This document shows, one piece after another, positions 1 through 64,000 of a stretch of 64,000 nucleotides of DNA. The notes beneath the pieces are model-generated. The model saw only the letters and a list, made by a program, of their open reading frames with translations, was not told where the DNA came from and did not search any database. Location: the NCBI GenBank assembly GCA_964035575.1, contig OZ037839.1, forward strand, positions 1,612,001 through 1,676,000, in the 5' to 3' direction. The position numbers and the translations under genes were made by a program. This DNA comes from Rhynchopus sp. YZ270_cl-10. Lineage: Eukaryota. Positions within the stretch are counted from its first letter, which is position 1. Every line of letters begins with the position of its first letter.

Positions 1-3000
1 CCTGTATTTTACTAGGGATTTTCCCTTAGTAAAATACAGGGGAATTATCTAACACCTCGTCCCGAGTTTTTGTCCGAGAATGCGATTACTAATTAGTTAC
101 TCCACTAATTAAATCGAGCAAAAATATGGTGAACTCAGCGGAGCCCGGTTTTAAAAGTGCCAAAAACGACCTTTTCGTTTTGACGCGTTGTGAGTTCCTC
201 AAATGCAATTTTGAAGGGTAAAAAATTCGGGTTTTCTAAGCACATGCAGTGCTAAGTTAAAAAAAATCGCGAAAAAAAAATACAAAAATTTTGTGTTGGA
301 AGCTCGGAACCCAGAAACGTCCAATGGTGAAGTTTTTTTCTGGTTTCGTTGCACCCTGTATTTTTACTTAAAAATCAAGACAAAGTGATTTTTACCTGGA
401 TTTTTGCCTGTATTTTACTAGGGATTTTCCCTTAGTAAAATACAGGGGAATTATCTAACACCTCGTCCCGAGTTTTTGTCCGAGAATGCGATTACTAATT
501 AGTTACTCCACTAATTAAATCGAGCAAAAATATGGTGAACTCAGCGGAGCCCGGTTTTAAAAGTGCCAAAAACGACCTTTTCGTTTTGACGCGTTGTGAG
601 TTCCTCAAATGCAATTTTGAAGGGTAAAAAATTCGGGTTTTCTAAGCACATGCAGTGCTAAGTTAAAAAAAATCGCGAAAAAAAAATACAAAAATTTTGT
701 GTTGGAAGCTCGGAACCCAGAAACGTCCAATGGTGAAGTTTTTTTCTGGTTTCGTTGCACCCTGTATTTTTACTTAAAAATCAAGACAAAGTGATTTTTA
801 CCTGGATTTTTGCCTGTATTTTACTAGGGATTTTCCCTTAGTAAAATACAGGGGAATTATCTAACACCTCGTCCCGAGTTTTTGTCCGAGAATGCGATTA
901 CTAATTAGTTACTCCACTAATTAAATCGAGCAAAAATATGGTGAACTCAGCGGAGCCCGGTTTTAAAAGTGCCAAAAACGACCTTTTCGTTTTGACGCGT
1001 TGTGAGTTCCTCAAATGCAATTTTGAAGGGTAAAAAATTCGGGTTTTCTAAGCACATGCAGTGCTAAGTTAAAAAAAATCGCGAAAAAAAAATACAAAAA
1101 TTTTGTGTTGGAAGCTCGGAACCCAGAAACGTCCAATGGTGAAGTTTTTTTCTGGTTTCGTTGCACCCTGTATTTTTACTTAAAAATCAAGACAAAGTGA
1201 TTTTTACCTGGATTTTTGCCTGTATTTTACTAGGGATTTTCCCTTAGTAAAATACAGGGGAATTATCTAACACCTCGTCCCGAGTTTTTGTCCGAGAATG
1301 CGATTACTAATTAGTTACTCCACTAATTAAATCGAGCAAAAATATGGTGAACTCAGCGGAGCCCGGTTTTAAAAGTGCCAAAAACGACCTTTTCGTTTTG
1401 ACGCGTTGTGAGTTCCTCAAATGCAATTTTGAAGGGTAAAAAATTCGGGTTTTCTAAGCACATGCAGTGCTAAGTTAAAAAAAATCGCGAAAAAAAAATA
1501 CAAAAATTTTGTGTTGGAAGCTCGGAACCCAGAAACGTCCAATGGTGAAGTTTTTTTCTGGTTTCGTTGCACCCTGTATTTTTACTTAAAAATCAAGACA
1601 AAGTGATTTTTACCTGGATTTTTGCCTGTATTTTACTAGGGATTTTCCCTTAGTAAAATACAGGGGAATTATCTAACACCTCGTCCCGAGTTTTTGTCCG
1701 AGAATGCGATTACTAATTAGTTACTCCACTAATTAAATCGAGCAAAAATATGGTGAACTCAGCGGAGCCCGGTTTTAAAAGTGCCAAAAACGACCTTTTC
1801 GTTTTGACGCGTTGTGAGTTCCTCAAATGCAATTTTGAAGGGTAAAAAATTCGGGTTTTCTAAGCACATGCAGTGCTAAGTTAAAAAAAATCGCGAAAAA
1901 AAAATACAAAAATTTTGTGTTGGAAGCTCGGAACCCAGAAACGTCCAATGGTGAAGTTTTTTTCTGGTTTCGTTGCACCCTGTATTTTTACTTAAAAATC
2001 AAGACAAAGTGATTTTTACCTGGATTTTTGCCTGTATTTTACTAGGGATTTTCCCTTAGTAAAATACAGGGGAATTATCTAACACCTCGTCCCGAGTTTT
2101 TGTCCGAGAATGCGATTACTAATTAGTTACTCCACTAATTAAATCGAGCAAAAATATGGTGAACTCAGCGGAGCCCGGTTTTAAAAGTGCCAAAAACGAC
2201 CTTTTCGTTTTGACGCGTTGTGAGTTCCTCAAATGCAATTTTGAAGGGTAAAAAATTCGGGTTTTCTAAGCACATGCAGTGCTAAGTTAAAAAAAATCGC
2301 GAAAAAAAAATACAAAAATTTTGTGTTGGAAGCTCGGAACCCAGAAACGTCCAATGGTGAAGTTTTTTTCTGGTTTCGTTGCACCCTGTATTTTTACTTA
2401 AAAATCAAGACAAAGTGATTTTTACCTGGATTTTTGCCTGTATTTTACTAGGGATTTTCCCTTAGTAAAATACAGGGGAATTATCTAACACCTCGTCCCG
2501 AGTTTTTGTCCGAGAATGCGATTACTAATTAGTTACTCCACTAATTAAATCGAGCAAAAATATGGTGAACTCAGCGGAGCCCGGTTTTAAAAGTGCCAAA
2601 AACGACCTTTTCGTTTTGACGCGTTGTGAGTTCCTCAAATGCAATTTTGAAGGGTAAAAAATTCGGGTTTTCTAAGCACATGCAGTGCTAAGTTAAAAAA
2701 AATCGCGAAAAAAAAATACAAAAATTTTGTGTTGGAAGCTCGGAACCCAGAAACGTCCAATGGTGAAGTTTTTTTCTGGTTTCGTTGCACCCTGTATTTT
2801 TACTTAAAAATCAAGACAAAGTGATTTTTACCTGGATTTTTGCCTGTATTTTACTAGGGATTTTCCCTTAGTAAAATACAGGGGAATTATCTAACACCTC
2901 GTCCCGAGTTTTTGTCCGAGAATGCGATTACTAATTAGTTACTCCACTAATTAAATCGAGCAAAAATATGGTGAACTCAGCGGAGCCCGGTTTTAAAAGT

Positions 3001-6000
3001 GCCAAAAACGACCTTTTCGTTTTGACGCGTTGTGAGTTCCTCAAATGCAATTTTGAAGGGTAAAAAATTCGGGTTTTCTAAGCACATGCAGTGCTAAGTT
3101 AAAAAAAATCGCGAAAAAAAAATACAAAAATTTTGTGTTGGAAGCTCGGAACCCAGAAACGTCCAATGGTGAAGTTTTTTTCTGGTTTCGTTGCACCCTG
3201 TATTTTTACTTAAAAATCAAGACAAAGTGATTTTTACCTGGATTTTTGCCTGTATTTTACTAGGGATTTTCCCTTAGTAAAATACAGGGGAATTATCTAA
3301 CACCTCGTCCCGAGTTTTTGTCCGAGAATGCGATTACTAATTAGTTACTCCACTAATTAAATCGAGCAAAAATATGGTGAACTCAGCGGAGCCCGGTTTT
3401 AAAAGTGCCAAAAACGACCTTTTCGTTTTGACGCGTTGTGAGTTCCTCAAATGCAATTTTGAAGGGTAAAAAATTCGGGTTTTCTAAGCACATGCAGTGC
3501 TAAGTTAAAAAAAATCGCGAAAAAAAAATACAAAAATTTTGTGTTGGAAGCTCGGAACCCAGAAACGTCCAATGGTGAAGTTTTTTTCTGGTTTCGTTGC
3601 ACCCTGTATTTTTACTTAAAAATCAAGACAAAGTGATTTTTACCTGGATTTTTGCCTGTATTTTACTAGGGATTTTCCCTTAGTAAAATACAGGGGAATT
3701 ATCTAACACCTCGTCCCGAGTTTTTGTCCGAGAATGCGATTACTAATTAGTTACTCCACTAATTAAATCGAGCAAAAATATGGTGAACTCAGCGGAGCCC
3801 GGTTTTAAAAGTGCCAAAAACGACCTTTTCGTTTTGACGCGTTGTGAGTTCCTCAAATGCAATTTTGAAGGGTAAAAAATTCGGGTTTTCTAAGCACATG
3901 CAGTGCTAAGTTAAAAAAAATCGCGAAAAAAAAATACAAAAATTTTGTGTTGGAAGCTCGGAACCCAGAAACGTCCAATGGTGAAGTTTTTTTCTGGTTT
4001 CGTTGCACCCTGTATTTTTACTTAAAAATCAAGACAAAGTGATTTTTACCTGGATTTTTGCCTGTATTTTACTAGGGATTTTCCCTTAGTAAAATACAGG
4101 GGAATTATCTAACACCTCGTCCCGAGTTTTTGTCCGAGAATGCGATTACTAATTAGTTACTCCACTAATTAAATCGAGCAAAAATATGGTGAACTCAGCG
4201 GAGCCCGGTTTTAAAAGTGCCAAAAACGACCTTTTCGTTTTGACGCGTTGTGAGTTCCTCAAATGCAATTTTGAAGGGTAAAAAATTCGGGTTTTCTAAG
4301 CACATGCAGTGCTAAGTTAAAAAAAATCGCGAAAAAAAAATACAAAAATTTTGTGTTGGAAGCTCGGAACCCAGAAACGTCCAATGGTGAAGTTTTTTTC
4401 TGGTTTCGTTGCACCCTGTATTTTTACTTAAAAATCAAGACAAAGTGATTTTTACCTGGATTTTTGCCTGTATTTTACTAGGGATTTTCCCTTAGTAAAA
4501 TACAGGGGAATTATCTAACACCTCGTCCCGAGTTTTTGTCCGAGAATGCGATTACTAATTAGTTACTCCACTAATTAAATCGAGCAAAAATATGGTGAAC
4601 TCAGCGGAGCCCGGTTTTAAAAGTGCCAAAAACGACCTTTTCGTTTTGACGCGTTGTGAGTTCCTCAAATGCAATTTTGAAGGGTAAAAAATTCGGGTTT
4701 TCTAAGCACATGCAGTGCTAAGTTAAAAAAAATCGCGAAAAAAAAATACAAAAATTTTGTGTTGGAAGCTCGGAACCCAGAAACGTCCAATGGTGAAGTT
4801 TTTTTCTGGTTTCGTTGCACCCTGTATTTTTACTTAAAAATCAAGACAAAGTGATTTTTACCTGGATTTTTGCCTGTATTTTACTAGGGATTTTCCCTTA
4901 GTAAAATACAGGGGAATTATCTAACACCTCGTCCCGAGTTTTTGTCCGAGAATGCGATTACTAATTAGTTACTCCACTAATTAAATCGAGCAAAAATATG
5001 GTGAACTCAGCGGAGCCCGGTTTTAAAAGTGCCAAAAACGACCTTTTCGTTTTGACGCGTTGTGAGTTCCTCAAATGCAATTTTGAAGGGTAAAAAATTC
5101 GGGTTTTCTAAGCACATGCAGTGCTAAGTTAAAAAAAATCGCGAAAAAAAAATACAAAAATTTTGTGTTGGAAGCTCGGAACCCAGAAACGTCCAATGGT
5201 GAAGTTTTTTTCTGGTTTCGTTGCACCCTGTATTTTTACTTAAAAATCAAGACAAAGTGATTTTTACCTGGATTTTTGCCTGTATTTTACTAGGGATTTT
5301 CCCTTAGTAAAATACAGGGGAATTATCTAACACCTCGTCCCGAGTTTTTGTCCGAGAATGCGATTACTAATTAGTTACTCCACTAATTAAATCGAGCAAA
5401 AATATGGTGAACTCAGCGGAGCCCGGTTTTAAAAGTGCCAAAAACGACCTTTTCGTTTTGACGCGTTGTGAGTTCCTCAAATGCAATTTTGAAGGGTAAA
5501 AAATTCGGGTTTTCTAAGCACATGCAGTGCTAAGTTAAAAAAAATCGCGAAAAAAAAATACAAAAATTTTGTGTTGGAAGCTCGGAACCCAGAAACGTCC
5601 AATGGTGAAGTTTTTTTCTGGTTTCGTTGCACCCTGTATTTTTACTTAAAAATCAAGACAAAGTGATTTTTACCTGGATTTTTGCCTGTATTTTACTAGG
5701 GATTTTCCCTTAGTAAAATACAGGGGAATTATCTAACACCTCGTCCCGAGTTTTTGTCCGAGAATGCGATTACTAATTAGTTACTCCACTAATTAAATCG
5801 AGCAAAAATATGGTGAACTCAGCGGAGCCCGGTTTTAAAAGTGCCAAAAACGACCTTTTCGTTTTGACGCGTTGTGAGTTCCTCAAATGCAATTTTGAAG
5901 GGTAAAAAATTCGGGTTTTCTAAGCACATGCAGTGCTAAGTTAAAAAAAATCGCGAAAAAAAAATACAAAAATTTTGTGTTGGAAGCTCGGAACCCAGAA

Positions 6001-9000
6001 ACGTCCAATGGTGAAGTTTTTTTCTGGTTTCGTTGCACCCTGTATTTTTACTTAAAAATCAAGACAAAGTGATTTTTACCTGGATTTTTGCCTGTATTTT
6101 ACTAGGGATTTTCCCTTAGTAAAATACAGGGGAATTATCTAACACCTCGTCCCGAGTTTTTGTCCGAGAATGCGATTACTAATTAGTTACTCCACTAATT
6201 AAATCGAGCAAAAATATGGTGAACTCAGCGGAGCCCGGTTTTAAAAGTGCCAAAAACGACCTTTTCGTTTTGACGCGTTGTGAGTTCCTCAAATGCAATT
6301 TTGAAGGGTAAAAAATTCGGGTTTTCTAAGCACATGCAGTGCTAAGTTAAAAAAAATCGCGAAAAAAAAATACAAAAATTTTGTGTTGGAAGCTCGGAAC
6401 CCAGAAACGTCCAATGGTGAAGTTTTTTTCTGGTTTCGTTGCACCCTGTATTTTTACTTAAAAATCAAGACAAAGTGATTTTTACCTGGATTTTTGCCTG
6501 TATTTTACTAGGGATTTTCCCTTAGTAAAATACAGGGGAATTATCTAACACCTCGTCCCGAGTTTTTGTCCGAGAATGCGATTACTAATTAGTTACTCCA
6601 CTAATTAAATCGAGCAAAAATATGGTGAACTCAGCGGAGCCCGGTTTTAAAAGTGCCAAAAACGACCTTTTCGTTTTGACGCGTTGTGAGTTCCTCAAAT
6701 GCAATTTTGAAGGGTAAAAAATTCGGGTTTTCTAAGCACATGCAGTGCTAAGTTAAAAAAAAATCGCGAAAAAAAAATACAAAAATTTTGTGTTGGAAGC
6801 TCGGAACCCAGAAACGTCCAATGGTGAAGTTTTTTTCTGGTTTCGTTGCACCCTGTATTTTTACTTAAAAATCAAGACAAAGTGATTTTTACCTGGATTT
6901 TTGCCTGTATTTTACTAGGGATTTTCCCTTAGTAAAATACAGGGGAATTATCTAACACCTCGTCCCGAGTTTTTGTCCGAGAATGCGATTACTAATTAGT
7001 TACTCCACTAATTAAATCGAGCAAAAATATGGTGAACTCAGCGGAGCCCGGTTTTAAAAGTGCCAAAAACGACCTTTTCGTTTTGACGCGTTGTGAGTTC
7101 CTCAAATGCAATTTTGAAGGGTAAAAAATTCGGGTTTTCTAAGCACATGCAGTGCTAAGTTAAAAAAAATCGCGAAAAAAAAATACAAAAATTTTGTGTT
7201 GGAAGCTCGGAACCCAGAAACGTCCAATGGTGAAGTTTTTTTCTGGTTTCGTTGCACCCTGTATTTTTACTTAAAAATCAAGACAAAGTGATTTTTACCT
7301 GGATTTTTGCCTGTATTTTACTAGGGATTTTCCCTTAGTAAAATACAGGGGAATTATCTAACACCTCGTCCCGAGTTTTTGTCCGAGAATGCGATTACTA
7401 ATTAGTTACTCCACTAATTAAATCGAGCAAAAATATGGTGAACTCAGCGGAGCCCGGTTTTAAAAGTGCCAAAAACGACCTTTTCGTTTTGACGCGTTGT
7501 GAGTTCCTCAAATGCAATTTTGAAGGGTAAAAAATTCGGGTTTTCTAAGCACATGCAGTGCTAAGTTAAAAAAAATCGCGAAAAAAAAATACAAAAATTT
7601 TGTGTTGGAAGCTCGGAACCAGAAACGTCCAATGGTGAAGTTTTTTTCTGGTTTCGTTGCACCCTGTATTTTTACTTAAAAATCAAGACAAAGTGATTTT
7701 TACCTGGATTTTTGCCTGTATTTTACTAGGGATTTTCCCTTAGTAAAATACAGGGGAATTATCTAACACCTCGTCCCGAGTTTTTGTCCGAGAATGCGAT
7801 TACTAATTAGTTACTCCACTAATTAAATCGAGCAAAAATATGGTGAACTCAGCGGAGCCCGGTTTTAAAAGTGCCAAAAACGACCTTTTCGTTTTGACGC
7901 GTTGTGAGTTCCTCAAATGCAATTTTGAAGGGTAAAAAATTCGGGTTTTCTAAGCACATGCAGTGCTAAGTTAAAAAAAATCGCGAAAAAAAAATACAAA
8001 AATTTTGTGTTGGAAGCTCGGAACCCAGAAACGTCCAATGGTGAAGTTTTTTTCTGGTTTCGTTGCACCCTGTATTTTTACTTAAAAATCAAGACAAAGT
8101 GATTTTTACCTGGATTTTTGCCTGTATTTTACTAGGGATTTTCCCTTAGTAAAATACAGGGGAATTATCTAACACCTCGTCCCGAGTTTTTGTCCGAGAA
8201 TGCGATTACTAATTAGTTACTCCACTAATTAAATCGAGCAAAAATATGGTGAACTCAGCGGAGCCCGGTTTTAAAAGTGCCAAAAACGACCTTTTCGTTT
8301 TGACGCGTTGTGAGTTCCTCAAATGCAATTTTGAAGGGTAAAAAATTCGGGTTTTCTAAGCACATGCAGTGCTAAGTTAAAAAAAATCGCGAAAAAAAAA
8401 TACAAAAATTTTGTGTTGGAAGCTCGGAACCCAGAAACGTCCAATGGTGAAGTTTTTTTCTGGTTTCGTTGCACCCTGTATTTTTACTTAAAAATCAAGA
8501 CAAAGTGATTTTTACCTGGATTTTTGCCTGTATTTTACTAGGGATTTTCCCTTAGTAAAATACAGGGGAATTATCTAACACCTCGTCCCGAGTTTTTGTC
8601 CGAGAATGCGATTACTAATTAGTTACTCCACTAATTAAATCGAGCAAAAATATGGTGAACTCAGCGGAGCCCGGTTTTAAAAGTGCCAAAAACGACCTTT
8701 TCGTTTTGACGCGTTGTGAGTTCCTCAAATGCAATTTTGAAGGGTAAAAAATTCGGGTTTTCTAAGCACATGCAGTGCTAAGTTAAAAAAAATCGCGAAA
8801 AAAAAATACAAAAATTTTGTGTTGGAAGCTCGGAACCCAGAAACGTCCAATGGTGAAGTTTTTTTCTGGTTTCGTTGCACCCTGTATTTTTACTTAAAAA
8901 TCAAGACAAAGTGATTTTTACCTGGATTTTTGCCTGTATTTTACTAGGGATTTTCCCTTAGTAAAATACAGGGGAATTATCTAACACCTCGTCCCGAGTT

Positions 9001-10457
9001 TTTGTCCGAGAATGCGATTACTAATTAGTTACTCCACTAATTAAATCGAGCAAAAATATGGTGAACTCAGCGGAGCCCGGTTTTAAAAGTGCCAAAAACG
9101 ACCTTTTCGTTTTGACGCGTTGTGAGTTCCTCAAATGCAATTTTGAAGGGTAAAAAATTCGGGTTTTCTAAGCACATGCAGTGCTAAGTTAAAAAAAATC
9201 GCGAAAAAAAAATACAAAAATTTTGTGTTGGAAGCTCGGAACCCAGAAACGTCCAATGGTGAAGTTTTTTTCTGGTTTCGTTGCACCCTGTATTTTTACT
9301 TAAAAATCAAGACAAAGTGATTTTTACCTGGATTTTTGCCTGTATTTTACTAGGGATTTTCCCTTAGTAAAATACAGGGGAATTATCTAACACCTCGTCC
9401 CGAGTTTTTGTCCGAGAATGCGATTACTAATTAGTTACTCCACTAATTAAATCGAGCAAAAATATGGTGAACTCAGCGGAGCCCGGTTTTAAAAGTGCCA
9501 AAAACGACCTTTTCGTTTTGACGCGTTGTGAGTTCCTCAAATGCAATTTTGAAGGGTAAAAAATTCGGGTTTTCTAAGCACATGCAGTGCTAAGTTAAAA
9601 AAAATCGCGAAAAAAAAATACAAAAATTTTGTGTTGGAAGCTCGGAACCCAGAAACGTCCAATGGTGAAGTTTTTTTCTGGTTTCGTTGCACCCTGTATT
9701 TTTACTTAAAAATCAAGACAAAGTGATTTTTACCTGGATTTTTGCCTGTATTTTACTAGGGATTTTCCCTTAGTAAAATACAGGGGAATTATCTAACACC
9801 TCGTCCCGAGTTTTTGTCCGAGAATGCGATTACTAATTAGTTACTCCACTAATTAAATCGAGCAAAAATATGGTGAACTCAGCGGAGCCCGGTTTTAAAA
9901 GTGCCAAAAACGACCTTTTCGTTTTGACGCGTTGTGAGTTCCTCAAATGCAATTTTGAAGGGTAAAAAATTCGGGTTTTCTAAGCACATGCAGTGCTAAG
10001 TTAAAAAAAATCGCGAAAAAAAAATACAAAAATTTTGTGTTGGAAGCTCGGAACCCAGAAACGTCCAATGGTGAAGTTTTTTTCTGGTTTCGTTGCACCC
10101 TGTATTTTTACTTAAAAATCAAGACAAAGTGATTTTTACCTGGATTTTTGCCTGTATTTTACTAGGGATTTTCCCTTAGTAAAATACAGGGGAATTATCT
10201 AACACCTCGTCCCGAGTTTTTGTCCGAGAATGCGATTACTAATTAGTTACTCCACTANNNNNNNNNNNNNNNNNNNNNNNNNNNNNNNNNNNNNNNNNNN
10301 NNNNNNNNNNNNNNNNNNNNNNNNNNNNNNNNNNNNNNNNNNNNNNNNNNNNNNNNNNNNNNNNNNNNNNNNNNNNNNNNNNNNNNNNNNNNNNNNNNNN
10401 NNNNNNNNNNNNNNNNNNNNNNNNNNNNNNNNNNNNNNNNNNNNNNNNNNNNNNNNN

Positions 10458-10512
<55 letters not shown>

Positions 10513-13500
10513 AGACAAAGTGATTTTTACCTGGATTTTTGCCTGTATTTTACTAGGGATTTTCCCTTAGTAAAATACAGGGGAATTATCTAACACCTCG
10601 TCCCGAGTTTTTGTCCGAGAATGCGATTACTAATTAGTTACTCCACTAATTAAATCGAGCAAAAATATGGTGAACTCAGCGGAGCCCGGTTTTAAAAGTG
10701 CCAAAAACGACCTTTTCGTTTTGACGCGTTGTGAGTTCCTCAAATGCAATTTTGAAGGGTAAAAAATCGGGTTTTCTAAGCACATGCAGTGCTAAGTTAA
10801 AAAAATCGCGAAAAAAAAATACAAAAATTTTGTGTTGGAAGCTCGGAACCCAGAAACGTCCAATGGTGAAGTTTTTTTCTGGTTTCGTTGCCACCCTGTA
10901 TTTTAACTTAAAAATCAAGACAAAGTGATTTTTACCTGGATTTTTGCCTGTATTTTACTAGGGATTTTCCCTTAGTAAAATACAGGGGAATTATCTAACA
11001 CCTCGTCCCGAGTTTTTGTCCGAGAATGCGATTACTAATTAGTTACTCCACTAATTAAATCGAGCAAAATATGGTGAACTCAGCGGAGCCCGGTTTAAAA
11101 GTGCCAAAAACGACCTTTTCGTTTTGACGCGTTGTGAGTTCCTCAAATGCAATTTTGAAGGGTAAAAAATTCGGGTTTCTAAGCACATGCAGTGCCTAAG
11201 TTAAAAAAAATCGCGAAAAAAAAATACAAAAATTTTGTGTTGGAAGCTCGGAACCCAGAAACGTCCAATGGTGAAGTTTTTTTCTGGTTTCGTTGCACCC
11301 TGTATTTTTACTTAAAAATCAAGACAAAGTGATTTTTACCTGGATTTTTGCCTGTATTTTACTAGGGATTTTCCCTTAGTAAAATACAGGGGAATTATCT
11401 AACACCTCGTCCCGAGTTTTTGTCCGAGAATGCGATTACTAATTAGTTACTCCACTAATTAAATCGAGCAAAAATATGGTGAACTCAGCGGAGCCCGGTT
11501 TTAAAAGTGCCAAAAACGACCTTTTCGTTTTGACGCGTTGTGAGTTCCTCAAATGCAATTTTGAAGGGTAAAAAATTCGGGTTTTCTAAGCACATGCAGT
11601 GCTAAGTTAAAAAAAATCGCGAAAAAAAAATACAAAAATTTTGTGTTGGAAGCTCGGAACCCAGAAACGTCCAATGGTGAAGTTTTTTTCTGGTTTCGTT
11701 TGCACCCTGTATTTTTACTTAAAAATCAAGACAAAGTGATTTTTACCTGGATTTTTGCCTGTATTTTACTAGGGATTTTCCCTTAGTAAAATACAGGGGA
11801 ATTATCTAACACCTCGTCCCGAGTTTTTGTCCGAGAATGCGATTACTAATTAGTTACTCCACTAATTAAATCGAGCAAAAATATGGTGAACTCAGCGGAG
11901 CCCGGTTTTAAAAGTGCCAAAAACGACCTTTTCGTTTTGACGCGTTGTGAGTTCCTCAAATGCAATTTTGAAGGGTAAAAAATTCGGGTTTTCTAAGCAC
12001 ATGCAGTGCTAAGTTAAAAAAAAATCGCGAAAAAAAAATACAAAATTTTTGTGTTGGAAGCTCGGAACCCAGAAACGTCCAATGGTGAAGTTTTTTTCTG
12101 GTTTCGTTGCACCCTGTATTTTTACTTAAAAATCAAGACAAAGTGATTTTTACCTGGATTTTTGCCTGTATTTTACTAGGGATTTTCCTTAGTAAAATAC
12201 AGGGGAATTATCTAACACCTCGTCCCGAGTTTTTGTCCGAGAATGCGATTACTAATTAGTTACTCCACTAATTAAATCGAGCAAAAATATGGTGAACTCA
12301 GCGGAGCCCGGTTTTAAAAGTGCCAAAAACGACCTTTTCGTTTTGACGCGTTGTGAGTTCCTCAAATGCAATTTTGAAGGGTAAAAAATTCGGGTTTTCT
12401 AAGCACATGCAGTGCTAAGTTAAAAAAAATCGCGAAAAAAAAATACAAAAATTTTGTGTTGGAAGCTCGGAACCCAGAAACGTCCAATGGTGAAGTTTTT
12501 TTCTGGTTTCGTTGCACCCTGTATTTTTACTTAAAAATCAAGACAAAGTGATTTTTACCTGGATTTTTGCCTGTATTTTACTAGGGATTTTCCCTTAGTA
12601 AAATACAGGGGAATTATCTAACACCTCGTCCCGAGTTTTTGTCCGAGAATGCGATTACTAATTAGTTACTCCACTAATTAAATCGAGCAAAAATATGGTG
12701 AACTCAGCGGAGCCCGGTTTTAAAAGTGCCAAAAACGACCTTTTCGTTTTGACGCGTTGTGAGTTCCTCAAATGCAATTTTGAAGGGTAAAAATTCGGGT
12801 TTTCTAAGCACATGCAGTGCTAAGTTAAAAAAAATCGCGAAAAAAAAATACAAAAATTTTGTGTTGGAAGCTCGGAACCCAGAAACGTCCAATGGTGAAG
12901 TTTTTTTCTGGTTTCGTTGCACCCTGTATTTTTACTTAAAAATCAAGACAAAGTGATTTTTACCTGATTTTTGCCTGTATTTTACTAGGGATTTTCCCTT
13001 AGTAAAATACAGGGGAATTATCTAACACCTCGTCCCGAGTTTTTGTCCGAGAATGCGATTACTAATTAGTTACTCCACTAATTAAATCGAGCAAAAATAT
13101 GGTGAACTCAGCGGAGCCCGGTTTTAAAAGTGCCAAAAACGACCTTTTCGTTTTGACGCGTTGTGAGTTCCTCAAATGCAATTTTGAAGGGTAAAAAATT
13201 CGGGTTTTCTAAGCACATGCAGTGCTAAGTTAAAAAAAATCGCGAAAAAAAAATACAAAAATTTTGTGTTGGAAGCTCGGAACCCAGAAACGTCCAATGT
13301 GAAGTTTTTTTCTGTTTCGTTGCACCCTGTATTTTTACTTAAAAATCAAGACAAAGTGATTTTTACCTGGATTTTTGCCTGTATTTTACTAGGGATTTTC
13401 CCTTAGTAAAATACAGGGGAATTATCTAACACCTCGTCCCGAGTTTTTGTCCGAGAATGCGATTACTAATTAGTTACTCCACTAATTAAATCGAGCAAAA

Positions 13501-16500
13501 ATATGGTGAACTCAGCGGAGCCCGGTTTTAAAAGTGCCAAAAACGACCTTTTCGTTTTGACGCGTTGTGAGTTCCTCAAATGCAATTTTGAAGGGTAAAA
13601 AATTCGGGTTTTCTAAGCACATGCAGTGCTAAGTTAAAAAAAATCGCGAAAAAAAAATACAAAAATTTTGTGTTGGAAGCTCGGAACCCAGAAACGTCCA
13701 ATGGTGAAGTTTTTTTCTGGTTTCGTTGCACCCTGTATTTTTACTTAAAAATCAAGACAAAGTGATTTTTACCTGGATTTTTGCCTGTATTTTACTAGGG
13801 ATTTTCCCTTAGTAAAATACAGGGGAATTATCTAACACCTCGTCCCGAGTTTTTGTCCGAGAATGCGATTACTAATTAGTTACTCCACTAATTAAATCGA
13901 GCAAAAATATGGTGAACTCAGCGGAGCCCGGTTTTAAAAGTGCCAAAAACGACCTTTTCGTTTTGACGCGTTGTGAGTTCCTCAAATGCAATTTTGAAGG
14001 GTAAAAAATTCGGGTTTTCTAAGCACATGCAGTGCTAAGTTAAAAAAAATCGCGAAAAAAAAATACAAAAATTTTGTGTTGGAAGCTCGGAACCCAGAAA
14101 CGTCCAATGGTGAAGTTTTTTTCTGGTTTCGTTGCACCCTGTATTTTTACTTAAAAATCAAGACAAAGTGATTTTTACCTGGATTTTTGCCTGTATTTTA
14201 CTAGGGATTTTCCCTTAGTAAAATACAGGGGAATTATCTAACACCTCGTCCCGAGTTTTTGTCCGAGAATGCGATTACTAATTAGTTACTCCACTAATTA
14301 AATCGAGCAAAAATATGGTGAACTCAGCGGAGCCCGGTTTTAAAAGTGCCAAAAACGACCTTTTCGTTTTGACGCGTTGTGAGTTCCTCAAATGCAATTT
14401 TGAAGGGTAAAAAATTCGGGTTTTCTAAGCACATGCAGTGCTAAGTTAAAAAAAATCGCGAAAAAAAAATACAAAAATTTTGTGTTGGAAGCTCGGAACC
14501 CAGAAACGTCCAATGGTGAAGTTTTTTTCTGGTTTCGTTGCACCCTGTATTTTTACTTAAAAATCAAGACAAAGTGATTTTTACCTGGATTTTTGCCTGT
14601 ATTTTACTAGGGATTTTCCCTTAGTAAAATACAGGGGAATTATCTAACACCTCGTCCCGAGTTTTTGTCCGAGAATGCGATTACTAATTAGTTACTCCAC
14701 TAATTAAATCGAGCAAAAATATGGTGAACTCAGCGGAGCCCGGTTTTAAAAGTGCCAAAAACGACCTTTTCGTTTTGACGCGTTGTGAGTTCCTCAAATG
14801 CAATTTTGAAGGGTAAAAAATTCGGGTTTTCTAAGCACATGCAGTGCTAAGTTAAAAAAAATCGCGAAAAAAAAATACAAAAATTTTGTGTTGGAAGCTC
14901 GGAACCCAGAAACGTCCAATGGTGAAGTTTTTTTCTGGTTTCGTTGCACCCTGTATTTTTACTTAAAAATCAAGACAAAGTGATTTTTACCTGGATTTTT
15001 GCCTGTATTTTACTAGGGATTTTCCCTTAGTAAAATACAGGGGAATTATCTAACACCTCGTCCCGAGTTTTTGTCCGAGAATGCGATTACTAATTAGTTA
15101 CTCCACTAATTAAATCGAGCAAAAATATGGTGAACTCAGCGGAGCCCGGTTTTAAAAGTGCCAAAAACGACCTTTTCGTTTTGACGCGTTGTGAGTTCCT
15201 CAAATGCAATTTTGAAGGGTAAAAAATTCGGGTTTTCTAAGCACATGCAGTGCTAAGTTAAAAAAAATCGCGAAAAAAAAATACAAAAATTTTGTGTTGG
15301 AAGCTCGGAACCCAGAAACGTCCAATGGTGAAGTTTTTTTCTGGTTTCGTTGCACCCTGTATTTTTACTTAAAAATCAAGACAAAGTGATTTTTACCTGG
15401 ATTTTTGCCTGTATTTTACTAGGGATTTTCCCTTAGTAAAATACAGGGGAATTATCTAACACCTCGTCCCGAGTTTTTGTCCGAGAATGCGATTACTAAT
15501 TAGTTACTCCACTAATTAAATCGAGCAAAAATATGGTGAACTCAGCGGAGCCCGGTTTTAAAAGTGCCAAAAACGACCTTTTCGTTTTGACGCGTTGTGA
15601 GTTCCTCAAATGCAATTTTGAAGGGTAAAAAATTCGGGTTTTCTAAGCACATGCAGTGCTAAGTTAAAAAAAATCGCGAAAAAAAAATACAAAAATTTTG
15701 TGTTGGAAGCTCGGAACCCAGAAACGTCCAATGGTGAAGTTTTTTTCTGGTTTCGTTGCACCCTGTATTTTTACTTAAAAATCAAGACAAAGTGATTTTT
15801 ACCTGGATTTTTGCCTGTATTTTACTAGGGATTTTCCCTTAGTAAAATACAGGGGAATTATCTAACACCTCGTCCCGAGTTTTTGTCCGAGAATGCGATT
15901 ACTAATTAGTTACTCCACTAATTAAATCGAGCAAAAATATGGTGAACTCAGCGGAGCCCGGTTTTAAAAGTGCCAAAAACGACCTTTTCGTTTTGACGCG
16001 TTGTGAGTTCCTCAAATGCAATTTTGAAGGGTAAAAAATTCGGGTTTTCTAAGCACATGCAGTGCTAAGTTAAAAAAAATCGCGAAAAAAAAATACAAAA
16101 ATTTTGTGTTGGAAGCTCGGAACCCAGAAACGTCCAATGGTGAAGTTTTTTTCTGGTTTCGTTGCACCCTGTATTTTTACTTAAAAATCAAGACAAAGTG
16201 ATTTTTACCTGGATTTTTGCCTGTATTTTACTAGGGATTTTCCCTTAGTAAAATACAGGGGAATTATCTAACACCTCGTCCCGAGTTTTTGTCCGAGAAT
16301 GCGATTACTAATTAGTTACTCCACTAATTAAATCGAGCAAAAATATGGTGAACTCAGCGGAGCCCGGTTTTAAAAGTGCCAAAAACGACCTTTTCGTTTT
16401 GACGCGTTGTGAGTTCCTCAAATGCAATTTTGAAGGGTAAAAAATTCGGGTTTTCTAAGCACATGCAGTGCTAAGTTAAAAAAAATCGCGAAAAAAAAAT

Positions 16501-19500
16501 ACAAAAATTTTGTGTTGGAAGCTCGGAACCCAGAAACGTCCAATGGTGAAGTTTTTTTCTGGTTTCGTTGCACCCTGTATTTTTACTTAAAAATCAAGAC
16601 AAAGTGATTTTTACCTGGATTTTTGCCTGTATTTTACTAGGGATTTTCCCTTAGTAAAATACAGGGGAATTATCTAACACCTCGTCCCGAGTTTTTGTCC
16701 GAGAATGCGATTACTAATTAGTTACTCCACTAATTAAATCGAGCAAAAATATGGTGAACTCAGCGGAGCCCGGTTTTAAAAGTGCCAAAAACGACCTTTT
16801 CGTTTTGACGCGTTGTGAGTTCCTCAAATGCAATTTTGAAGGGTAAAAAATTCGGGTTTTCTAAGCACATGCAGTGCTAAGTTAAAAAAAATCGCGAAAA
16901 AAAAATACAAAAATTTTGTGTTGGAAGCTCGGAACCCAGAAACGTCCAATGGTGAAGTTTTTTTCTGGTTTCGTTGCACCCTGTATTTTTACTTAAAAAT
17001 CAAGACAAAGTGATTTTTACCTGGATTTTTGCCTGTATTTTACTAGGGATTTTCCCTTAGTAAAATACAGGGGAATTATCTAACACCTCGTCCCGAGTTT
17101 TTGTCCGAGAATGCGATTACTAATTAGTTACTCCACTAATTAAATCGAGCAAAAATATGGTGAACTCAGCGGAGCCCGGTTTTAAAAGTGCCAAAAACGA
17201 CCTTTTCGTTTTGACGCGTTGTGAGTTCCTCAAATGCAATTTTGAAGGGTAAAAAATTCGGGTTTTCTAAGCACATGCAGTGCTAAGTTAAAAAAAATCG
17301 CGAAAAAAAAATACAAAAATTTTGTGTTGGAAGCTCGGAACCCAGAAACGTCCAATGGTGAAGTTTTTTTCTGGTTTCGTTGCACCCTGTATTTTTACTT
17401 AAAAATCAAGACAAAGTGATTTTTACCTGGATTTTTGCCTGTATTTTACTAGGGATTTTCCCTTAGTAAAATACAGGGGAATTATCTAACACCTCGTCCC
17501 GAGTTTTTGTCCGAGAATGCGATTACTAATTAGTTACTCCACTAATTAAATCGAGCAAAAATATGGTGAACTCAGCGGAGCCCGGTTTTAAAAGTGCCAA
17601 AAACGACCTTTTCGTTTTGACGCGTTGTGAGTTCCTCAAATGCAATTTTGAAGGGTAAAAAATTCGGGTTTTCTAAGCACATGCAGTGCTAAGTTAAAAA
17701 AAATCGCGAAAAAAAAATACAAAAATTTTGTGTTGGAAGCTCGGAACCCAGAAACGTCCAATGGTGAAGTTTTTTTCTGGTTTCGTTGCACCCTGTATTT
17801 TTACTTAAAAATCAAGACAAAGTGATTTTTACCTGGATTTTTGCCTGTATTTTACTAGGGATTTTCCCTTAGTAAAATACAGGGGAATTATCTAACACCT
17901 CGTCCCGAGTTTTTGTCCGAGAATGCGATTACTAATTAGTTACTCCACTAATTAAATCGAGCAAAAATATGGTGAACTCAGCGGAGCCCGGTTTTAAAAG
18001 TGCCAAAAACGACCTTTTCGTTTTGACGCGTTGTGAGTTCCTCAAATGCAATTTTGAAGGGTAAAAAATTCGGGTTTTCTAAGCACATGCAGTGCTAAGT
18101 TAAAAAAAATCGCGAAAAAAAAATACAAAAATTTTGTGTTGGAAGCTCGGAACCCAGAAACGTCCAATGGTGAAGTTTTTTTCTGGTTTCGTTGCACCCT
18201 GTATTTTTACTTAAAAATCAAGACAAAGTGATTTTTACCTGGATTTTTGCCTGTATTTTACTAGGGATTTTCCCTTAGTAAAATACAGGGGAATTATCTA
18301 ACACCTCGTCCCGAGTTTTTGTCCGAGAATGCGATTACTAATTAGTTACTCCACTAATTAAATCGAGCAAAAATATGGTGAACTCAGCGGAGCCCGGTTT
18401 TAAAAGTGCCAAAAACGACCTTTTCGTTTTGACGCGTTGTGAGTTCCTCAAATGCAATTTTGAAGGGTAAAAAATTCGGGTTTTCTAAGCACATGCAGTG
18501 CTAAGTTAAAAAAAATCGCGAAAAAAAAATACAAAAATTTTGTGTTGGAAGCTCGGAACCCAGAAACGTCCAATGGTGAAGTTTTTTTCTGGTTTCGTTG
18601 CACCCTGTATTTTTACTTAAAAATCAAGACAAAGTGATTTTTACCTGGATTTTTGCCTGTATTTTACTAGGGATTTTCCCTTAGTAAAATACAGGGGAAT
18701 TATCTAACACCTCGTCCCGAGTTTTTGTCCGAGAATGCGATTACTAATTAGTTACTCCACTAATTAAATCGAGCAAAAATATGGTGAACTCAGCGGAGCC
18801 CGGTTTTAAAAGTGCCAAAAACGACCTTTTCGTTTTGACGCGTTGTGAGTTCCTCAAATGCAATTTTGAAGGGTAAAAAATTCGGGTTTTCTAAGCACAT
18901 GCAGTGCTAAGTTAAAAAAAATCGCGAAAAAAAAATACAAAAATTTTGTGTTGGAAGCTCGGAACCCAGAAACGTCCAATGGTGAAGTTTTTTTCTGGTT
19001 TCGTTGCACCCTGTATTTTTACTTAAAAATCAAGACAAAGTGATTTTTACCTGGATTTTTGCCTGTATTTTACTAGGGATTTTCCCTTAGTAAAATACAG
19101 GGGAATTATCTAACACCTCGTCCCGAGTTTTTGTCCGAGAATGCGATTACTAATTAGTTACTCCACTAATTAAATCGAGCAAAAATATGGTGAACTCAGC
19201 GGAGCCCGGTTTTAAAAGTGCCAAAAACGACCTTTTCGTTTTGACGCGTTGTGAGTTCCTCAAATGCAATTTTGAAGGGTAAAAAATTCGGGTTTTCTAA
19301 GCACATGCAGTGCTAAGTTAAAAAAAATCGCGAAAAAAAAATACAAAAATTTTGTGTTGGAAGCTCGGAACCCAGAAACGTCCAATGGTGAAGTTTTTTT
19401 CTGGTTTCGTTGCACCCTGTATTTTTACTTAAAAATCAAGACAAAGTGATTTTTACCTGGATTTTTGCCTGTATTTTACTAGGGATTTTCCCTTAGTAAA

Positions 19501-22500
19501 ATACAGGGGAATTATCTAACACCTCGTCCCGAGTTTTTGTCCGAGAATGCGATTACTAATTAGTTACTCCACTAATTAAATCGAGCAAAAATATGGTGAA
19601 CTCAGCGGAGCCCGGTTTTAAAAGTGCCAAAAACGACCTTTTCGTTTTGACGCGTTGTGAGTTCCTCAAATGCAATTTTGAAGGGTAAAAAATTCGGGTT
19701 TTCTAAGCACATGCAGTGCTAAGTTAAAAAAAATCGCGAAAAAAAAATACAAAAATTTTGTGTTGGAAGCTCGGAACCCAGAAACGTCCAATGGTGAAGT
19801 TTTTTTCTGGTTTCGTTGCACCCTGTATTTTTACTTAAAAATCAAGACAAAGTGATTTTTACCTGGATTTTTGCCTGTATTTTACTAGGGATTTTCCCTT
19901 AGTAAAATACAGGGGAATTATCTAACACCTCGTCCCGAGTTTTTGTCCGAGAATGCGATTACTAATTAGTTACTCCACTAATTAAATCGAGCAAAAATAT
20001 GGTGAACTCAGCGGAGCCCGGTTTTAAAAGTGCCAAAAACGACCTTTTCGTTTTGACGCGTTGTGAGTTCCTCAAATGCAATTTTGAAGGGTAAAAAATT
20101 CGGGTTTTCTAAGCACATGCAGTGCTAAGTTAAAAAAAATCGCGAAAAAAAAATACAAAAATTTTGTGTTGGAAGCTCGGAACCCAGAAACGTCCAATGG
20201 TGAAGTTTTTTTCTGGTTTCGTTGCACCCTGTATTTTTACTTAAAAATCAAGACAAAGTGATTTTTACCTGGATTTTTGCCTGTATTTTACTAGGGATTT
20301 TCCCTTAGTAAAATACAGGGGAATTATCTAACACCTCGTCCCGAGTTTTTGTCCGAGAATGCGATTACTAATTAGTTACTCCACTAATTAAATCGAGCAA
20401 AAATATGGTGAACTCAGCGGAGCCCGGTTTTAAAAGTGCCAAAAACGACCTTTTCGTTTTGACGCGTTGTGAGTTCCTCAAATGCAATTTTGAAGGGTAA
20501 AAAATTCGGGTTTTCTAAGCACATGCAGTGCTAAGTTAAAAAAAATCGCGAAAAAAAAATACAAAAATTTTGTGTTGGAAGCTCGGAACCCAGAAACGTC
20601 CAATGGTGAAGTTTTTTTCTGGTTTCGTTGCACCCTGTATTTTTACTTAAAAATCAAGACAAAGTGATTTTTACCTGGATTTTTGCCTGTATTTTACTAG
20701 GGATTTTCCCTTAGTAAAATACAGGGGAATTATCTAACACCTCGTCCCGAGTTTTTGTCCGAGAATGCGATTACTAATTAGTTACTCCACTAATTAAATC
20801 GAGCAAAAATATGGTGAACTCAGCGGAGCCCGGTTTTAAAAGTGCCAAAAACGACCTTTTCGTTTTGACGCGTTGTGAGTTCCTCAAATGCAATTTTGAA
20901 GGGTAAAAAATTCGGGTTTTCTAAGCACATGCAGTGCTAAGTTAAAAAAAATCGCGAAAAAAAAATACAAAAATTTTGTGTTGGAAGCTCGGAACCCAGA
21001 AACGTCCAATGGTGAAGTTTTTTTCTGGTTTCGTTGCACCCTGTATTTTTACTTAAAAATCAAGACAAAGTGATTTTTACCTGGATTTTTGCCTGTATTT
21101 TACTAGGGATTTTCCCTTAGTAAAATACAGGGGAATTATCTAACACCTCGTCCCGAGTTTTTGTCCGAGAATGCGATTACTAATTAGTTACTCCACTAAT
21201 TAAATCGAGCAAAAATATGGTGAACTCAGCGGAGCCCGGTTTTAAAAGTGCCAAAAACGACCTTTTCGTTTTGACGCGTTGTGAGTTCCTCAAATGCAAT
21301 TTTGAAGGGTAAAAAATTCGGGTTTTCTAAGCACATGCAGTGCTAAGTTAAAAAAAATCGCGAAAAAAAAATACAAAAATTTTGTGTTGGAAGCTCGGAA
21401 CCCAGAAACGTCCAATGGTGAAGTTTTTTTCTGGTTTCGTTGCACCCTGTATTTTTACTTAAAAATCAAGACAAAGTGATTTTTACCTGGATTTTTGCCT
21501 GTATTTTACTAGGGATTTTCCCTTAGTAAAATACAGGGGAATTATCTAACACCTCGTCCCGAGTTTTTGTCCGAGAATGCGATTACTAATTAGTTACTCC
21601 ACTAATTAAATCGAGCAAAAATATGGTGAACTCAGCGGAGCCCGGTTTTAAAAGTGCCAAAAACGACCTTTTCGTTTTGACGCGTTGTGAGTTCCTCAAA
21701 TGCAATTTTGAAGGGTAAAAAATTCGGGTTTTCTAAGCACATGCAGTGCTAAGTTAAAAAAAATCGCGAAAAAAAAATACAAAAATTTTGTGTTGGAAGC
21801 TCGGAACCCAGAAACGTCCAATGGTGAAGTTTTTTTCTGGTTTCGTTGCACCCTGTATTTTTACTTAAAAATCAAGACAAAGTGATTTTTACCTGGATTT
21901 TTGCCTGTATTTTACTAGGGATTTTCCCTTAGTAAAATACAGGGGAATTATCTAACACCTCGTCCCGAGTTTTTGTCCGAGAATGCGATTACTAATTAGT
22001 TACTCCACTAATTAAATCGAGCAAAAATATGGTGAACTCAGCGGAGCCCGGTTTTAAAAGTGCCAAAAACGACCTTTTCGTTTTGACGCGTTGTGAGTTC
22101 CTCAAATGCAATTTTGAAGGGTAAAAAATTCGGGTTTTCTAAGCACATGCAGTGCTAAGTTAAAAAAAATCGCGAAAAAAAAATACAAAAATTTTGTGTT
22201 GGAAGCTCGGAACCCAGAAACGTCCAATGGTGAAGTTTTTTTCTGGTTTCGTTGCACCCTGTATTTTTACTTAAAAATCAAGACAAAGTGATTTTTACCT
22301 GGATTTTTGCCTGTATTTTACTAGGGATTTTCCCTTAGTAAAATACAGGGGAATTATCTAACACCTCGTCCCGAGTTTTTGTCCGAGAATGCGATTACTA
22401 ATTAGTTACTCCACTAATTAAATCGAGCAAAAATATGGTGAACTCAGCGGAGCCCGGTTTTAAAAGTGCCAAAAACGACCTTTTCGTTTTGACGCGTTGT

Positions 22501-25500
22501 GAGTTCCTCAAATGCAATTTTGAAGGGTAAAAAATTCGGGTTTTCTAAGCACATGCAGTGCTAAGTTAAAAAAAATCGCGAAAAAAAAATACAAAAATTT
22601 TGTGTTGGAAGCTCGGAACCCAGAAACGTCCAATGGTGAAGTTTTTTTCTGGTTTCGTTGCACCCTGTATTTTTACTTAAAAATCAAGACAAAGTGATTT
22701 TTACCTGGATTTTTGCCTGTATTTTACTAGGGATTTTCCCTTAGTAAAATACAGGGGAATTATCTAACACCTCGTCCCGAGTTTTTGTCCGAGAATGCGA
22801 TTACTAATTAGTTACTCCACTAATTAAATCGAGCAAAAATATGGTGAACTCAGCGGAGCCCGGTTTTAAAAGTGCCAAAAACGACCTTTTCGTTTTGACG
22901 CGTTGTGAGTTCCTCAAATGCAATTTTGAAGGGTAAAAAATTCGGGTTTTCTAAGCACATGCAGTGCTAAGTTAAAAAAAATCGCGAAAAAAAAATACAA
23001 AAATTTTGTGTTGGAAGCTCGGAACCCAGAAACGTCCAATGGTGAAGTTTTTTTCTGGTTTCGTTGCACCCTGTATTTTTACTTAAAAATCAAGACAAAG
23101 TGATTTTTACCTGGATTTTTGCCTGTATTTTACTAGGGATTTTCCCTTAGTAAAATACAGGGGAATTATCTAACACCTCGTCCCGAGTTTTTGTCCGAGA
23201 ATGCGATTACTAATTAGTTACTCCACTAATTAAATCGAGCAAAAATATGGTGAACTCAGCGGAGCCCGGTTTTAAAAGTGCCAAAAACGACCTTTTCGTT
23301 TTGACGCGTTGTGAGTTCCTCAAATGCAATTTTGAAGGGTAAAAAATTCGGGTTTTCTAAGCACATGCAGTGCTAAGTTAAAAAAAATCGCGAAAAAAAA
23401 ATACAAAAATTTTGTGTTGGAAGCTCGGAACCCAGAAACGTCCAATGGTGAAGTTTTTTTCTGGTTTCGTTGCACCCTGTATTTTTACTTAAAAATCAAG
23501 ACAAAGTGATTTTTACCTGGATTTTTGCCTGTATTTTACTAGGGATTTTCCCTTAGTAAAATACAGGGGAATTATCTAACACCTCGTCCCGAGTTTTTGT
23601 CCGAGAATGCGATTACTAATTAGTTACTCCACTAATTAAATCGAGCAAAAATATGGTGAACTCAGCGGAGCCCGGTTTTAAAAGTGCCAAAAACGACCTT
23701 TTCGTTTTGACGCGTTGTGAGTTCCTCAAATGCAATTTTGAAGGGTAAAAAATTCGGGTTTTCTAAGCACATGCAGTGCTAAGTTAAAAAAAATCGCGAA
23801 AAAAAAATACAAAAATTTTGTGTTGGAAGCTCGGAACCCAGAAACGTCCAATGGTGAAGTTTTTTTCTGGTTTCGTTGCACCCTGTATTTTTACTTAAAA
23901 ATCAAGACAAAGTGATTTTTACCTGGATTTTTGCCTGTATTTTACTAGGGATTTTCCCTTAGTAAAATACAGGGGAATTATCTAACACCTCGTCCCGAGT
24001 TTTTGTCCGAGAATGCGATTACTAATTAGTTACTCCACTAATTAAATCGAGCAAAAATATGGTGAACTCAGCGGAGCCCGGTTTTAAAAGTGCCAAAAAC
24101 GACCTTTTCGTTTTGACGCGTTGTGAGTTCCTCAAATGCAATTTTGAAGGGTAAAAAATTCGGGTTTTCTAAGCACATGCAGTGCTAAGTTAAAAAAAAT
24201 CGCGAAAAAAAAATACAAAAATTTTGTGTTGGAAGCTCGGAACCCAGAAACGTCCAATGGTGAAGTTTTTTTCTGGTTTCGTTGCACCCTGTATTTTTAC
24301 TTAAAAATCAAGACAAAGTGATTTTTACCTGGATTTTTGCCTGTATTTTACTAGGGATTTTCCCTTAGTAAAATACAGGGGAATTATCTAACACCTCGTC
24401 CCGAGTTTTTGTCCGAGAATGCGATTACTAATTAGTTACTCCACTAATTAAATCGAGCAAAAATATGGTGAACTCAGCGGAGCCCGGTTTTAAAAGTGCC
24501 AAAAACGACCTTTTCGTTTTGACGCGTTGTGAGTTCCTCAAATGCAATTTTGAAGGGTAAAAAATTCGGGTTTTCTAAGCACATGCAGTGCTAAGTTAAA
24601 AAAAATCGCGAAAAAAAAATACAAAAATTTTGTGTTGGAAGCTCGGAACCCAGAAACGTCCAATGGTGAAGTTTTTTTCTGGTTTCGTTGCACCCTGTAT
24701 TTTTACTTAAAAATCAAGACAAAGTGATTTTTACCTGGATTTTTGCCTGTATTTTACTAGGGATTTTCCCTTAGTAAAATACAGGGGAATTATCTAACAC
24801 CTCGTCCCGAGTTTTTGTCCGAGAATGCGATTACTAATTAGTTACTCCACTAATTAAATCGAGCAAAAATATGGTGAACTCAGCGGAGCCCGGTTTTAAA
24901 AGTGCCAAAAACGACCTTTTCGTTTTGACGCGTTGTGAGTTCCTCAAATGCAATTTTGAAGGGTAAAAAATTCGGGTTTTCTAAGCACATGCAGTGCTAA
25001 GTTAAAAAAAATCGCGAAAAAAAAATACAAAAATTTTGTGTTGGAAGCTCGGAACCCAGAAACGTCCAATGGTGAAGTTTTTTTCTGGTTTCGTTGCACC
25101 CTGTATTTTTACTTAAAAATCAAGACAAAGTGATTTTTACCTGGATTTTTGCCTGTATTTTACTAGGGATTTTCCCTTAGTAAAATACAGGGGAATTATC
25201 TAACACCTCGTCCCGAGTTTTTGTCCGAGAATGCGATTACTAATTAGTTACTCCACTAATTAAATCGAGCAAAAATATGGTGAACTCAGCGGAGCCCGGT
25301 TTTAAAAGTGCCAAAAACGACCTTTTCGTTTTGACGCGTTGTGAGTTCCTCAAATGCAATTTTGAAGGGTAAAAAATTCGGGTTTTCTAAGCACATGCAG
25401 TGCTAAGTTAAAAAAAATCGCGAAAAAAAAATACAAAAATTTTGTGTTGGAAGCTCGGAACCCAGAAACGTCCAATGGTGAAGTTTTTTTCTGGTTTCGT

Positions 25501-28500
25501 TGCACCCTGTATTTTTACTTAAAAATCAAGACAAAGTGATTTTTACCTGGATTTTTGCCTGTATTTTACTAGGGATTTTCCCTTAGTAAAATACAGGGGA
25601 ATTATCTAACACCTCGTCCCGAGTTTTTGTCCGAGAATGCGATTACTAATTAGTTACTCCACTAATTAAATCGAGCAAAAATATGGTGAACTCAGCGGAG
25701 CCCGGTTTTAAAAGTGCCAAAAACGACCTTTTCGTTTTGACGCGTTGTGAGTTCCTCAAATGCAATTTTGAAGGGTAAAAAATTCGGGTTTTCTAAGCAC
25801 ATGCAGTGCTAAGTTAAAAAAAATCGCGAAAAAAAAATACAAAAATTTTGTGTTGGAAGCTCGGAACCCAGAAACGTCCAATGGTGAAGTTTTTTTCTGG
25901 TTTCGTTGCACCCTGTATTTTTACTTAAAAATCAAGACAAAGTGATTTTTACCTGGATTTTTGCCTGTATTTTACTAGGGATTTTCCCTTAGTAAAATAC
26001 AGGGGAATTATCTAACACCTCGTCCCGAGTTTTTGTCCGAGAATGCGATTACTAATTAGTTACTCCACTAATTAAATCGAGCAAAAATATGGTGAACTCA
26101 GCGGAGCCCGGTTTTAAAAGTGCCAAAAACGACCTTTTCGTTTTGACGCGTTGTGAGTTCCTCAAATGCAATTTTGAAGGGTAAAAAATTCGGGTTTTCT
26201 AAGCACATGCAGTGCTAAGTTAAAAAAAATCGCGAAAAAAAAATACAAAAATTTTGTGTTGGAAGCTCGGAACCCAGAAACGTCCAATGGTGAAGTTTTT
26301 TTCTGGTTTCGTTGCACCCTGTATTTTTACTTAAAAATCAAGACAAAGTGATTTTTACCTGGATTTTTGCCTGTATTTTACTAGGGATTTTCCCTTAGTA
26401 AAATACAGGGGAATTATCTAACACCTCGTCCCGAGTTTTTGTCCGAGAATGCGATTACTAATTAGTTACTCCACTAATTAAATCGAGCAAAAATATGGTG
26501 AACTCAGCGGAGCCCGGTTTTAAAAGTGCCAAAAACGACCTTTTCGTTTTGACGCGTTGTGAGTTCCTCAAATGCAATTTTGAAGGGTAAAAAATTCGGG
26601 TTTTCTAAGCACATGCAGTGCTAAGTTAAAAAAAATCGCGAAAAAAAAATACAAAAATTTTGTGTTGGAAGCTCGGAACCCAGAAACGTCCAATGGTGAA
26701 GTTTTTTTCTGGTTTCGTTGCACCCTGTATTTTTACTTAAAAATCAAGACAAAGTGATTTTTACCTGGATTTTTGCCTGTATTTTACTAGGGATTTTCCC
26801 TTAGTAAAATACAGGGGAATTATCTAACACCTCGTCCCGAGTTTTTGTCCGAGAATGCGATTACTAATTAGTTACTCCACTAATTAAATCGAGCAAAAAT
26901 ATGGTGAACTCAGCGGAGCCCGGTTTTAAAAGTGCCAAAAACGACCTTTTCGTTTTGACGCGTTGTGAGTTCCTCAAATGCAATTTTGAAGGGTAAAAAA
27001 TTCGGGTTTTCTAAGCACATGCAGTGCTAAGTTAAAAAAAATCGCGAAAAAAAAATACAAAAATTTTGTGTTGGAAGCTCGGAACCCAGAAACGTCCAAT
27101 GGTGAAGTTTTTTTCTGGTTTCGTTGCACCCTGTATTTTTACTTAAAAATCAAGACAAAGTGATTTTTACCTGGATTTTTGCCTGTATTTTACTAGGGAT
27201 TTTCCCTTAGTAAAATACAGGGGAATTATCTAACACCTCGTCCCGAGTTTTTGTCCGAGAATGCGATTACTAATTAGTTACTCCACTAATTAAATCGAGC
27301 AAAAATATGGTGAACTCAGCGGAGCCCGGTTTTAAAAGTGCCAAAAACGACCTTTTCGTTTTGACGCGTTGTGAGTTCCTCAAATGCAATTTTGAAGGGT
27401 AAAAAATTCGGGTTTTCTAAGCACATGCAGTGCTAAGTTAAAAAAAATCGCGAAAAAAAAATACAAAAATTTTGTGTTGGAAGCTCGGAACCCAGAAACG
27501 TCCAATGGTGAAGTTTTTTTCTGGTTTCGTTGCACCCTGTATTTTTACTTAAAAATCAAGACAAAGTGATTTTTACCTGGATTTTTGCCTGTATTTTACT
27601 AGGGATTTTCCCTTAGTAAAATACAGGGGAATTATCTAACACCTCGTCCCGAGTTTTTGTCCGAGAATGCGATTACTAATTAGTTACTCCACTAATTAAA
27701 TCGAGCAAAAATATGGTGAACTCAGCGGAGCCCGGTTTTAAAAGTGCCAAAAACGACCTTTTCGTTTTGACGCGTTGTGAGTTCCTCAAATGCAATTTTG
27801 AAGGGTAAAAAATTCGGGTTTTCTAAGCACATGCAGTGCTAAGTTAAAAAAAATCGCGAAAAAAAAATACAAAAATTTTGTGTTGGAAGCTCGGAACCCA
27901 GAAACGTCCAATGGTGAAGTTTTTTTCTGGTTTCGTTGCACCCTGTATTTTTACTTAAAAATCAAGACAAAGTGATTTTTACCTGGATTTTTGCCTGTAT
28001 TTTACTAGGGATTTTCCCTTAGTAAAATACAGGGGAATTATCTAACACCTCGTCCCGAGTTTTTGTCCGAGAATGCGATTACTAATTAGTTACTCCACTA
28101 ATTAAATCGAGCAAAAATATGGTGAACTCAGCGGAGCCCGGTTTTAAAAGTGCCAAAAACGACCTTTTCGTTTTGACGCGTTGTGAGTTCCTCAAATGCA
28201 ATTTTGAAGGGTAAAAAATTCGGGTTTTCTAAGCACATGCAGTGCTAAGTTAAAAAAAATCGCGAAAAAAAAATACAAAAATTTTGTGTTGGAAGCTCGG
28301 AACCCAGAAACGTCCAATGGTGAAGTTTTTTTCTGGTTTCGTTGCACCCTGTATTTTTACTTAAAAATCAAGACAAAGTGATTTTTACCTGGATTTTTGC
28401 CTGTATTTTACTAGGGATTTTCCCTTAGTAAAATACAGGGGAATTATCTAACACCTCGTCCCGAGTTTTTGTCCGAGAATGCGATTACTAATTAGTTACT

Positions 28501-31500
28501 CCACTAATTAAATCGAGCAAAAATATGGTGAACTCAGCGGAGCCCGGTTTTAAAAGTGCCAAAAACGACCTTTTCGTTTTGACGCGTTGTGAGTTCCTCA
28601 AATGCAATTTTGAAGGGTAAAAAATTCGGGTTTTCTAAGCACATGCAGTGCTAAGTTAAAAAAAATCGCGAAAAAAAAATACAAAAATTTTGTGTTGGAA
28701 GCTCGGAACCCAGAAACGTCCAATGGTGAAGTTTTTTTCTGGTTTCGTTGCACCCTGTATTTTTACTTAAAAATCAAGACAAAGTGATTTTTACCTGGAT
28801 TTTTGCCTGTATTTTACTAGGGATTTTCCCTTAGTAAAATACAGGGGAATTATCTAACACCTCGTCCCGAGTTTTTGTCCGAGAATGCGATTACTAATTA
28901 GTTACTCCACTAATTAAATCGAGCAAAAATATGGTGAACTCAGCGGAGCCCGGTTTTAAAAGTGCCAAAAACGACCTTTTCGTTTTGACGCGTTGTGAGT
29001 TCCTCAAATGCAATTTTGAAGGGTAAAAAATTCGGGTTTTCTAAGCACATGCAGTGCTAAGTTAAAAAAAATCGCGAAAAAAAAATACAAAAATTTTGTG
29101 TTGGAAGCTCGGAACCCAGAAACGTCCAATGGTGAAGTTTTTTTCTGGTTTCGTTGCACCCTGTATTTTTACTTAAAAATCAAGACAAAGTGATTTTTAC
29201 CTGGATTTTTGCCTGTATTTTACTAGGGATTTTCCCTTAGTAAAATACAGGGGAATTATCTAACACCTCGTCCCGAGTTTTTGTCCGAGAATGCGATTAC
29301 TAATTAGTTACTCCACTAATTAAATCGAGCAAAAATATGGTGAACTCAGCGGAGCCCGGTTTTAAAAGTGCCAAAAACGACCTTTTCGTTTTGACGCGTT
29401 GTGAGTTCCTCAAATGCAATTTTGAAGGGTAAAAAATTCGGGTTTTCTAAGCACATGCAGTGCTAAGTTAAAAAAAATCGCGAAAAAAAAATACAAAAAT
29501 TTTGTGTTGGAAGCTCGGAACCCAGAAACGTCCAATGGTGAAGTTTTTTTCTGGTTTCGTTGCACCCTGTATTTTTACTTAAAAATCAAGACAAAGTGAT
29601 TTTTACCTGGATTTTTGCCTGTATTTTACTAGGGATTTTCCCTTAGTAAAATACAGGGGAATTATCTAACACCTCGTCCCGAGTTTTTGTCCGAGAATGC
29701 GATTACTAATTAGTTACTCCACTAATTAAATCGAGCAAAAATATGGTGAACTCAGCGGAGCCCGGTTTTAAAAGTGCCAAAAACGACCTTTTCGTTTTGA
29801 CGCGTTGTGAGTTCCTCAAATGCAATTTTGAAGGGTAAAAAATTCGGGTTTTCTAAGCACATGCAGTGCTAAGTTAAAAAAAATCGCGAAAAAAAAATAC
29901 AAAAATTTTGTGTTGGAAGCTCGGAACCCAGAAACGTCCAATGGTGAAGTTTTTTTCTGGTTTCGTTGCACCCTGTATTTTTACTTAAAAATCAAGACAA
30001 AGTGATTTTTACCTGGATTTTTGCCTGTATTTTACTAGGGATTTTCCCTTAGTAAAATACAGGGGAATTATCTAACACCTCGTCCCGAGTTTTTGTCCGA
30101 GAATGCGATTACTAATTAGTTACTCCACTAATTAAATCGAGCAAAAATATGGTGAACTCAGCGGAGCCCGGTTTCAAAAGTGCCAAAAACGACCTTTTCG
30201 TTTTGACGCGTTGTGAGTTCCTCAAATGCAATTTTGAAGGGTAAAAAATTCGGGTTTTCTAAGCACATGCAGTGCTAAGTTAAAAAAAATCGCGAAAAAA
30301 AAATACAAAAATTTTGTGTTGGAAGCTCGGAACCCAGAAACGTCCAATGGTGAAGTTTTTTTCTGGTTTCGTTGCACCCTGTATTTTTACTTAAAAATCA
30401 AGACAAAGTGATTTTTACCTGGATTTTTGCCTGTATTTTACTAGGGATTTTCCCTTAGTAAAATACAGGGGAATTATCTAACACCTCGTCCCGAGTTTTT
30501 GTCCGAGAATGCGATTACTAATTAGTTACTCCACTAATTAAATCGAGCAAAAATATGGTGAACTCAGCGGAGCCCGGTTTTAAAAGTGCCAAAAACGACC
30601 TTTTCGTTTTGACGCGTTGTGAGTTCCTCAAATGCAATTTTGAAGGGTAAAAAATTCGGGTTTTCTAAGCACATGCAGTGCTAAGTTAAAAAAAATCGCG
30701 AAAAAAAAATACAAAAATTTTGTGTTGGAAGCTCGGAACCCAGAAACGTCCAATGGTGAAGTTTTTTTCTGGTTTCGTTGCACCCTGTATTTTTACTTAA
30801 AAATCAAGACAAAGTGATTTTTACCTGGATTTTTGCCTGTATTTTACTAGGGATTTTCCCTTAGTAAAATACAGGGGAATTATCTAACACCTCGTCCCGA
30901 GTTTTTGTCCGAGAATGCGATTACTAATTAGTTACTCCACTAATTAAATCGAGCAAAAATATGGTGAACTCAGCGGAGCCCGGTTTTAAAAGTGCCAAAA
31001 ACGACCTTTTCGTTTTGACGCGTTGTGAGTTCCTCAAATGCAATTTTGAAGGGTAAAAAATTCGGGTTTTCTAAGCACATGCAGTGCTAAGTTAAAAAAA
31101 ATCGCGAAAAAAAAATACAAAAATTTTGTGTTGGAAGCTCGGAACCCAGAAACGTCCAATGGTGAAGTTTTTTTCTGGTTTCGTTGCACCCTGTATTTTT
31201 ACTTAAAAATCAAGACAAAGTGATTTTTACCTGGATTTTTGCCTGTATTTTACTAGGGATTTTCCCTTAGTAAAATACAGGGGAATTATCTAACACCTCG
31301 TCCCGAGTTTTTGTCCGAGAATGCGATTACTAATTAGTTACTCCACTAATTAAATCGAGCAAAAATATGGTGAACTCAGCGGAGCCCGGTTTTAAAAGTG
31401 CCAAAAACGACCTTTTCGTTTTGACGCGTTGTGAGTTCCTCAAATGCAATTTTGAAGGGTAAAAAATTCGGGTTTTCTAAGCACATGCAGTGCTAAGTTA

Positions 31501-33947
31501 AAAAAAATCGCGAAAAAAAAATACAAAAATTTTGTGTTGGAAGCTCGGAACCCAGAAACGTCCAATGGTGAAGTTTTTTTCTGGTTTCGTTGCACCCTGT
31601 ATTTTTACTTAAAAATCAAGACAAAGTGATTTTTACCTGGATTTTTGCCTGTATTTTACTAGGGATTTTCCCTTAGTAAAATACAGGGGAATTATCTAAC
31701 ACCTCGTCCCGAGTTTTTGTCCGAGAATGCGATTACTAATTAGTTACTCCACTAATTAAATCGAGCAAAAATATGGTGAACTCAGCGGAGCCCGGTTTTA
31801 AAAGTGCCAAAAACGACCTTTTCGTTTTGACGCGTTGTGAGTTCCTCAAATGCAATTTTGAAGGGTAAAAAATTCGGGTTTTCTAAGCACATGCAGTGCT
31901 AAGTTAAAAAAAATCGCGAAAAAAAAATACAAAAATTTTGTGTTGGAAGCTCGGAACCCAGAAACGTCCAATGGTGAAGTTTTTTTCTGGTTTCGTTGCA
32001 CCCTGTATTTTTACTTAAAAATCAAGACAAAGTGATTTTTACCTGGATTTTTGCCTGTATTTTACTAGGGATTTTCCCTTAGTAAAATACAGGGGAATTA
32101 TCTAACACCTCGTCCCGAGTTTTTGTCCGAGAATGCGATTACTAATTAGTTACTCCACTAATTAAATCGAGCAAAAATATGGTGAACTCAGCGGAGCCCG
32201 GTTTTAAAAGTGCCAAAAACGACCTTTTCGTTTTGACGCGTTGTGAGTTCCTCAAATGCAATTTTGAAGGGTAAAAAATTCGGGTTTTCTAAGCACATGC
32301 AGTGCTAAGTTAAAAAAAATCGCGAAAAAAAAATACAAAAATTTTGTGTTGGAAGCTCGGAACCCAGAAACGTCCAATGGTGAAGTTTTTTTCTGGTTTC
32401 GTTGCACCCTGTATTTTTACTTAAAAATCAAGACAAAGTGATTTTTACCTGGATTTTTGCCTGTATTTTACTAGGGATTTTCCCTTAGTAAAATACAGGG
32501 GAATTATCTAACACCTCGTCCCGAGTTTTTGTCCGAGAATGCGATTACTAATTAGTTACTCCACTAATTAAATCGAGCAAAAATATGGTGAACTCAGCGG
32601 AGCCCGGTTTTAAAAGTGCCAAAAACGACCTTTTCGTTTTGACGCGTTGTGAGTTCCTCAAATGCAATTTTGAAGGGTAAAAAATTCGGGTTTTCTAAGC
32701 ACATGCAGTGCTAAGTTAAAAAAAATCGCGAAAAAAAAATACAAAAATTTTGTGTTGGAAGCTCGGAACCCAGAAACGTCCAATGGTGAAGTTTTTTTCT
32801 GGTTTCGTTGCACCCTGTATTTTTACTTAAAAATCAAGACAAAGTGATTTTTACCTGGATTTTTGCCTGTATTTTACTAGGGATTTTCCCTTAGTAAAAT
32901 ACAGGGGAATTATCTAACACCTCGTCCCGAGTTTTTGTCCGAGAATGCGATTACTAATTAGTTACTCCACTAATTAAATCGAGCAAAAATATGGTGAACT
33001 CAGCGGAGCCCGGTTTTAAAAGTGCCAAAAACGACCTTTTCGTTTTGACGCGTTGTGAGTTCCTCAAATGCAATTTTGAAGGGTAAAAAATTCGGGTTTT
33101 CTAAGCACATGCAGTGCTAAGTTAAAAAAAATCGCGAAAAAAAAATACAAAAATTTTGTGTTGGAAGCTCGGAACCCAGAAACGTCCAATGGTGAAGTTT
33201 TTTTCTGGTTTCGTTGCACCCTGTATTTTTACTTAAAAATCAAGACAAAGTGATTTTTACCTGGATTTTTGCCTGTATTTTACTAGGGATTTTCCCTTAG
33301 TAAAATACAGGGGAATTATCTAACACCTCGTCCCGAGTTTTTGTCCGAGAATGCGATTACTAATTAGTTACTCCACTAATTAAATCGAGCAAAAATATGG
33401 TGAACTCAGCGGAGCCCGGTTTTAAAAGTGCCAAAAACGACCTTTTCGTTTTGACGCGTTGTGAGTTCCTCAAATGCAATTTTGAAGGGTAAAAAATTCG
33501 GGTTTTCTAAGCACATGCAGTGCTAAGTTAAAAAAAATCGCGAAAAAAAAATACAAAAATTTTGTGTTGGAAGCTCGGAACCCAGAAACGTCCAATGGTG
33601 AAGTTTTTTTCTGGTTTCGTTGCACCCTGTATTTTTACTTAAAAATCAAGACAAAGTGATTTTTACCTGGATTTTTGCCTGTATTTTACTAGGGATTTTC
33701 CCTTAGTAAAATACAGGGGAATTATCTAACACCTCGTCCCGAGTTTTTGTCCGAGAATGCGATTACTAATTAGTTACTCCACTAATTAAATCGAGCAAAA
33801 ATATGGTGAACTCAGCGGAGCCCGGTTTTAAAAGTGCCAAAAACGACCTTTTCGTTTTGACGCGTTGTGAGTTCCTCAAATGCAATTTTGAAGGGTAAAA
33901 AATTCGGGTTTTCTAAGCACATGCAGTGCTAAGTTAAAAAAAATCGC
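1..33947. repeat. 406-bp tandem satellite, ~83 units in window (starts before window), near-identical copies
   Basis: CCTGTATTTTACTAGGG recurs at 1, 407, 813 and onward. Differences seen are almost all homopolymer indels (mainly 10458-13320) plus one T>C at 30175. The array stops at ...AAATCGC 33947. Confidence 0.99.
10258..10457. other. Assembly gap (200 N) inside the satellite, followed by a probably artefactual poly(A) run
   Basis: 200 N, then an A-run at 10458-10509 replacing the AAAAA of the unit. Indel noise is concentrated in the units just after the gap. Confidence 0.97.
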
Positions 33948-34034
33948 TGGGGGGCTCCGCCCCCCAGACCCCCCAGTCGCTTCGCGGCTAAGGGCTGGGC
34001 TAAGCCTGCCCTTCGCCGCGAAGCGCCTGGGGGG
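33947..34034. other. Two adjacent GC-rich hairpins at the satellite boundary
   Basis: CTGGGGGGC-tcc-GCCCCCCAG (33947-33967), followed by nested stems CCCCCCAG/CTGGGGGG, CGCTTCGCGGC/GCCGCGAAGCG and AAGGGC/GCCCTT (33969-34034). Confidence 0.85.
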
Positions 34035-34595
34035 ATGTGGTGTGTAGCATTACAATGTGCAATGATTGCAGTCGTGAAGTATCTGGAGTTACACCGTTGT
34101 GAGGCGTGGAACCTCACAACTTTCCTCTCGTGAGCGACAGAGGTGTGAGTCGTTGCATCACAACACCGTAGAGGTCGTATTTGTACCTTCTTTGCGACAC
34201 TCGTGACCTATCGCTATCGCGAGGGAGGCTCATTTTATTTACTGTGCGACGCTGCTGATTTCGACACGTTGCCGAAGAAGCGATCGCGCTCTCTTCCTAT
34301 TGCGCTCTCTCTGTGTGATTTTGTGTATCCCAAAAGGAGTAATTACCCGAAACATTTTGCCTAAACGTGTGAACGTTGTGAACCTGGAGTCGCTAGCAGA
34401 CAGGAAAAAGAGGATGGGCAGGCAGCGTCTGCCCGACCTGTGTGAAGTGAATAAGTGATTACCTGACAGATGTCTGGGTATCCGTGTGTTCTGTGTGGGT
34501 ATCCATGTCCGGAGTATGTCCCATTGTCCCCCCACCCCCACCAATTGCAAAAAACCGTGAGGGTGCACGATGGCCCATGGACCACCACGTCCTAG

Positions 34596-34785
34596 TTACC
34601 ACCTATGACTAGTCATATGACAAGGTGGATGGCCAGTTACATGACAAGACTAACTAAAGACAAGACCCCTGTATGTAATGAGTGGCGTTAGGCCTTGTCA
34701 TTTGACAGGGGTCTTGTCATTATTTAATCTTGTCATGTAACTAGTCATACCCCTTGTCATTGCTCATACTCGGTTGTGGTGTAAC
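34596..34785. repeat. ~190-bp imperfect foldback built from ATGACAAG/CTTGTCAT motifs
   Basis: AGTTACATGACAAGA/TCTTGTCATGTAACT, GACAAGACCCCTGT/ACAGGGGTCTTGTC and ATGACAAGG/CCTTGTCAT are nested symmetrically around ~34690. Confidence 0.8.
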
Positions 34786-34939
34786 GTACCCTTTGGGGGA
34801 GCACCCCAAATACACGACGGTGAAGTAAACGACATGACATTGTGCTTTACATGTAATTTTTTTTACATGTAAACCACATGTCATTTTATATGTAGTGATT
34901 TTTGTCTGAGGAGATTAGCCTCTGCATATTTTTGTCCAG

Positions 34940-35221
34940 CTGTACTGTACTGTACTGTACTGTACTGTACTGTACTGTACTGTACTGTACTGTACTGTAC
35001 TGTACTGTACTGTACTGTACTGTACTGTACTGTACTGTACTGTACTGTACTGTACTGTACTGTACTGTACTGTACTGTACTGTACTGTACTGTACTGTAC
35101 TGTACTGTACTGTACTGTACTGTACTGTACTGTACTGTACTGTACTGTACTGTACTGTACTGTACTGTACTGTACTGTACTGTACTGTACTGTACTGTAC
35201 TGTACTGTACTGTACTGTACT
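34940..35221. repeat. (CTGTA)n microsatellite, ~56 copies
   Basis: Perfect 5-bp period. Confidence 0.98.
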
Positions 35222-35230
35222 CCCAATCCC

Positions 35231-35517
35231 CTGTGTATACTGTGTATACTGTGTATACTGTGTATACTGTGTATACTGTGTATACTGTGTATACTGTGTA
35301 TACTGTGTATACTGTGTATACTGTGTATACTGTGTATACTGTGTATACTGTGTATACTGTGTATACTGTGTATACTGTGTATACTGTGTATACTGTGTAT
35401 ACTGTGTATACTGTGTATACTGTGTATACTGTGTATACTGTGTATACTGTGTATACTGTGTATACTGTGTATACTGTGTATACTGTGTATACTGTGTATA
35501 CTGTGTATACTGTGTAT
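35231..35517. repeat. (CTGTGTATA)n microsatellite, ~32 copies
   Basis: Perfect 9-bp period, 9 bp downstream of the CTGTA tract. Confidence 0.98.
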
Positions 35518-35912
35518 GCTACCTGTGTGTGACCGTACCCCAGATGGTCTGAAGAGTGATCTGACCATATTCTCCAGGTACAATATATACCCGGAGAATC
35601 CATTGGAGCAAGAATTTTGCACTTTTGAGCACCACAGATTACATGTTGCCATTTTTGCGGTCATAATATTTTTGCAAATGGCAAAGGCAATCCTTAAGGA
35701 ATTACAGGGAAAACCACCGTTTTGGGTCTCTCTGTCTATGGGCGATTGGGTTTTAGTCACTCAACGAATCTGCTCGAATTTTTTTGTGTGTAGATAGGTT
35801 TTACCAGAAAAATCAATTAAAGCAAGAATTTTACGGTTTTGAATAGTTGTTCTTTATTTAAAAAAATACCCAGTTTGGACAAAAACTCAGGACCAAGTGT
35901 AAAAACGTTTAT

Positions 35913-37362
35913 CGAAGCGAGGTTGGCAACTGTGAAGGATCCTGAGGTGGCTTCTCTGCTTCTTCAGGCGGAGGTTGCGACTGTTATTCCGACCTCGTTC
36001 TTGAGCGAAGCATCGTTTACGAGACTTGATCTCTCTGCTGTGTCTGTTGTGACGCGAATTGAGCACGACTTCCTCTACGGGTGTGCGTCGGTGGAAACCG
36101 TTGACTTGTCGGCATTGTGCAACGTTACGCACATTGGGAATAACTGTCTCTCTTACAGCAAATCGTTGACAAGCCTTGACATGTCAGGGTTCACTGGTGT
36201 GACGGTGATACGGGAGTCGTTCCTCAAAGGAAGTGGCGTGACAGCGCTTGACTTATCCGCGATGACGAGTGTGACGGAGGTTGGTGCAGGCTTTCTTTAC
36301 TCCTGCAAGTCGTTGGAAAGGATTGACATCTCAGGATGGCGCAGAGTCACGCACATTGAGAAGGACTTCTTCACGAACTGCACCTCGTTGGCAACGATTG
36401 ATTTATCAGCTTTTTGCAGTGTCACCAATATCGGCTTCAGGTTTCTCTTCAACTGCAAGTCGTTGACCACCATCAGCTTTTCAGGGACGAATGTGACGGA
36501 AGTTGCGAGTCAATTTTGTAGGGCCTGCACCTCGTTGGAAACGATTGACTTGACAGCACTGCACAGAGTTGTGAAGGTAGGGTACAACTTTCTCTGGGGT
36601 TGCACCTCGCTGGGAAGTATCGACCTACCAGGTTTTGCATCCATCGGGCCCAACTTTCTTTTTCAGTGCACATCATTGAAAACAGTTGATTTATCAGTGT
36701 TGTGCAGCATCACGCACATTGAGCGTGGCTGGATGCAAGAGTGCTCCGCGTTGACAACAGCAGACTTCTCTGGACTGAGCAATGTTACGCAGATTGATGA
36801 ACGTTTCCTGCAAGATTGCACATCCTTGACTACGCTGGACATGTCAGGTTTTGGCAGGAATACAGAGATACAACACGACAGCCTGCTCAACTGCAACGCA
36901 CTCACAACAGTCGTCTTGCCAGGCAACATCGACATTGACGAGATGTTGTCTCTCCCGAATGGAGACCCTAGAATGAGCACCTACAAGGAGGCCTTCTATG
37001 TACGTGTGCGTGAGATTTACGCAAGGTTTACGGAACAGTTCGAAGATGTGCGGATAGAAGCTTTTGAGGCAGTACGAACAGACGTGTCTGGAGATGCAAG
37101 ACAATGTATTGCATTGAAAGCAGGACAAGAACGAGAGAAGGGATTGATGCAAGCACAAGAGGACAACAAAGAGGAACAAAAAGAGGATTTGGAGAGTTGG
37201 GGGCAGCATAAACAGGAGCAGGACAAGCTGGATGAACAGAGGGGTTTGGGGGTTTTGTGCAGTTATGTTACGAATACTTCAGTCATAATATTCAACTTCA
37301 GTTTTGGATACACCTGTAAGCTCCTGATAAGGGTCTTATTTACACTTTCTCTCGCAAGATGA
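35913..37362 (+). pseudogene. Ubl-LRR family copy A, 5'-truncated (Ubl domain missing), LRR frame still open
   Basis: Homology to the paralogues starts abruptly at CGAAGCGAGG (EARLAT). Upstream is TAAAAACGTTTAT plus the transposon end. About 13 BspA-type LRRs and the conserved EAFYVRVREIYARF tail. Confidence 0.75.
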
Positions 37363-37642
37363 TGGGAAGACAATTCAAGCTTTGGTGCGGAGAGCTGTTT
37401 TGTGTAGTTTTGCATTCGGAATGGAACTAAGATATTCTGCCCACTACTTCCACAACCGTCTGCACAACCTACACCAGCAAACGCCCACAGAGCTGCACAA
37501 CAGCCGGAAGGAATATTTTGGAATGTTTGATGCACAACGTGCGTGCACATCCCTTTTTATGAGCAACCTGTCAGCCCAAAGTCTTTTCTACTCCACATAT
37601 TTGTCAGGGTGAGGATAAGTGAAAAACAAACAAGAACGCTAT

Positions 37643-37716
37643 TTTGTTGTATCTTGTCTCCTTCCTCCTCCTTCTCAACACTTACCCCACAACAGAGCAA
37701 CACTTCACTCGAAACA
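37643..37716 (+). promoter_or_regulatory. Polypyrimidine tract + AG acceptor 21 nt before the ATG (putative trans-splice site), conserved before copies B, C, E, F, G and H
   Basis: TTTTGTTGTATCTTG(T/C)CTCC..CCTTCTCAACACTTACCCCACAACAG|AGCAACACTTCACTCGAAACAATG. No upstream coding exon is needed. Confidence 0.55.
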
Positions 37717-38835
37717 ATGGAACTGTGTGTGCAGGGATATGATGATGACACCAAATACGTGATTGAGGTGGGTGAGAACGACACAACGGAGACGATGCGG
37801 CAGAAGGTGGCGTCTGCAACAGGGTTGTGCGAAGACAGCTTCCGCATGGGCTTCGGAGGGAAGGAGGAAGGAGAGGACATCACAGAACTGAGTGCTGGAG
37901 ACACAGTCGTGTTGACGAAAACTACTAAGTACCAATCTGTTGAGCAACTTCGTGCCTTGGGTGAGACAGACATTTCCGAAGCGAGGTTGGCGACTGTGAC
38001 GGATCCTGAGGTGGCTTCTCTGCTTCTTCAGGCGGAGGTTGCGACTGTTATTCCGAACTGGTTCTTGTACGAAGTATCGTTTACAAGACTTGATCTCTCT
38101 GCTGTGTCTGGCGTCACGCGAATTGAGCAAGGCTTCCTCTACGGGTGTGCGTCGGTGGAAACGGTTGACTTGTCGGGATTGTGCAACGTTACGCACATTG
38201 AGGATGACTTTCTCTCTTACTGCCCATCGTTGAGAAGCCTTGACGTGTCAGGGTTCACTGGTGTGACGGTGATAGGGGATTCGTTCCTCCAAGGAAGTGG
38301 CGTCACAAATCTAGACTTATCCGCGATGACGAGTGTGACGAAGGTTGGTACATACTTTCTTGCCTACTGCCAGTCGTTGGAAAGGATTGACATCTCAGGA
38401 TGGCGCAGAGTCACGCACATTGAGAACTGCTGGCTGCGAGAGTGCTCCGCGTTGACAACAGCAGACTTATCAGGAATGAGCAATGTTACGCAGATAAATG
38501 CAGATTTCCTGCTAGAGTGTACATCCTTGACCACGCTGGACATGTCAGGTTTTGGCAGGAACACAGAGATCCAGGACGACTTCCTGCACAACTGCAACTC
38601 ACTCACAGCAGTCGTCTTGCCAGGCAACATCGACATTGACGAGATGTTGTCTCTCCCGAATGGAGACCCTAGAATGGGCACCTACGAGGAGGCCTTCTAT
38701 GTACGTGTGCGTGAGATTTACGCAAGGTTTACGGAACAGTTCGAAGATGTGCGGATAGAAGCTTTTGAGGCAGTGCGAACAGACGTGTCTGGAAGTGCAA
38801 GACAATGTATTGCACTGAAAGCAGGACCAAAATGA
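37717..38835 (+). CDS. Ubiquitin-like domain + BspA/LRR_5-type LRR protein, copy B (8 LRRs, 372 aa)
   Basis: ATG of MELCVQG follows a polypyrimidine tract and CAG. The N-terminal ~70 aa has a beta-grasp pattern (IEVGENDTTETMRQKVASATGL..FRMGFGG). 25-aa repeats VTxIxxxFLxxCxSLxxxDLS, with LRR6/11 fused by an in-frame deletion. Confidence 0.8.
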   Translation: MELCVQGYDDDTKYVIEVGENDTTETMRQKVASATGLCEDSFRMGFGGKEEGEDITELSAGDTVVLTKTTKYQSVEQLRALGETDISEARLATVTDPEVASLLLQAEVATVIPNWFLYEVSFTRLDLSAVSGVTRIEQGFLYGCASVETVDLSGLCNVTHIEDDFLSYCPSLRSLDVSGFTGVTVIGDSFLQGSGVTNLDLSAMTSVTKVGTYFLAYCQSLERIDISGWRRVTHIENCWLRECSALTTADLSGMSNVTQINADFLLECTSLTTLDMSGFGRNTEIQDDFLHNCNSLTAVVLPGNIDIDEMLSLPNGDPRMGTYEEAFYVRVREIYARFTEQFEDVRIEAFEAVRTDVSGSARQCIALKAGPK

Positions 38836-39125
38836 CAAACAAGAAGAGGATTTGGAGAGTTGGGGGCAGCATGAGCAGGAGCAGAACAAGCTGGATGAAC
38901 CAAGAGGAGGGGATACAACAGCCTCGTGGGCACACCGCTGACGCAACCTTTGAAGCGAGCAGCTAACAATCTTGGTTTTCCTTTTCACGTTTTTCAGTCT
39001 TTTGAGCAACAAATATGAGTAACGAGTCTCTCGAGCATGTTATCCCCCCATTTTGTTGTATCTTGTCTCCCTCCTCCTCCTTCTCAACACTTACCCCACA
39101 ACAGAGCAACACTTCACTCGAAACA

Positions 39126-40670
39126 ATGGAACTGTGTGTGCAGGGATATGATGATGAAACCAAATTCGTGATTGAGGTGGGTGAGAAGGACACAACGGAG
39201 ACGATGCGGCAGAAGGTGGCGTCTGCAACAGGGTTGTGCGAAGACAGCTTCCGCATGGGCTTCGGAGGGAAGGAGGAAGGAGAGGACATCACAGAACTGA
39301 GTGCTGGAGACACAGTCGTGTTGACGAAAACTACTAAGTACGCATCTCTTGAAGCACTTCGTGCCTTGGGTGAGACAGACATTTCCGAAGCGAGGTTGGC
39401 GACTGTGAGGGATCCTGAGGTGGCTTCTCTGCTTCTTCAGGCGGAGGTTGCGACTGTTATTCCGAACTACTTCTTGGCGCAAGCATCGTTTACGAGACTT
39501 GATCTCTCTGCTGTGTCTGGTGTGACGCGAATTGAGCAAGGCTTCCTCTACAGGTGTGCGTCGGTGGAAACCGTTGACTTGTCGGGATTGTGCAACGTTA
39601 CGCACATCTGGTGTAACTTTCTCTCTGAATGCACATCGTTGACAAGCCTTGACGTGTCAGGGGTCACTGGTGTGACGGTGATGGGGACCTCCTTCCTCAA
39701 AGGAAGTGGCGTCACAAATCTTGACTTATCGGAGATGACGAGTGTGACGAAGGTTGGTGACTACTTCCTGTACCACTGCGTGTCGTTGGAAAGTCTTGAC
39801 ATCTCAGGATGGCGCAGAGTCACGCACATTCAGAACAACTTCCTCGAGAAATGCACCTCGTTGGCAACCATTGATTTATCAGCTTTTTGCAGTGTCACGA
39901 AGATCGGCACCTATTTTCTCTTCAACTGCTCGTCGTTGACCACCATCAGCTTTTCAGGGATGACGAATGTGACGGACATTGGGAACGGCTTTTGTTCGTC
40001 CTGCAAGTCGTTGGAAGCGATTGACTTGACAGCACTGCACAGGGTTGTGAAGGTGGGTTACGGCTTTCTTTGGAGGTGCACCTCGCTGGGAAGTATCGAC
40101 CTTTCAGCTTTCGGCAGTGTCGCAGTCATGGGTTCCGCGTTTCTTAGTCACTGTTCATCATTGAAAACAGTTGATTTATCAGTGTTGTGCAGCATAACAC
40201 ATATTGAGCGCGGCTGGACGCAAGAGTGCTCCGCGTTGACAACAGCAGACTTATCAGGAATGAGCAATGTTACGCAGATAAATGCAGATTTCCTGCGAGA
40301 GTGCATATCCTTGACTACGCTGGACATGTCAGGTTTTGGCAGGGACACAGTGATCCAGGACGACTTCCTGCTCAACTGCAACGCACTCACAACAGTCGTC
40401 TTGCCAGGCAACATCGACATTGACGAGATGTTGTCTCTCCCGAATGGAGACCCTAGAATGAGCACCTACAAGGAGGCCTTCTATGTACGTGTGCGTGAGA
40501 TTTACGCAAGGTTTACGGAACAGTTCGAAGATGTGCGGATAGAAGCTTTTGAGGTAGTACGAACAGACGTGTCTGGAAGTGCAAGACAATGTATTGCATT
40601 GAAAGCAGGACAACAACGAGAGAAGGGTTTGATGCAAGCAGAAGAGGAGGACAAGCAGGAGGATTTGTAG
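39126..40670 (+). CDS. Ubl + LRR protein, copy C (13 LRRs, 514 aa)
   Basis: Same start context and domain order as copy B, with the full 13-repeat array and an acidic helical tail. Confidence 0.85.
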   Translation: MELCVQGYDDETKFVIEVGEKDTTETMRQKVASATGLCEDSFRMGFGGKEEGEDITELSAGDTVVLTKTTKYASLEALRALGETDISEARLATVRDPEVASLLLQAEVATVIPNYFLAQASFTRLDLSAVSGVTRIEQGFLYRCASVETVDLSGLCNVTHIWCNFLSECTSLTSLDVSGVTGVTVMGTSFLKGSGVTNLDLSEMTSVTKVGDYFLYHCVSLESLDISGWRRVTHIQNNFLEKCTSLATIDLSAFCSVTKIGTYFLFNCSSLTTISFSGMTNVTDIGNGFCSSCKSLEAIDLTALHRVVKVGYGFLWRCTSLGSIDLSAFGSVAVMGSAFLSHCSSLKTVDLSVLCSITHIERGWTQECSALTTADLSGMSNVTQINADFLRECISLTTLDMSGFGRDTVIQDDFLLNCNALTTVVLPGNIDIDEMLSLPNGDPRMSTYKEAFYVRVREIYARFTEQFEDVRIEAFEVVRTDVSGSARQCIALKAGQQREKGLMQAEEEDKQEDL

Positions 40671-40909
40671 ACAGCAGGATTGGGTTTGGGGCAGGACAAG
40701 CAGGAGCAGGGCAACACAACGTTGCACTTCAGCTGCTACTTTATAATAAAAAAGTGGAGCACACTCTAAGGTGGCTGCACTAATACAACCAAGTTTGCAA
40801 GAAGGAGAAAACATTTCAAGGAAACTCAAGAGCACCACCCACCCACCCACCCGCGCTGTTTGCACTTTGAACCTCTGAGGCGGCACATGTGGAAGCGACA
40901 TCTCACACC

Positions 40910-41170
40910 ACGAAGGTGACGGAAATCGGGAGCTGCTTTTGTAGGGCCTGCACCTCGTTGGAAACGATTGACTTGTCAGCACTGCACAGGGTTGTGAAGG
41001 CAGGTAACGACTTTCTTTGGAGGTGCACCTCGCTGGGAAGTATTGACCTTTCAGCTTTCGGCAGTACCACAAGCGTTGGGTTCGGCTTTATTATTGACTG
41101 CTCATCACTGAAAACAGTTGATTTATCAGTGTTGCGCGGCCTCATAAACATTATCCACGTCTGGATGAGA
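40910..41170 (+). pseudogene. Internal LRR fragment D (repeats 8-11)
   Basis: VTEIGSCFCRACTSLETIDLS...LKTVDLSVL is homologous to the paralogues and has unrelated sequence on both sides. Confidence 0.75.
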
Positions 41171-42035
41171 TCCTCCACTCAGCGGAGGATATTTCCTTCA
41201 GGGGTGTTTTATTTTTTTTTTGGGGGGGGCGTTTTTAAAACCAGGGTATTAGGGTGCAATCCAAATGAACAAGATAAAACAAAAAAGCTTGCGTTTCTTT
41301 TATCGAACAGATTTTATTCTCCGACCCGTACCCAAAACGTAAACACCACTTTGAATCAGAAATAATATTTTCTTTTCTTTTTTCTTCCACACGCGCTTGG
41401 TTTTTGTGTTTCATTAATTATTATCAAAAAGCTTTCGACGCAAAACGTTTCCCCATGTATTGCACGGGAAACAATATATATGACAAACAGGTGCAGGGTG
41501 GTTCCGTGCATATCATAGAACCCGGCACCTTGTGTGTCTTCCAAAAACCAAAAGCGTTGTGTGTGAAGTTTTGAAGGAAGGAAAAATAAAATTTTTTGAC
41601 AAAAACTGGGTTTTCTGGGTTTCTCTCCTGGGTGACGAAAACTAGTGTTTCTGGAGAAAACCTCCACCGTTGACGGACAGTCACCTGAACCTAGCCCCAC
41701 GTCTGCCAGCAACACCCACAGACAGAGCCTGATGCAGGAGGTGTGGGTGTGGCATCAGTGGTTGAGGTGCCACCATTGTCCGAGGGGCTCTTCACACTCG
41801 TCAAGGGGGACGGGACGTCGCATCTCGTTGAGTTGTGTTGTTGATGGTGGGGTGGAGGGGAAGGGGCAGTACTATGTTCTTGTCTCGCAGGGAGATGGTC
41901 ACCGTTTATCTCACGGTAGTCTCAAAGCGTTGTTTCCCTTTGGTTCAATCCTGATTAGTGAGGGCGTAGTGTGATCTGGTGCAACTTTCTCACCCTTTAT
42001 TTGTGTACATTTTCAGGAGAACTCACAACACAACA

Positions 42036-44399
42036 ATGATGAAGTTGGTCGCAACTGTGAAGAAATTGTTCAAAGCAGGTGCGGATGTACGTGACACAGA
42101 TGCGCAAGGAAACACGTGTCTTATCCGTGCAGCGTATCAGGGACACACCGATACTGTGCGCTATCTTGTTAGCTTGCCGGAGGTGGACCTGAATCACGAA
42201 GGCAGCTACAACTACACTGCGTTGCACTTTGCTGTGGACAGAAAACATGCAGACGTGGTGCAGGTGCTCATTGATGCAGGGGCAGACATTGACACAAAGA
42301 ATGATAAAGGACGCTCGCCTCTGCACTTTGCTAGCTTTTCAGGAGAAGTCACGAATATGAAGATGTTGGTCGAGGCAGGTGCGGATGTACGTGCCACAGA
42401 CTACGATGGCAACACGTGTCTCATCCGTGCAGCGTATTTTGGACACACCGATGCTGTGCGCTATCTTCTGAGCTTGCCGGAGGTGGACCTGAATCACCAA
42501 GGCAGCCACAACTACACTGCGTTGCACCAGGCTGTACAGGAAAAACATGTAGACGTGGTGCAGGTGCTCATTGATGCAGGGGCAGACACTGAGACAAGGA
42601 ATGATGAAGGACACTCGCCTCTGCACTTGGCTAGCTTTTCAGGAGAACTCACAACTGTGAAGATGTTGGTCGAGGCAGGTGCGGATGTGCGTGTCACAGA
42701 AGCCGAAGGAAACACGTGTCTCATCCGTGCAGCGTATCAGGGACACACCGATACTGTGCGTTATCTTGTTAGCTTGCCGGAGGTGGACCTGAATCACCAA
42801 GGCAGCTACAACTACACTGCGTTGCACCATGCTGTACAGGAAAAACATGCAGACGTGGTGCAGGTGCTCATTGATGCAGGGGCAGACATTGAGACAAAGA
42901 ATGATGACGGACGCTCGCCTCTGCATGTGGCTAGCTTTTCAGGAGAACTCACAACTGTGAAGATGTTGGTCAAAGCAGGTGCGGATGTACGTGCCACAGA
43001 CGCCGAAGGAAACACGTGTCTTATCCTTGCAGCGTGTTGTGGACACACCGATACTGTGCGCTATCTTGTTAGCTTGCCGGAGGTGGACCTGAATCACGAA
43101 GGCAACAGGAACAGCACTGCGTTGCACCATGCTGTACGGGAAAAACATGCCGACGTGGTGCAGGTGCTCATTGATGCAGGGGCAGACATTGACACAAAGA
43201 ATGATGACGGACGCTCGCCTCTGCACGTGGCTAGCTTTTCAGGAGAACTCACAACTGTGAAAATGTTGGTCGAGGCAGGTGCGGATGTACGTGCCACAGA
43301 CGCCGAAGGAAACACGTGTCTCATCCGTGCAGCGTATTTTGGACACACCGATGCTGTGCGCTATCTTGTGAGCTTGCTGGAGATGGCCCTGAATCACGAA
43401 GGCAGCAGGAACAGCACTGCGTTGCACCGTGCTGTGGTAAGAAATCATGCAGACGTGGTGCAGGTGCTCATTGATGCAGGGGCAGACACTGAGACATGGA
43501 ATGATGAAGGACACTCGCCTCTGCACTTGGCTAGCTTTTCAGGAGAACTCACAACTGTGAAGATATTGGTCGAGGCAGGTGCGGATGTACGTGCCACAGA
43601 CGCCGAAGGAAACACGTGTCTTATCCGTGCAGCGTATCAGGGACACACCGATACTGTGCGCTATCTTGTTAGCTTGCCGGAGGTGGACCTGAAGCACCAA
43701 GGCAGCAGGAACAGCACTGCGTTGCACTTTGCCGTACAGGAAAAACATGCAGACGTGGTGCAGGTGCTCATTGATGCAGGGGCAGACATTGAGACAAGGA
43801 ATGATGACGGGCACTCGCCTCTGCACGTGGCTAGCATTTTAGGAGAACTCACAACTGTGAAGATGTTGGTCAAAGCAGGTGCGGATGTACGTGCCACAGA
43901 CACCAGAAGAGACACGTGTCTTCTCCTTGCAGCGTGTCATGGACACATCGATACTGTGCGCTATCTCGTTAGCTTGCCGGAGGTGGACCTGAAGCACGAA
44001 GGCAGCTACAACCACACTGCGTTGCACTTTGCTGTGGACAGAAAACATGCAGACGTGGTGCAGGTGCTCATTGATGCAGGGGCAGACACTGAGACATGGA
44101 ATGATGAAGGACACTCGCCTCTGCACTTGGCTAGCTTTTCAGGAGAACTCACAACTGTGAAGATATTGGTCGAGGCAGGTGCGGATGTACGTGCCACAGA
44201 CGCCGAAGGAAACACGTGTCTTATCCGTGCAGCGTATCAGGGACACACCGATACTGTGCGCTATCTTGTTAGCTTGCCGGAGGTGGACCTGAAGCACGAA
44301 GGCAGCTACAACCACACTGCGTTGCACTTTGCTGTGGACAGAAAACATGCAGACGTGGTGCAGGTGCTCATTGATGCAGGGGCAGACACTGAGCGTTAG
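42036..44399 (+). CDS. Ankyrin-repeat protein, ~8 x 100-aa units of 3 ANK repeats each, 3' end truncated
   Basis: GNTCLIRAA / TALHxAV / SPLHxAS ankyrin motifs with an exact 300-nt period. The ORF stops mid-unit (ADTER*), where unrelated sequence starts at ~44394. Confidence 0.85.
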   Translation: MMKLVATVKKLFKAGADVRDTDAQGNTCLIRAAYQGHTDTVRYLVSLPEVDLNHEGSYNYTALHFAVDRKHADVVQVLIDAGADIDTKNDKGRSPLHFASFSGEVTNMKMLVEAGADVRATDYDGNTCLIRAAYFGHTDAVRYLLSLPEVDLNHQGSHNYTALHQAVQEKHVDVVQVLIDAGADTETRNDEGHSPLHLASFSGELTTVKMLVEAGADVRVTEAEGNTCLIRAAYQGHTDTVRYLVSLPEVDLNHQGSYNYTALHHAVQEKHADVVQVLIDAGADIETKNDDGRSPLHVASFSGELTTVKMLVKAGADVRATDAEGNTCLILAACCGHTDTVRYLVSLPEVDLNHEGNRNSTALHHAVREKHADVVQVLIDAGADIDTKNDDGRSPLHVASFSGELTTVKMLVEAGADVRATDAEGNTCLIRAAYFGHTDAVRYLVSLLEMALNHEGSRNSTALHRAVVRNHADVVQVLIDAGADTETWNDEGHSPLHLASFSGELTTVKILVEAGADVRATDAEGNTCLIRAAYQGHTDTVRYLVSLPEVDLKHQGSRNSTALHFAVQEKHADVVQVLIDAGADIETRNDDGHSPLHVASILGELTTVKMLVKAGADVRATDTRRDTCLLLAACHGHIDTVRYLVSLPEVDLKHEGSYNHTALHFAVDRKHADVVQVLIDAGADTETWNDEGHSPLHLASFSGELTTVKILVEAGADVRATDAEGNTCLIRAAYQGHTDTVRYLVSLPEVDLKHEGSYNHTALHFAVDRKHADVVQVLIDAGADTER

Positions 44400-44665
44400 A
44401 ACAATGCCGGACATTCTCCTTAAGTTGCGCCATTCTTGTGTGCAGCTTCGTTGGAGTTGTCTTTTCATTCCTGTAAACTGAGTTTCCTTTAGGATCCCTT
44501 CAGGAGCATGCCTACCTACCTTTACGGTCGACAATGCATTGTTCCGCATGGTGCTGCTGTTGGATGCAGACAGAATGAGAGTTTTTGATTAAGTCGAGAA
44601 AGGCAAAAGGTCCGCCCCCCATTGCCCCTGCCGCTACTGCGCTCCTGGAGCGCTACTTAGTTTGC

Positions 44666-44780
44666 TGCAAGCACAAGAGGACAAAAAAGAGGAACAAAAA
44701 GAGGATTTGGAGAGTTGGGGGCAGCATAAACAGGAGCAGGACAAGCTGGATGAACAGAGGGGTTTGGGGGGTTTGGTGTT
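44666..44780 (+). pseudogene. Orphan 3' tail of an Ubl-LRR copy
   Basis: QAQEDKKEEQKEDLESWGQHKQEQDKLDEQRGLG is nearly identical to the tail of copy A. Confidence 0.7.
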
Positions 44781-45046
44781 TTGTGTGAACACTTCGCTGA
44801 ACCTATTGAACTGCATTTTTGGATTCACTTTTGAGCTGGGGTGGAATATTTGGCAGGTTTGGTGCACAACTCTGACAAGACGGAGTGTCCCACCACTTTT
44901 TGTGAAAAACGTGTCAGTCCAGGGTCTTTTCTACCACACATAGTTAAGTGAAAAACAAACAAGAAAGCTATTTTGTTGTATCTTGCCTCCCCTCCTCCTC
45001 CTTCTCAACACTTTCCCCACAACAGAGCAACACTTCACTCGAAACA

Positions 45047-46402
45047 ATGGAACTGTGTGTGCAGGGATATGATGATGAAACCAAATTCGTGATTGAGGTG
45101 GGTGAGAAGGACACAACGGAGACGATGCGGCAGAAGGTGGCGTCTGCAACAGGGTTGTGCGAAGACAGCTTCCGCATGGGCTTCGGAGGGAAGGAGGAAG
45201 GAGAGGACATCACAGAACTGAGTGCTGGAGACACAGTCGTGTTGACGAAAACTACTAAGTACCTATCTGTTGAGGAACTTCGTGCCTTGGGTGAGACAGA
45301 CATTTCCGAAGCGAGGTTGGCGACTGTGAAGGATCCTGAGGTGGCTTCTCTGCTTCTTCAGGCGGAGGTTGCGACTGTTATTCCGACCTCGTTCTTGATC
45401 GAAGCATCGTTTACGAGACTTGATCTCTCTGCTGTGTCTGGTGTGACGCGAATTGAGCAAGGCTTCCTCTACGGGTGTGCGTCGGTGGAAACCGTTGACT
45501 TGTCGGGATTGTGCAACGTTACGCACATCGGGTGTAACTTTCTCTCTGAATGCACATCGTTGACAAGCCTTGACGTGTCAGGGTTCACTGGTGTGACGGT
45601 GATAGGGAACGCGTTCCTCCATGAAAGTGGCGTCACAGCGCTTGACTTATCCGCGATGACGAGCGTGACGAAGGTTGGTGACTACTTCCTGTACCACTGC
45701 GTGTCGTTGCAAAGTCTTGACATCTCAGGATGGCGCAGAGTCACGCACATTCAGAACAACTTCCTCGAGAAATGCACCTCGTTGGCAACGATTGATTTAT
45801 CAGCTTTTTGCAGTGTCACGAAGATCGGCACCGCCTTTCTCTTCAACTGCAAGTCGTTGACCACCATCAGCTTTTCAGGGATGACGAATGTGACGGACAT
45901 TGGGCACAGCTTTTGTAGGATCTGCACCTCGTTGGAAACGATTGACTTATCTGCACTGCACAGGGTTGTGAAGGTGGGTTTCGGCTTTCTTTGGAGGTGC
46001 ACCTCGCTGGGAAGTGTCGACCTTTCAGCTTTCGGCAGCGCCACACACGTTGGCCACGGCTTTCTTAGTCACTGTTCATCATTGAAAACAGTTGATTTAT
46101 CAGTGTTGCGCACCATCAAGCGCATTGAGCCAAGCTGGATACAAGGGTGCTCCGCGTTGACAACAGCAGACTTATCAGGACTGAGCAATGTTCAGCAGAT
46201 TGGTGAACATTTCCTGCAAGGGTGCACATCGTTGACCACGCTGGACATATCAGGTATAGGGGAGACGATGATCGGCGACGACTTCCTGCGCAACTTACCT
46301 AGCAACATCGACATTCGCGAGACGTCAAAAGAGGACCACAGCATGCTGCAGCGTGCCCCTGTACCCATGTGTGTGTGCGTGTTATGTGAGCGCAAGGGGT
46401 AG
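45047..46402 (+). CDS. Ubl + LRR protein, copy E (451 aa, degenerate C-terminus)
   Basis: Same start context and LRRs 1-12 intact. The last repeat and tail are diverged or frameshifted (the ARQCIALKAG motif reappears out of frame at ~46440). Confidence 0.7.
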   Translation: MELCVQGYDDETKFVIEVGEKDTTETMRQKVASATGLCEDSFRMGFGGKEEGEDITELSAGDTVVLTKTTKYLSVEELRALGETDISEARLATVKDPEVASLLLQAEVATVIPTSFLIEASFTRLDLSAVSGVTRIEQGFLYGCASVETVDLSGLCNVTHIGCNFLSECTSLTSLDVSGFTGVTVIGNAFLHESGVTALDLSAMTSVTKVGDYFLYHCVSLQSLDISGWRRVTHIQNNFLEKCTSLATIDLSAFCSVTKIGTAFLFNCKSLTTISFSGMTNVTDIGHSFCRICTSLETIDLSALHRVVKVGFGFLWRCTSLGSVDLSAFGSATHVGHGFLSHCSSLKTVDLSVLRTIKRIEPSWIQGCSALTTADLSGLSNVQQIGEHFLQGCTSLTTLDISGIGETMIGDDFLRNLPSNIDIRETSKEDHSMLQRAPVPMCVCVLCERKG

Positions 46403-47100
46403 AACCCTTTCAGGCAGCACGACAAGACGTGTCTGGAGATGCAAGACAATGTATTGCATTGAAAGCAGGACAAGAAGGAGAAGGGATTGATGCAAGCACA
46501 AGAGGGCGACTACAAAAAAGCTGCTTCAGAGGGTATTGTGCAGGACAAACAGGACCTGGACGAGCAGGACAAGCAGGAGGATTAGGAGGATATGGTGCGG
46601 GGCAAACAGGAGCAGGACGAACGGGTTTGGTGCAGGACTGAGAGGAGCTGGGCAGGCAGGAGTATTTGGAGGGATTGGTTAGCAGAAGGCATTTCATGAG
46701 CATTTGGAGGGTTTGGTGATTTGTGTGAAGAACACTTCGGTGAAAATATGGAACTCTATTTTTGGATACACCTGTGAGCTCTTGGGGGTAGGGGAATCGA
46801 AGCAACGCGTATGACGTGGGTACGTACCAACTAAACAATAACGGGGTGAAGAACGGGATTTTTATTGCTCTCTTTTTGTGAGAAGGCTGCAAAACTAACC
46901 AAAATATAATTTGTTCAGCCTTTTCGATTGATTTTATTTTTATTAGGACAAATACTTTGTGGTAAATGATTAAAACATCTGAGACTTGTCGTTTATTCCC
47001 TTACCCTATTATTGTGCACTCACCTCATTTCTGTACTTCAGGCTAAGGGTTTTTCCCCTTTTGACATCCTTTTCTGGACGTTGTGGGGGTACAAAAAAAA

Positions 47101-47175
47101 ACGCGAAGCAACGCGAAGCAACGCGAAGCAACGCGAAGCAACGCGAAGCAACGCGAAGCAACGCGAAGCAACGCG
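47101..47175. repeat. (ACGCGAAGCA)n, ~7 copies
   Basis: 10-bp period directly after an A-run. Confidence 0.9.
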
Positions 47176-47579
47176 TATGACGTGGGTAGCGTACCCACTG
47201 CACAAAAGACGAGAAGGGGTTTATATATTTGTGTTCCTGTCTATCTGATACACAAACAGGATGTGGCCGATATTTGTTTGGATTGGTAGCTTTCCGTATA
47301 CACTGCTGCCAAGCCTCTGTAGGTGCATATCCTGTGAGACAGAGATTCTGAGAGAAAGGGAAAGGAAGAATAAAGCGTTTGTATTTTGTGTATTCCGTAA
47401 CCAAAAAAAACTGAAGTAGAAGGTACCAAATGTTCACACGAACATCAATTTGACGACAATTCACCCACCATCTAAAGGGAAATCACTGAAGATGTCCACT
47501 TTCATTTTGTTGTATCTTGCCCCCCTCCTCCTCCTTCTCAACACTTACCCCACAACAGAGCAACACTTCACTCGAAACA

Positions 47580-49109
47580 ATGGAACTGTGTGTGCAGGGA
47601 TATGATGATGAAACCAAATTCGTGATTGAGGTGGGTGAGAACGACACAACGGAGACGATGCGGCAGAAGGTGGCGTCTGCAACAGGGTTGTGCGAAGACA
47701 GCTTCCGCATGGGCTTCGGAGGGAAGGAGGAAGGAGAGGACATCACAGAACTGAGTGCTGGAGACACAGTCGTGTTGACGAAAACTACTAAGTACCTATC
47801 TGTTGAGCAACTTCGTGCCTTGGGTGAGACAGACATTTCCGAAGCGAGGTTGGCGACTGTGACGGATCCTGAGGTGGCTTCTCTGCTTCTTCAGGCGGAG
47901 GTTGCGACTGTTATTCCGTACGAGTTCTTGAGCAGATCATCGTTTACGAGACTTGATTTCTCTGCTGTGTCTGGTGTGACGCGAATTGAGGACCGCTTCC
48001 TCTACGGGTGTGCGTCGGTGGAAACCGTTGACTTGTCGGGATTGTGCAATGTTACGCATATTGGGGATGAGTGTCTCTCTCACTGTACATCGTTGAGAAG
48101 CCTTGACGTGTCAGGGTTTACTGGTGTGACGGTGATCGGGAAGGCGTTCCTCCAAGGAAGTGGCGTTACAAAGCTTGACTTATCCGCGATGATGAGTGTG
48201 ACGAAGGTTGGTAGAAGCTTTCTTTTCCAGTGCAAATCGTTGGATAGTCTTGACATCTCAGGATGGCGCAGAGTCACGCACATTGAGAACGGCTTCCTCA
48301 CGAACTGCACCTCGTTGGCAACCATTGATTTATCAGCTTTTTGCAGTGTCACGAAGATCGACTCACAATTTCTCTTGAACTGCTCGTCGTTGACCACCAT
48401 CAGCTTTTCAGGGATGACCAATGTGACGGAAATCGGGAACGAATTTTGTACGGACTGCACCTCGTTGGAAACGATTGACTTGACAGCACTGCACAGGGTT
48501 GTGAAGGTGGGGGACGACTTTCTTTGGGGCTGCACCTCGCTGGGAAGTATCGACCTCTCAGCTTTTGGGAGTACCACAGGCGTTGGGCACAGCTTTCTTT
48601 TTCAGTGTTCATCATTAACAACAGTTGATTTATCAGTGTTGCGCAGCATCACACACATTGAGCCAAGGTGGGTGGAAGGGTGCTCCGCGTTGACAACAGC
48701 AGACTTATCAGGAATGAGCAATGTTCAGCAGATTGATGACCATTTCCTGCAAGGGTGCACATCCTTGACCACGTTGGACATGTCAGGTTTTGGCAGGAAC
48801 ACAGAGATACAACACTACTTCCTGCACAACTGCAACGCACTCACAACAGTCATCTTGCCAGGCAACATCGACATTGACGACATCTCCATCCCGTATGAAT
48901 CTGGTTTTGCCAGAAGCGAGGCCTTCTACGAACGTGTGCATGAGATTTACGCAAGGTTTACGGAAGACTTCGAAGATGTGCGGATAGAAGCTTTTGAGGC
49001 AGTACGAACAGACGTGTCTGGAAGTGCAAGACAATGTATTGCATTGAAAGCAGGACATAGATTTGCTGGTGTGCGTTGTGTTTGTGATGCTACTTTGGGG
49101 GTTCTTTGA
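47580..49109 (+). CDS. Ubl + LRR protein, copy F (13 LRRs, 509 aa)
   Basis: Same start context, Ubl domain, 13 repeats and conserved tail up to RQCIALKAG. Confidence 0.85.
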   Translation: MELCVQGYDDETKFVIEVGENDTTETMRQKVASATGLCEDSFRMGFGGKEEGEDITELSAGDTVVLTKTTKYLSVEQLRALGETDISEARLATVTDPEVASLLLQAEVATVIPYEFLSRSSFTRLDFSAVSGVTRIEDRFLYGCASVETVDLSGLCNVTHIGDECLSHCTSLRSLDVSGFTGVTVIGKAFLQGSGVTKLDLSAMMSVTKVGRSFLFQCKSLDSLDISGWRRVTHIENGFLTNCTSLATIDLSAFCSVTKIDSQFLLNCSSLTTISFSGMTNVTEIGNEFCTDCTSLETIDLTALHRVVKVGDDFLWGCTSLGSIDLSAFGSTTGVGHSFLFQCSSLTTVDLSVLRSITHIEPRWVEGCSALTTADLSGMSNVQQIDDHFLQGCTSLTTLDMSGFGRNTEIQHYFLHNCNALTTVILPGNIDIDDISIPYESGFARSEAFYERVHEIYARFTEDFEDVRIEAFEAVRTDVSGSARQCIALKAGHRFAGVRCVCDATLGVL

Positions 49110-49300
49110 GAGAGTTAGTGTTCACCCTTTTTCAAGCTTTTGTGCGTCTATTTTCCTTTTCACGTTTTGCAGTCTTTTGAGCAACAAATAAGAGTAACGA
49201 GTCTCTCGAGCATGTTATCCCCCCATTTTGTTGTATCTTGCCTCCCTCCTCCTCCTTCTCAACACTTACCCCACAACAGAGCAACACTTCACTCGAAACA

Positions 49301-50782
49301 ATGGAACTGTGTGTGCAGGGATATGATGATGAAACCAAATACGTGATTGAGGTGGGTGAGAAGGACACAACGGAGACGATGCGGCAGAAGGTGGCGTCTG
49401 CAACAGGGTTGTGCGAAGACAGCTTCCGCATGGGCTTCGGAGGGAAGGAGGAAGGAGAGGACATCACAGAACTGAGTGCTGGAGACACAGTCGTGTTGAC
49501 GAAAACTACTAAGTACCAATCTGTTGAGGAACTTCGTGCCTTGGGTGAGACAGACATTTCCGAAGCGAGGTTGGCGACTGTGGAGGATCCTGAGGTGGCT
49601 TCTCTGCTTCTTCAGGCGGAGGTTGCGACTGTTATTCCGAACTGGTTCTTGAGCGAAGCATCATTTACGAGACTTGATTTCTCTGCTGTGTCTGGTGTGA
49701 CGCGAATTGAGCAAGGCTTCCTCTACGGGTGTGCGTCGGTGGAAACCGTTGACTTGTCGGGATTGTGCAACGTTACGCACATTGGGGACAACTGTCTCTA
49801 TGAGTGCACATCGTTGACAAGTCTTGACGTGTCAGGGTTCACTGGTGTGACGGTGATAGGGAAGGCGTTCCTCCAAGGAAGTGGCGTTACAAATCTTGAC
49901 TTATCCGCGATGACGAGCGTGACGACGGTTGGTAGGGACTTTCTTGCCGACTGCAATTCGTTGGAAAGGATTGACATCTCAGGATGGCGCAGAGTCACGC
50001 ACATTGAGAACAACTTCCTGTCGAACTGCACCTCGTTGGCAACGATTGATTTATCAGCTTTTTGCAGTGTCACGAAGATCGGCTTCGAGTTTCTCTTCAA
50101 CTGCTCGTCGTTGACCACCATCAGCTTTTCAGGGATGAACAATGTGACGGACATTGGGAACAGCTTTTGTTGGGCCTGCACCTCGTTGGAAACGATTGAC
50201 TTGACAGCACTGCACAGGGTTGTGAAGGTGGGTTCTGGCATCGGGACCAACTTTCTTTTTGAGTGCTCATCATTGAAAACAGTTGATTTATCAGTGTTGC
50301 GCAATATCACACACATTGGGCCAGTCTGGATGGAAGGGTGTTCCTCGTTGACAACAGCAGACTTCTCAGGACTGAGCAATGTTACGCAGATTGAGAGTGG
50401 TTTCCTGAAAGATTGCACATCCTTGACTACGCTGGACATATCAGGTATAGGCAGGAACACAGAGATCCATCGCCGCTTCCTGATCAACTGCAACGCACTC
50501 ACAACAGTCGTCTTGCCAGGCAACATCGACATTGACGAGATGTTGTCTCTCCCGAATGGAGACCCTAGAATGAGCACCTACAAGGAGGCCTTCTATGTAC
50601 GTGTGCGTGAGATTTACGCAAGGTTTACAGAAAAGTTCGAAGATGTGCGGATAGAAGCTTTTGAGGCAGTACGAACAGACGTGTCTGGAGATGCAAGACA
50701 ATGTATTGCATTGAAAGCAGGACAAGAGAGAGGGAAAAAAAGAGGAACAAAAAGAGGATTTGGAGAGTTGGGGGCAGCATAA
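49301..50782 (+). CDS. Ubl + LRR protein, copy G (12 LRRs, 493 aa)
   Basis: Same architecture, with LRR9/10 fused (VVKVGSGIGTNFLFEC). Confidence 0.85.
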   Translation: MELCVQGYDDETKYVIEVGEKDTTETMRQKVASATGLCEDSFRMGFGGKEEGEDITELSAGDTVVLTKTTKYQSVEELRALGETDISEARLATVEDPEVASLLLQAEVATVIPNWFLSEASFTRLDFSAVSGVTRIEQGFLYGCASVETVDLSGLCNVTHIGDNCLYECTSLTSLDVSGFTGVTVIGKAFLQGSGVTNLDLSAMTSVTTVGRDFLADCNSLERIDISGWRRVTHIENNFLSNCTSLATIDLSAFCSVTKIGFEFLFNCSSLTTISFSGMNNVTDIGNSFCWACTSLETIDLTALHRVVKVGSGIGTNFLFECSSLKTVDLSVLRNITHIGPVWMEGCSSLTTADFSGLSNVTQIESGFLKDCTSLTTLDISGIGRNTEIHRRFLINCNALTTVVLPGNIDIDEMLSLPNGDPRMSTYKEAFYVRVREIYARFTEKFEDVRIEAFEAVRTDVSGDARQCIALKAGQERGKKRGTKRGFGELGAA

Positions 50783-52017
50783 ACAGGAGTAGGACAAGCT
50801 GGATGAACAGAGGGGTTTGGGGGGTTTGGTGTTTTGTGTGAAGAACACTTCGGTTAAAATATCAACTTCATATTTGGATTCACTTTTGAGCTGGGGTGGA
50901 ATATTTGGCAGGTTTGGTGCACAACTCTGACAAGACGGAGTGTCCCACCACTTTTTGTGAACAACGTGTCTGCCCAGGGTCTTTTCTACCACACATAGTT
51001 AAGTGAAAAACAAACAAGAAAGCTATTTTGTTGTATCTTGCCTCCCTCCTCCTCCTTCTCAACACTTACCCCAAAACAGAGCAACACTTCACTCGAAACA
51101 ATGGAACTGTGTGTGCAGGGATATGATGATGACACCAAATTCGTGATTGAGGTGGGTGAGAAGGACACAACGGAGACGATGCGGCAGAAGGTGGCGTCTG
51201 CAACAGGGTTGTGCGAAGACAGCTTCCGCATGGGCTTCGGAGGGAAGGAGGAAGGAGAGGACATCACAGAACTGAGTGCTGGAGACACAGTCGTGTTGAC
51301 GAAAAATACTAAGTACCAATCTGTTGAGGAACTTCGTGCCTTGGGTGAGACAGACATTTCCGAAGCGAGGTTGGCGACTCCCGACGGCGGACCGCCCCCC
51401 ATAGCACATTTTTGCGGTGCACGGGCGTACGGGATTACTAGGGGATGGCTAGCTACCATGAACCCCTGTCCAAAGTATTAATATTTCTCGAAAATTCTCT
51501 AAGTACGCAGAAAACACACGGGTGTGCCCCAAAACACATTTTTTCCAGTGTCCCGCAGTGTCCCACCACTTTTTTTCGCTTTTGGTGGGAAAAAAAATAC
51601 AAAAAAAAATACATGGTTCTGTAGGGGCCGAGTACAATGGCGTTTTTCACGTGATTTTCATGATTTTTCAAAGTGGCCAAATATCATGTAAAATACTGCC
51701 TCCCACCCAACATTCTCTCCACAACGTCGTTCTGACACCCATATGTCCAAACAAAAGATGTTTTTATATATTTTTTTCCACACCCAGCGTATCATAAAAA
51801 TGCACATATCCACCAAAATCCACTAACCCACCGCAGGCAAATTTCTTAACGATGTGTACTTCTGAATTGATGCTGAGGGATTATGCGGCACCCGCTGCGT
51901 AGTTCTGTGGGGTAAAACGCCACCTGGGGTCACAAGCCCCAGCTCCTACCTTTACAGGTAGGAGAGCTGTTGAGTGACCCATCGGACAATCGTTTGAGGG
52001 GTCTTGGTGAAGAATTT

Positions 52018-54803
52018 CGAAAATTGATAAAAACGAATAAGCGTCTCACAATTGAACCCAGATTCTGCTCCAGATGTGATGTCTTGGTCTGTTTCTGCCT
52101 GAATTGTGTAAGGGGGCCCGATTTTGTTGCGGAAAATTACGAAAATTATTGAAAACCAATAAGCGCCTCACAATTGAACCCAGATTCTGCTCCAGATGCG
52201 ATGTTTTGGTCTGTTTCTGCCTGAATTGTGTAAGGGGGCCCGATTTTGTTGCGATAAATTACGAAAATTGATGAAAACAAATATGCGTCTCACAATTGAA
52301 CCCAGATTCTGCTCCATATGCGATGTTTTGATGTGTTTCGACCTGAATTGTGTGAGGGGGCCCGATTTTGTTGCGGAAAATTACGAAAATTGATGAAAAC
52401 TAATATGCGTCTCACAATTGAACCCAGATTCTGCTCCAGATACGATGTTTTGATGTGTTTCTGCCTGAATTGTGTAAGGGGGCCCGATTTTGTTGCGGAA
52501 AATTACGAAAATTATTGAAAACCAATAAGCGCCTCACAATTGAACCCAGATTCTGCTCCAGATGTGATGTCTTGGTCTGTTTCTGCCTGAATTGTGTAAG
52601 GGGGCCCGATTTTGTTGCGGAAAATTACGAAAATTATTGAAAACCAATAAGCGCCTCACAATTGAACCCAGATTCTGCTCCAGATGCGATGTTTTGGTCT
52701 GTTTCTGCCTGAATTGTGTAAGGGGGCCCGATTTTGTTGCGATAAATTACGAAAATTGATGAAAACAAATATGCGTCTCACAATTGAACCCAGATTCTGC
52801 TCCATATGCGATGTTTTGATGTGTTTCGACCTGAATTGTGTGAGGGGGCCCGATTTTGTTGCGGAAAATTACGAAAATTGATGAAAACAAATATGCGTCT
52901 CACAATTGAACCCAGATTCTGCTCCAGATGCGATGTTTTGATGTGTTTCTGCCTGAATTGTGTAAGGGGCCCCGATTTTGTTGCGGAAAATTACGAAAAT
53001 TATTGAAAACCAATAAGCGCCTCACAATTGAACCCAGATTCTGCTCCAGATACGATGTTTTGATGTGTTTCTGCCTGAATTGTGTAAGGGGGCCCGATTT
53101 TGTTGCGGAAAATTACGAAAATTGATGAAAACTAATATGCGTCTCACAATTGAACCCAGATTCTGCTCCAGATTCGATGTTTTGATGTGTTTCTGCCTGA
53201 ATTGTGTAAGGGGGCCCGATTTTGTTGCGGAAAATTACGAAAATTATTGAAAACAAATATGCGTCTCACAATTGAACCCAGATTCTGCTCCATATGCGAT
53301 GTTTTGATGTGTTTCGACCTGAATTGTGTGAGGGGGCCCGATTTTGTTGCGGAAAATTACGAAAATTATTGAAAACCAATAAGCGCCTCACAATTGAACC
53401 CAGATTCTGCTCCAGATACGATGTTTTGGTTTGTTTCTGCCTGAATTGTGTAAGGGGGCCCGATTTTGTTGCGGAAAATTACGAAAATTATTGAAAACCA
53501 CTAAGCGCCTCACAATTGAACCCAGATTCTGCTCCAGATACGATGTTTTGATGTGTTTCTGCCTGAATTGTGTAAGGGGGCCCGATTTTGTTGCGGAAAA
53601 TTACGAAAATTATTGAAAACCAATAAGCGCCTCACAATTGAACCCAGATTCTGCTCCAGATGCGATGTTTTGATGTGTTTCTGCCTGAATTGTGTAAGGG
53701 GGCCCGATTTTGTTGCGGAAAATTACGAAAATTATTGAAAACCAATAAGCGCCTCACAATTGAACCCAGATTCTGCTCCAGATACGATGTTTTGATGTGT
53801 TTCTGCCTGAATTGTGTAAGGGGGCCCGATTTTGTTGCGGAAAATTACGAAAATTATTGAAAACCAGTAAGCGCCTCACAATTGAACCCAGATTCTGCTC
53901 CAGATGCGATGTTTTGGTTTGTTTCTGCCTGAATTGTGTAAGGGGGCCCGATTTTGTTGCGGAAAATTACGAAAATTGATGAAAACAAATATGCGTCTCA
54001 CAATTGAACCCAGATTCTGCTCCAGATGCGATGTTTTGATGTGTTTCTGCCTGAATTGTGTAAGGGGGCCCGATTTTGTTGCGGAAAATTACGAAAATTA
54101 TTGAAAACCAATAAGCGCCTCACAATTGAACCCAGATTCTGCTCCAGATACGATGTTTTGATGTGTTTCTGCCTGAATTGTGTGAGGGGGCCCGATTTTG
54201 TTGCGGAAAATTACGAAAATTGATGAAAACAAATATGCGTCTCACAATTGAACCCAGATTCTGCTCCAGATGCGATGTTTTGATGTGTTTCTGCCTGAAT
54301 TGTGTGAGGGGGCCCGATTTTGTTGCGGAAAATTACGAAAATTATTGAAAACCAATAAGCGCCTCACAATTGAACCCAGATTCTGCTCCAGATGCGATGT
54401 TTTGGTCTGTTTCTGCCTGAATTGTGTGAGGGGGCCCGATTTTGTTGCTGAAGATTACGAAAATTGATTCTAACCAATAAGCGTCTCACAATTGAACCCA
54501 GATTCTGCTCCAGATATGATGTGTTGATGTGTTGCGACCTGAATTGTGTGAAGGGACCTGATTCTGTTCCTGCAGAATGTGACAATTCACGAAAACCAAT
54601 AATCGTCTCACAATTGAACCCAGATTCTGCTCCAGATGCGATGTTTTGGTCTGTTTCTGCCTGAATTGTGTGAGGGGGCCCGATTTTGTTGCTGAAGATT
54701 ACGAAAATTGATTCTAACCAATAAGCGTCTCACAATTGAACCCAGATTCTGCTCCAGATATGATGTTTTGGTCTGTTTCGATCTGATTTGTGTGATGGGG
54801 CCG
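52018..54803. repeat. 122-bp tandem repeat, ~23 diverged copies, inside the TIR element
   Basis: CTCACAATTGAACCCAGATTCTGCTCC at 52045, 52167 and onward. A 488-bp (4-unit) higher-order duplication is visible (52196 vs 52684). Confidence 0.97.
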
Positions 54804-54889
54804 GCTCAATATCTGATTATGTTACAGATATAATTGAACTTAGTGTGTGTCGTTATTTTTTAATTTTACTTTGTTACTGGGGGGGGGGC

Positions 54890-54940
54890 GAATAAGAGAT
54901 CAGGGGTGAATAAGAGATCAGGGCCGAATAAGAGATCAGG
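54890..54940. repeat. Three 15-bp direct repeats GAATAAGAGATCAGG at 18-bp spacing
   Basis: 54890-54904, 54908-54922 and 54926-54940. Confidence 0.9.
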
Positions 54941-55094
54941 TTGAGATTTTGGGGGTATTTTCAACTTACCTTCCTTCACCCCCCCCTGTAAGGGCAACCG
55001 TAGGTGAAGTAAGGTATAGTATTGAAATCGATGTGGGGGGGGAGTAAAGGGTCAATTTTACAAAACCAGATTTTGAGGAAAATTTTAGCCGAAA

Positions 55095-55797
55095 ATGGGC
55101 CCCACGTATAAGCAACCGGGCTCATATTTCTCAAAATTTAAGTGGTCAAAAAATTGTCCAATTTTCGAGATTGACCCCACCACTGCACGGGACCCAAACA
55201 CTGAGACGACCGGATTTGTGGTGAAGGACACGGACAGGGCTGAGAAGCGTTTCGGCCTGTTGGACGACGCCATCGACCACGCCACCAGAGGGCAACCATT
55301 TTCCTGGGAAGCTCCGCTGGTACTTGCCGTGAAGCGGGGAAACTTCAAGGGAAGGTTCCACACTGCTGCCACCCTGCAGGTGTACGCCATCCGGAAGGTG
55401 AACCGCAGAGTGACGGACGCTGTGCTGGCGGATGAGGCACGTGCTTGGGCAGCCCGTTGCTTGGAGACGTTGACGGAGACGCTGAATGCAGAGATTCAGC
55501 ACGTGATGAATGCGGCACGTGAGGCTGTGAGTATCCGTGTTGATGAACTTCGGGACTACCTGTGGCAGCGGAGGCGAACGCCGCACGTTGTGTCTTCCTT
55601 GTGTGACTTGGTGCGCAGGGGCATGGGTAGTGCTGTGCAGTGTGCGAAGCTGCGCGGTGGCAGCGACACAGTCCTGAGGAATTTGCTGGAGGACACAGTG
55701 GGTGCTACGAACGAACGCACGAACGACATGTCTGAGTCTGAAGATGACCGATCAGGAGCGGTGAGCTGCGAATTGTTCCCTGTGTCGGAGCCACCAC

Positions 55798-55829
<32 letters not shown>

Positions 55830-57284
55830 GCACCACCACCAGTACCAGCAGAAAGTCCGAGGAAGCGGAGGAGAGCTGGGACTGATGCATCCCAGAATGT
55901 TGCAAAGAAGCGTAAGCCTGCACCGAAGAACGGTCAGCAGCAACAGAAGCAGCAGCCACCACAGAAGAAACAGAAGCCACAGAAGCCACAGCAGAAGCCA
56001 CAGCAACCACAGCAGCCACAACAGCCACAGCAGAAGCCACAGCAACCACAACAGCCACAGCAGAAGCCACAGCAACCACAGCAGCCACAACAGCCACAGC
56101 AGAAGCCACAGCAACCACAGCAGCCACAACAGCCACAGCAGAAGCCACAGCAACCACAACAGCCACAGCAGAAGCCACAGCAACCACAGCAGCCACAACA
56201 GCCACAGCAGAAGCCACAGCAACCACAGCAGCAGCAGAACCCACACCAGCCAGGCGTTGGGGAGGCGGAGGAGATGGAGCAATTGCAGGCTGCCCTTGAT
56301 GCAACCCTCCACCAGCCTCCACCAGTGCCGAGGGGGTTCCATAACTTCGGCGTGACGTGTTTCATCAACTCTGTTTTACAGTGTTTAGTGTACACGGACT
56401 CGTTTGTGAAGTCCCTCTCGAATGCTGGCCCTTTTTCGAGGGCGATACGCGAAGTGGTGGCTCAGTCAGTGGCTGCCGATGCACAAGATGTGATCCGCCC
56501 TACGAGCATACGCGACGCATTAAATGTGAAGGAGCCTGGGTTCACGTATACGCAGCAAGACTGCCACGAGTTTTTTCTTGTGCTGACGGACGCCCTCGAG
56601 GTGGAGGCAAGACGTGGGAAAGTTAAACATCCCACCAACGAAGTGCTGGATCATGAGACTTTGTCTGTGGCCTCGGCACGAGTAGTGAACTCTTACCTCG
56701 AGAGTTCTAATTGTCCAGCAATGGGTTTTCTTTATCTACAGTATGTCCAGACAGCCACTTGTTTTGGCTGTGACACTAAGTGCCTCACCGTCACCCCCTC
56801 ACACAATATGATATTGCACTTCCCCACGCGGGACACCGGTTCATTGCCAGTGGCATTGGGTGCGTTACTTCAGCACCTCTCTAGGGTGGAAGAAATGCAC
56901 GCAGAGCAGGAGTACAAGTGCCTGACCTGCCACCCGCAGACCTTCGCAGCCAGAATGGTGACACGTGTGATGCGGCTGCCAAATGTTTTGGCAATGCAAT
57001 TGGCGAGGTTTCACGACCCGCTCAATAAGATCGAGACGATCGTTGAACTTCCGCATGAGTTGGACATGGCACCATACGTGCACTCTGACTCTCTAGAGGT
57101 GCAACTTCGGTATGACCTGTATGGTGTTGTCTGTCACCACGGACACAGGATGGGGCACGGCCACTACAGTGCATACGTGAAGTCAGAGGGTACGTGGTAT
57201 CATTGCAATGATTCAAGTGTGACAAAGAACCCGAGGCTTCTCTTTTCAGAGGCATACCTTCTTTTTTATCATCGTCGGGGGTGA
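55095..57284 (+). CDS. Ubiquitin-specific protease (USP, peptidase C19) with basic NLS-like motif and Q/P-rich linker; true start uncertain
   Basis: Cys box GFHNFGVTCFINSVLQCL, QQDCHEF, Zn-ribbon CFGC/CLTC, His box YDLYGVVCHHG..GHYSAYVK, WYHCNDSSV and AYLLFY. PRKRRR/AKKRK basic motif. The first ~28 codons overlap an AT-rich inverted repeat and may be non-coding. Confidence 0.88.
55935..56238 (+). repeat. Coding low-complexity repeat (PQQ/PQQK)n within the USP ORF
   Basis: CCACAGCAG/CAA/AAG 9-12-nt units. Confidence 0.9.
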
Positions 57285-60200
57285 TTCTTTTTGGTGCATC
57301 GAGACGTTACGTGTTCTTTATAAGATTGTCTGATGGAGGCAGTATCGGCGACAGTGGGGGAAATAGAGGGGGGTATGAGTTCAGAGAGACTGGGGTTATT
57401 GTCTCAGGACCGAGTCAGGTAGTTGAACTTCATCCTTTTTTAAATAGTGTGGATCTTTGCAGTCGTCGGTTATGTCTGAAAATTCTTAAGTCCACTTTGT
57501 GAGGGCCTTTCATTAACATTAAAGGCCACTTTTGTTTTTTTTTTTCACGAATTGTTTCTCTCTCGCCTTGTCTTCATTTCAAGTTATGCCACACCCCTCT
57601 CAGCAGCCTGCTGATCAGAGTAAATGTTAAAGTATCAGCCTTTCTAGGTGTTCTTGAGTGAACAATGCAAGCTTCCTCTCCAAAGCTTTTCTGTTGCGAT
57701 TCTTTCTATTTGTTCCGATTTAGCCTTTTCACAAGTTGTGTAATATTTGCAAGCACTCTGTTTTGTCAGTTTCTCTTCCTTCTTCGACCAACAAAGATAC
57801 CACACCACCCCAGACCCTTTCCAATTTTTCATTTCCTCTATTCTTCCCATCCAAGCCCTCCCCACACAATTCTGTTCCAGATGTAAATCTTGCCATAATT
57901 AAACCATTTCTGTAATCTGTGATCGTGCCGCAGGCGCAAGCGGCACTTGAAACATTTGAAACAACATTGTATTGTGCTAATTGGTCGCCACCTGAAGTAT
58001 CCGTAATTGAACTAGTTATCAAATCTGTGGTCAGTCTCATGGACGAATCATTGAATGCTGCATGCGCTGCCGACAATTGAAACGTTTGAAACAATATTGT
58101 ATTGTACCAATTCACGCGAGAGCCCCCAACCCCAAAATTCTGGGAGGAAAAAAAGGGGGAAATAAAAAATAAAAAAAAAATAAAAAAAATGCCGGAAAAC
58201 GCCTAAGTACAAAATAATACTTTGGACAGCTTTTTGTGAAGGAATTACCCTAGCTATCCACCCCCTAGGATTAGTATCTTTTTTTGAGAGAACCCAAGAG
58301 CGGCCAGGTCCTGGACAAGTACGTTGTGCTTTTAGACCTACAAACTGTCTGGGGTGGTGGGACCTCGGGGCGAAGGGTGCTTCCCGGGACCCCAATATCC
58401 TACCACAAGGAGCTCGAGTCGTGCATGGAATGCAGGGTACTCTGAGCCGATTACTTCCACAAAACTCCCAGATCCCAAGACCTCCACGGGGGGCAGGCCT
58501 CCACGGCAACCCGCGACCGCCGACACCTTAGCTCCGTACTGCCTCTGTCTGTAACCTGCCGGTCCCCCACCTACCTACGCTTTTTGTGGTGTCTTTTTAC
58601 GACGGTGGACCAAGGGGCTTTGCAGTGCAGTCAACGCCGACGGAGCGAGACTCGATTGTGACCGGGTGAAAAGGGAACCTTAGCCAGCGCTAACCAGCGG
58701 CAGTTTTGACTCAGGGAAGGAGTTTCTCACCGCAGACTGGCGACACACCCCCACTTTTTCGGGGTGGCTGCATTCCTCTTCGGAACGGGGTGTTCCATCC
58801 TATTTTTAAAAACGTTTATCGAAGCGAGGTTGGCGACTGTGAGGGATCCTGAGGTGGCTTCTCTGCTTCTTCAGGCGGAGGTTGCGACTGTTATTCCGAA
58901 CTGGTTCTTGAGCGGAGCATCGTTTACGAGACTTGATCTCTCTGCTGTGTCTGGTGTGACACGAATTGAGCACAACTTCCTCTACGGGTGTGCGTCGGTG
59001 GAAACTGTTGACTTGTCGGGATTGTGCAACGTTACGCACATCGGGAGTTGCGTTCTCTCTTACAGCACCTCGTTGACAAGTCTTGACATCTCAGGATGGC
59101 GCAGAGTCACGCACATTGAGAACAACTTCCTCCAGAACTGGACCTCGTTGGCAACCATTGATTTATCAGCTTTTTGCAGTGTCACGAAGATCGGCACCGC
59201 CTTTCTCGTCAACTGCAAGTCGTTGACCACCATCAGCTTTTCAGGGATGACGAATGTGATGGAAATTGAGGACAACTTTTGTTCATGCTGCACCTCGTTG
59301 GAAACGATTGACTTGACAGCACTGCACAGGGTTGTGAAGGTGGGGTACGGCTTTCTTACGAGGTGCAGATCGCTGGGAAGTATCGACCTTTCAGCTTTCG
59401 GCAGTGTCGCTGTCATTGGGTTCAACTTTTTCAGTGCTCATCATTGAAAACAGTTGATTTATCAGTGTTGCGCAGCATCAAGTGCATTGAGCGAAACTGG
59501 ATGCACGGGTGCTCCGCGTTGACAACAGCAGACTTATCAGGACTGAGCAATGTTGAGAACATTGCGACACGTTTCCTGGATGCGTGCACATCCTTGACCA
59601 CGCTGGACATGTCAGGTATAGGCTGTGACACAAGGATCGGCGACGACTTCCTGCTCGACTGCAACGCACTCATAAGAGTAGTATTGCCAGGCAACATCGA
59701 CATTGACGAGATGTTGTCTCTCCCGATTGAAGACGATGATACGAGTGAAGAAAGCATTGCCAGAAGCGAGGCCTTCTATGTACGTGTGCGTGAGATTTAC
59801 GCAAGGTTTACGGAACAGTTCGAAGATGTGCGGATAGAAGCTTTTGAGGCAGTACGAACAGACGTGTCTGGAAGTGCAAGACAATGTATTGCATTGAAAG
59901 CAGGACAAGAGAGAGAAGGGATTGATGCAAGCACAAGAGGACAAAGAAGAGGAACAAAAAGAGGATTTGGAGAGTTGGGGGCAGCATAAACAGGAGCAGG
60001 ACAAGCTGGATGAACAGAGGGGTTTGGGGGGTTTGGTGATTTGTGTGAGTTGTTTTTTTTACAAGACATGTGTGCATTTCTAGTGGTTCAAACCAGTACG
60101 AACATTACTTCAACACACAAAGTATTATTGTTATCCACAACAACCGTAGTTGGGTTGTGAGGACGTGGCACATGGTGTGCACACCACGCTGCGCATATGC

Positions 60201-60339
60201 GACGGCGCTGTTATTGTCGTGAGCGTGGGTGATGGGGACAGCACCTCAAACCACACCCCCTCATGCGAAGCTGTCTCCACAGACAGGCTCTCAGGCGACG
60301 CCCTCCCCACACAGACCGCGACACTCCTGCGCAGTGTCT

Positions 60340-60440
60340 GAAGTATTGACGTGTCCGGGTTCACTGGCGTGACGGTGATAGGGGAGTCGTTCCTCGTCAC
60401 AGATCTTGACTTGTCCGTGACGTCTTAGCAGAAGGTGGGT
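60340..60440 (+). pseudogene. Degenerate LRR remnant
   Basis: ATTGACGTGTCCGGGTTCACTGGCGTGACGGTGATAGGGGAGTCGTTCCTC matches LRR3-4 of the paralogues, with deletions. Confidence 0.65.
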
Positions 60441-60559
60441 CTCTGGCCTACGAGCGGTTGTGCACCGCCCCCCATTCCCACTACGGTGCAAAACCATGTT
60501 TTCCTCAACTCATTTCCCACCACCACTTCCCGCAGGCAGTGCTCTCTTTCTCGTACCCA

Positions 60560-61495
60560 ATGAGCCTCAAACTCGTAAAGTCTATGTGGGGAGTGGACGA
60601 GCTTGCTGACCCTGCCCTTCGCAAGACTATGTTCGCACGCGTCGTGGCAGAGGGCTACGAAGCCGTGGACATGCACGCTGTATGCTGGCGGCACCCTGGC
60701 GTGCTTGACGACCTGCACACTGCGGGGCTTGCCCTGGTAGCAACGATACACACGACGTCTGTCTGTGACGCAGGGTTCGAAGGGTTCAAGGTTATGACGG
60801 CATGGGGTGTTCATGAGCACCTAGCGTCGTTTACGATGCTTGCAAACGAGGCTGCCAAAATGGGTGCCATCGCGATCAACGCACACAGCGGTGTCGATGG
60901 GTGGAGCGTCGACGAGGCCCGCACCTACCTCCGCGGCGCGCTTGCTGTGGAACGCTCTTTGTCCCCATCCGTCCCCATCTTCCACGAGACGCACCGCCTG
61001 CGTCTCTTCTGGAGCCCCTTCAACCTGCGCGATGTGCTGCAAGGTGCTGACGACCTGGCCGACATTAAGCTGAACTGCGACATCTCACACTGGGTTGTCT
61101 GTTTGGAACGACTCTTTGGGAGTGGATCATCGATTGCAGGAGCACAGCACGACCCATGGTGGCCAGAGGTGCTGGGGATGCTCAAGGCGCGTTGTGGCAT
61201 GATCCATGCGCGTGTGGGGTATGGAGAAGGCTCGCAGGTGCCCAACCCCGCAGCACCTGAGTATGCAACAGAGCTAACCGCCTTCCTCGGGTACTGGAAG
61301 GAGATCGTGCAGGCGCAGGTGGCAAGGAAAACGCCCAGCATTGTAGTCCCGGAGCACGGCCCCTGGCCGTATCAGCAGAGTGTGCCGTTTGCAGCGACGG
61401 CACCGAACCACAGCATCTGGGAGGCAAATGAGTTTGTGAAGACGGTGGTGGCGGAACGCTTCCCGCAGTGGGTGGAGGAGGTGGGGGAGGTGTGA
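60560..61495 (+). CDS. Xylose isomerase-like TIM-barrel protein (sugar phosphate isomerase/epimerase family), 311 aa
   Basis: Motifs KSMWG, INAHSG, HETHR, DISHW, IHARVG..QVPNP and PEHGP. The ATG at 60560 follows a pyrimidine-rich CAG. Confidence 0.8.
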   Translation: MSLKLVKSMWGVDELADPALRKTMFARVVAEGYEAVDMHAVCWRHPGVLDDLHTAGLALVATIHTTSVCDAGFEGFKVMTAWGVHEHLASFTMLANEAAKMGAIAINAHSGVDGWSVDEARTYLRGALAVERSLSPSVPIFHETHRLRLFWSPFNLRDVLQGADDLADIKLNCDISHWVVCLERLFGSGSSIAGAQHDPWWPEVLGMLKARCGMIHARVGYGEGSQVPNPAAPEYATELTAFLGYWKEIVQAQVARKTPSIVVPEHGPWPYQQSVPFAATAPNHSIWEANEFVKTVVAERFPQWVEEVGEV

Positions 61496-62129
61496 TTGGA
61501 GGCAAAAGAGAAAAAAAAAATATGTGTGTGATTCGCTCTTCCTTGAATTCTTTTGTTTGTGCTATTTCCACCTGATTTTTACCCCGTGTACCGGATACCC
61601 GCCTTTTCGCGCCTTTTCGCGGGGGAAAATCAGGTGGTATTTAAATATTTTAAAAAAACGTTGCAAACAGCTATTCACAGAGAAACAGTACCCTGCCGCT
61701 GCACTATTTTCTGTTAAAAGATGTGTGTGCAGCAAGACCCAGGAGGCACATCTATCAAATGTTCTTCTGTTCTTCTGAATTAAATAGTGTCGAACTCAGC
61801 TCCTTTAAGTCCTTGCAGAGAGCAGGGGGAATAGGATAAGAGAGACCGGCAAGTGGAATGTGGTATTCCTCGAAGGCTCTCGGTTCACCTCACCCCAGCT
61901 CAAAACAAGACAAAAAAAAAAAAACATTTTTTATAAAGGTAATGAAGCAACGGTGCCATGGCTCAGGATCGTCGCTGCTTTTTTACCTTTCTCGCATCGC
62001 ATTGTTTTTGTCTATTTTCATCGAAAAATATGGGAAATAAAAGTATCATTTGCACACCCGCATCCTGTGGAAAACCCCATACTATTTCAACCTACTTCAC
62101 ATTCAGCAGGGTCACACCCCAGAAGTAAA

Positions 62130-64000
62130 ATGGACCTGTCCGAGGATGGGGTGGCCGGGTACGGTGTTGATGGAGAGCAGAAGGAAGTGATGGATGGTGC
62201 TGGGCAGCGTGCTCCTTCGTCGTGTGGAGAGGCGGGTGGGTGTGCACACAGCACCTCAACCTCCACGTCACCTGAGCCTGTGCGTGCCAGCAGCAACCGT
62301 GTCAACCCGTATCTATTCATGGACCCGGAGCGTGCAGCGTCGCCCCACCCAAGCCCGCCCCCTGCGACCACATCATCGCACCAGGTACCGCACGCAGCCC
62401 ACCCCCAGAGTGAGGTGGAGGGTGTGTGTGTGGGCAGTGGGGTGGCTGGGGAAGTGATGGATGGTGCTGGGCAGCGTGCGCCTTCGTGTGGAGAGGCGGG
62501 TGGGTGTGCACACAGCACCTCAACCTCCACATCACCTGAGCCTGTGCGTGCCAGCAGCAACCGTGTCAACCCGTATCTATTCATGGACCCCGAGCGTGCA
62601 GCGTCGCCCCACCCAAGTCCGCCCCCTGAGAAGTCATTGTCACGCTCCTGCCCTTCGTGCGCGTATGTCATATTTTAAAGAAATGCATCATTTCCCCACA
62701 CCCTCACAGCTTCAAGAACAAACCTTCGTTGACGCGGTGCATTATGTGCGACAGTGTTTTGGCAGAGCGGCGAAGGTCCTCTTCTCACAGCATGCATGGT
62801 ACCGACGCTGTGGACACAACGTGCAACGGCTGTCCAACCACATCACCACCACCGCCACCGCCACCACCACCCTCCTCCGCTGTTATCCCTGTCACCAACG
62901 ACTGGCCTTCCTTTCCCTCTACAGTTGCGTGGCTTGAGGGTGTGTGTGGATGCGAGCTTGATGTCTCGGATGTAGTCACTACCACACCATCACTGTCTCT
63001 GGAGGAAGGCGACGTGCACCCTGCGGTGATGTGCAGTGCGGACGGCGACGTCGTGCTTGGTGTCGGGGATACAGTCAGAACAAAGCCGTACAGCGCACAG
63101 CTTCTGCATCAACGCTGCGGGTGGGCGCGCAGCATGGCTGTGTTCTGCGGACGGGAGGGCACGATTGAGAGGCTGCAGGTCAATGAGGACCGTGCTCAGG
63201 TTCTGCTTGCGTTCGTTGGATGCGAGATCGACCCTGCGTACACGGTTAACGGACGGCGCGACGTCTGCTGGTTCGACTACGAAAGCCTCGACTGCCGCGC
63301 AGGGACACGCCTCCCCACACCACCCGGTGGATGGTACGAACGGCTCCTGCGCTTCCCCTTCGCTGTGGGCGACTCTGTGCGTGTACAGCCGTACTGCGAC
63401 GCAATGCGAGCCATGCGCTGTGGGTGGGACACATCTGCACGCGACACTGCCGGCCAGGTCGGCACCATCGTATGCGTCTTCATCACCGCCGCCGCCGCCC
63501 AGGTGCAACTTTCCTTCTCAACAACCTCAGGCTGGCGCCAGGTCTGGTGGGACCTAGAGTACCTTGAAATCCCTGCATACCGTGTCAAGCAGGCGCATAC
63601 TACAATGACAGGGTTCTGTAAGGGTACTGTGACCATCAAAGCAAGCAGTGTGCGCAGCTGCCCGCGGCACCATTCATGTGAATGGGTGCGCAACCCATAC
63701 TCTAGCCGGGGCTGTGCGACTGTTGAGTGTGAGGGCTGTGGCCACAGCGTCACGGACAGAGCGGTGCTGCACTGCGACACATGCGACTTCGATCTGTGTG
63801 AGGACTGCGCTGCAGACACGAAAGTCATTTCGCGCGCCACCGACGCGCTCACCGCGATGTCCTGCCTCATCCGTGTAGGCGACATACCCGAACCATGGCT
63901 GCCCCCACTCACCAAGGCGCTTGAGAAGAACGCATACGGCCACGTTGCCCTGCGTCGCATCGTCCTCGAGGATGGGCGTGACGCGGTGCACCTCTGCACG
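62130..64000 (+). CDS. Spliced gene (exons 62130-62662 and 62710->64000): RanBP2/NZF zinc finger, two Mind-bomb-repeat (SH3-like) segments, ZZ-type zinc finger; runs off the window
   Basis: Splicing gives CPSCAFKNKPSLTRCIMC (C-x2-C-x3-N-x6-C-x2-C). Exon 2 is open to the window end, with VGDTVRTKPY..CGW..GREGTI, VGDSVRVQPY..CGW..GQVGTI and CEGC..HCDTCDFDLCEDC (63728-63808). Confidence 0.75.
62183..62628 (+). repeat. ~180-bp internal coding duplication (62183-62364 / 62450-62628)
   Basis: EVMDGAGQRAPS..PHPSPPP occurs twice, nearly identical. Confidence 0.92.
62663..62709 (+). other. 47-nt spliceosomal GT-AG intron
   Basis: GTATGT...CCCTCACAG. Removal restores an intact RanBP2-type finger in frame (GC|C = Ala). 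Confidence 0.8.

Follow-up and report, generated by a model that had tools for sequence, protein, structure and literature searches.

How one end of a likely DNA transposon can come to be reiterated in tandem while its opposite end is present once, and what kind of element could have supplied that end, is the question raised by the left part of the 64,000-nucleotide stretch of Rhynchopus sp. YZ270_cl-10 DNA analysed here (contig OZ037839.1; 'the window'). A 406-bp period in 83.7 copies was identified at 1-33947 by Tandem Repeats Finder, with the following features in the array and its last units:

1..33947, + strand: tandem array of the 406-bp unit, continuing past the window's left edge
10258..10509, no strand: assembly gap of 200 N (10258-10457), then an A52 run, followed by indel-rich units to about 13400
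33324..33729, + strand: last full unit, 37% G+C, the reference sequence for 73 of the 83 units
33542..33729, + strand: 188-bp spacer half of the unit, without continuation in the element interior
33678..33717, + strand: hairpin with a 17-bp stem and a single bulged T; 12 nt separate its end from the unit junction, where the sequence is CTAA
33727..33729, + strand: TAA, a TWA-type trinucleotide, as found ahead of each left 23-mer
33730..33752, + strand: innermost left terminal inverted repeat, 23 bp, starting with CAC
33730..33947, + strand: 218-bp left end of the element, constituting the element half of the unit

The array is real, and as satellite DNA of transposon origin it is a fairly ordinary variant. 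The initial annotation described a homogeneous satellite of more than 34 kb at 1..35902; the 406-bp tandem array was recovered, but it stops at 33947, and 33948-35899 is the non-tandem interior of an element. Homogeneity is high, with 73 of the 83 full units identical and a single clean substitution among the units (30175, T>C), the same one that had been spotted on first inspection. The visible array nevertheless amounts to 33.9 kb, with a gap of nominal size and a left start beyond the window, and because of the 200-N gap and the A52 run a homogeneous stretch exceeding 34 kb is not established as a single continuous tract. Identity differs by part, being complete for 23/25 units left of the gap, 1/7 just right of it and 49/50 further right; the seven units beside the gap differ mostly by single-base indels, as expected of a poorly covered contig end. 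Each full unit closes with TAA directly ahead of the next CAC-starting 23-mer, of which the array holds 84 (26 left of the gap, 58 right), correcting the earlier count of about 83 left ends while preserving the layout in which they face one right end.

The last 23-mer copy opens a core of 2170 bp (2.17 kb; 33730-35899), which contains these further features:

33948..34034, + strand: two adjacent G+C-rich hairpins where the array stops
34617..34760, + strand: 56-bp internal inverted repeat, 88% complementary
34940..35517, + strand: microsatellites (CTGTA)56 and (CTGTGTATA)32 within the element
35877..35899, - strand: right terminal inverted repeat, 23 bp, ending GTG on the + strand, 20/23 against the left repeat

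The inverted 20/23 counterpart, followed by TAA some 2 kb past the array, is thereby located at 35877-35899 as first reported, giving 23-bp repeats with 5'-CAC..GTG-3' termini, the left end being defined from the repeat only. Over the 1952 bases that follow the array, the chance of a 20/23 match to the left 23-mer is ∼5e-7, and when 25 resampled units were compared with the remainder of the window none attained 20/23 (best 17-19), so the inverted match exceeds chance; another 20/23 match to the left 23-mer, at about 57530-57553, is low-complexity and A-rich. No coding ORF was found in the core (33730-35899), its ORFs being microsatellite read-throughs or shorter than 120 aa, and a scan of metagenome contigs and viral contigs for the terminal-repeat pattern returned no match. 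A search of 33300-36000 against Rfam gave eight matches, all far below gathering scores and seven of them on the microsatellites, which were rejected. In runs X1-X3 (of four public runs, X1-X4, from three studies), 34388-34622 forms a second high-depth module of the core with many variants and alternative neighbours, and loose ends at 33820, 34032, 35856 and 35871, among those listed, suggest related elements sharing only parts; the element family looks modular.

The make-up of the unit itself is composite. The earlier description of the satellite as built from one transposon end holds for 218 of the unit's 406 bp, which demonstrably match the start (33730-33947) of the single complete-looking element, but not for the remaining 188 bp, which are absent from the core. 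Local alignment of the unit halves with the core, the 7.4-kb insert downstream and its 122-bp repeat yielded the terminal repeat, a single A-rich match and nothing else. Past ..AAAAAAATCGC the array end diverges cleanly, and no microhomology that could explain a first duplication was found there (33947). In contigs of the public runs the spacer (33542-33729) has the same depth as the rest of the unit; its sequence would derive from an old flank or the end of another repeat, probably an old flank. A spacer-interior joint of 33621 to 34644 in another copy, detected in two of the four runs with a shorter side of 18-30 letters, is weak, and would place the spacer inside the element rather than in its flank.

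The right terminus was examined by aligning contigs of the four runs on 35760-35960, together with the flanking features of the window:

35900..35912, + strand: TAA and 10 bp of a host repeat end, common to the empty site at 58807-58819
35913..37362, + strand: 5'-truncated BspA-type LRR gene, the first of a tandem cluster
58787..58819, + strand: paralogous empty site, the right flank without the element, with target TTTT-TAA-AAAC

The right end of the window reads GTG|TAAAAAC, and other flanks read GTG|TAAAATA.. in X1 and GTG|TAAAAAA.. in X2 (among 21 of 26 loose ends listed), while a sister right end of conserved 23-bp length, present in all four runs, continues GTG|TTATTTT in X4. The four known right flanks all begin with TWA (three TAA and one TTA), although in X1 and X2 the contigs of the sister end break off right at GTG, where the next base may not always be T, and the window's own junction is unbridged by the contig pieces listed. 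The sequence following 35899 is found again at 58807, there lacking the element (96% over 199 bp) and with ..CCTATTTT in front of it, and this empty site is present in 4/4 runs. The three other flanks and the empty site fix the GTG end at 35877-35899 as a genuine terminus, with TWA next to it in all four flanks seen. A piggyBac-type TTAA duplication was rejected, the right flanks reading TAAA or TTAT.

The trinucleotide within the unit has a different standing. The initial annotation implied that the TAA of the unit is the target duplication of this insertion, which does not hold, since the left flanks differ: ..CCTATTTT stands before TAA in the empty paralog at 58807, whereas the unit reads ..GGAATTATC before TAA, i.e. 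..GGAATTATCTAA before CAC. The unit TAA is best read as a relic of an older insertion junction carried within the array. The empty site carries one TAA and the outer left junction of the array lies beyond the window; from the flank, the outermost left end is predicted to follow ..CCTATTTTTAA, i.e. ..GGTGTTCCATCCTATTTT-TAA and then CAC. Among the 24 of 321 loose ends listed for 33542-34939, none falls at 33727-33730 and none represents a dispersed left end with a different flank.

Terminal motifs of this kind are associated with several families. Chapaev elements are characterised by CAC..GTG ends together with duplications of 3-4 bp (PMC4079192), Chapaev3 elements having TWA between A (5') and T (3') (PMC4079192; PMC3014272), and CAC..GTG ends with 3-bp duplications are described for EnSpm as well (PMC12730594). 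The element resembles Chapaev3, as described in those sources, in its CAC..GTG ends, short terminal inverted repeats, TWA next to the end and non-coding derivative form. It differs in context, theirs being A-TWA-T and that seen here mostly T-TAA-A or A/T tracts: the A-TWA-T context is missing from three of the four right flanks, and likewise from the empty site and the unit junction, with A as the base 3' of TWA in three right flanks and T in one, and T (empty site) or C (unit junction) as the base 5' of TAA. It differs further in host (animals there, a diplonemid here), in having no transposase seen, and in the 84-fold reiteration of one end. A Chapaev3 would also be expected to have, in the element or in an autonomous partner, a DDE transposase with C(2)C, LH and H(4)H motifs. 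Of the proposed Chapaev3-type label, the CAC..GTG ends fit and the A..T context does not; with fitting ends, failing context and no transposase, the element behaves like a Chapaev3 derivative without being filed as one, and is likely a non-autonomous cut-and-paste, CMC-type, CAC..GTG DNA transposon, judging from its termini.

No direct precedent for a CMC, Chapaev or EnSpm element in diplonemids was found in the literature searched. The portion of the diplonemid genome paper drawn on here names TATE, MULE and Helitron only as DNA elements (PMC10161547); 'Chapaev' and 'CMC' gave no match in seven of its supplementary files, a set that lies outside the repeat section of Additional file 1, which may list the present repeat, and 'EnSpm' gave none in supplementary file 5. 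Trypanosomatids are described as being without class II elements in the part of the source consulted (PMC12278014), and excavates appear as minor hosts of DDE elements in the corresponding part of a broad survey (10.1101/2021.09.26.461848).

The spacer invites a different classification, as the hairpin at 33678-33717 followed by 12 nt ending in CTAA is reminiscent of a canonical Helitron 3' end. Under such a scheme, with the transposon ends kept as described, the spacer would be a live canonical Helitron 3' end, and rolling-circle read-through would have captured the adjoining 218 bp to make a 406-bp concatemer. The position of the hairpin, 12 nt before CTAA, is near that of the rule (a palindrome about 11 bp before CTRR; PMC4067079), Helitron-like ORFs have been reported from a diplonemid genome (PMC10161547), and rolling-circle tandem arrays have been described for truncated Helitrons (PMC12628747); the spacer hairpin, however, measures 40 nt overall against 16-20 nt for Helitron palindromes as given in the source, the base after CTAA is C rather than T, the unit is without a TC start, and the Helitron arrays covered in the relevant part of the review mostly combine many 5' ends with one 3' end (PMC12628747). 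No CTAA-ending spacer with another flank was present among the 24 of 321 loose ends listed, and scanning metagenome contigs for the spacer hairpin pattern gave no match. We regard this derivation of the array as unlikely.

Read on the minus strand, the same segment could instead be a non-autonomous Helentron (HINE), with its 5' end near 35900, then microsatellites, a 3' subterminal repeat and stem-loop, and a reiterated 3' end. On that strand the hairpin begins 12 nt after the 23-mer, in keeping with the Helentron stem-loop, and the empty site TTTTTAAAAA permits T|T insertion without duplication. HINE and DINE-1 elements share with this locus an end-near inverted repeat, microsatellites near one end, a tandem array, a hairpin and a T-rich target (PMC4067079; PMC7492417). 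They differ in that their subterminal repeats are of 11-15 bp and lie 2-4 nt from the 5' end, whereas here the repeat is of 23 bp and at the terminus itself, and in that their tandem repeats lie between the ends and exclude the subterminal repeat, which here stands within the tandem unit. Their insertions are, moreover, flanked by at least two T on each side, whereas the TWA flanks here include the sister flank, which is A-rich with a single T on the minus strand; of the four right flanks, three are T-rich and this one A-rich on that strand, the other end being outside the window. These mismatches with the published descriptions make a HINE quite unlikely, and a CMC-type element is the reading retained below.

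The tandem unit also occurs outside this assembly: the head-to-tail joint of 33947 to 33542 is present in 4/4 runs from three studies, and variant joints in these runs give units of 404 and 406 bp. Non-window alleles account for 74-100% of depth at 33743, 81-100% at 33786, 43-100% at 33759, and 28-100% at 33640 and 33648. With other alleles so common, the window locus represents one subfamily among several; its alleles at 33743 and 33786 are in the minority in all four runs, so that, if the runs are of the same strain, the locus has not simply been polished to the genome-wide majority. The A allele at 33743, position 14 of the terminal inverted repeat (74-100% of depth), is shared with the sister right end at its position 14, which would be expected if the two are linked and both ends of a subfamily change together; agreement between the two sister ends is no more than 18/23. 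Contig depth is no copy number and ratios of units to ends are rough, but the whole family in X4 shows ∼17-22 units per right end from single-contig depths, and window-type junction contigs are 11-33x deeper than window-type right-end contigs (X1, X3, X4). If X1 contigs of depth near 100 are single-copy, right ends would number some tens and units roughly a thousand, which makes the satellite a modest one.

These runs bear on the possibility that the unit is real but the length and homogeneity of the locus are mostly assembly products, generated by collapse, expansion or consensus polishing across the gap. The 200-N gap, the A52 run and the indel-rich neighbouring units are consistent with such artefacts, as is the span of the public-run contigs, each covering at most part of one unit; the head-to-tail joint in every run, the 11-33x excess of junction over right-end depth and the retention of minority alleles all argue against them, and we consider this explanation very unlikely.

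Beyond the right end, the array has genes for BspA-type LRR proteins, an ankyrin protein and a UCH protease as neighbours. An intron-free tandem gene cluster (35913-51379 and 58820-59989) encodes proteins that combine a ubiquitin-like N-terminal part with leucine-rich repeats of the BspA type, with six intact starts, additional 5'-truncated copies and hypervariable positions in the repeats; a 787-aa ankyrin-repeat ORF on a 300-bp tandem unit lies inside the cluster (42036-44399). One LRR gene is split by a 7.4-kb insert (51380-58819) with a 19-bp direct repeat of the gene at 51361-51379 and 58820-58838, on either side. Within the insert, a 122-bp unit is repeated in tandem 22.9 times (52013-54802), and an ORF of 729 aa (55095-57284) encodes a Q/P-rich tract as well as a UCH ubiquitin-protease domain (Pfam E 1.6e-44). 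The left junction of the insert is found also in runs X1 and X4, and the right end of a second copy is the target of the satellite-bearing element; given the recurrent junction and the second copy, the insert looks like a mobile repeat favouring one LRR-gene site. In X1 a loose end at 35932 has a different sequence following the LRR gene, one base beyond the 7.4-kb insert junction, which suggests that another type of insertion has used almost the same position. Further along, 60560-61495 encodes a 311-aa sugar phosphate isomerase/epimerase-like protein, relatives of which carry PF01261; its closest named relatives are from Rhynchopus euleeides (63%), Flectonema neradi (59%) and Lacrimia lanifica (58%), making a diplonemid host likely, with many bacterial or metagenomic matches at 30-40% identity beyond the diplonemids, and an old gene transfer is possible on these similarities.

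A centromeric or heterochromatic setting had also been proposed for the array. In favour of a functional centromeric satellite, the array is a long, homogeneous and A+T-rich tandem repeat, and the family has several variants; yet the array adjoins the LRR gene cluster through a nested insertion, the cluster starting 13 bp past the right end, and the rough depths would correspond to only about a thousand units in all. A centromere role, if true, would matter more than the other readings, diplonemid kinetochores being described as unresolved (10.1101/2024.08.06.606595), but nothing here speaks in its support and we judge it highly unlikely.

Satellites born of transposons are well documented, and the category is not new. 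Tetris/TIR-220 of Drosophila virilis (PMC4079207) is alike in being a non-autonomous inverted-repeat element, the end region of which has given rise to kb-size satellite arrays, and differs in that the TIR-220 repeats are internal to long foldback terminal inverted repeats, whereas here the whole terminal 23-mer, behind TWA, is amplified at one end. The miDNA4 and Xstir MITE-borne satellites of Xenopus (PMC12628747) likewise form variable-length arrays inside a non-autonomous DNA transposon, with units of internal or captured sequence, unlike the terminus itself as seen here, and tandem repeats have been reported inside Merlin elements (PMC8101967). Tandems of hobo, Bari1 and the P element formed by double insertion (PMC5932611) share the target-site motif beside a terminal repeat and expansion by unequal exchange; as described there, they are head-to-tail whole or end-deleted elements in which right meets left, in contrast to the present unit, which has no right end. 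The distinctive property of the Rhynchopus array is that its unit holds one complete terminus with a target-like trinucleotide, and no exact precedent for arrays of one transposon end was found in the literature searched.

The account that we favour, with moderate confidence, is that a non-autonomous CMC-type element duplicated an old junction (188 bp of flank, TAA and the 218-bp left end) and moved with it, unequal exchange then expanding and homogenising the unit. An ancestral copy would have inserted at the TAA closing the 188-bp stretch, which may be a Helitron-like repeat's CTAA end; the junction would have been duplicated once to give left end-flank-TAA-left end; and the outer end would have been used in later jumps, one of them into a TAA near the end of a 7.4-kb repeat in the LRR gene cluster. 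Recent unequal exchange or gene conversion would have expanded and homogenised the 406-bp unit. From the observed ends, flanks, empty site, unit make-up, and sister variants of the unit and right end, we infer the order of these events, the TWA duplication and the exchange mechanism.

As every unit carries an intact terminal repeat behind TWA, any left end could pair with the right end, and the satellite may be self-dispersing: a CMC-type transposase could use whichever of the 84 left ends together with the single right end, moving 2.17 kb plus multiples of 406 bp and seeding arrays at new loci. This is a tentative possibility which, if true, would involve a superfamily of cut-and-paste elements of which the literature searched gives no report from diplonemids.

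With TATE, MULE and Helitron only in the consulted part of the diplonemid genome paper (PMC10161547) and trypanosomatids described as lacking class II elements (PMC12278014), recent copies of a CMC-type family would add to the mobilome known from euglenozoans, and might be a sign of an active transposase. Tandems keeping intact terminal repeats are expected to be often cut and short-lived (PMC5932611); an array of 84 intact ends would show a satellite at a very young stage, and would put that expectation to a natural test.

What the first reader, a model, noticed from the sequence alone, without database searches (positions are those of the whole stretch)
35913..59989. Array of Ubl-LRR genes diversified only at specific repeat positions: candidate intracellular variable-receptor system
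Seen: across seven copies the Ubl domain and LRR scaffold codons are almost identical, even at silent sites. The residues after I and after FL in each repeat change by multi-nucleotide codon swaps. LRR1 reads IPTSFLSE, IPNWFLYE, IPNYFLAQ, IPTSFLIE, IPYEFLSR, IPNWFLSE, IPNWFLSG. LRR5 reads GAGFLYS, GTYFLAY, GDYFLYH, GRSFLFQ, GRDFLAD. There is no signal peptide or TM segment. Known: BspA/LRR_5 solenoids bind proteins, and N-terminal Ubl domains often dock on the proteasome or ubiquitin machinery. Inference: a cytosolic repertoire of variable binders wired to a constant Ubl effector, i.e. an immune-like recognition/degradation system under diversifying selection in a protist.
Basis: partly seen in the sequence, partly recalled or inferred. 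Interest (0 to 1): 0.85.

Follow-up and report, generated by a model that had tools for sequence, protein, structure and literature searches.

The report
Fast-evolving ubiquitin-like LRR binder family
A microbial eukaryote carries a tandem array, part of a family of about 200 genes, whose proteins keep a constant ubiquitin-like head while four residues in each leucine-rich repeat change under positive selection, likely giving the cell an internal library of binders that may recognise parasites.

Summary
The region holds five intact genes (8-13 BspA/LRR_5 repeats behind a ubiquitin-like domain and a helical cap) and two broken ones. Four positions per 25-residue repeat (IGxxFLxxC) evolve under positive selection: omega 4-5, LRT 51-105. 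The signal survives multi-nucleotide models, cross-validation and recombination simulations. Silent rates at those codons are not raised and there is no adenine bias, so this is selection, not hypermutation. The Ubl has no silent difference; the LRR scaffold does (dS 0.10-0.22). AlphaFold gives a beta-grasp plus a TpLRR solenoid. About 200 paralogues exist, apparently in one genome; 35 of 179 end in CaaX, 33 in basic tails, and a few carry B-box fusions. Expression, ligands and partner are untested. By-catch: mobile elements insert at two recurrent sites in these genes, and one copy here is split with a 19-bp duplication. Verdict: new variant of known diversified-repeat families; defence role likely but inferred.

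The parts
35913..37362 (+). C1: 5'-truncated copy (no Ubl, no start), 13 repeats with small in-frame deletions; begins at the same insertion junction as C8
37717..38835 (+). C2: intact Ubl-cap-LRR gene, 372 aa, 8 repeats (five lost in frame); identical to database protein P0007
39126..40670 (+). C3: intact Ubl-cap-LRR gene, 514 aa, 13 repeats
40910..41167 (+). LRR gene fragment (repeats 8-11 region)
45047..46402 (+). C4: intact Ubl-cap-LRR gene, 451 aa, 13 repeats, altered C-terminal tail; a displaced tail remnant follows at 46397-46597
47502..47579 (+). About 80 nt of near-identical 5' sequence before every Ubl start codon: pyrimidine tract and AG 21 nt before ATG (looks like a splice acceptor; inferred)
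47580..49109 (+). C5: intact Ubl-cap-LRR gene, 509 aa, 13 repeats; Ubl residues 1-70, three-helix cap 70-105, solenoid 112-425 (folded copy)
49301..50782 (+). C6: intact Ubl-cap-LRR gene, 493 aa, 12 repeats
51101..51379 (+). C7: Ubl and cap half of a split gene; last 19 nt (51361-51379) are duplicated at 58820-58838
51380..58819 (.). 7.4-kb insertion splitting C7/C8: a roughly 600-bp outer element (51380-51437 plus 58269-58819) with a nested element inside
   Evidence: same outer sequence follows the same codon in P0122, P0163, P0177
51438..58268 (.). Nested element with 18-nt imperfect terminal inverted repeats and a 5-bp duplication; carries a 122-bp satellite (52013-54802) and a USP deubiquitinase ORF (55095-57284)
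58820..59989 (+). C8: LRR half of the split gene, 11 repeats, frameshift near 59430
60340..60420 (+). Degenerate LRR fragment

Best explanation
These genes encode a ubiquitin-like domain, a helical cap and a BspA-type leucine-rich solenoid in which four residues per repeat evolve under positive selection, and they likely act as an intracellular library of binders for fast-changing foreign proteins (virus, bacterial symbiont or mobile element), with the constant head predicted to recruit one conserved host partner. Shown: architecture, selection at +2,+3,+6,+7, gain and loss of whole repeats, a homogenised Ubl, about 200 paralogues. Predicted: the four positions stack into one exposed strip along the solenoid. 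Inferred: the strip is the binding site; new specificities come from point mutation plus selection, reshuffled by segment exchange; C-terminal CaaX or basic tails send members to membranes or the nucleus. Least supported: the acidic Ubl hands the bound target to the ubiquitin or SUMO machinery through a surface other than the Ile44 patch, not straight to the proteasome.
For: Selection: M2a vs M1a LRT 104.6, omega 5.0 (51.2 and 3.9 with multi-base changes; 18 of 21 sites with posterior >0.95 fall on the four positions); M8 vs M8a 50.5. With its own silent rate, the variable class has alpha 0.1-1.2 and a replacement rate 4.6-6.2 times the scaffold silent rate, LRT 29-41 on ML and star trees. Odd/even repeat cross-validation picks the same four positions, P 7e-6 to 2e-3. 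Intact copies alone: omega 4.6, LRT 18.6; 24 null simulations peaked at 5.1. In 543 repeats of distant paralogues +2, +3 and +6 have the highest entropy and +7 is fifth-digit close behind -1 (3.24 vs 3.28 bits). Tyr/Trp/Phe make up 412 of 3000 variable residues against 32 of 5250 at other polar positions; 669 of 750 repeats have a distinct four-residue patch. Fold: mean pLDDT 90, beta-grasp order of elements at 2-68, in-register strands every 25 residues; best match 4fs7, Z 29.3, rmsd 3.6, 334 aligned. Family: 209 hits among 572 candidates; 35 CaaX, 33 basic tails, 7 TM-like among 179; B-box fusions in P0187, P0200, P0222, P0308. Ubl 87-96% identical in five paralogues whose LRRs are 42-43% identical.
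Against: No ligand, partner, localisation or expression data. Positive selection shows conflict or rapid partner change, not defence as such. The Ile44 patch is absent, so the link to degradation has no direct support. Segment exchange is only moderately supported: PHI-type test P 0.20-0.34, nucleotide segment test global P 0.073, protein test 1 of 120 pairs significant, global P 0.011-0.029. The four-position partition was first chosen from the same data (answered by cross-validation). B-box scores are mostly below Pfam's cut-off (1 of 4 reaches it). Entamoeba BspA proteins with CaaX boxes reach the cell surface (PMC2843621, passage), so lack of a signal peptide does not prove an intracellular role.
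Confidence: 0.5

Rival explanations
1. Direct proteasome shuttles: the LRR binds the target and the Ubl docks on proteasome ubiquitin receptors, as Rad23/Dsk2-type shuttles do.
For: Ubiquitin fold at the N-terminus; constant head with variable binder as in F-box families (PMC8120010, passages).
Against: Ile44 position is Gly/Ser in 115 of 124 sequences, Val70 position Thr in 114 of 124, median net charge -9 (register). That shuttle Ubls need this patch is recalled knowledge.
Confidence: 0.12
2. Surface or prey-recognition proteins, like BspA-like families of Entamoeba and Trichomonas, exported by a non-classical route.
For: [quoted passage not shown]
Against: No signal or TM segment in window copies; 105 of 179 have no targeting tail and 33 have a basic, nuclear-signal-like tail; B-box and Ubl domains are intracellular domains (recalled).
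Confidence: 0.15
3. Self-recognition or intragenomic conflict: the ligands are the organism's own fast-evolving proteins (mating or kin recognition, drive suppression, control of retroelements).
For: Same selection signature expected; the genes are recurrent insertion sites for mobile elements, and trypanosome RHS genes with such hot spots were proposed to control retroelements (PMC7563717, passages).
Against: Insertion hot spots need only a shared multicopy target sequence; no linked partner gene family was seen in the window.
Confidence: 0.15
4. No selection: codon-blind hypermutation (DGR-like or conversion hot spots) or relaxed constraint at exposed loop positions.
For: Many multi-base swaps; silent rate next to the variable codons is 1.7-2.0 times the distal scaffold rate.
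Against: Silent rate inside the variable codons is not raised; variable bases are not biased to adenine (A 40 of 54, C 27 of 44, G 30 of 39, T 13 of 19); simulated hot spots give omega near 1; no template repeat or RT in the window.
Confidence: 0.04
5. Secreted effectors of a parasitic or symbiotic protist that bind varied host proteins.
For: Adaptor-plus-repeat families are used this way by giant viruses (F-box plus FNIP repeats, PMC9525666 Discussion).
Against: No secretion signal; lifestyle of the organism is not known here.
Confidence: 0.04

Closest known systems
BspA-like (TpLRR, Pfam LRR_5) families of Trichomonas vaginalis (911 genes) and Entamoeba (115 in E. histolytica)
   Same: Same repeat class, hundreds of paralogues in one protist, variable repeat number, CaaX tails in a subset (Entamoeba), diversifying selection reported gene-wide in E. 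moshkovskii (PMC2843621 and PMC6414313, passages).
   Different: Those are described as surface adhesins; 'ubiquitin' occurs 0 times in the main text of the Trichomonas paper. Here every intact member has an N-terminal Ubl and cap, and selection maps to four positions per repeat.
Nematode and plant F-box substrate-adaptor expansions
   Same: Tandem expansion, purifying selection on a constant N-terminal adaptor, positive selection on the binding domain, proposed immune role (PMC8120010, passages).
   Different: No F-box here; the adaptor is a ubiquitin fold with unknown partner; no E3 link is shown.
FNIP/FGxxFN LRR repertoires of giant viruses and Dictyostelium
   Same: Large repertoires with a fixed scaffold and two hypervariable residues inside a short motif; some fused to F-box (PMC9525666, passages and Discussion).
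   Different: Different repeat class and register; Ubl instead of F-box; four variable positions.
Fungal HET/NWD WD-repeat receptors, lamprey VLRs, TRIM5-type restriction factors (HET and TRIM recalled, not read; VLR from a passage in PMC9525666)
   Same: Constant scaffold with hypervariable surface positions; B-box plus helical region ahead of a variable binder in a few members.
   Different: No NACHT, TIR or RING domain seen; no sign of somatic assembly; repeats within one gene are not homogenised with each other, paralogues are.
Trypanosome RHS (retrotransposon hot spot) genes
   Same: Multigene family with conserved N-terminus and variable C-terminus, split into two halves by retroelements at a fixed site (PMC7563717, passages).
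   Different: Unrelated protein; two hot spots here; element families not identified.

Membership tests
BspA-like / TpLRR (Pfam LRR_5) | LRR_5 match above the curated cut-off | tested here: met
   62.5-112.9 bits against 27.7 in 5 of 5 intact copies
BspA-like / TpLRR (Pfam LRR_5) | TpLRR solenoid fold with two short strands per repeat and no helices | tested here: met
   top five VIA matches and 6mlx are LRR_5-type proteins, best Z 29.3
BspA-like surface adhesins | Signal peptide, TM anchor or shown surface location | tested here: not met
   No hydrophobic stretch in 6 of 6 window copies; 7 of 179 family members TM-like; location itself not testable
Ubiquitin-like domain (beta-grasp) | Ubiquitin sequence profile and beta-beta-alpha-beta-beta topology | tested here: met
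   Pfam ubiquitin E 2e-5, 24.7 bits, just under the 25.4 cut-off, above it in several paralogues; secondary structure; alignment to ubiquitin
Ubiquitin-like modifiers | C-terminal Gly-Gly after the last strand | tested here: not met
   The strand runs on into Thr-Lys-Thr-Thr-Lys and the cap
UBL proteasome shuttles (Rad23/Dsk2 type) | Leu8-Ile44-Val70 hydrophobic patch (feature recalled) | tested here: not met
   Ile44 position Ile in 1 of 124, Val70 position Thr in 114 of 124
UBL proteasome shuttles (Rad23/Dsk2 type) | Binding to the proteasome | not testable with these tools
   needs pull-down
F-box / cullin substrate adaptors | F-box, BTB or SOCS box at the N-terminus | tested here: inconclusive
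   No such Pfam match at E up to 1; the three-helix cap could not be folded alone with confidence (pLDDT under 40)
F-box-like adaptor repertoires (works-like test) | Constant adaptor under purifying selection, binder under positive selection, tandem birth and death | tested here: met
Classical LRR immune receptors (VLR, plant NLR) | Hypervariable residues on the xxLxLxx strand (feature recalled) | tested here: not met
   Phases 12-18 are conserved; variation is at phases 2, 3, 6, 7
Diversity-generating retroelements | Adenine-specific mutagenesis from a template repeat beside an RT | tested here: not met
   No adenine bias; no RT or template in the window
TRIM proteins (for the B-box members) | RING, B-box and coiled coil in order | tested here: inconclusive
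   B-box matches in 4 proteins, one at cut-off; no RING listed at E up to 0.05; N-termini come from automatic gene calls
Retrotransposon hot spot genes (works-like test) | Insertions at one relative position in several paralogues, halves flanking the element | tested here: met
   C7/C8 with 19-bp duplication and C1; 7 database paralogues break at the same codon; P0174 and P0309 carry one RT element (99% identical over 573 aa) just after the Ubl

The most novel reading that the evidence does not exclude
A protist intracellular immune-receptor system of a new build: about 200 Ubl-BspA proteins, sorted to cytosol, nucleus and membranes by their tails, recognise parasite proteins with an antibody-like strip on the non-canonical face of the solenoid and deliver them through a shared acidic ubiquitin-like adaptor to degradation; some members add TRIM-like B-boxes, and mobile elements target the shared adaptor sequence.
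Probability: 0.3. Interest if true: 0.85.

Novelty: new variant of a known kind. Interest (0 to 1): 0.62.

Why it matters
How free-living microbial eukaryotes recognise viruses and intracellular bacteria is largely open. This family gives a concrete, testable candidate: one invariant adaptor to pull down and a four-residue code per repeat to swap. It also shows which side of a BspA/TpLRR solenoid is under selection, outside the strand that classical LRR receptors vary, which bears on the hundreds of uncharacterised BspA genes of other protists and on use of this fold as a binder scaffold.

Tried and rejected
No whole genome is held for the window, so paralogue DNA could not be analysed; family statements rest on database proteins from automatic gene calls, and that they come from one genome is inferred from source and contig sizes. 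Sequencing-run search: no RNA holder listed; this says nothing on expression. Contigs of 4 of the 11 listed runs were laid: they cover the region in short pieces and were not used for copy number or expression. Expression and trans-splicing remain open. Single-sequence fold of residues 1-127 was poor (mean pLDDT 46.6); its Foldseek search had no match at E 0.001, with ubiquitin-like chains among the weak rows; the cap has no assigned fold. ESM Atlas: no hit at 0.9 or above; nearest clusters were DUF285 repeats, some fused to ubiquitin (0.79-0.85), leads only. Rfam: 8 matches, all below gathering score, 6 in microsatellites. The repeat finder did not list the short terminal inverted repeat among its 25 longest of 321 pairs; it was read from the junctions. 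NCBIfam added nothing decisive. PHI-type and nucleotide segment tests for conversion were not significant. Rough hot-spot statistic: site after the Ubl 13 of 34 truncations, P 1e-4; site in the cap 8 of 34, P 0.08; the first coincides with a domain boundary, so shared downstream sequence is the better evidence. An intron at these sites was considered and rejected: the downstream residues fit no single GT phase and the window shows a 19-bp duplication. Assembly artefact rejected: differences are codon-structured and in frame. Literature: six searches for this architecture listed no paper describing a Ubl-LRR_5 family (listings and abstract starts only; subscription papers and supplements not seen). 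Three papers sought by recalled ids were not held. Earlier scan findings: none. No complex was predicted, as no candidate partner exists.
Full report
Anatomy. The window is eukaryotic repeat-rich DNA: a 406-bp satellite fills 1-33947, and intronless genes follow on the + strand. Five intact genes (C2 37717, C3 39126, C4 45047, C5 47580, C6 49301) encode a ubiquitin-like domain (residues 1-70), a 40-residue cap and 8-13 repeats of 24-25 residues. C1 (35913) lacks the Ubl. C7 (51101-51379) and C8 (58820-59989) are the two halves of one gene separated by a 7.4-kb insertion with a 19-bp duplication, and C8 has a frameshift. All six Ubl starts share about 80 nt of upstream sequence with a pyrimidine tract and an AG; this and the same-strand layout resemble trans-spliced euglenozoan genes, which is recalled and was not tested.

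Observation. The quoted strings are all present. Counting from the Ile of IGxxFLxxC, positions +2, +3, +6 and +7 have dN 0.575 against 0.047 in the scaffold; 283 of 866 codon pairs there differ at two or three bases. The Ubl shows no silent difference in six copies and only four replacement polymorphisms, but the LRR scaffold has dS 0.10-0.22, so 'identical even at silent sites' applies to the Ubl only.

Selection or mutation. On 323 LRR codon columns of seven copies, M2a beat M1a by LRT 104.6 with omega 5.0; allowing double and triple changes gave 51.2 and omega 3.9, and 18 of 21 confidently selected sites lay on the four positions. M8 beat M8a by 50.5. Giving each class its own silent rate showed that the variable codons do not mutate faster at silent sites (0.1-1.2 of the distal scaffold) while their replacement rate is 4.6-6.2 times that silent rate, on both an ML and a star tree. 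Choosing positions on odd repeats and testing on even ones, and the reverse, picked the same four and stayed significant. The five intact copies alone gave omega 4.6, LRT 18.6, and 24 null simulations with a different tree per repeat, half with a fourfold mutation hot spot, never exceeded 5.1. There is no adenine bias. These models are my own Python implementations, not PAML. Segment exchange between copies is visible (C3 and C4 differ by 1 of 75 bases in repeats 5 and 6 but 13 of 72 in repeat 4), yet formal support is moderate: not significant on DNA, 1 of 120 protein pairs significant among 16 close paralogues.

Structure. AlphaFold2 on C5 with a 124-sequence alignment gave mean pLDDT 90.4, a beta-grasp order of elements at 2-68, three helices at 70-105 and an all-strand solenoid in 25-residue register. 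The best matches are bacterial LRR_5 proteins, 4fs7 first (Foldseek E 2.4e-9; Z 29.3, rmsd 3.6, 334 aligned). Because the repeats stack in register, the four positions should form one strip following the second short strand; I could not measure exposure or curvature because coordinates were not returned. The LxxLxL strand and its neighbours are conserved, unlike classical LRR receptors (recalled). Across 750 family repeats the four positions are rich in Ser, Asp, Gly, Asn and Tyr, with aromatic residues at 412 of 3000 against 32 of 5250 at other polar positions, a composition typical of binding sites (recalled).

The Ubl. It matches Pfam ubiquitin at E 2e-5, just under the cut-off, aligns with ubiquitin and has no Gly-Gly end. 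In that register Ile44 is Gly or Ser in 115 of 124 sequences, Val70 is Thr in 114, and the median net charge is -9. The domain is highly conserved, so it probably has a partner, but not through the patch that proteasome receptors read (recalled).

Family. A search with residues 1-112 found 209 proteins among 572 candidates; the 120 listed come, apart from the window's own, from one source type on 35 distinct contig lengths of 0.4-2.2 Mb (counted), which I read as one genome. A phmmer search of 1.84 billion representatives found 95 proteins at E 1e-10, family members and polyubiquitins. Of 309 proteins held, 250 match the module, 195 have it whole and 179 of these have three or more repeats; 35 end in CaaX, 33 in a basic tail and 7 have a TM-like stretch. 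Four carry B-box matches ahead of the Ubl. Five paralogues pair a near-identical Ubl with a distant LRR.

Mobile elements. Two sites in the constant region are hit repeatedly: in the cap (C7/C8, C1 and seven database paralogues) and just after the Ubl (P0174 and P0309 share one RT element; P0126 an OTU ORF). This parallels trypanosome RHS genes (PMC7563717, passages) and shows birth-and-death turnover.

Mechanism. Shown: architecture, site-specific positive selection, repeat-number change, Ubl homogenisation, large family. Predicted: one variable strip. Inferred: the strip binds fast-changing foreign proteins inside the cell, tails sort members to compartments, and the constant head recruits one host partner, most plausibly from the ubiquitin or SUMO system. 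I put this at 0.5; rivals are surface adhesion (0.15), self-recognition or internal conflict (0.15), direct proteasome shuttling (0.12), secreted effectors (0.04) and no selection (0.04).

Comparison and novelty. The repeats belong to the BspA/TpLRR class, whose protist expansions are known (PMC2843621 and PMC6414313, passages). The constant-adaptor, variable-binder logic is known from F-box families (PMC8120010, passages) and from FNIP repeat repertoires (PMC9525666, passages and Discussion). Six searches of the held library (listings only) showed no paper on a Ubl-LRR_5 family; subscription papers and genome-paper supplements, which could list it, were not seen. It works like an adaptor repertoire but fails the membership tests for shuttles, surface adhesins, classical LRR receptors and DGRs. 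Verdict: a real, well-supported diversified binder family of a new domain build, function inferred; new variant of a known kind, interest 0.62.

Noticed in passing
window 51361-58838 and 35900-35931; P0121, P0122, P0163, P0167, P0171, P0177, P0226: Insertion hot spot in the cap-coding sequence: C7/C8 are one gene split with a 19-bp duplication, C1 starts at the same junction with the same last 13 nt of insert, and seven database paralogues break at the same codon and run into one of two shared sequences.
   Followed up: partly
P0174, P0309, P0126 and about ten other database proteins: Second hot spot right after the Ubl: P0174 and P0309 continue into the same RT-bearing element cut at different 5' points; P0126 continues in frame into an OTU-containing ORF.
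   Followed up: partly
window 51438-58268: Element with short terminal inverted repeats carrying a 122-bp satellite and an intact USP deubiquitinase ORF (729 aa, Gln/Pro-rich middle, unassigned N-terminal 200 aa), nested inside the insertion in a Ubl gene.
   Followed up: partly
window 42036-44399: Ankyrin gene of 7.8 near-identical 300-bp units inside the array; its units also show site-specific positive selection (M2a vs M1a with multi-hit, LRT 12.9, P 0.002, five sites).
   Followed up: partly
P0187, P0200, P0222, P0308, P0199: Family members with B-box zinc fingers and a long helical region ahead of the Ubl-cap-LRR module, a TRIM-like layout without RING.
   Followed up: partly
P0026, P0045, P0058, P0084, P0088: Ubl 87-96% identical to the window copies while the LRR part is 42-43% identical; all five lie on the contig that also holds close paralogues, suggesting the Ubl cassette spreads between subfamilies.
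   Followed up: partly
window 1-33947: 406-bp satellite, 83.7 copies, 98% identical, with an A-rich interruption near 10200-10600.
   Followed up: no
window 60560-61495 and 61809-64000: A 311-aa ORF with no Pfam or NCBIfam match, and a probable gene with RanBP-type, Mind-bomb SH3 and ZZ/C1 zinc-finger matches running off the window.
   Followed up: no
ESM Atlas clusters: Clusters that fuse ubiquitin to DUF285 repeats exist elsewhere, a parallel Ubl-plus-repeat architecture; scores under 0.9, lead only.
   Followed up: no

What the first reader, a model, noticed from the sequence alone, without database searches (positions are those of the whole stretch)
51438..58268. 6.8-kb transposon with bipartite, asymmetric-spacer (10 vs 21 bp) TIRs and a 5-bp TSD
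Seen: each end has an 18-bp outer box and a 15-bp inner box, separated by 10 bp on the left (51456-51465) and 21 bp on the right (58230-58250). The 11-bp difference is about one helical turn. The TSD is GATTA (a 7-bp GGATTAc/g reading with TAGGGG ends is also possible). Known: 5-bp TSDs with bipartite, unequal-spacer ends typify Transib/ProtoRAG and the RAG 12/23 signals, but those start with CAC, whereas this element starts CTAGGGG. Inference: an unassigned DNA transposon family with an RSS-like end geometry.
Basis: partly seen in the sequence, partly recalled or inferred. Interest (0 to 1): 0.75.

Follow-up and report, generated by a model that had tools for sequence, protein, structure and literature searches.

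The report
Diplonemid transposon carrying a deubiquitinase gene
This is a real 6.8-kb jumping-DNA insertion in a marine protist (diplonemid) that has no recognisable transposase but carries a ubiquitin-removing protease gene, and its unevenly spaced end signals likely tell a hAT- or P-type transposase which end is left, as in the fly P element, rather than marking kinship with the RAG immune recombinase.

Summary
Observation confirmed: outer boxes 16/18, inner boxes 15/15, spacers 10 and 21 bp, GATTA on both sides. The element sits inside a 604-bp dispersed repeat that splits a Ubl-LRR gene; 4 of 4 laid runs hold uninterrupted copies with a single GATTA, so it is a true insertion and a 4-bp CTAG target is excluded. 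It belongs to a multi-copy family with diverged relatives. It holds a 122-bp array and a USP deubiquitinase frame with intact catalytic motifs, but no transposase domain. Host: a diplonemid. The outermost base is unresolved: this locus fits CTAG ends with a 5-bp duplication perfectly, but the family-shared contig starts at the T and one other flank has T for C, which fits hAT-like TAG ends with a 7-bp duplication (6/7 here). Transib/RAG membership fails (no CAC, AT-rich target). Unequal spacers are already known in P elements (9 and 21 bp), and hAT has 5-, 6- and 7-bp lineages. No autonomous partner could be sought (no genome held). A new variant of a known kind; moderate interest.

The parts
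51101..51379 (+). 5' part of the interrupted host Ubl-LRR gene (from its first Met)
   Evidence: 51025-51379 is 98.9% identical to the intact paralog at 49225-49579; paralog carries ubiquitin-like and BspA-type LRR domains
51361..51379 (+). left copy of a 19-bp direct repeat around the outer element
51380..51437 (+). 5' part of the outer 604-bp dispersed repeat, the target of the transposon
51433..51437 (+). left target duplication GATTA (7-bp reading: 51432-51438, last base mismatched)
   Evidence: single copy in empty sites
51438..51455 (+). left outer box (true first base 51438 or 51439, unresolved)
   Evidence: family-shared contig starts at 51439
51456..51465 (+). left spacer, 10 bp
   Evidence: crossed without gaps by two diverged relatives
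51466..51480 (+). left inner box, 15 bp
52013..54779 (.). internal tandem array, 122-bp unit, 22.7 copies, mean pairwise difference 7%
54956..55196 (+). single monomer of another tandem repeat; supplies the in-frame ATG at 55095
   Evidence: P0139, P0140, P0145-P0152 map to both ends of it in permuted order
55095..57284 (+). open frame (731 codons stop to stop from 55089): uncharacterised helical N-terminus, Q/P-rich linker, USP/UCH peptidase domain (residues 416-727) with Cys424, His692, Asn707/Asp708
58215..58229 (-). right inner box, 15 bp
58230..58250 (-). right spacer, 21 bp
58251..58268 (-). right outer box (true last base 58268 or 58267)
58269..58273 (+). right target duplication GATTA (7-bp reading: 58268-58274)
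58274..58819 (+). 3' part of the outer repeat; no inverted ends; 10-13 contigs per run go on into other flanks behind its last bases in 3 of 4 runs
58820..58838 (+). right copy of the 19-bp direct repeat
58839..59989 (+). 3' part of the host LRR gene, with a frameshift near 59440

Best explanation
A 6.8-kb cut-and-paste DNA transposon with no recognisable transposase of its own inserted into a short dispersed repeat in a diplonemid, and it is likely moved in trans by a DDE transposase of the hAT/P fold rather than by a Transib/RAG enzyme. Shown: paired two-box ends, an insertion scar against empty sites, several non-identical copies plus diverged relatives, a USP gene and an array inside. Inferred: the transposase's catalytic core grips the outer box and cuts at its tip, while a separate DNA-binding domain (BED- or THAP-like) grips the 15-bp inner box; the 10- versus 21-bp spacing would keep the inner box on the same helical face while making left and right ends non-equivalent, as in the P element. 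Inferred: the USP gene is a passenger or accessory gene carried over from a larger parent element. The outermost base is open: about 50:45 between CTAG ends with a 5-bp duplication and TAG ends with a 7-bp duplication carrying one mismatch; the mechanism above holds under both.
For: Ends and chance control. Empty site with a single GATTA in 4 of 4 runs (3 studies at most). Family: element contigs at depth 694-1113 in X1 and 402-1064 in X4 against 98-128 for diverged relatives; the tool warns that depth is no copy number, but substitutions that split the contigs (e.g. 57752-57767, 51700-51790) show several non-identical copies. No transposase: 1 of 62 stop-free frames of 45 aa or more has a Pfam hit, and that is the USP (the middle of the array and 55800-56250 were not scanned). 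Boxes kept while the spacers are unalike; left spacer crossed with 0 gaps by two relatives with 13 differences in 107 nt and 9 in 68 nt. Precedent: P element spacers of 9 and 21 bp (PMC7776569); Hermes asymmetric subterminal sites bound by BED domains (PMC10368747); hAT termini have A at position 2 and G at position 3, as TAG does (PMC1131882 legend of Fig. S7); hAT5/6/7 (PMC12730594).
Against: No transposase was found, so the family is inferred from ends alone. PMC1131882 says the 22 hAT families it aligned have no second conserved block, whereas this element has one. P elements make 8-bp duplications and, from recall, start with CA. CTAG fits neither hAT nor P termini; only two unchecked notes of this scan describe CTTAG ends with 5-bp duplications and a hAT/P-fold enzyme. 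Gap-free alignment over 68-107 nt at 87-88% identity is weak evidence of a fixed spacer. The right spacer was not seen in any relative. The D. papillatum genome paper names only TATE, MULE and Helitron proteins among DNA transposons (passages).
Confidence: 0.6

Rival explanations
1. Boundary rival inside the best explanation: an ordinary hAT element (hAT7-like) with TAG...CTA ends and a 7-bp duplication whose left copy has one changed base (C for G), by later mutation or imprecise repair at the joint.
For: The high-depth 124-nt contig of run X1 begins exactly at 51439; a contig of X2 runs into another flank with T at the place of 51438. 6 of 7 match. TAG fits the hAT terminus rule; hAT7 exists.
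Against: Needs a mismatch in a young duplication that also happens to complement the base at the other end; the 5-bp reading needs none. The X1 and X2 signals may come from one copy with a mutated terminal base. X3 record 17 has C at 51438 but ends 29 nt further out, which fits either start equally. Only one other flank was visible; 93 loose-end rows were hidden.
Confidence: 0.42
2. A Transib/RAG-related element with a true 12/23-type pairing rule.
For: Perfect 5-bp duplication at this locus; two boxes; 11-bp spacer difference. Some Transib families have 12/23-like ends (PMC1131882, PMC8355894).
Against: No CAC start, which is perfectly conserved in Transib and essential in RSS; no heptamer; target is AT-rich (1 G/C in 5) where Transib and RAG prefer GC-rich targets. 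The whole CMCT clade mostly starts CA. No RAG1/Transib domain inside.
Confidence: 0.05
3. The unequal spacing has no function: the two boxes are binding sites that tolerate any distance, and the 11-bp difference is a historical accident that looks like a helical turn.
For: Only one right end is in view; only two diverged left ends were seen; hAT subterminal sites are often scattered.
Against: The left spacer length is kept in relatives 12-13% diverged; the difference is one turn, as in P (12 bp) and RSS (11 bp).
Confidence: 0.3
4. Moved by some other DDE family (Tc1-type with 5-bp duplications, Ginger2, Academ, MULE).
For: An unchecked note of this scan reports asymmetric two-box ends with a 5-bp duplication on a Tc1-type family (e1-9814023); MULE proteins are reported in D. 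papillatum; deubiquitinase-type passengers are known in Ginger elements (search listing only).
Against: From recall, Ginger ends are TGT, MULE duplications 8-9 bp and Academ duplications 3-4 or 9-10 bp; none was tested against a source here.
Confidence: 0.2

Closest known systems
Drosophila P element (P superfamily)
   Same: Terminal repeat plus an internal transposase site at unequal distances, 9 and 21 bp, against 10 and 21 bp here (PMC7776569)
   Different: P has 31-bp TIRs and 8-bp duplications; its inner site is 10 bp; its termini start CA (recalled). No THAP transposase found here.
hAT superfamily, including hAT5, hAT6, hAT7
   Same: Short imperfect TIRs (Hermes: 17 bp with two differences; here 17-18 bp with two), TAG start under the 7-bp reading, 5-7-bp duplications known, asymmetric subterminal sites
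   Different: One long (15-bp) inverted inner box instead of many 4-bp subterminal repeats; CTAG start under the 5-bp reading is not hAT-like; no transposase to place on a tree.
Transib / ProtoRAG / RAG recombination signals
   Same: Two-box ends with unequal spacers and a 5-bp duplication under the CTAG reading
   Different: No CAC heptamer, no A-rich nonamer at 12/23, AT-rich target, boxes of 18 and 15 bp rather than 7 and 9.
Unnamed CTTAG-ended, 5-bp-duplication elements noted elsewhere in this scan (e1-7362806, e1-7359641)
   Same: Near-identical first bases (CTTAG against CTAG) and 5-bp duplication; reported hAT/P-like fold
   Different: Unchecked AI notes from other genomes; no sequence look-alike was returned; those carry their own transposase.
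Protease-carrying transposons (UCH, OTU and Ulp1 in Helitron-like elements; OTU and Ulp1 in Ginger)
   Same: A ubiquitin-family cysteine protease rides in the element; UCH is reported as stably captured in HLE2 (PMC11417382, passages)
   Different: Here a USP sits in a TIR element with a target duplication; my one search for this pairing listed only Helitron and Ginger papers.

Membership tests
TIR cut-and-paste DNA transposon (general) | Paired inverted ends beyond chance | tested here: met
TIR cut-and-paste DNA transposon (general) | Target duplication against an empty site | tested here: met
   single GATTA in uninterrupted copies of the outer repeat, 4 of 4 runs
TIR cut-and-paste DNA transposon (general) | Other copies in other flanks | tested here: inconclusive
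   several non-identical copies; one other left flank shown (X2) and one diverged relative with 29 nt of other flank (X3); no second copy with both ends seen
Transib/RAG | CAC at terminal positions 1-3 | tested here: not met
   CTA or TAG; feature from PMC1131882
Transib/RAG | 5-bp duplication | tested here: inconclusive
   5/5 at this locus, but family start may be one base in
Transib/RAG | GC-rich target | tested here: not met
   GATTA; one site only
Transib/RAG | RAG1/Transib transposase | not testable with these tools
   none inside the element; genome not held
hAT | Terminus with A at position 2 and G at position 3 | tested here: inconclusive
   met if the element starts at 51439, not met if at 51438
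hAT | Duplication of 8 bp, or 5, 6 or 7 bp in named lineages | tested here: met
   5/5 or 6/7; 8 bp excluded, 3/8; lineages from PMC12730594. Not diagnostic alone.
hAT | BED-DDE-hATC transposase in an autonomous partner | not testable with these tools
P superfamily | Internal transposase site at unequal distance from the two TIRs | tested here: inconclusive
   geometry matches (10/21 against 9/21) but binding is not shown
P superfamily | 8-bp duplication (7 bp in Galileo-type members, recalled) | tested here: inconclusive
   8 bp not met; 7 bp 6/7
P superfamily | CA termini (recalled) | tested here: not met
USP/UCH (C19) deubiquitinase | Pfam UCH domain with Cys-box, His-box and Asn/Asp | tested here: met
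   PF00443 E 1.6e-44, profile 2-254 of 254; motifs align to human USP2, 3nhe, E 9e-28
USP/UCH (C19) deubiquitinase | Expression and activity | not testable with these tools
   no assay tool

The most novel reading that the evidence does not exclude
A diplonemid member of an unnamed DDE-transposon lineage with CT(T)AG ends and 5-bp duplications that enforces a 10/21 one-helical-turn pairing rule, evolved independently of RAG and P, and that spreads an active USP deubiquitinase as an accessory gene.
Probability: 0.15. Interest if true: 0.7.

Novelty: new variant of a known kind. Interest (0 to 1): 0.38.

Why it matters
Diplonemid TIR transposons are close to undescribed: the D. papillatum genome paper lists only TATE, MULE and Helitron proteins and defers end-level annotation (passages), and two searches listed no paper on diplonemid TIR families. 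This is a young family with a clean empty site. If the 10/21 spacing is enforced, it would be a further independent case of a one-turn end-pairing rule beside RAG/Transib and P, and a small testable system for how such rules arise. About ten near-identical copies of a catalytically intact-looking USP would also be a case of a TIR element amplifying a deubiquitinase. If the ends are TAG with 7-bp duplications, it is an ordinary hAT derivative with cargo.

Tried and rejected
No genome held, so no genome-wide count of ends or search for a partner. Strict two-box pattern: 0 hits in viral and metagenome contigs. Loose pattern: 0 viral; 32 metagenome loci, none with the full boxes and none with a BLAST hit to the window, so all 32 dropped as chance. 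Rfam at E up to 5 over 33000-64000: 13 matches, all below gathering score. USP homolog searches gave only distant proteins, 24-44% identity, none with a transposase domain listed (6 hits; 10 hits among 565-2000 aa proteins); weak evidence. N-terminal region: 6 hits in the representative library, 4 of them spurious translations of the repeat monomer, 1 a short true relative, 1 unrelated; no usable Atlas hit in two searches; single-sequence model pLDDT 55, all helical, not searched further. No RNA holder listed. No look-alike among earlier findings of the scan. Rejected: 4-bp CTAG target with GGGG ends (empty site lacks CTAG); 8-bp duplication; that the 19-bp repeat is the duplication of one 7.4-kb element (the outer part exists without the insert and at far higher depth). 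A search for the piggyBac precedent listed nothing, so it is not used as evidence. Papers not held and not seen: Kojima 2020, Yuan and Wessler 2011, Hickman 2010, 2014 and 2018; the idea that a hAT-type cut leaves one donor base that could explain the mismatch is recalled and unsourced. The two ends were laid separately, so no run could show a joint across the whole element. No supplementary files were read; terminal alignments in the supplements of PMC1131882 and PMC12730594 may bear on the family assignment.

Full report
Observation. The outer boxes match at 16 of 18 bases, the inner boxes at 15 of 15, the spacers are 10 bp (51456-51465) and 21 bp (58230-58250) and do not resemble each other, and GATTA stands at 51433-51437 and 58269-58273. 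A lone inverted 15-mer is expected by chance in this window (mean 1.6 per simulation), but 0 of 298 simulated ones had a second box of at least 15/17 within 30 bp.

Setting. The element lies in a cluster of Ubl-LRR paralogs. The host gene breaks at 51379 and resumes at 58820 with a 19-bp direct repeat. Between these lies a second, outer element of 604 bp without inverted ends, and the 6.8-kb element sits 58 bp inside it. The closest named relatives of a neighbouring gene are from Rhynchopus euleeides (63%), Flectonema neradi (59%) and Lacrimia lanifica (58%), so the host is a diplonemid. No genome is held.

Empty site. Because the outer element is repeated, uninterrupted copies exist. In 4 of 4 runs laid on the right end, contigs come in at 58268 from the outer element's 5' part and read through a single GATTA with no CTAG. 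This shows a true insertion and removes the third symmetric reading, GGGG ends with a 4-bp CTAG target. These are paralogous empty sites, not the empty allele of this locus. In 3 of 4 runs, 10-13 contigs leave the outer element's 3' end into unlike flanks.

Family. Contigs of the element stand at depth 694-1113 in run X1 and 402-1064 in X4, against 98-128 for diverged relatives in the same runs. The tool warns that depth is no copy number; taken roughly it suggests on the order of ten copies, and substitutions shared across runs show that they are not identical. Two diverged left ends cross the 10-bp spacer without a gap (13 differences in 107 nt; 9 in 68 nt), and none of the 12 indel rows shown lies in it (6 hidden). 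For the right spacer none of 12 rows shown lies in it, but 48 were hidden and no relative was seen there, so it is untested.

The terminal base. At this locus CTAG ends give 5 of 5 and TAG ends give 6 of 7; the empty site has G where the left flank has C. Against the 5-bp reading, the high-depth 124-nt contig of X1 starts exactly at 51439, as expected if copies differ at 51438, and one X2 contig runs into another flank with T at that place. Both could stem from one copy with a mutated first base. A diverged X3 contig has C there but ends 29 nt further out, which fits either start equally. Only 24 loose-end rows were shown and 93 hidden. For the 7-bp reading a young duplication must carry a mismatch that also complements the other end. 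I put the odds at about 50:45.

Contents. A 122-bp array of 22.7 copies fills 52013-54779. One long frame, 55089-57284, ends in a full-length USP domain (PF00443, E 1.6e-44) whose Cys, His and Asn/Asp motifs align with human USP2. Its first 32 codons lie in a monomer of another tandem repeat, and a true relative matches only from 55191, so the 5' end is likely chimeric. The N-terminal 185 residues have no Pfam or Atlas match and fold poorly. Of 62 stop-free frames scanned, only the USP has a Pfam hit. The element is therefore non-autonomous as far as Pfam can see.

How it likely works. Shown: ends, scar, copies, cargo. Inferred: a transposase encoded elsewhere binds the outer box with its catalytic core and the inner box with a separate DNA-binding domain; a spacer difference of one turn keeps the phase but makes the two ends different, so that a left end pairs with a right end. 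The conservation of both boxes around unrelated spacers supports two-site recognition; the pairing rule itself is not shown.

Comparison. Transib and RSS ends start with an invariant CAC and prefer GC-rich targets (PMC1131882, passages; PMC8355894, passages); neither holds here, so it is not filed there, though it may work in a like way. The P element has spacers of 9 and 21 bp that its reviewers already liken to 12/23, with 8-bp duplications (PMC7776569, passages). Hermes has 17-bp imperfect TIRs and asymmetric subterminal sites (PMC10368747, passages). hAT lineages with 5-, 6- and 7-bp duplications are named (PMC12730594, passages), and Repbase classes non-autonomous elements by duplication length and the first 11 bases (PMC4455052, passages), which I could not run. 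UCH is a known captured domain in Helitron-like elements (PMC11417382, passages). PMC10161547 and PMC12621601 (passages) describe no diplonemid TIR family; PMC5499845, PMC6900584 and PMC4763223 (passages) confirmed only the shared hairpin chemistry. Two unchecked notes of this scan describe CTTAG ends with 5-bp duplications and an unnamed hAT/P-fold transposase; this is a lead that keeps the CTAG reading alive, not support.

Verdict. A real, young, non-autonomous TIR transposon of a diplonemid with a USP passenger and P-like end geometry. The RSS-like look is not diagnostic and has precedent. The superfamily stays open until a partner transposase is found; hAT/P fold is the best bet. New variant of a known kind, interest 0.38; the bold reading (unnamed CT(T)AG lineage with an enforced 10/21 rule) has probability about 0.15.

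Noticed in passing
window 51380-51437 and 58274-58819: A 604-bp high-copy dispersed repeat with a 19-bp direct repeat, no inverted ends and many different 3' flanks; likely a short retroposon. A likeness of its 5' end to ingi-type ribozyme leaders is recalled only and untested; Rfam found nothing on the interrupted copy.
   Followed up: partly
window 35901-35932: A second LRR paralog is cut off at the very same target position and is preceded by the same last 13 bases as the outer repeat, but by different sequence further up: possible target preference or a rearranged older insertion.
   Followed up: no
window 54956-55196: One monomer of a tandem repeat that occurs as arrays on other long ENA contigs (10 proteins in 2 clusters). 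It supplies the ATG of the USP frame, and a true relative (P0141) matches only from 55191, its residue 8, so the gene's 5' end looks chimeric.
   Followed up: partly
window 1-33947: A 406-bp satellite, about 83 copies, ending next to short inverted repeats and (CTGTA)n and (CTGTGTATA)n tracts at 33969-35517.
   Followed up: no
window 35821-59989: Tandem cluster of at least seven Ubl-LRR paralogs with one ankyrin-repeat gene at 41970-44399.
   Followed up: no
window 56584-57106 and 51486-51632: Runs hold a diverged relative of the USP region (649-nt contig, about 82-87% identical in the laid parts) in 3 of 4 runs, and a left-end relative that skips 145 nt in 4 of 4 runs: older members of the family, or the host source gene.
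   Followed up: no
window 60560-61495: Sugar-phosphate isomerase/epimerase-like gene whose closest named relatives are diplonemid, followed by many bacterial-type proteins at 30-37%.
   Followed up: partly

What the first reader, a model, noticed from the sequence alone, without database searches (positions are those of the whole stretch)
51380..58819. Hidden ingi-like SINE with an HDV-ribozyme-like 5' end, visible only after removing the nested transposon
Seen: deleting 51438-58273 gives a 604-bp element with a 19-bp TSD, beginning CCCGACGGCGGACCGCCCCCCATAGCACATTTTTGCGGTGCACGGGCGTACGGGATTAGTATCTTTTTTTGAGAGAACCCAAGAGCGGCC. Possible pairings follow HDV order: P1 CCCG-ACG/CGTACGGG, P2 GGACCGC/GCGGCC, P3 CCC/GGG with an unusually long loop, a P4-like TCTT/GAGA stem and a CCAAG junction. 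Known: ingi/L1Tc/RIME/SIDER elements start with the Pr77 promoter/HDV-like ribozyme, recalled as CCC...GGG-nnnAGTA-hairpin-GAAnnnAAGnGC. Inference: a short ingi-clade retroposon whose ribozyme was hit by the DNA transposon.
Basis: partly seen in the sequence, partly recalled or inferred. Interest (0 to 1): 0.7.

Follow-up and report, generated by a model that had tools for sequence, protein, structure and literature searches.

The report
Ribozyme-headed retroposon split by a transposon
This is a real 604-base jumping element, cut in two here by a larger insertion but whole in other copies; its front end is predicted to fold into a self-cutting RNA like those of trypanosome retroposons but with a rebuilt core, in what is likely a free-living marine relative of trypanosomes.

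Summary
Observation confirmed. A 604-bp non-coding element with an exact 19-bp target duplication interrupts one copy of a ubiquitin-like/LRR gene family, and a 6.8-kb element with terminal inverted repeats splits it after base 58. Contigs of 5 of 7 laid public runs show the uninterrupted join; 2 had nothing laid. The putative catalytic C is kept in a variant subfamily. It departs from Pr77: a hairpin inside L3, C.A for the core U.G pair, a 2-bp A-U P1.1, a bulged P1, no CGTG promoter motif, no poly(A) tail. Other copies sit at the same codon of other paralogs, and one is in tandem. One gene points to a diplonemid-like host. No partner LINE, within-family covariation or cleavage was shown. The scan noted ribozyme-headed retroposons, two with L3 hairpins, on other DNA before. 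Verdict: new variant of a known kind.

The parts
51361..51379 (+). Left copy of the 19-bp target-site duplication, inside a ubiquitin-like/LRR coding sequence
   Evidence: Exact repeat of 58820-58838; site empty in five paralogs of the window
51380..51437 (+). Retroposon bases 1-58: predicted P1 (51380-51386 with 51426-51433, one bulged A), P2 5' strand (51389-51396), P3 (51397-51399 with 51423-51425), L3 (51400-51422) holding a 4-bp hairpin (51404-51420), P1.1 partners (51401-51402 with 51434-51435)
   Evidence: Pairings read from sequence and tested on shuffles; 5' boundary matches contigs in X9 and X11
51439..58267 (.). Nested 6.8-kb element with imperfect 17-bp terminal inverted repeats and a 15-bp subterminal inverted motif; no transposase recognised
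   Evidence: Ends compared; X7 contigs stop or change flank at 58267 and 51439
52013..54779 (.). 122-bp tandem array (22.7 copies) inside the nested element
55089..57284 (+). Open frame with a C-terminal ubiquitin-specific protease domain, cargo of the nested element
   Evidence: Pfam UCH, E 1.6e-44; N-terminal part unassigned
58268..58273 (+). Second copy of the six bases duplicated by the nested insertion
   Evidence: Equals 51432-51437
58274..58305 (+). Retroposon bases 59-90: AGTA motif, predicted P4 (58277-58289), J4/2 (58290-58297) with the putative catalytic C at 58294, P2 3' strand (58298-58305)
   Evidence: the X7 variant keeps that C and changes the next base C to T
58306..58760 (+). 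Non-coding body of the retroposon
   Evidence: No Pfam hit in two open frames; no tRNA or Pol III box found; covered by contigs in 4 of 4 runs
58761..58819 (+). 3' module: 41-nt stem-loop plus a short tail without poly(A), shared with other sequences that join exactly at 58761
   Evidence: Fold z -2.6 and -3.0; loose ends before 58761 in X1, X7, X9
58820..58838 (+). Right copy of the 19-bp duplication; the interrupted gene resumes after it

Best explanation
The 604-bp element is a multi-copy, non-coding retroposon, split in this copy by a later insertion, whose first 90 bases are predicted to fold into a Pr77-type HDV-like ribozyme that would cut the element's RNA free at base +1. Shown: boundaries, duplication, uninterrupted copies, several insertion sites, a tandem junction, a 3' stem-loop shared with other elements. 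Inferred: the element is read through from the host's polycistronic transcription (or from an internal promoter); the head self-cleaves just before 51380 using C58294; the proteins of an L1Tc/ingi-like LINE bind the 3' stem-loop, nick a preferred target about 19 bp apart and reverse-transcribe the RNA in place. The preferred target recurs at one codon of the large ubiquitin-like/LRR family, making it a hot spot like trypanosome RHS genes. The head would be a slow or modified ribozyme: C.A replaces U.G and a hairpin sits in L3. The window copy is dead as a ribozyme because P4, J4/2 and the P2 3' strand now lie 6.8 kb away.
For: 19-bp duplication and five empty paralogs. Uninterrupted join in 5 of 7 laid runs. 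Anchored Pr77-type motif in 1 of 200,000 dinucleotide shuffles and nowhere else in the window; with the motif fixed, P1+P3+P2+P4 form in 208 and the full set in 6 of 100,000 shuffles. One register of 8 gives P1.1, with two pairs. Against the Pr77 sequences of PMC4035085 (compared by eye), P1 positions 4-7, the outer P3 pair and the P1.1 pair change on both sides and still pair. C23/A28 is the only active double mutant of that pair in the antigenomic HDV ribozyme (PMC3386971). The X7 variant keeps the catalytic-position C; the X11 change and the T-run change fall in the P4 loop. Element-duplication-element junction in one X1 contig, as for ingi-clade elements (PMC3820030). Same codon hit in other paralogs in X7, X9, X11. 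An orthogroup annotated 'L1Tc protein' has members in two diplonemids (PMC10161547 supplement).
Against: No cleavage data and no run on record as RNA. No compensatory change was seen within the family: the copies are too alike, and the two differences of the X7 variant in 51389-51436 were not listed. Nested folding gives no excess stability (z +0.75 for bases 1-91), low pair probabilities (P1 0.3, P3 0.04) and a rival helix (12-16 with 35-39) of similar energy. C23/A28 is 232-fold slower in HDV; in R2 a single L3 G-to-A change abolished cleavage and P1 mismatches lower it (PMC3774820); J1/2 is only 2 nt if P2 is fully paired, and 0-1 nt linkers barely cleave (PMC4908430). No poly(A), no CGTG element, 19-bp rather than 12-bp duplication. 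No partner LINE identified; no genome held. Host clade rests on one gene whose branch is sister to, not inside, the named diplonemids.
Confidence: 0.62

Rival explanations
1. The head descends from a Pr77-type ribozyme but no longer cleaves; it is kept as a promoter, a protective 5' structure or a protein-binding signal.
For: Altered core, bulged P1, 23-nt L3, weak predicted folding; several well-folded SIDER heads were inactive in vitro (PMC4035085).
Against: Every change keeps a pair, including the one tolerated double change; the catalytic-position C is kept in a variant; copies start at +1 and are nearly identical, so the family is young; the CGTG promoter motif is absent.
Confidence: 0.22
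2. The element is a ribozyme-headed dependant of another LINE clade (RTE, Vingi or a diplonemid-specific one), and the Pr77 likeness reflects shared HDV architecture.
For: 19-bp duplication, no poly(A), no CGTG; six LINE clades carry 5' ribozymes (PMC5786205); earlier scan notes place L3-hairpin heads on an RTE retroposon (unchecked).
Against: C at +1, the CCC/GGG orientation of P1 and the AGTA and GAA-x-C-Y-AAG motifs are trypanosomatid-type; PMC4035085 names P1 orientation and P1.1 make-up as differences from R2 and HDV; the host is likely a euglenozoan.
Confidence: 0.12
3. The retroposon is real but the HDV fit is a chance product of a GC-rich 5' end.
Against: Motif anchored at an independently defined +1 in 1 of 200,000 shuffles; full fit in 6 of 100,000.
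Confidence: 0.04

Closest known systems
TSIDER1, SIDER2, NARTc and RIME of trypanosomatids (short L1Tc/ingi-clade retroposons with Pr77 / L1TcRz)
   Same: About 0.6 kb, non-coding; head starts with CCC at +1, P1 ends in GGG, then xxxAGTA, a short P4, GAA-x-C-Y-AAG and P2; tandem copies separated by the duplication; site preference (PMC4035085, PMC3820030).
   Different: 19-bp versus 12-bp duplication; no poly(A); no CGTG element; L3 of 23 nt with a hairpin versus 7 nt; C.A versus U.G; 2-bp A-U/U-A P1.1 versus 1 bp; bulged P1; host outside trypanosomatids.
RHS (retrotransposon hot spot) genes of Trypanosoma
   Same: A multigene family with one recurring insertion position in the 5' coding region that yields split pseudogenes (PMC7563717).
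   Different: Here the family is ubiquitin-like/BspA-type LRR (257 hits), unrelated to RHS by Pfam; only about three paralog types are seen and other flanks occur too.
HDV-like ribozymes of HDV, R2 and mosquito elements (drz-Agam-2)
   Same: Predicted P1, P1.1, P2, P3, P4 order and a C-Y-A-A junction.
   Different: In the papers read, extra domains lie in J1/2 or P4 and P1.1/P3/L3 are the conserved core (PMC3774820, PMC4908430); here the extra hairpin is in L3.

Membership tests
L1Tc/ingi-clade short retroposons (NARTc, RIME, SIDER) | Pr77-type signature motif at the exact 5' end | tested here: met
   Anchored motif matches, 1 of 200,000 shuffles; motif read off supplement of PMC4035085. Whole-signature alignment was by eye only.
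L1Tc/ingi-clade short retroposons (NARTc, RIME, SIDER) | About 0.5-0.6 kb, non-coding, multi-copy, flanked by a target duplication | tested here: met
L1Tc/ingi-clade short retroposons (NARTc, RIME, SIDER) | Duplication of about 12 bp | tested here: not met
   19 bp in the window; the same 19-nt length inferred in a paralog from an X9 3' flank and an X11 5' flank
L1Tc/ingi-clade short retroposons (NARTc, RIME, SIDER) | Poly(dA) tail | tested here: not met
   Longest A run 5; ends in CGTTTAT in the window and in X7 and X9 contigs
L1Tc/ingi-clade short retroposons (NARTc, RIME, SIDER) | CGTG downstream promoter element at +25 to +28 | tested here: not met
   No CGTG in bases 1-100 (feature from the abstract of PMC4748587)
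L1Tc/ingi-clade short retroposons (NARTc, RIME, SIDER) | Tandem copies separated by the duplication; site preference | tested here: inconclusive
   One tandem contig in one run; AGGTT at -12 to -8 in 3 of 3 5' flanks whose letters are shown, two of them paralogous
L1Tc/ingi-clade short retroposons (NARTc, RIME, SIDER) | Autonomous partner with AP endonuclease, reverse transcriptase and RNase H of the ingi clade | not testable with these tools
   No genome held; only a hint of other sequences sharing the last 59 bases
HDV-like ribozymes | Nested double pseudoknot P1, P2, P3, P1.1, P4 in order | tested here: met
   In silico only
HDV-like ribozymes | Catalytic C in a C-Y-A-A J4/2 strand | tested here: met
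   C58294; kept in the X7 variant
HDV-like ribozymes | U.G reverse wobble closing a 7-8 nt L3 | tested here: not met
   C.A and a 23-nt L3 with a hairpin; C.A is active but slow in HDV
HDV-like ribozymes | Unbroken P1 of about 7 bp | tested here: not met
   7 bp only with one bulged A
HDV-like ribozymes | Covariation across family members | tested here: inconclusive
   Copies nearly identical; no compensatory change listed; collection scans gave only chance hits
HDV-like ribozymes | Mg-dependent self-cleavage 5' of base +1 | not testable with these tools
   Needs a bench assay
tRNA-, 7SL- or 5S-headed SINEs | Pol III head (tRNA fold, A and B boxes) | tested here: not met
   ARAGORN 0 genes; recalled box patterns not matched

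The most novel reading that the evidence does not exclude
An active HDV-like ribozyme with a naturally rebuilt core (C.A for the near-universal U.G pair, an A-U P1.1, a hairpin grafted into L3) heads a young diplonemid retroposon family, shows that the Pr77 hallmark is older than the split of diplonemids and kinetoplastids, and has independently turned a ubiquitin-like/LRR gene family into an RHS-like hot spot.
Probability: 0.3. Interest if true: 0.72.

Novelty: new variant of a known kind. Interest (0 to 1): 0.52.

Why it matters
Pr77 is described from trypanosomatids. I found no paper reporting it, or an HDV-like ribozyme, in diplonemids (none of the 20 papers listed holds 'Pr77'; two key papers were not held). 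If active, the head is a natural test of how far the HDV core can be changed: the C.A pair was made in the lab and described as not found in nature (PMC3386971), and an L3 hairpin did not appear in the papers read. It is a 90-nt RNA that can be assayed in days, and it bears on whether Pr77 began as a ribozyme or as a promoter.

Tried and rejected
No genome held, so no genome-wide copy search. Rfam on 50500-59500: 5 weak hits, none relevant; the joined head could not be given to Rfam. Metagenome scan with a 38-base pattern: 0 hits, and the pattern carried the window's private shorter T run. Gapped scans: 3 metagenome and 26 viral loci, none similar to the element, all treated as chance. Run search: no RNA holder listed; X9's contig begins at +1, but its RNA label is a guess and contigs also begin at branch points, so I do not count it as a cleavage site. 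X12 and X14 had nothing laid on the 5' part, which is no proof of absence. X1, X5 and X9 showed no cover of the nested element's right end, again no proof. No listed contig showed the nested junction itself; it rests on the window and on the duplicated bases. Contig depths were not used as copy numbers. N-terminal part of the nested frame: no Atlas hit, none of 977 candidates, 5 hits of which 4 are short near-copies and 1 an unrelated repeat protein. No 2A-like peptide or LINE remnant seen in the six frames by eye (motif recalled). The P2 coordinates used were off by one at two pairs and were corrected. A register that puts the extra bases in J1/2 instead of L3 was rejected: shorter-L3 registers need three U-G pairs and give no P1.1. 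Scan notes by sequence, by place and by words on the nested element: nothing. Ruminski 2011 and Kojima 2011 were not held; figures and the alignment table of PMC4035085's supplement were not visible and may bear on the register.

Full report
Setting. The window holds a 406-bp satellite (1-33947) and a same-strand array of ubiquitin-like/LRR genes, an ankyrin gene and a sugar-isomerase-like gene. The named top relatives of the last are from Rhynchopus, Flectonema and Lacrimia. In a tree of 34 of 41 proteins (7 under 250 aa dropped) it is sister to them with support 100/96. The host is likely a diplonemid or a close euglenozoan; this is one gene.

Observation. The 19 bases at 51361-51379 recur exactly at 58820-58838, and five paralogs in the window have this site once, uninterrupted. 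Inside lies a 6.8-kb element with imperfect inverted ends and six duplicated bases. Removing 51438-58273 leaves 604 bp. Seventeen of 24 listed runs hold part of the 3' portion, from 13 studies. In 4 of 4 runs laid on 58200-58900 a contig continues left of 58268 with the letters of 51402-51431. Of four runs laid on 51355-51540, X11 gave a contig from 51380 into the 58274 letters, X7 again covered the head, and X12 and X14 gave nothing. So 5 of 7 distinct runs show the uninterrupted element; four bridging contigs meet the 31-letter rule.

Retroposon anatomy. Copies begin at 51380 (X9, X11). One X1 contig reads element end, the same 19 bases, element start: a tandem, as described for ingi-clade elements (PMC3820030). 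X7, X9 and X11 show the element at the same codon of other paralogs; the X11 flank translates to the family motif, found in 102 of 120 listed paralogs. Other flanks exist (one in X9, ten pooled in X7). AGGTT lies at -12 to -8 in the three 5' flanks whose letters are shown; two are paralogous, background 0.0011 per position. Other sequences join the element exactly at 58761 in X1, X7 and X9, the base of a 41-nt stem-loop (z -2.6, 2 of 200 shuffles as good). I infer a shared reverse-transcriptase signal. There is no poly(A) tail.

The head. The SIDER, L1Tco and NARTco sequences in the supplement of PMC4035085 share CCY at +1, RGG-xxx-AGTA, a hairpin and GAA-x-C-Y-AA. The element matches this from its independently defined first base; 1 of 200,000 shuffles does, and the interrupted window has no match. 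Model, in element numbering: P1 1-7 with 47-54 (A50 bulged); P2 10-17 with 83-90 (two bulges); P3 18-20 with 44-46; L3 21-43 with hairpin 25-28/38-41; P1.1 A22-U56 and U23-A55; P4 62-65 with 71-74; catalytic-position C79. Only this one of 8 P3 registers gives P1.1. By eye, P1 positions 4-7, the outer P3 pair and the P1.1 pair differ from Pr77 on both sides and still pair. An X7 variant rewrites the P4 stretch but keeps C79 and changes C80 to T.

Against activity. Nested folding shows no excess stability and a rival helix of equal energy. C.A is active in HDV but 232-fold slower. In R2, a lone G-to-A in L3 stopped cleavage and P1 mismatches reduce it. Some well-folded SIDER heads were inactive. 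No within-family covariation was seen. I put activity at about one in two.

Mechanism. Shown: a mobile, multi-copy, duplication-flanked element with fixed ends. Inferred: release of the RNA by self-cleavage at +1, then target-primed reverse transcription by a partner LINE that binds the 3' stem-loop. L1Tc-annotated proteins occur in two diplonemids, but the partner here is unidentified. The nested insertion falls between P1.1 and P4, so this copy cannot fold the ribozyme; the host gene is also broken by a frameshift near 59430.

Comparison. It works like NARTc, RIME and SIDER, but fails three of their features (poly(A), 12-bp duplication, CGTG), so I call it ingi-like and do not file it as a member. 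The nested element has inverted ends, other copies and a deubiquitinase cargo, but no recognised transposase.

Papers. PMC4035085: parts 1-4 of 7 of the text and all three parts of the supplement's text, no figures. PMC4748587: abstract and outline. Passages only: PMC3185411, PMC3386971, PMC3820030, PMC3774820, PMC12278014, PMC10161547 (plus a word search of 7 supplements), PMC12621601, PMC5786205, PMC13708176, PMC7563717, PMC4908430, PMC4227795, PMC6326823. HDV numbering (C75, U20, G25, 7-8 nt L3) is partly recalled and partly from these passages. Earlier scan notes are unchecked leads and show that ribozyme-headed retroposons, and L3 hairpins, turn up on other DNA, which lowers the uniqueness of this case.

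Verdict. Real, new variant of a known kind, interest 0.52.

Noticed in passing
window 51439-58267: A multi-copy element with 17-bp inverted ends (TAGGGG...CCCCTA) carries a ubiquitin-specific protease frame, a Q/P-rich repeat and a 122-bp array, with no recognisable transposase; its duplication length (6 or 7 bp) is unsettled.
   Followed up: partly
window 58761-58819: Other sequences in X1, X7 and X9 share only this last 59-base module; X1 and X9 have the same upstream letters, a candidate partner LINE or sister family.
   Followed up: partly
window 35821-50782 and 58839-59989: Tandem family of ubiquitin-like plus BspA-type LRR genes, 257 relatives found, the listed ones unnamed and mostly on large ENA contigs; it appears to be an insertion hot spot.
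   Followed up: partly
window 51389-51436 (X7 contig): A subfamily with the same head but a rewritten J1.1/4-P4 stretch.
   Followed up: partly
window 1-33947: 406-bp satellite of about 83 copies followed by 5-bp and 9-bp microsatellites at 34940-35517; possibly centromeric or subtelomeric.
   Followed up: no
window 41970-44399: Ankyrin-repeat frame built of 300-bp units, inserted among the LRR genes.
   Followed up: no
window 60560-61492: Sugar phosphate isomerase/epimerase-like gene shared by diplonemids and a choanoflagellate-containing clade, with many prokaryotic relatives; possible lateral origin.
   Followed up: partly
   Followed up: no

Follow-up and report, generated by a model that had tools for sequence, protein, structure and literature searches.

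The window (the whole 64,000-nucleotide stretch of DNA that was analysed) contains an element of 6,829 bp, bounded by terminal inverted repeats (TIRs) from 51439 to 58267, which is likely a non-autonomous cut-and-paste DNA transposon mobilised in trans, and which carries a whole gene for a predicted deubiquitinase of the USP type (C19). The explanation that we prefer, and to which we give about an even chance, rests on analogy: an element that lacks a transposase would have kept a whole USP gene as an old accessory factor aiding its own spread. The copy in the window lies within a second, abundant repeat, which itself interrupts a gene of the Ubl-LRR type.

Results

The USP gene and its product

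The gene is a single open reading frame (ORF) of 729 codons on the forward strand, open throughout, with a predicted product of 729 amino acids.

55095..57284, + strand: the 729-aa ORF, comprising a repeat-derived start, an unassigned, predicted helical region (residues 36-230), basic clusters (257-274), a Pro/Gln repeat and the USP domain.
56334..57269, + strand: the C19/USP catalytic domain, with C422, H690 and D706 and two CxxC pairs.

Residues 414-725 constitute the C19/USP domain (Pfam UCH, E 1.6e-44, 152.8 bits against a cut-off of 23.9), and the best match of the ORF in the PDB is human USP2 (E 9.4e-28). The Cys box (N417/C422), H690 and N705/D706 all align to USP2, and the further USP boxes are present as QQD at 487-489 and as CxxC zinc pairs at 556/559 and 609/612; the original prediction of an intact, intronless USP with all of its catalytic boxes is thereby upheld. 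An alignment with 29 other USPs has 34 columns of 90% conservation or more; the element USP keeps 32 of these, the two changes being K to R and K to A, and retention on this scale at about 30% identity indicates a lineage under long constraint as a USP. The modelled domain (pLDDT 83.6) has the thumb-palm-fingers fold and matches USP2 (TM 0.84, and 0.84-0.87 over USP2 and USP15). From its sequence the enzyme is predicted to be an active deubiquitinase, and its intact state may reflect nothing beyond the youth of the copies. Two basic clusters, at residues 257-260 and 271-274, bear out the earlier mention of an NLS-like motif; we take them to resemble a putative bipartite NLS.

The origin of the ORF start

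The 5' end of the ORF merges with repetitive DNA, in a part of the element that also contains a long tandem array.

52013..54802, no strand assigned: internal tandem array, 22.9 copies of 122 bp with 92% matches.
54956..55193, + strand: partial unit of a ~270-bp tandem repeat, supplying the pyrimidine tract, the ATG and ORF codons 1-33.

Ten short predicted proteins, at ten loci on contigs that all differ in length, begin with ORF codons 1-32 and continue into the sequence of 54956-55108, from which it follows that codons 1-33 are part of the ~270-bp tandem unit. These ten loci may be other copies of the element, and the numbers agree. Being repeat-derived, the ATG may be fortuitous; a further, out-of-frame ATG lies 64 nt upstream, and for both reasons the true start and the translation of the ORF are uncertain.

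Residues 36-230 have a coding-like third-position GC of 0.68 and are predicted, at low confidence, to be helical (single-sequence model, pLDDT 54.6). Residues 1-232 had no match in Pfam, Atlas or a word search, and none in Foldseek at E 0.001 or better, while HMMER over 1.84 billion representatives returned six matches to the N-terminal region, none of them transposase-like. One of these six, P0128 (E 1e-4), is repetitive and was set aside as a chance match. P0125, a protein of 61 aa, is 66% identical to ORF residues 33-86 and then stops. The description of an unrecognised N-terminal region of about 200 aa thus stands in so far as residues 1-232 are without a match, but codons 1-33 have to be reassigned to the tandem repeat unit.

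Termini, target duplication and coding content of the TIR element

The ends of the element and its left target duplication are placed as follows.

51432..51438, no strand assigned: left target duplication, GGATTA plus one C; 5, 6 or 7 bp depending on end placement.
51439..51480, + strand: left TIR, with a 17-nt terminal block (51439-51455) and a 15-nt inner block (51466-51480).
58215..58267, - strand: right TIR, with its inner block at 58215-58229 and terminal block at 58251-58267.

The TIRs are imperfect, with 15 of 17 terminal nucleotides paired in addition to the 15-nt inner block. A pattern drawn from these ends has exactly two matches in the window, the ends themselves (51439-51455 on the + strand and 58251-58267 on the - strand), against 0.02 expected by chance, and the local alignment of the two ends scores above all of 1000 shuffles. 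The same pattern had no match in viral contigs. GGATTA is found on both sides of the element and once in the empty form, the empty site being represented in all four runs (three studies) by contigs that join the sequence ending at 51431 directly to 58268.

The duplication can be placed in three ways. At 5 bp it is perfect and leaves CTAG ends; at 6 bp it is again perfect but leaves the ends uneven; at 7 bp it contains one mismatch and the ends are TAGGG. The canonical 8-bp duplication of hAT elements does not fit. TIRs that start with TAGGG are, we presume, hAT-like, and the element likely represents a hAT-like family. Subgroups of hAT with 5-, 6- and 7-bp duplications are described in the available text of PMC12730594. 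Compared with the non-autonomous hAT elements of that account, including hAT5, hAT6 and hAT7, the present element is alike in its short imperfect TIRs, its subterminal motifs and a duplication of 5-7 bp within the subgroup range, but differs in having no transposase to confirm the superfamily, in the ambiguous length of its duplication and in that 8 bp does not fit.

There are 16 stop-free stretches of at least 90 codons in the element, among which no transposase-like frame was recognised by eye. Fifteen of the 16, those besides the ORF, overlap the ORF or sit in low-complexity flanks, as judged by eye, in keeping with the original view of the USP as the only credible ORF within the TIRs. In the left arm, sequence at 51540-51840 has related subfamilies at 85-92% identity with depths of 490-790, which could include an autonomous partner. 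A short hairpin-rich stretch of the same arm, 51904-51987, is about 10-30 times deeper than the sequence on either side, a sign that it is common to another abundant repeat; it matches no Rfam family at threshold.

These features bear on the idea that the element is a deletion derivative, in which the ORF would be the tail of a transposase-USP fusion, repeats would have replaced the transposase part and the USP would owe its intact state solely to the recency of the deletion. The merging of the ORF 5' end into a tandem repeat and the existence of related arm subfamilies both speak for it, as does the usual position of transposon proteases, fused to or beside the transposase, in what is accessible of PMC2836005 and PMC11417382. 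We nevertheless regard it as unlikely, given that no transposase remnant was found in the N-terminal region: residues 1-232 match no transposase in Pfam, in HMMER over the 1.84 billion representatives or by their low-confidence fold, and inspection of the 16 stop-free stretches was equally negative.

A 604-bp outer element interrupts the Ubl-LRR gene

Beyond the target duplication of the inner, TIR-bounded element, the flanking sequence resolves into a second insertion and the two parts of a gene.

51101..51379, + strand: 5' part of a Ubl-LRR gene (Ubl domain and linker, 93 codons; ubiquitin family E 3e-05, below the curated cut-off).
51361..51379, + strand: left copy of the outer element's 19-bp target duplication, 19/19 identical to 58820-58838.
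51380..51431, + strand: 5' piece of the outer element (52 bp), whose loose ends join to 58268 in 4/4 runs and which, in X1 and X4, is about 10 times deeper than the inner arm.
58268..58819, + strand: 3' piece of the outer element (552 bp), starting with the right inner target duplication and ending in a 13-nt terminus common to another insertion.
58820..58838, + strand: right copy of the 19-bp target duplication, identical to the left copy.
58839..59989, + strand: 3' part of the Ubl-LRR gene, in which the frame closes after 202 codons.

The 19-bp stretch occurs once in all five of the intact sister Ubl-LRR genes and twice in the interrupted copy, around an insert of 7,440 bp, and the empty site that joins 51431 to 58268 establishes that the 52- and 552-bp flanks form one element of 604 bp. 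It is this outer element, with its 19-bp duplication, that split the Ubl-LRR gene, and the inner element is nested within it; the original prediction of an insertion in a Ubl-LRR gene was right about the interrupted gene but not about the immediate target of the TIR element. The early closure of the 3' frame indicates that the interrupted gene carries a second lesion.

The outer element has no ORF longer than 104 codons. In X4 its empty form is about nine times deeper than the USP contig (9952 against 1064), and the outer element has about 90 times the depth of low-copy contigs. Its 3' end gives way to varied flanks behind 58812 (10-13 contigs in each run, with an agreement of about 0.5); varied sequence is also found upstream of 58761, in ten X3 contigs, and several families seem to share the last ~60 nt. 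The long duplication and the shared 3' ends suggest a SINE-like element. A different insertion, with a 3' end unrelated to the USP element, ends with the same 13 nt at 35912, which is exactly the same site in a different Ubl-LRR copy, and this second insertion (35900-35931) suggests a target hot spot. It has a 12-nt word in common with the outer 5' piece (E 0.14).

Part of the first 90 nt of the outer element resembles what we take to be the Pr77 hallmark of ingi/RIME. An ingi-clade assignment is not supported, with no CGTG at +25 to +28, a duplication of 19 bp rather than 11-12, and no poly(A). An HDV-like ribozyme at the outer 5' end is likewise without support: its helices need non-canonical linkers, the fold has a z of +0.8 and the split copy in the window has no Rfam match. 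The outer element is nonetheless comparable to RIME, NARTc and SIDER, as far as the available parts of PMC3383444, PMC4035085 and PMC4748587 describe them, in being short, non-coding and of very high copy with a long duplication; it is unlike them in the length of that duplication (19 bp against 11-12 bp) and in being without poly(A), CGTG at +25 to +28 or a clean HDV-like fold.

The nesting also bears on a suggested conflict with the Ubl-LRR array, whereby the USP would counter ubiquitin-linked receptors and the element would be targeted to them. The element does sit among clustered Ubl-LRR genes, and fusions to ubiquitin-like proteins can be cleaved by USPs. Yet we judge this very improbable: the direct target was the outer element, far deeper in its empty form than the USP; that repeat has many other flanks; the TIR element itself appears to have several; and a sister gene bears, at the same site, a 3' end that has nothing to do with the USP. 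The hint of conflict that the position had been taken to give is accordingly not supported, since a direct target that is a common 604-bp repeat leaves the place among Ubl-LRR genes in need of no special explanation.

Copy number and linkage of the USP to the TIR element

Copies were judged from contig depth, which is not equivalent to copy number, in runs of which X1-X3 possibly include the source of the window; the contig pieces compared lie outside the 122-bp array and the 5' half of the ORF, and runs with small shares (X5 and X7-X12) play no part in the evidence. Depths of the USP contig and of a diverged USP contig were 694 and 104 in X1, 3220 and 329 in X3, and 1064 and 112 in X4 (ratios 6.7, 9.8 and 9.5), the depth of the diverged contig being similar to that of other diverged contigs of the same runs. 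Left-arm contigs had depths of 1016 (X1), 2845 (X3) and 991 (X4), giving USP:arm ratios of 0.7, 1.1 and 1.1, so that the USP and the left arm stand at roughly 1:1. From these depths we infer about 7-10 near-identical copies of the element at several sites. The first TIR base, 51439, is precisely where one X1 contig (depth 1113) starts, which is what convergence of several flanks would produce; counting against it, the outermost 100 nt of the left arm are shallow in X4, with depths of 74-362 where sequence further in stands at about 990.

The copies are young, to judge by an X1 contig that spans the USP and 460 nt downstream with one difference in 1271 nt. The diverged, low-depth USP contig is 82-87% identical to the window USP and spans 530 nt where the window has 523; the net gain of 7 nt, not a multiple of three, suggests a frameshifted relic, and this copy looks decayed, as any transposon gene copy would. 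Diverged, low-depth copies of the left arm show 9 differences in 68 nt and 12 in 89 nt, near 87% identity. The contigs thus point to older, diverged copies of the element at 82-88% identity, and divergence of both USP and arm fits a long association. Among the contigs listed, this diverged and apparently frameshifted one is the only USP-like contig of at least 82% identity outside the near-identical set, into whose contigs a near-identical host parent would collapse. The claim that an apparently multicopy TIR element carries the USP as cargo is sustained by the empty site and by a USP depth close to that of the left arm; a single-copy USP unlinked to the TIRs was looked for by contig depth and not seen.

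Relatives of the element USP

Over the full domain the element USP is about 30%, and at most 32%, identical to any relative in two word searches (137 and 28 matches). Metagenome contigs contained three loci at 23-33% identity, and viral contigs none. A viral origin of the USP is without support: identity to viral structures reaches 25% at most, and to cellular structures 28%. In a quick tree whose 53 rows were picked from the matches for full-domain coverage and include no host-lineage USP, the element USP is an unplaced long branch that groups with no sampled cellular subfamily. It resembles the catalytic domains of human USP2, USP15 and USP8 in fold (TM 0.84-0.87), triad and zinc finger, but is only 23-28% identical to them and falls outside any subfamily placement.

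A Pack-type origin would make the USP a passenger, that is, a fast-evolving host gene captured whole, recently and without benefit, whose copies will decay. We consider this possible, if doubtful. The element has no transposase, its copies are near-identical and hence young, repeat DNA supplies the start codon of its ORF, as would happen in a chimeric capture, the low-depth diverged contig could be the host parent or a paralogue, and Pack-TIRs are known (PMC8277862, available text). That diverged contig, however, suggests a frameshifted relic by its net +7 nt; P0125, 66% identical to residues 33-86, breaks off at 61 aa; arm copies exist that are equally diverged; and the USP has no sampled cellular subfamily to group with, though in a tree without host-lineage USPs. 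On balance we lean towards the reading of an old accessory factor.

Other features of the window

From 35913 to 59989 the window is occupied by an array of intronless genes combining Ubl and BspA-type LRR, in which the Ubl ends are near-identical and the LRR surface positions variable; the very high contig depth of these genes suggests a large family. A 787-aa ankyrin gene at 42036-44399 is flanked by Ubl-LRR genes. Positions 60560-61495 hold an ORF of 311 aa with no Pfam match, which on inspection resembles a bacterial-type TIM barrel of the sugar-phosphate isomerases. Exact look-ups of proteins from the window recovered one of 8 in one case and none of 10 in another. The first 34 kb (1-33947) are a satellite (83.7 copies of 406 bp, 98% matches) within which are found a long palindrome and, at 10458-10509, an A52 run; lying upstream of the end of the second insertion, it may be inside that insertion. 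Perfect microsatellites (5 bp x 56 and 9 bp x 32) occupy 34940-35517. Genes in the window form intronless same-strand arrays with pyrimidine tracts before the ATG, a layout that suggests a trans-splicing protist such as a euglenozoan.

Discussion

Proteases of the ubiquitin system are recurrent cargo of DNA transposons. In the accessible portions of the sources, Ulp1 and OTU are reported on Ginger, Mutator and Helitron elements, together with a transposase-C19 fusion in Trichomonas, XP_001314237.1 (PMC2836005), UCH is stably captured in HLE2 elements (PMC11417382), and the VTD domains of Helentrons are active deubiquitinases, proposed to protect transposition proteins (PMC9741609); PMC3597677 does not mention C19, ubiquitin or protease. 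C19 cargo is therefore less unusual than originally stated (PMC2836005, PMC11417382), and the USP transposon is not a new class of system. What it has in common with the Ulp1/OTU of Ginger1 and Mutator, the OTU/VTD/UCH of Helentrons and the Trichomonas C19 fusion is that a DNA transposon harbours a ubiquitin-system cysteine protease whose catalytic residues are intact; C19/UCH is on record twice. Those elements, as far as their descriptions are available, are autonomous, and their transposase or RepHel either includes the domain or lies next to it. The present TIR element, transposase-less and apparently multiplied in recent times, has a stand-alone USP gene as its sole recognisable coding content. 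Pack-TIRs and Pack-MULEs (PMC8277862 and PMC8903248, accessible text) are alike in being non-autonomous TIR shells with coding DNA, but their cargo consists of fragments close to the parent gene, whereas here an entire gene for an enzyme is carried, highly diverged and without an identified host parent. C19 domains on transposons are already published; a stand-alone USP in a transposase-less TIR element, and this family, were not found in the literature searched, subscription journals and Repbase being outside its coverage.

Under the accessory-factor reading, a transposase encoded elsewhere would move the non-autonomous element. By analogy with the systems above, the USP would enter the nucleus through its basic clusters and deubiquitinate the partner transposase or the chromatin at the elements, and removal of ubiquitin might then limit degradation of transposition proteins or silencing of the elements. 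The copy in the window inserted into an abundant SINE-like repeat of 604 bp by which a Ubl-LRR gene had already been split, and its surroundings are incidental.

A more specific proposal, which we offer as a decidedly unlikely one, is that the element represents a new protist DNA-transposon family in which the stand-alone USP is a cis-acting anti-silencing factor, its N-terminal helical region binding the 122-bp and ~270-bp arrays and the USP stripping chromatin ubiquitin there. If true, this would be a ubiquitin-based parallel to VANDAL/VANC (PMC10398659 and PMC5735166, available text). It would then be understandable that an element without a transposase keeps, and amplifies, a working enzyme.

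Why transposons repeatedly acquire ubiquitin and SUMO proteases is a question for which roles are only suggested in the available text of PMC2836005 and PMC9741609. A young, multicopy element with a USP as its only gene separates the protease from the transposase, and hence makes both the substrate and the effect on transposition directly testable. No DNA transposons were found in 57 trypanosomatids (PMC12278014), and MULE- and Helitron-like ORFs are reported from Diplonema (PMC10161547). If the host is a euglenozoan, as the gene layout hints, the element would add to the short list of DNA transposons in that group.
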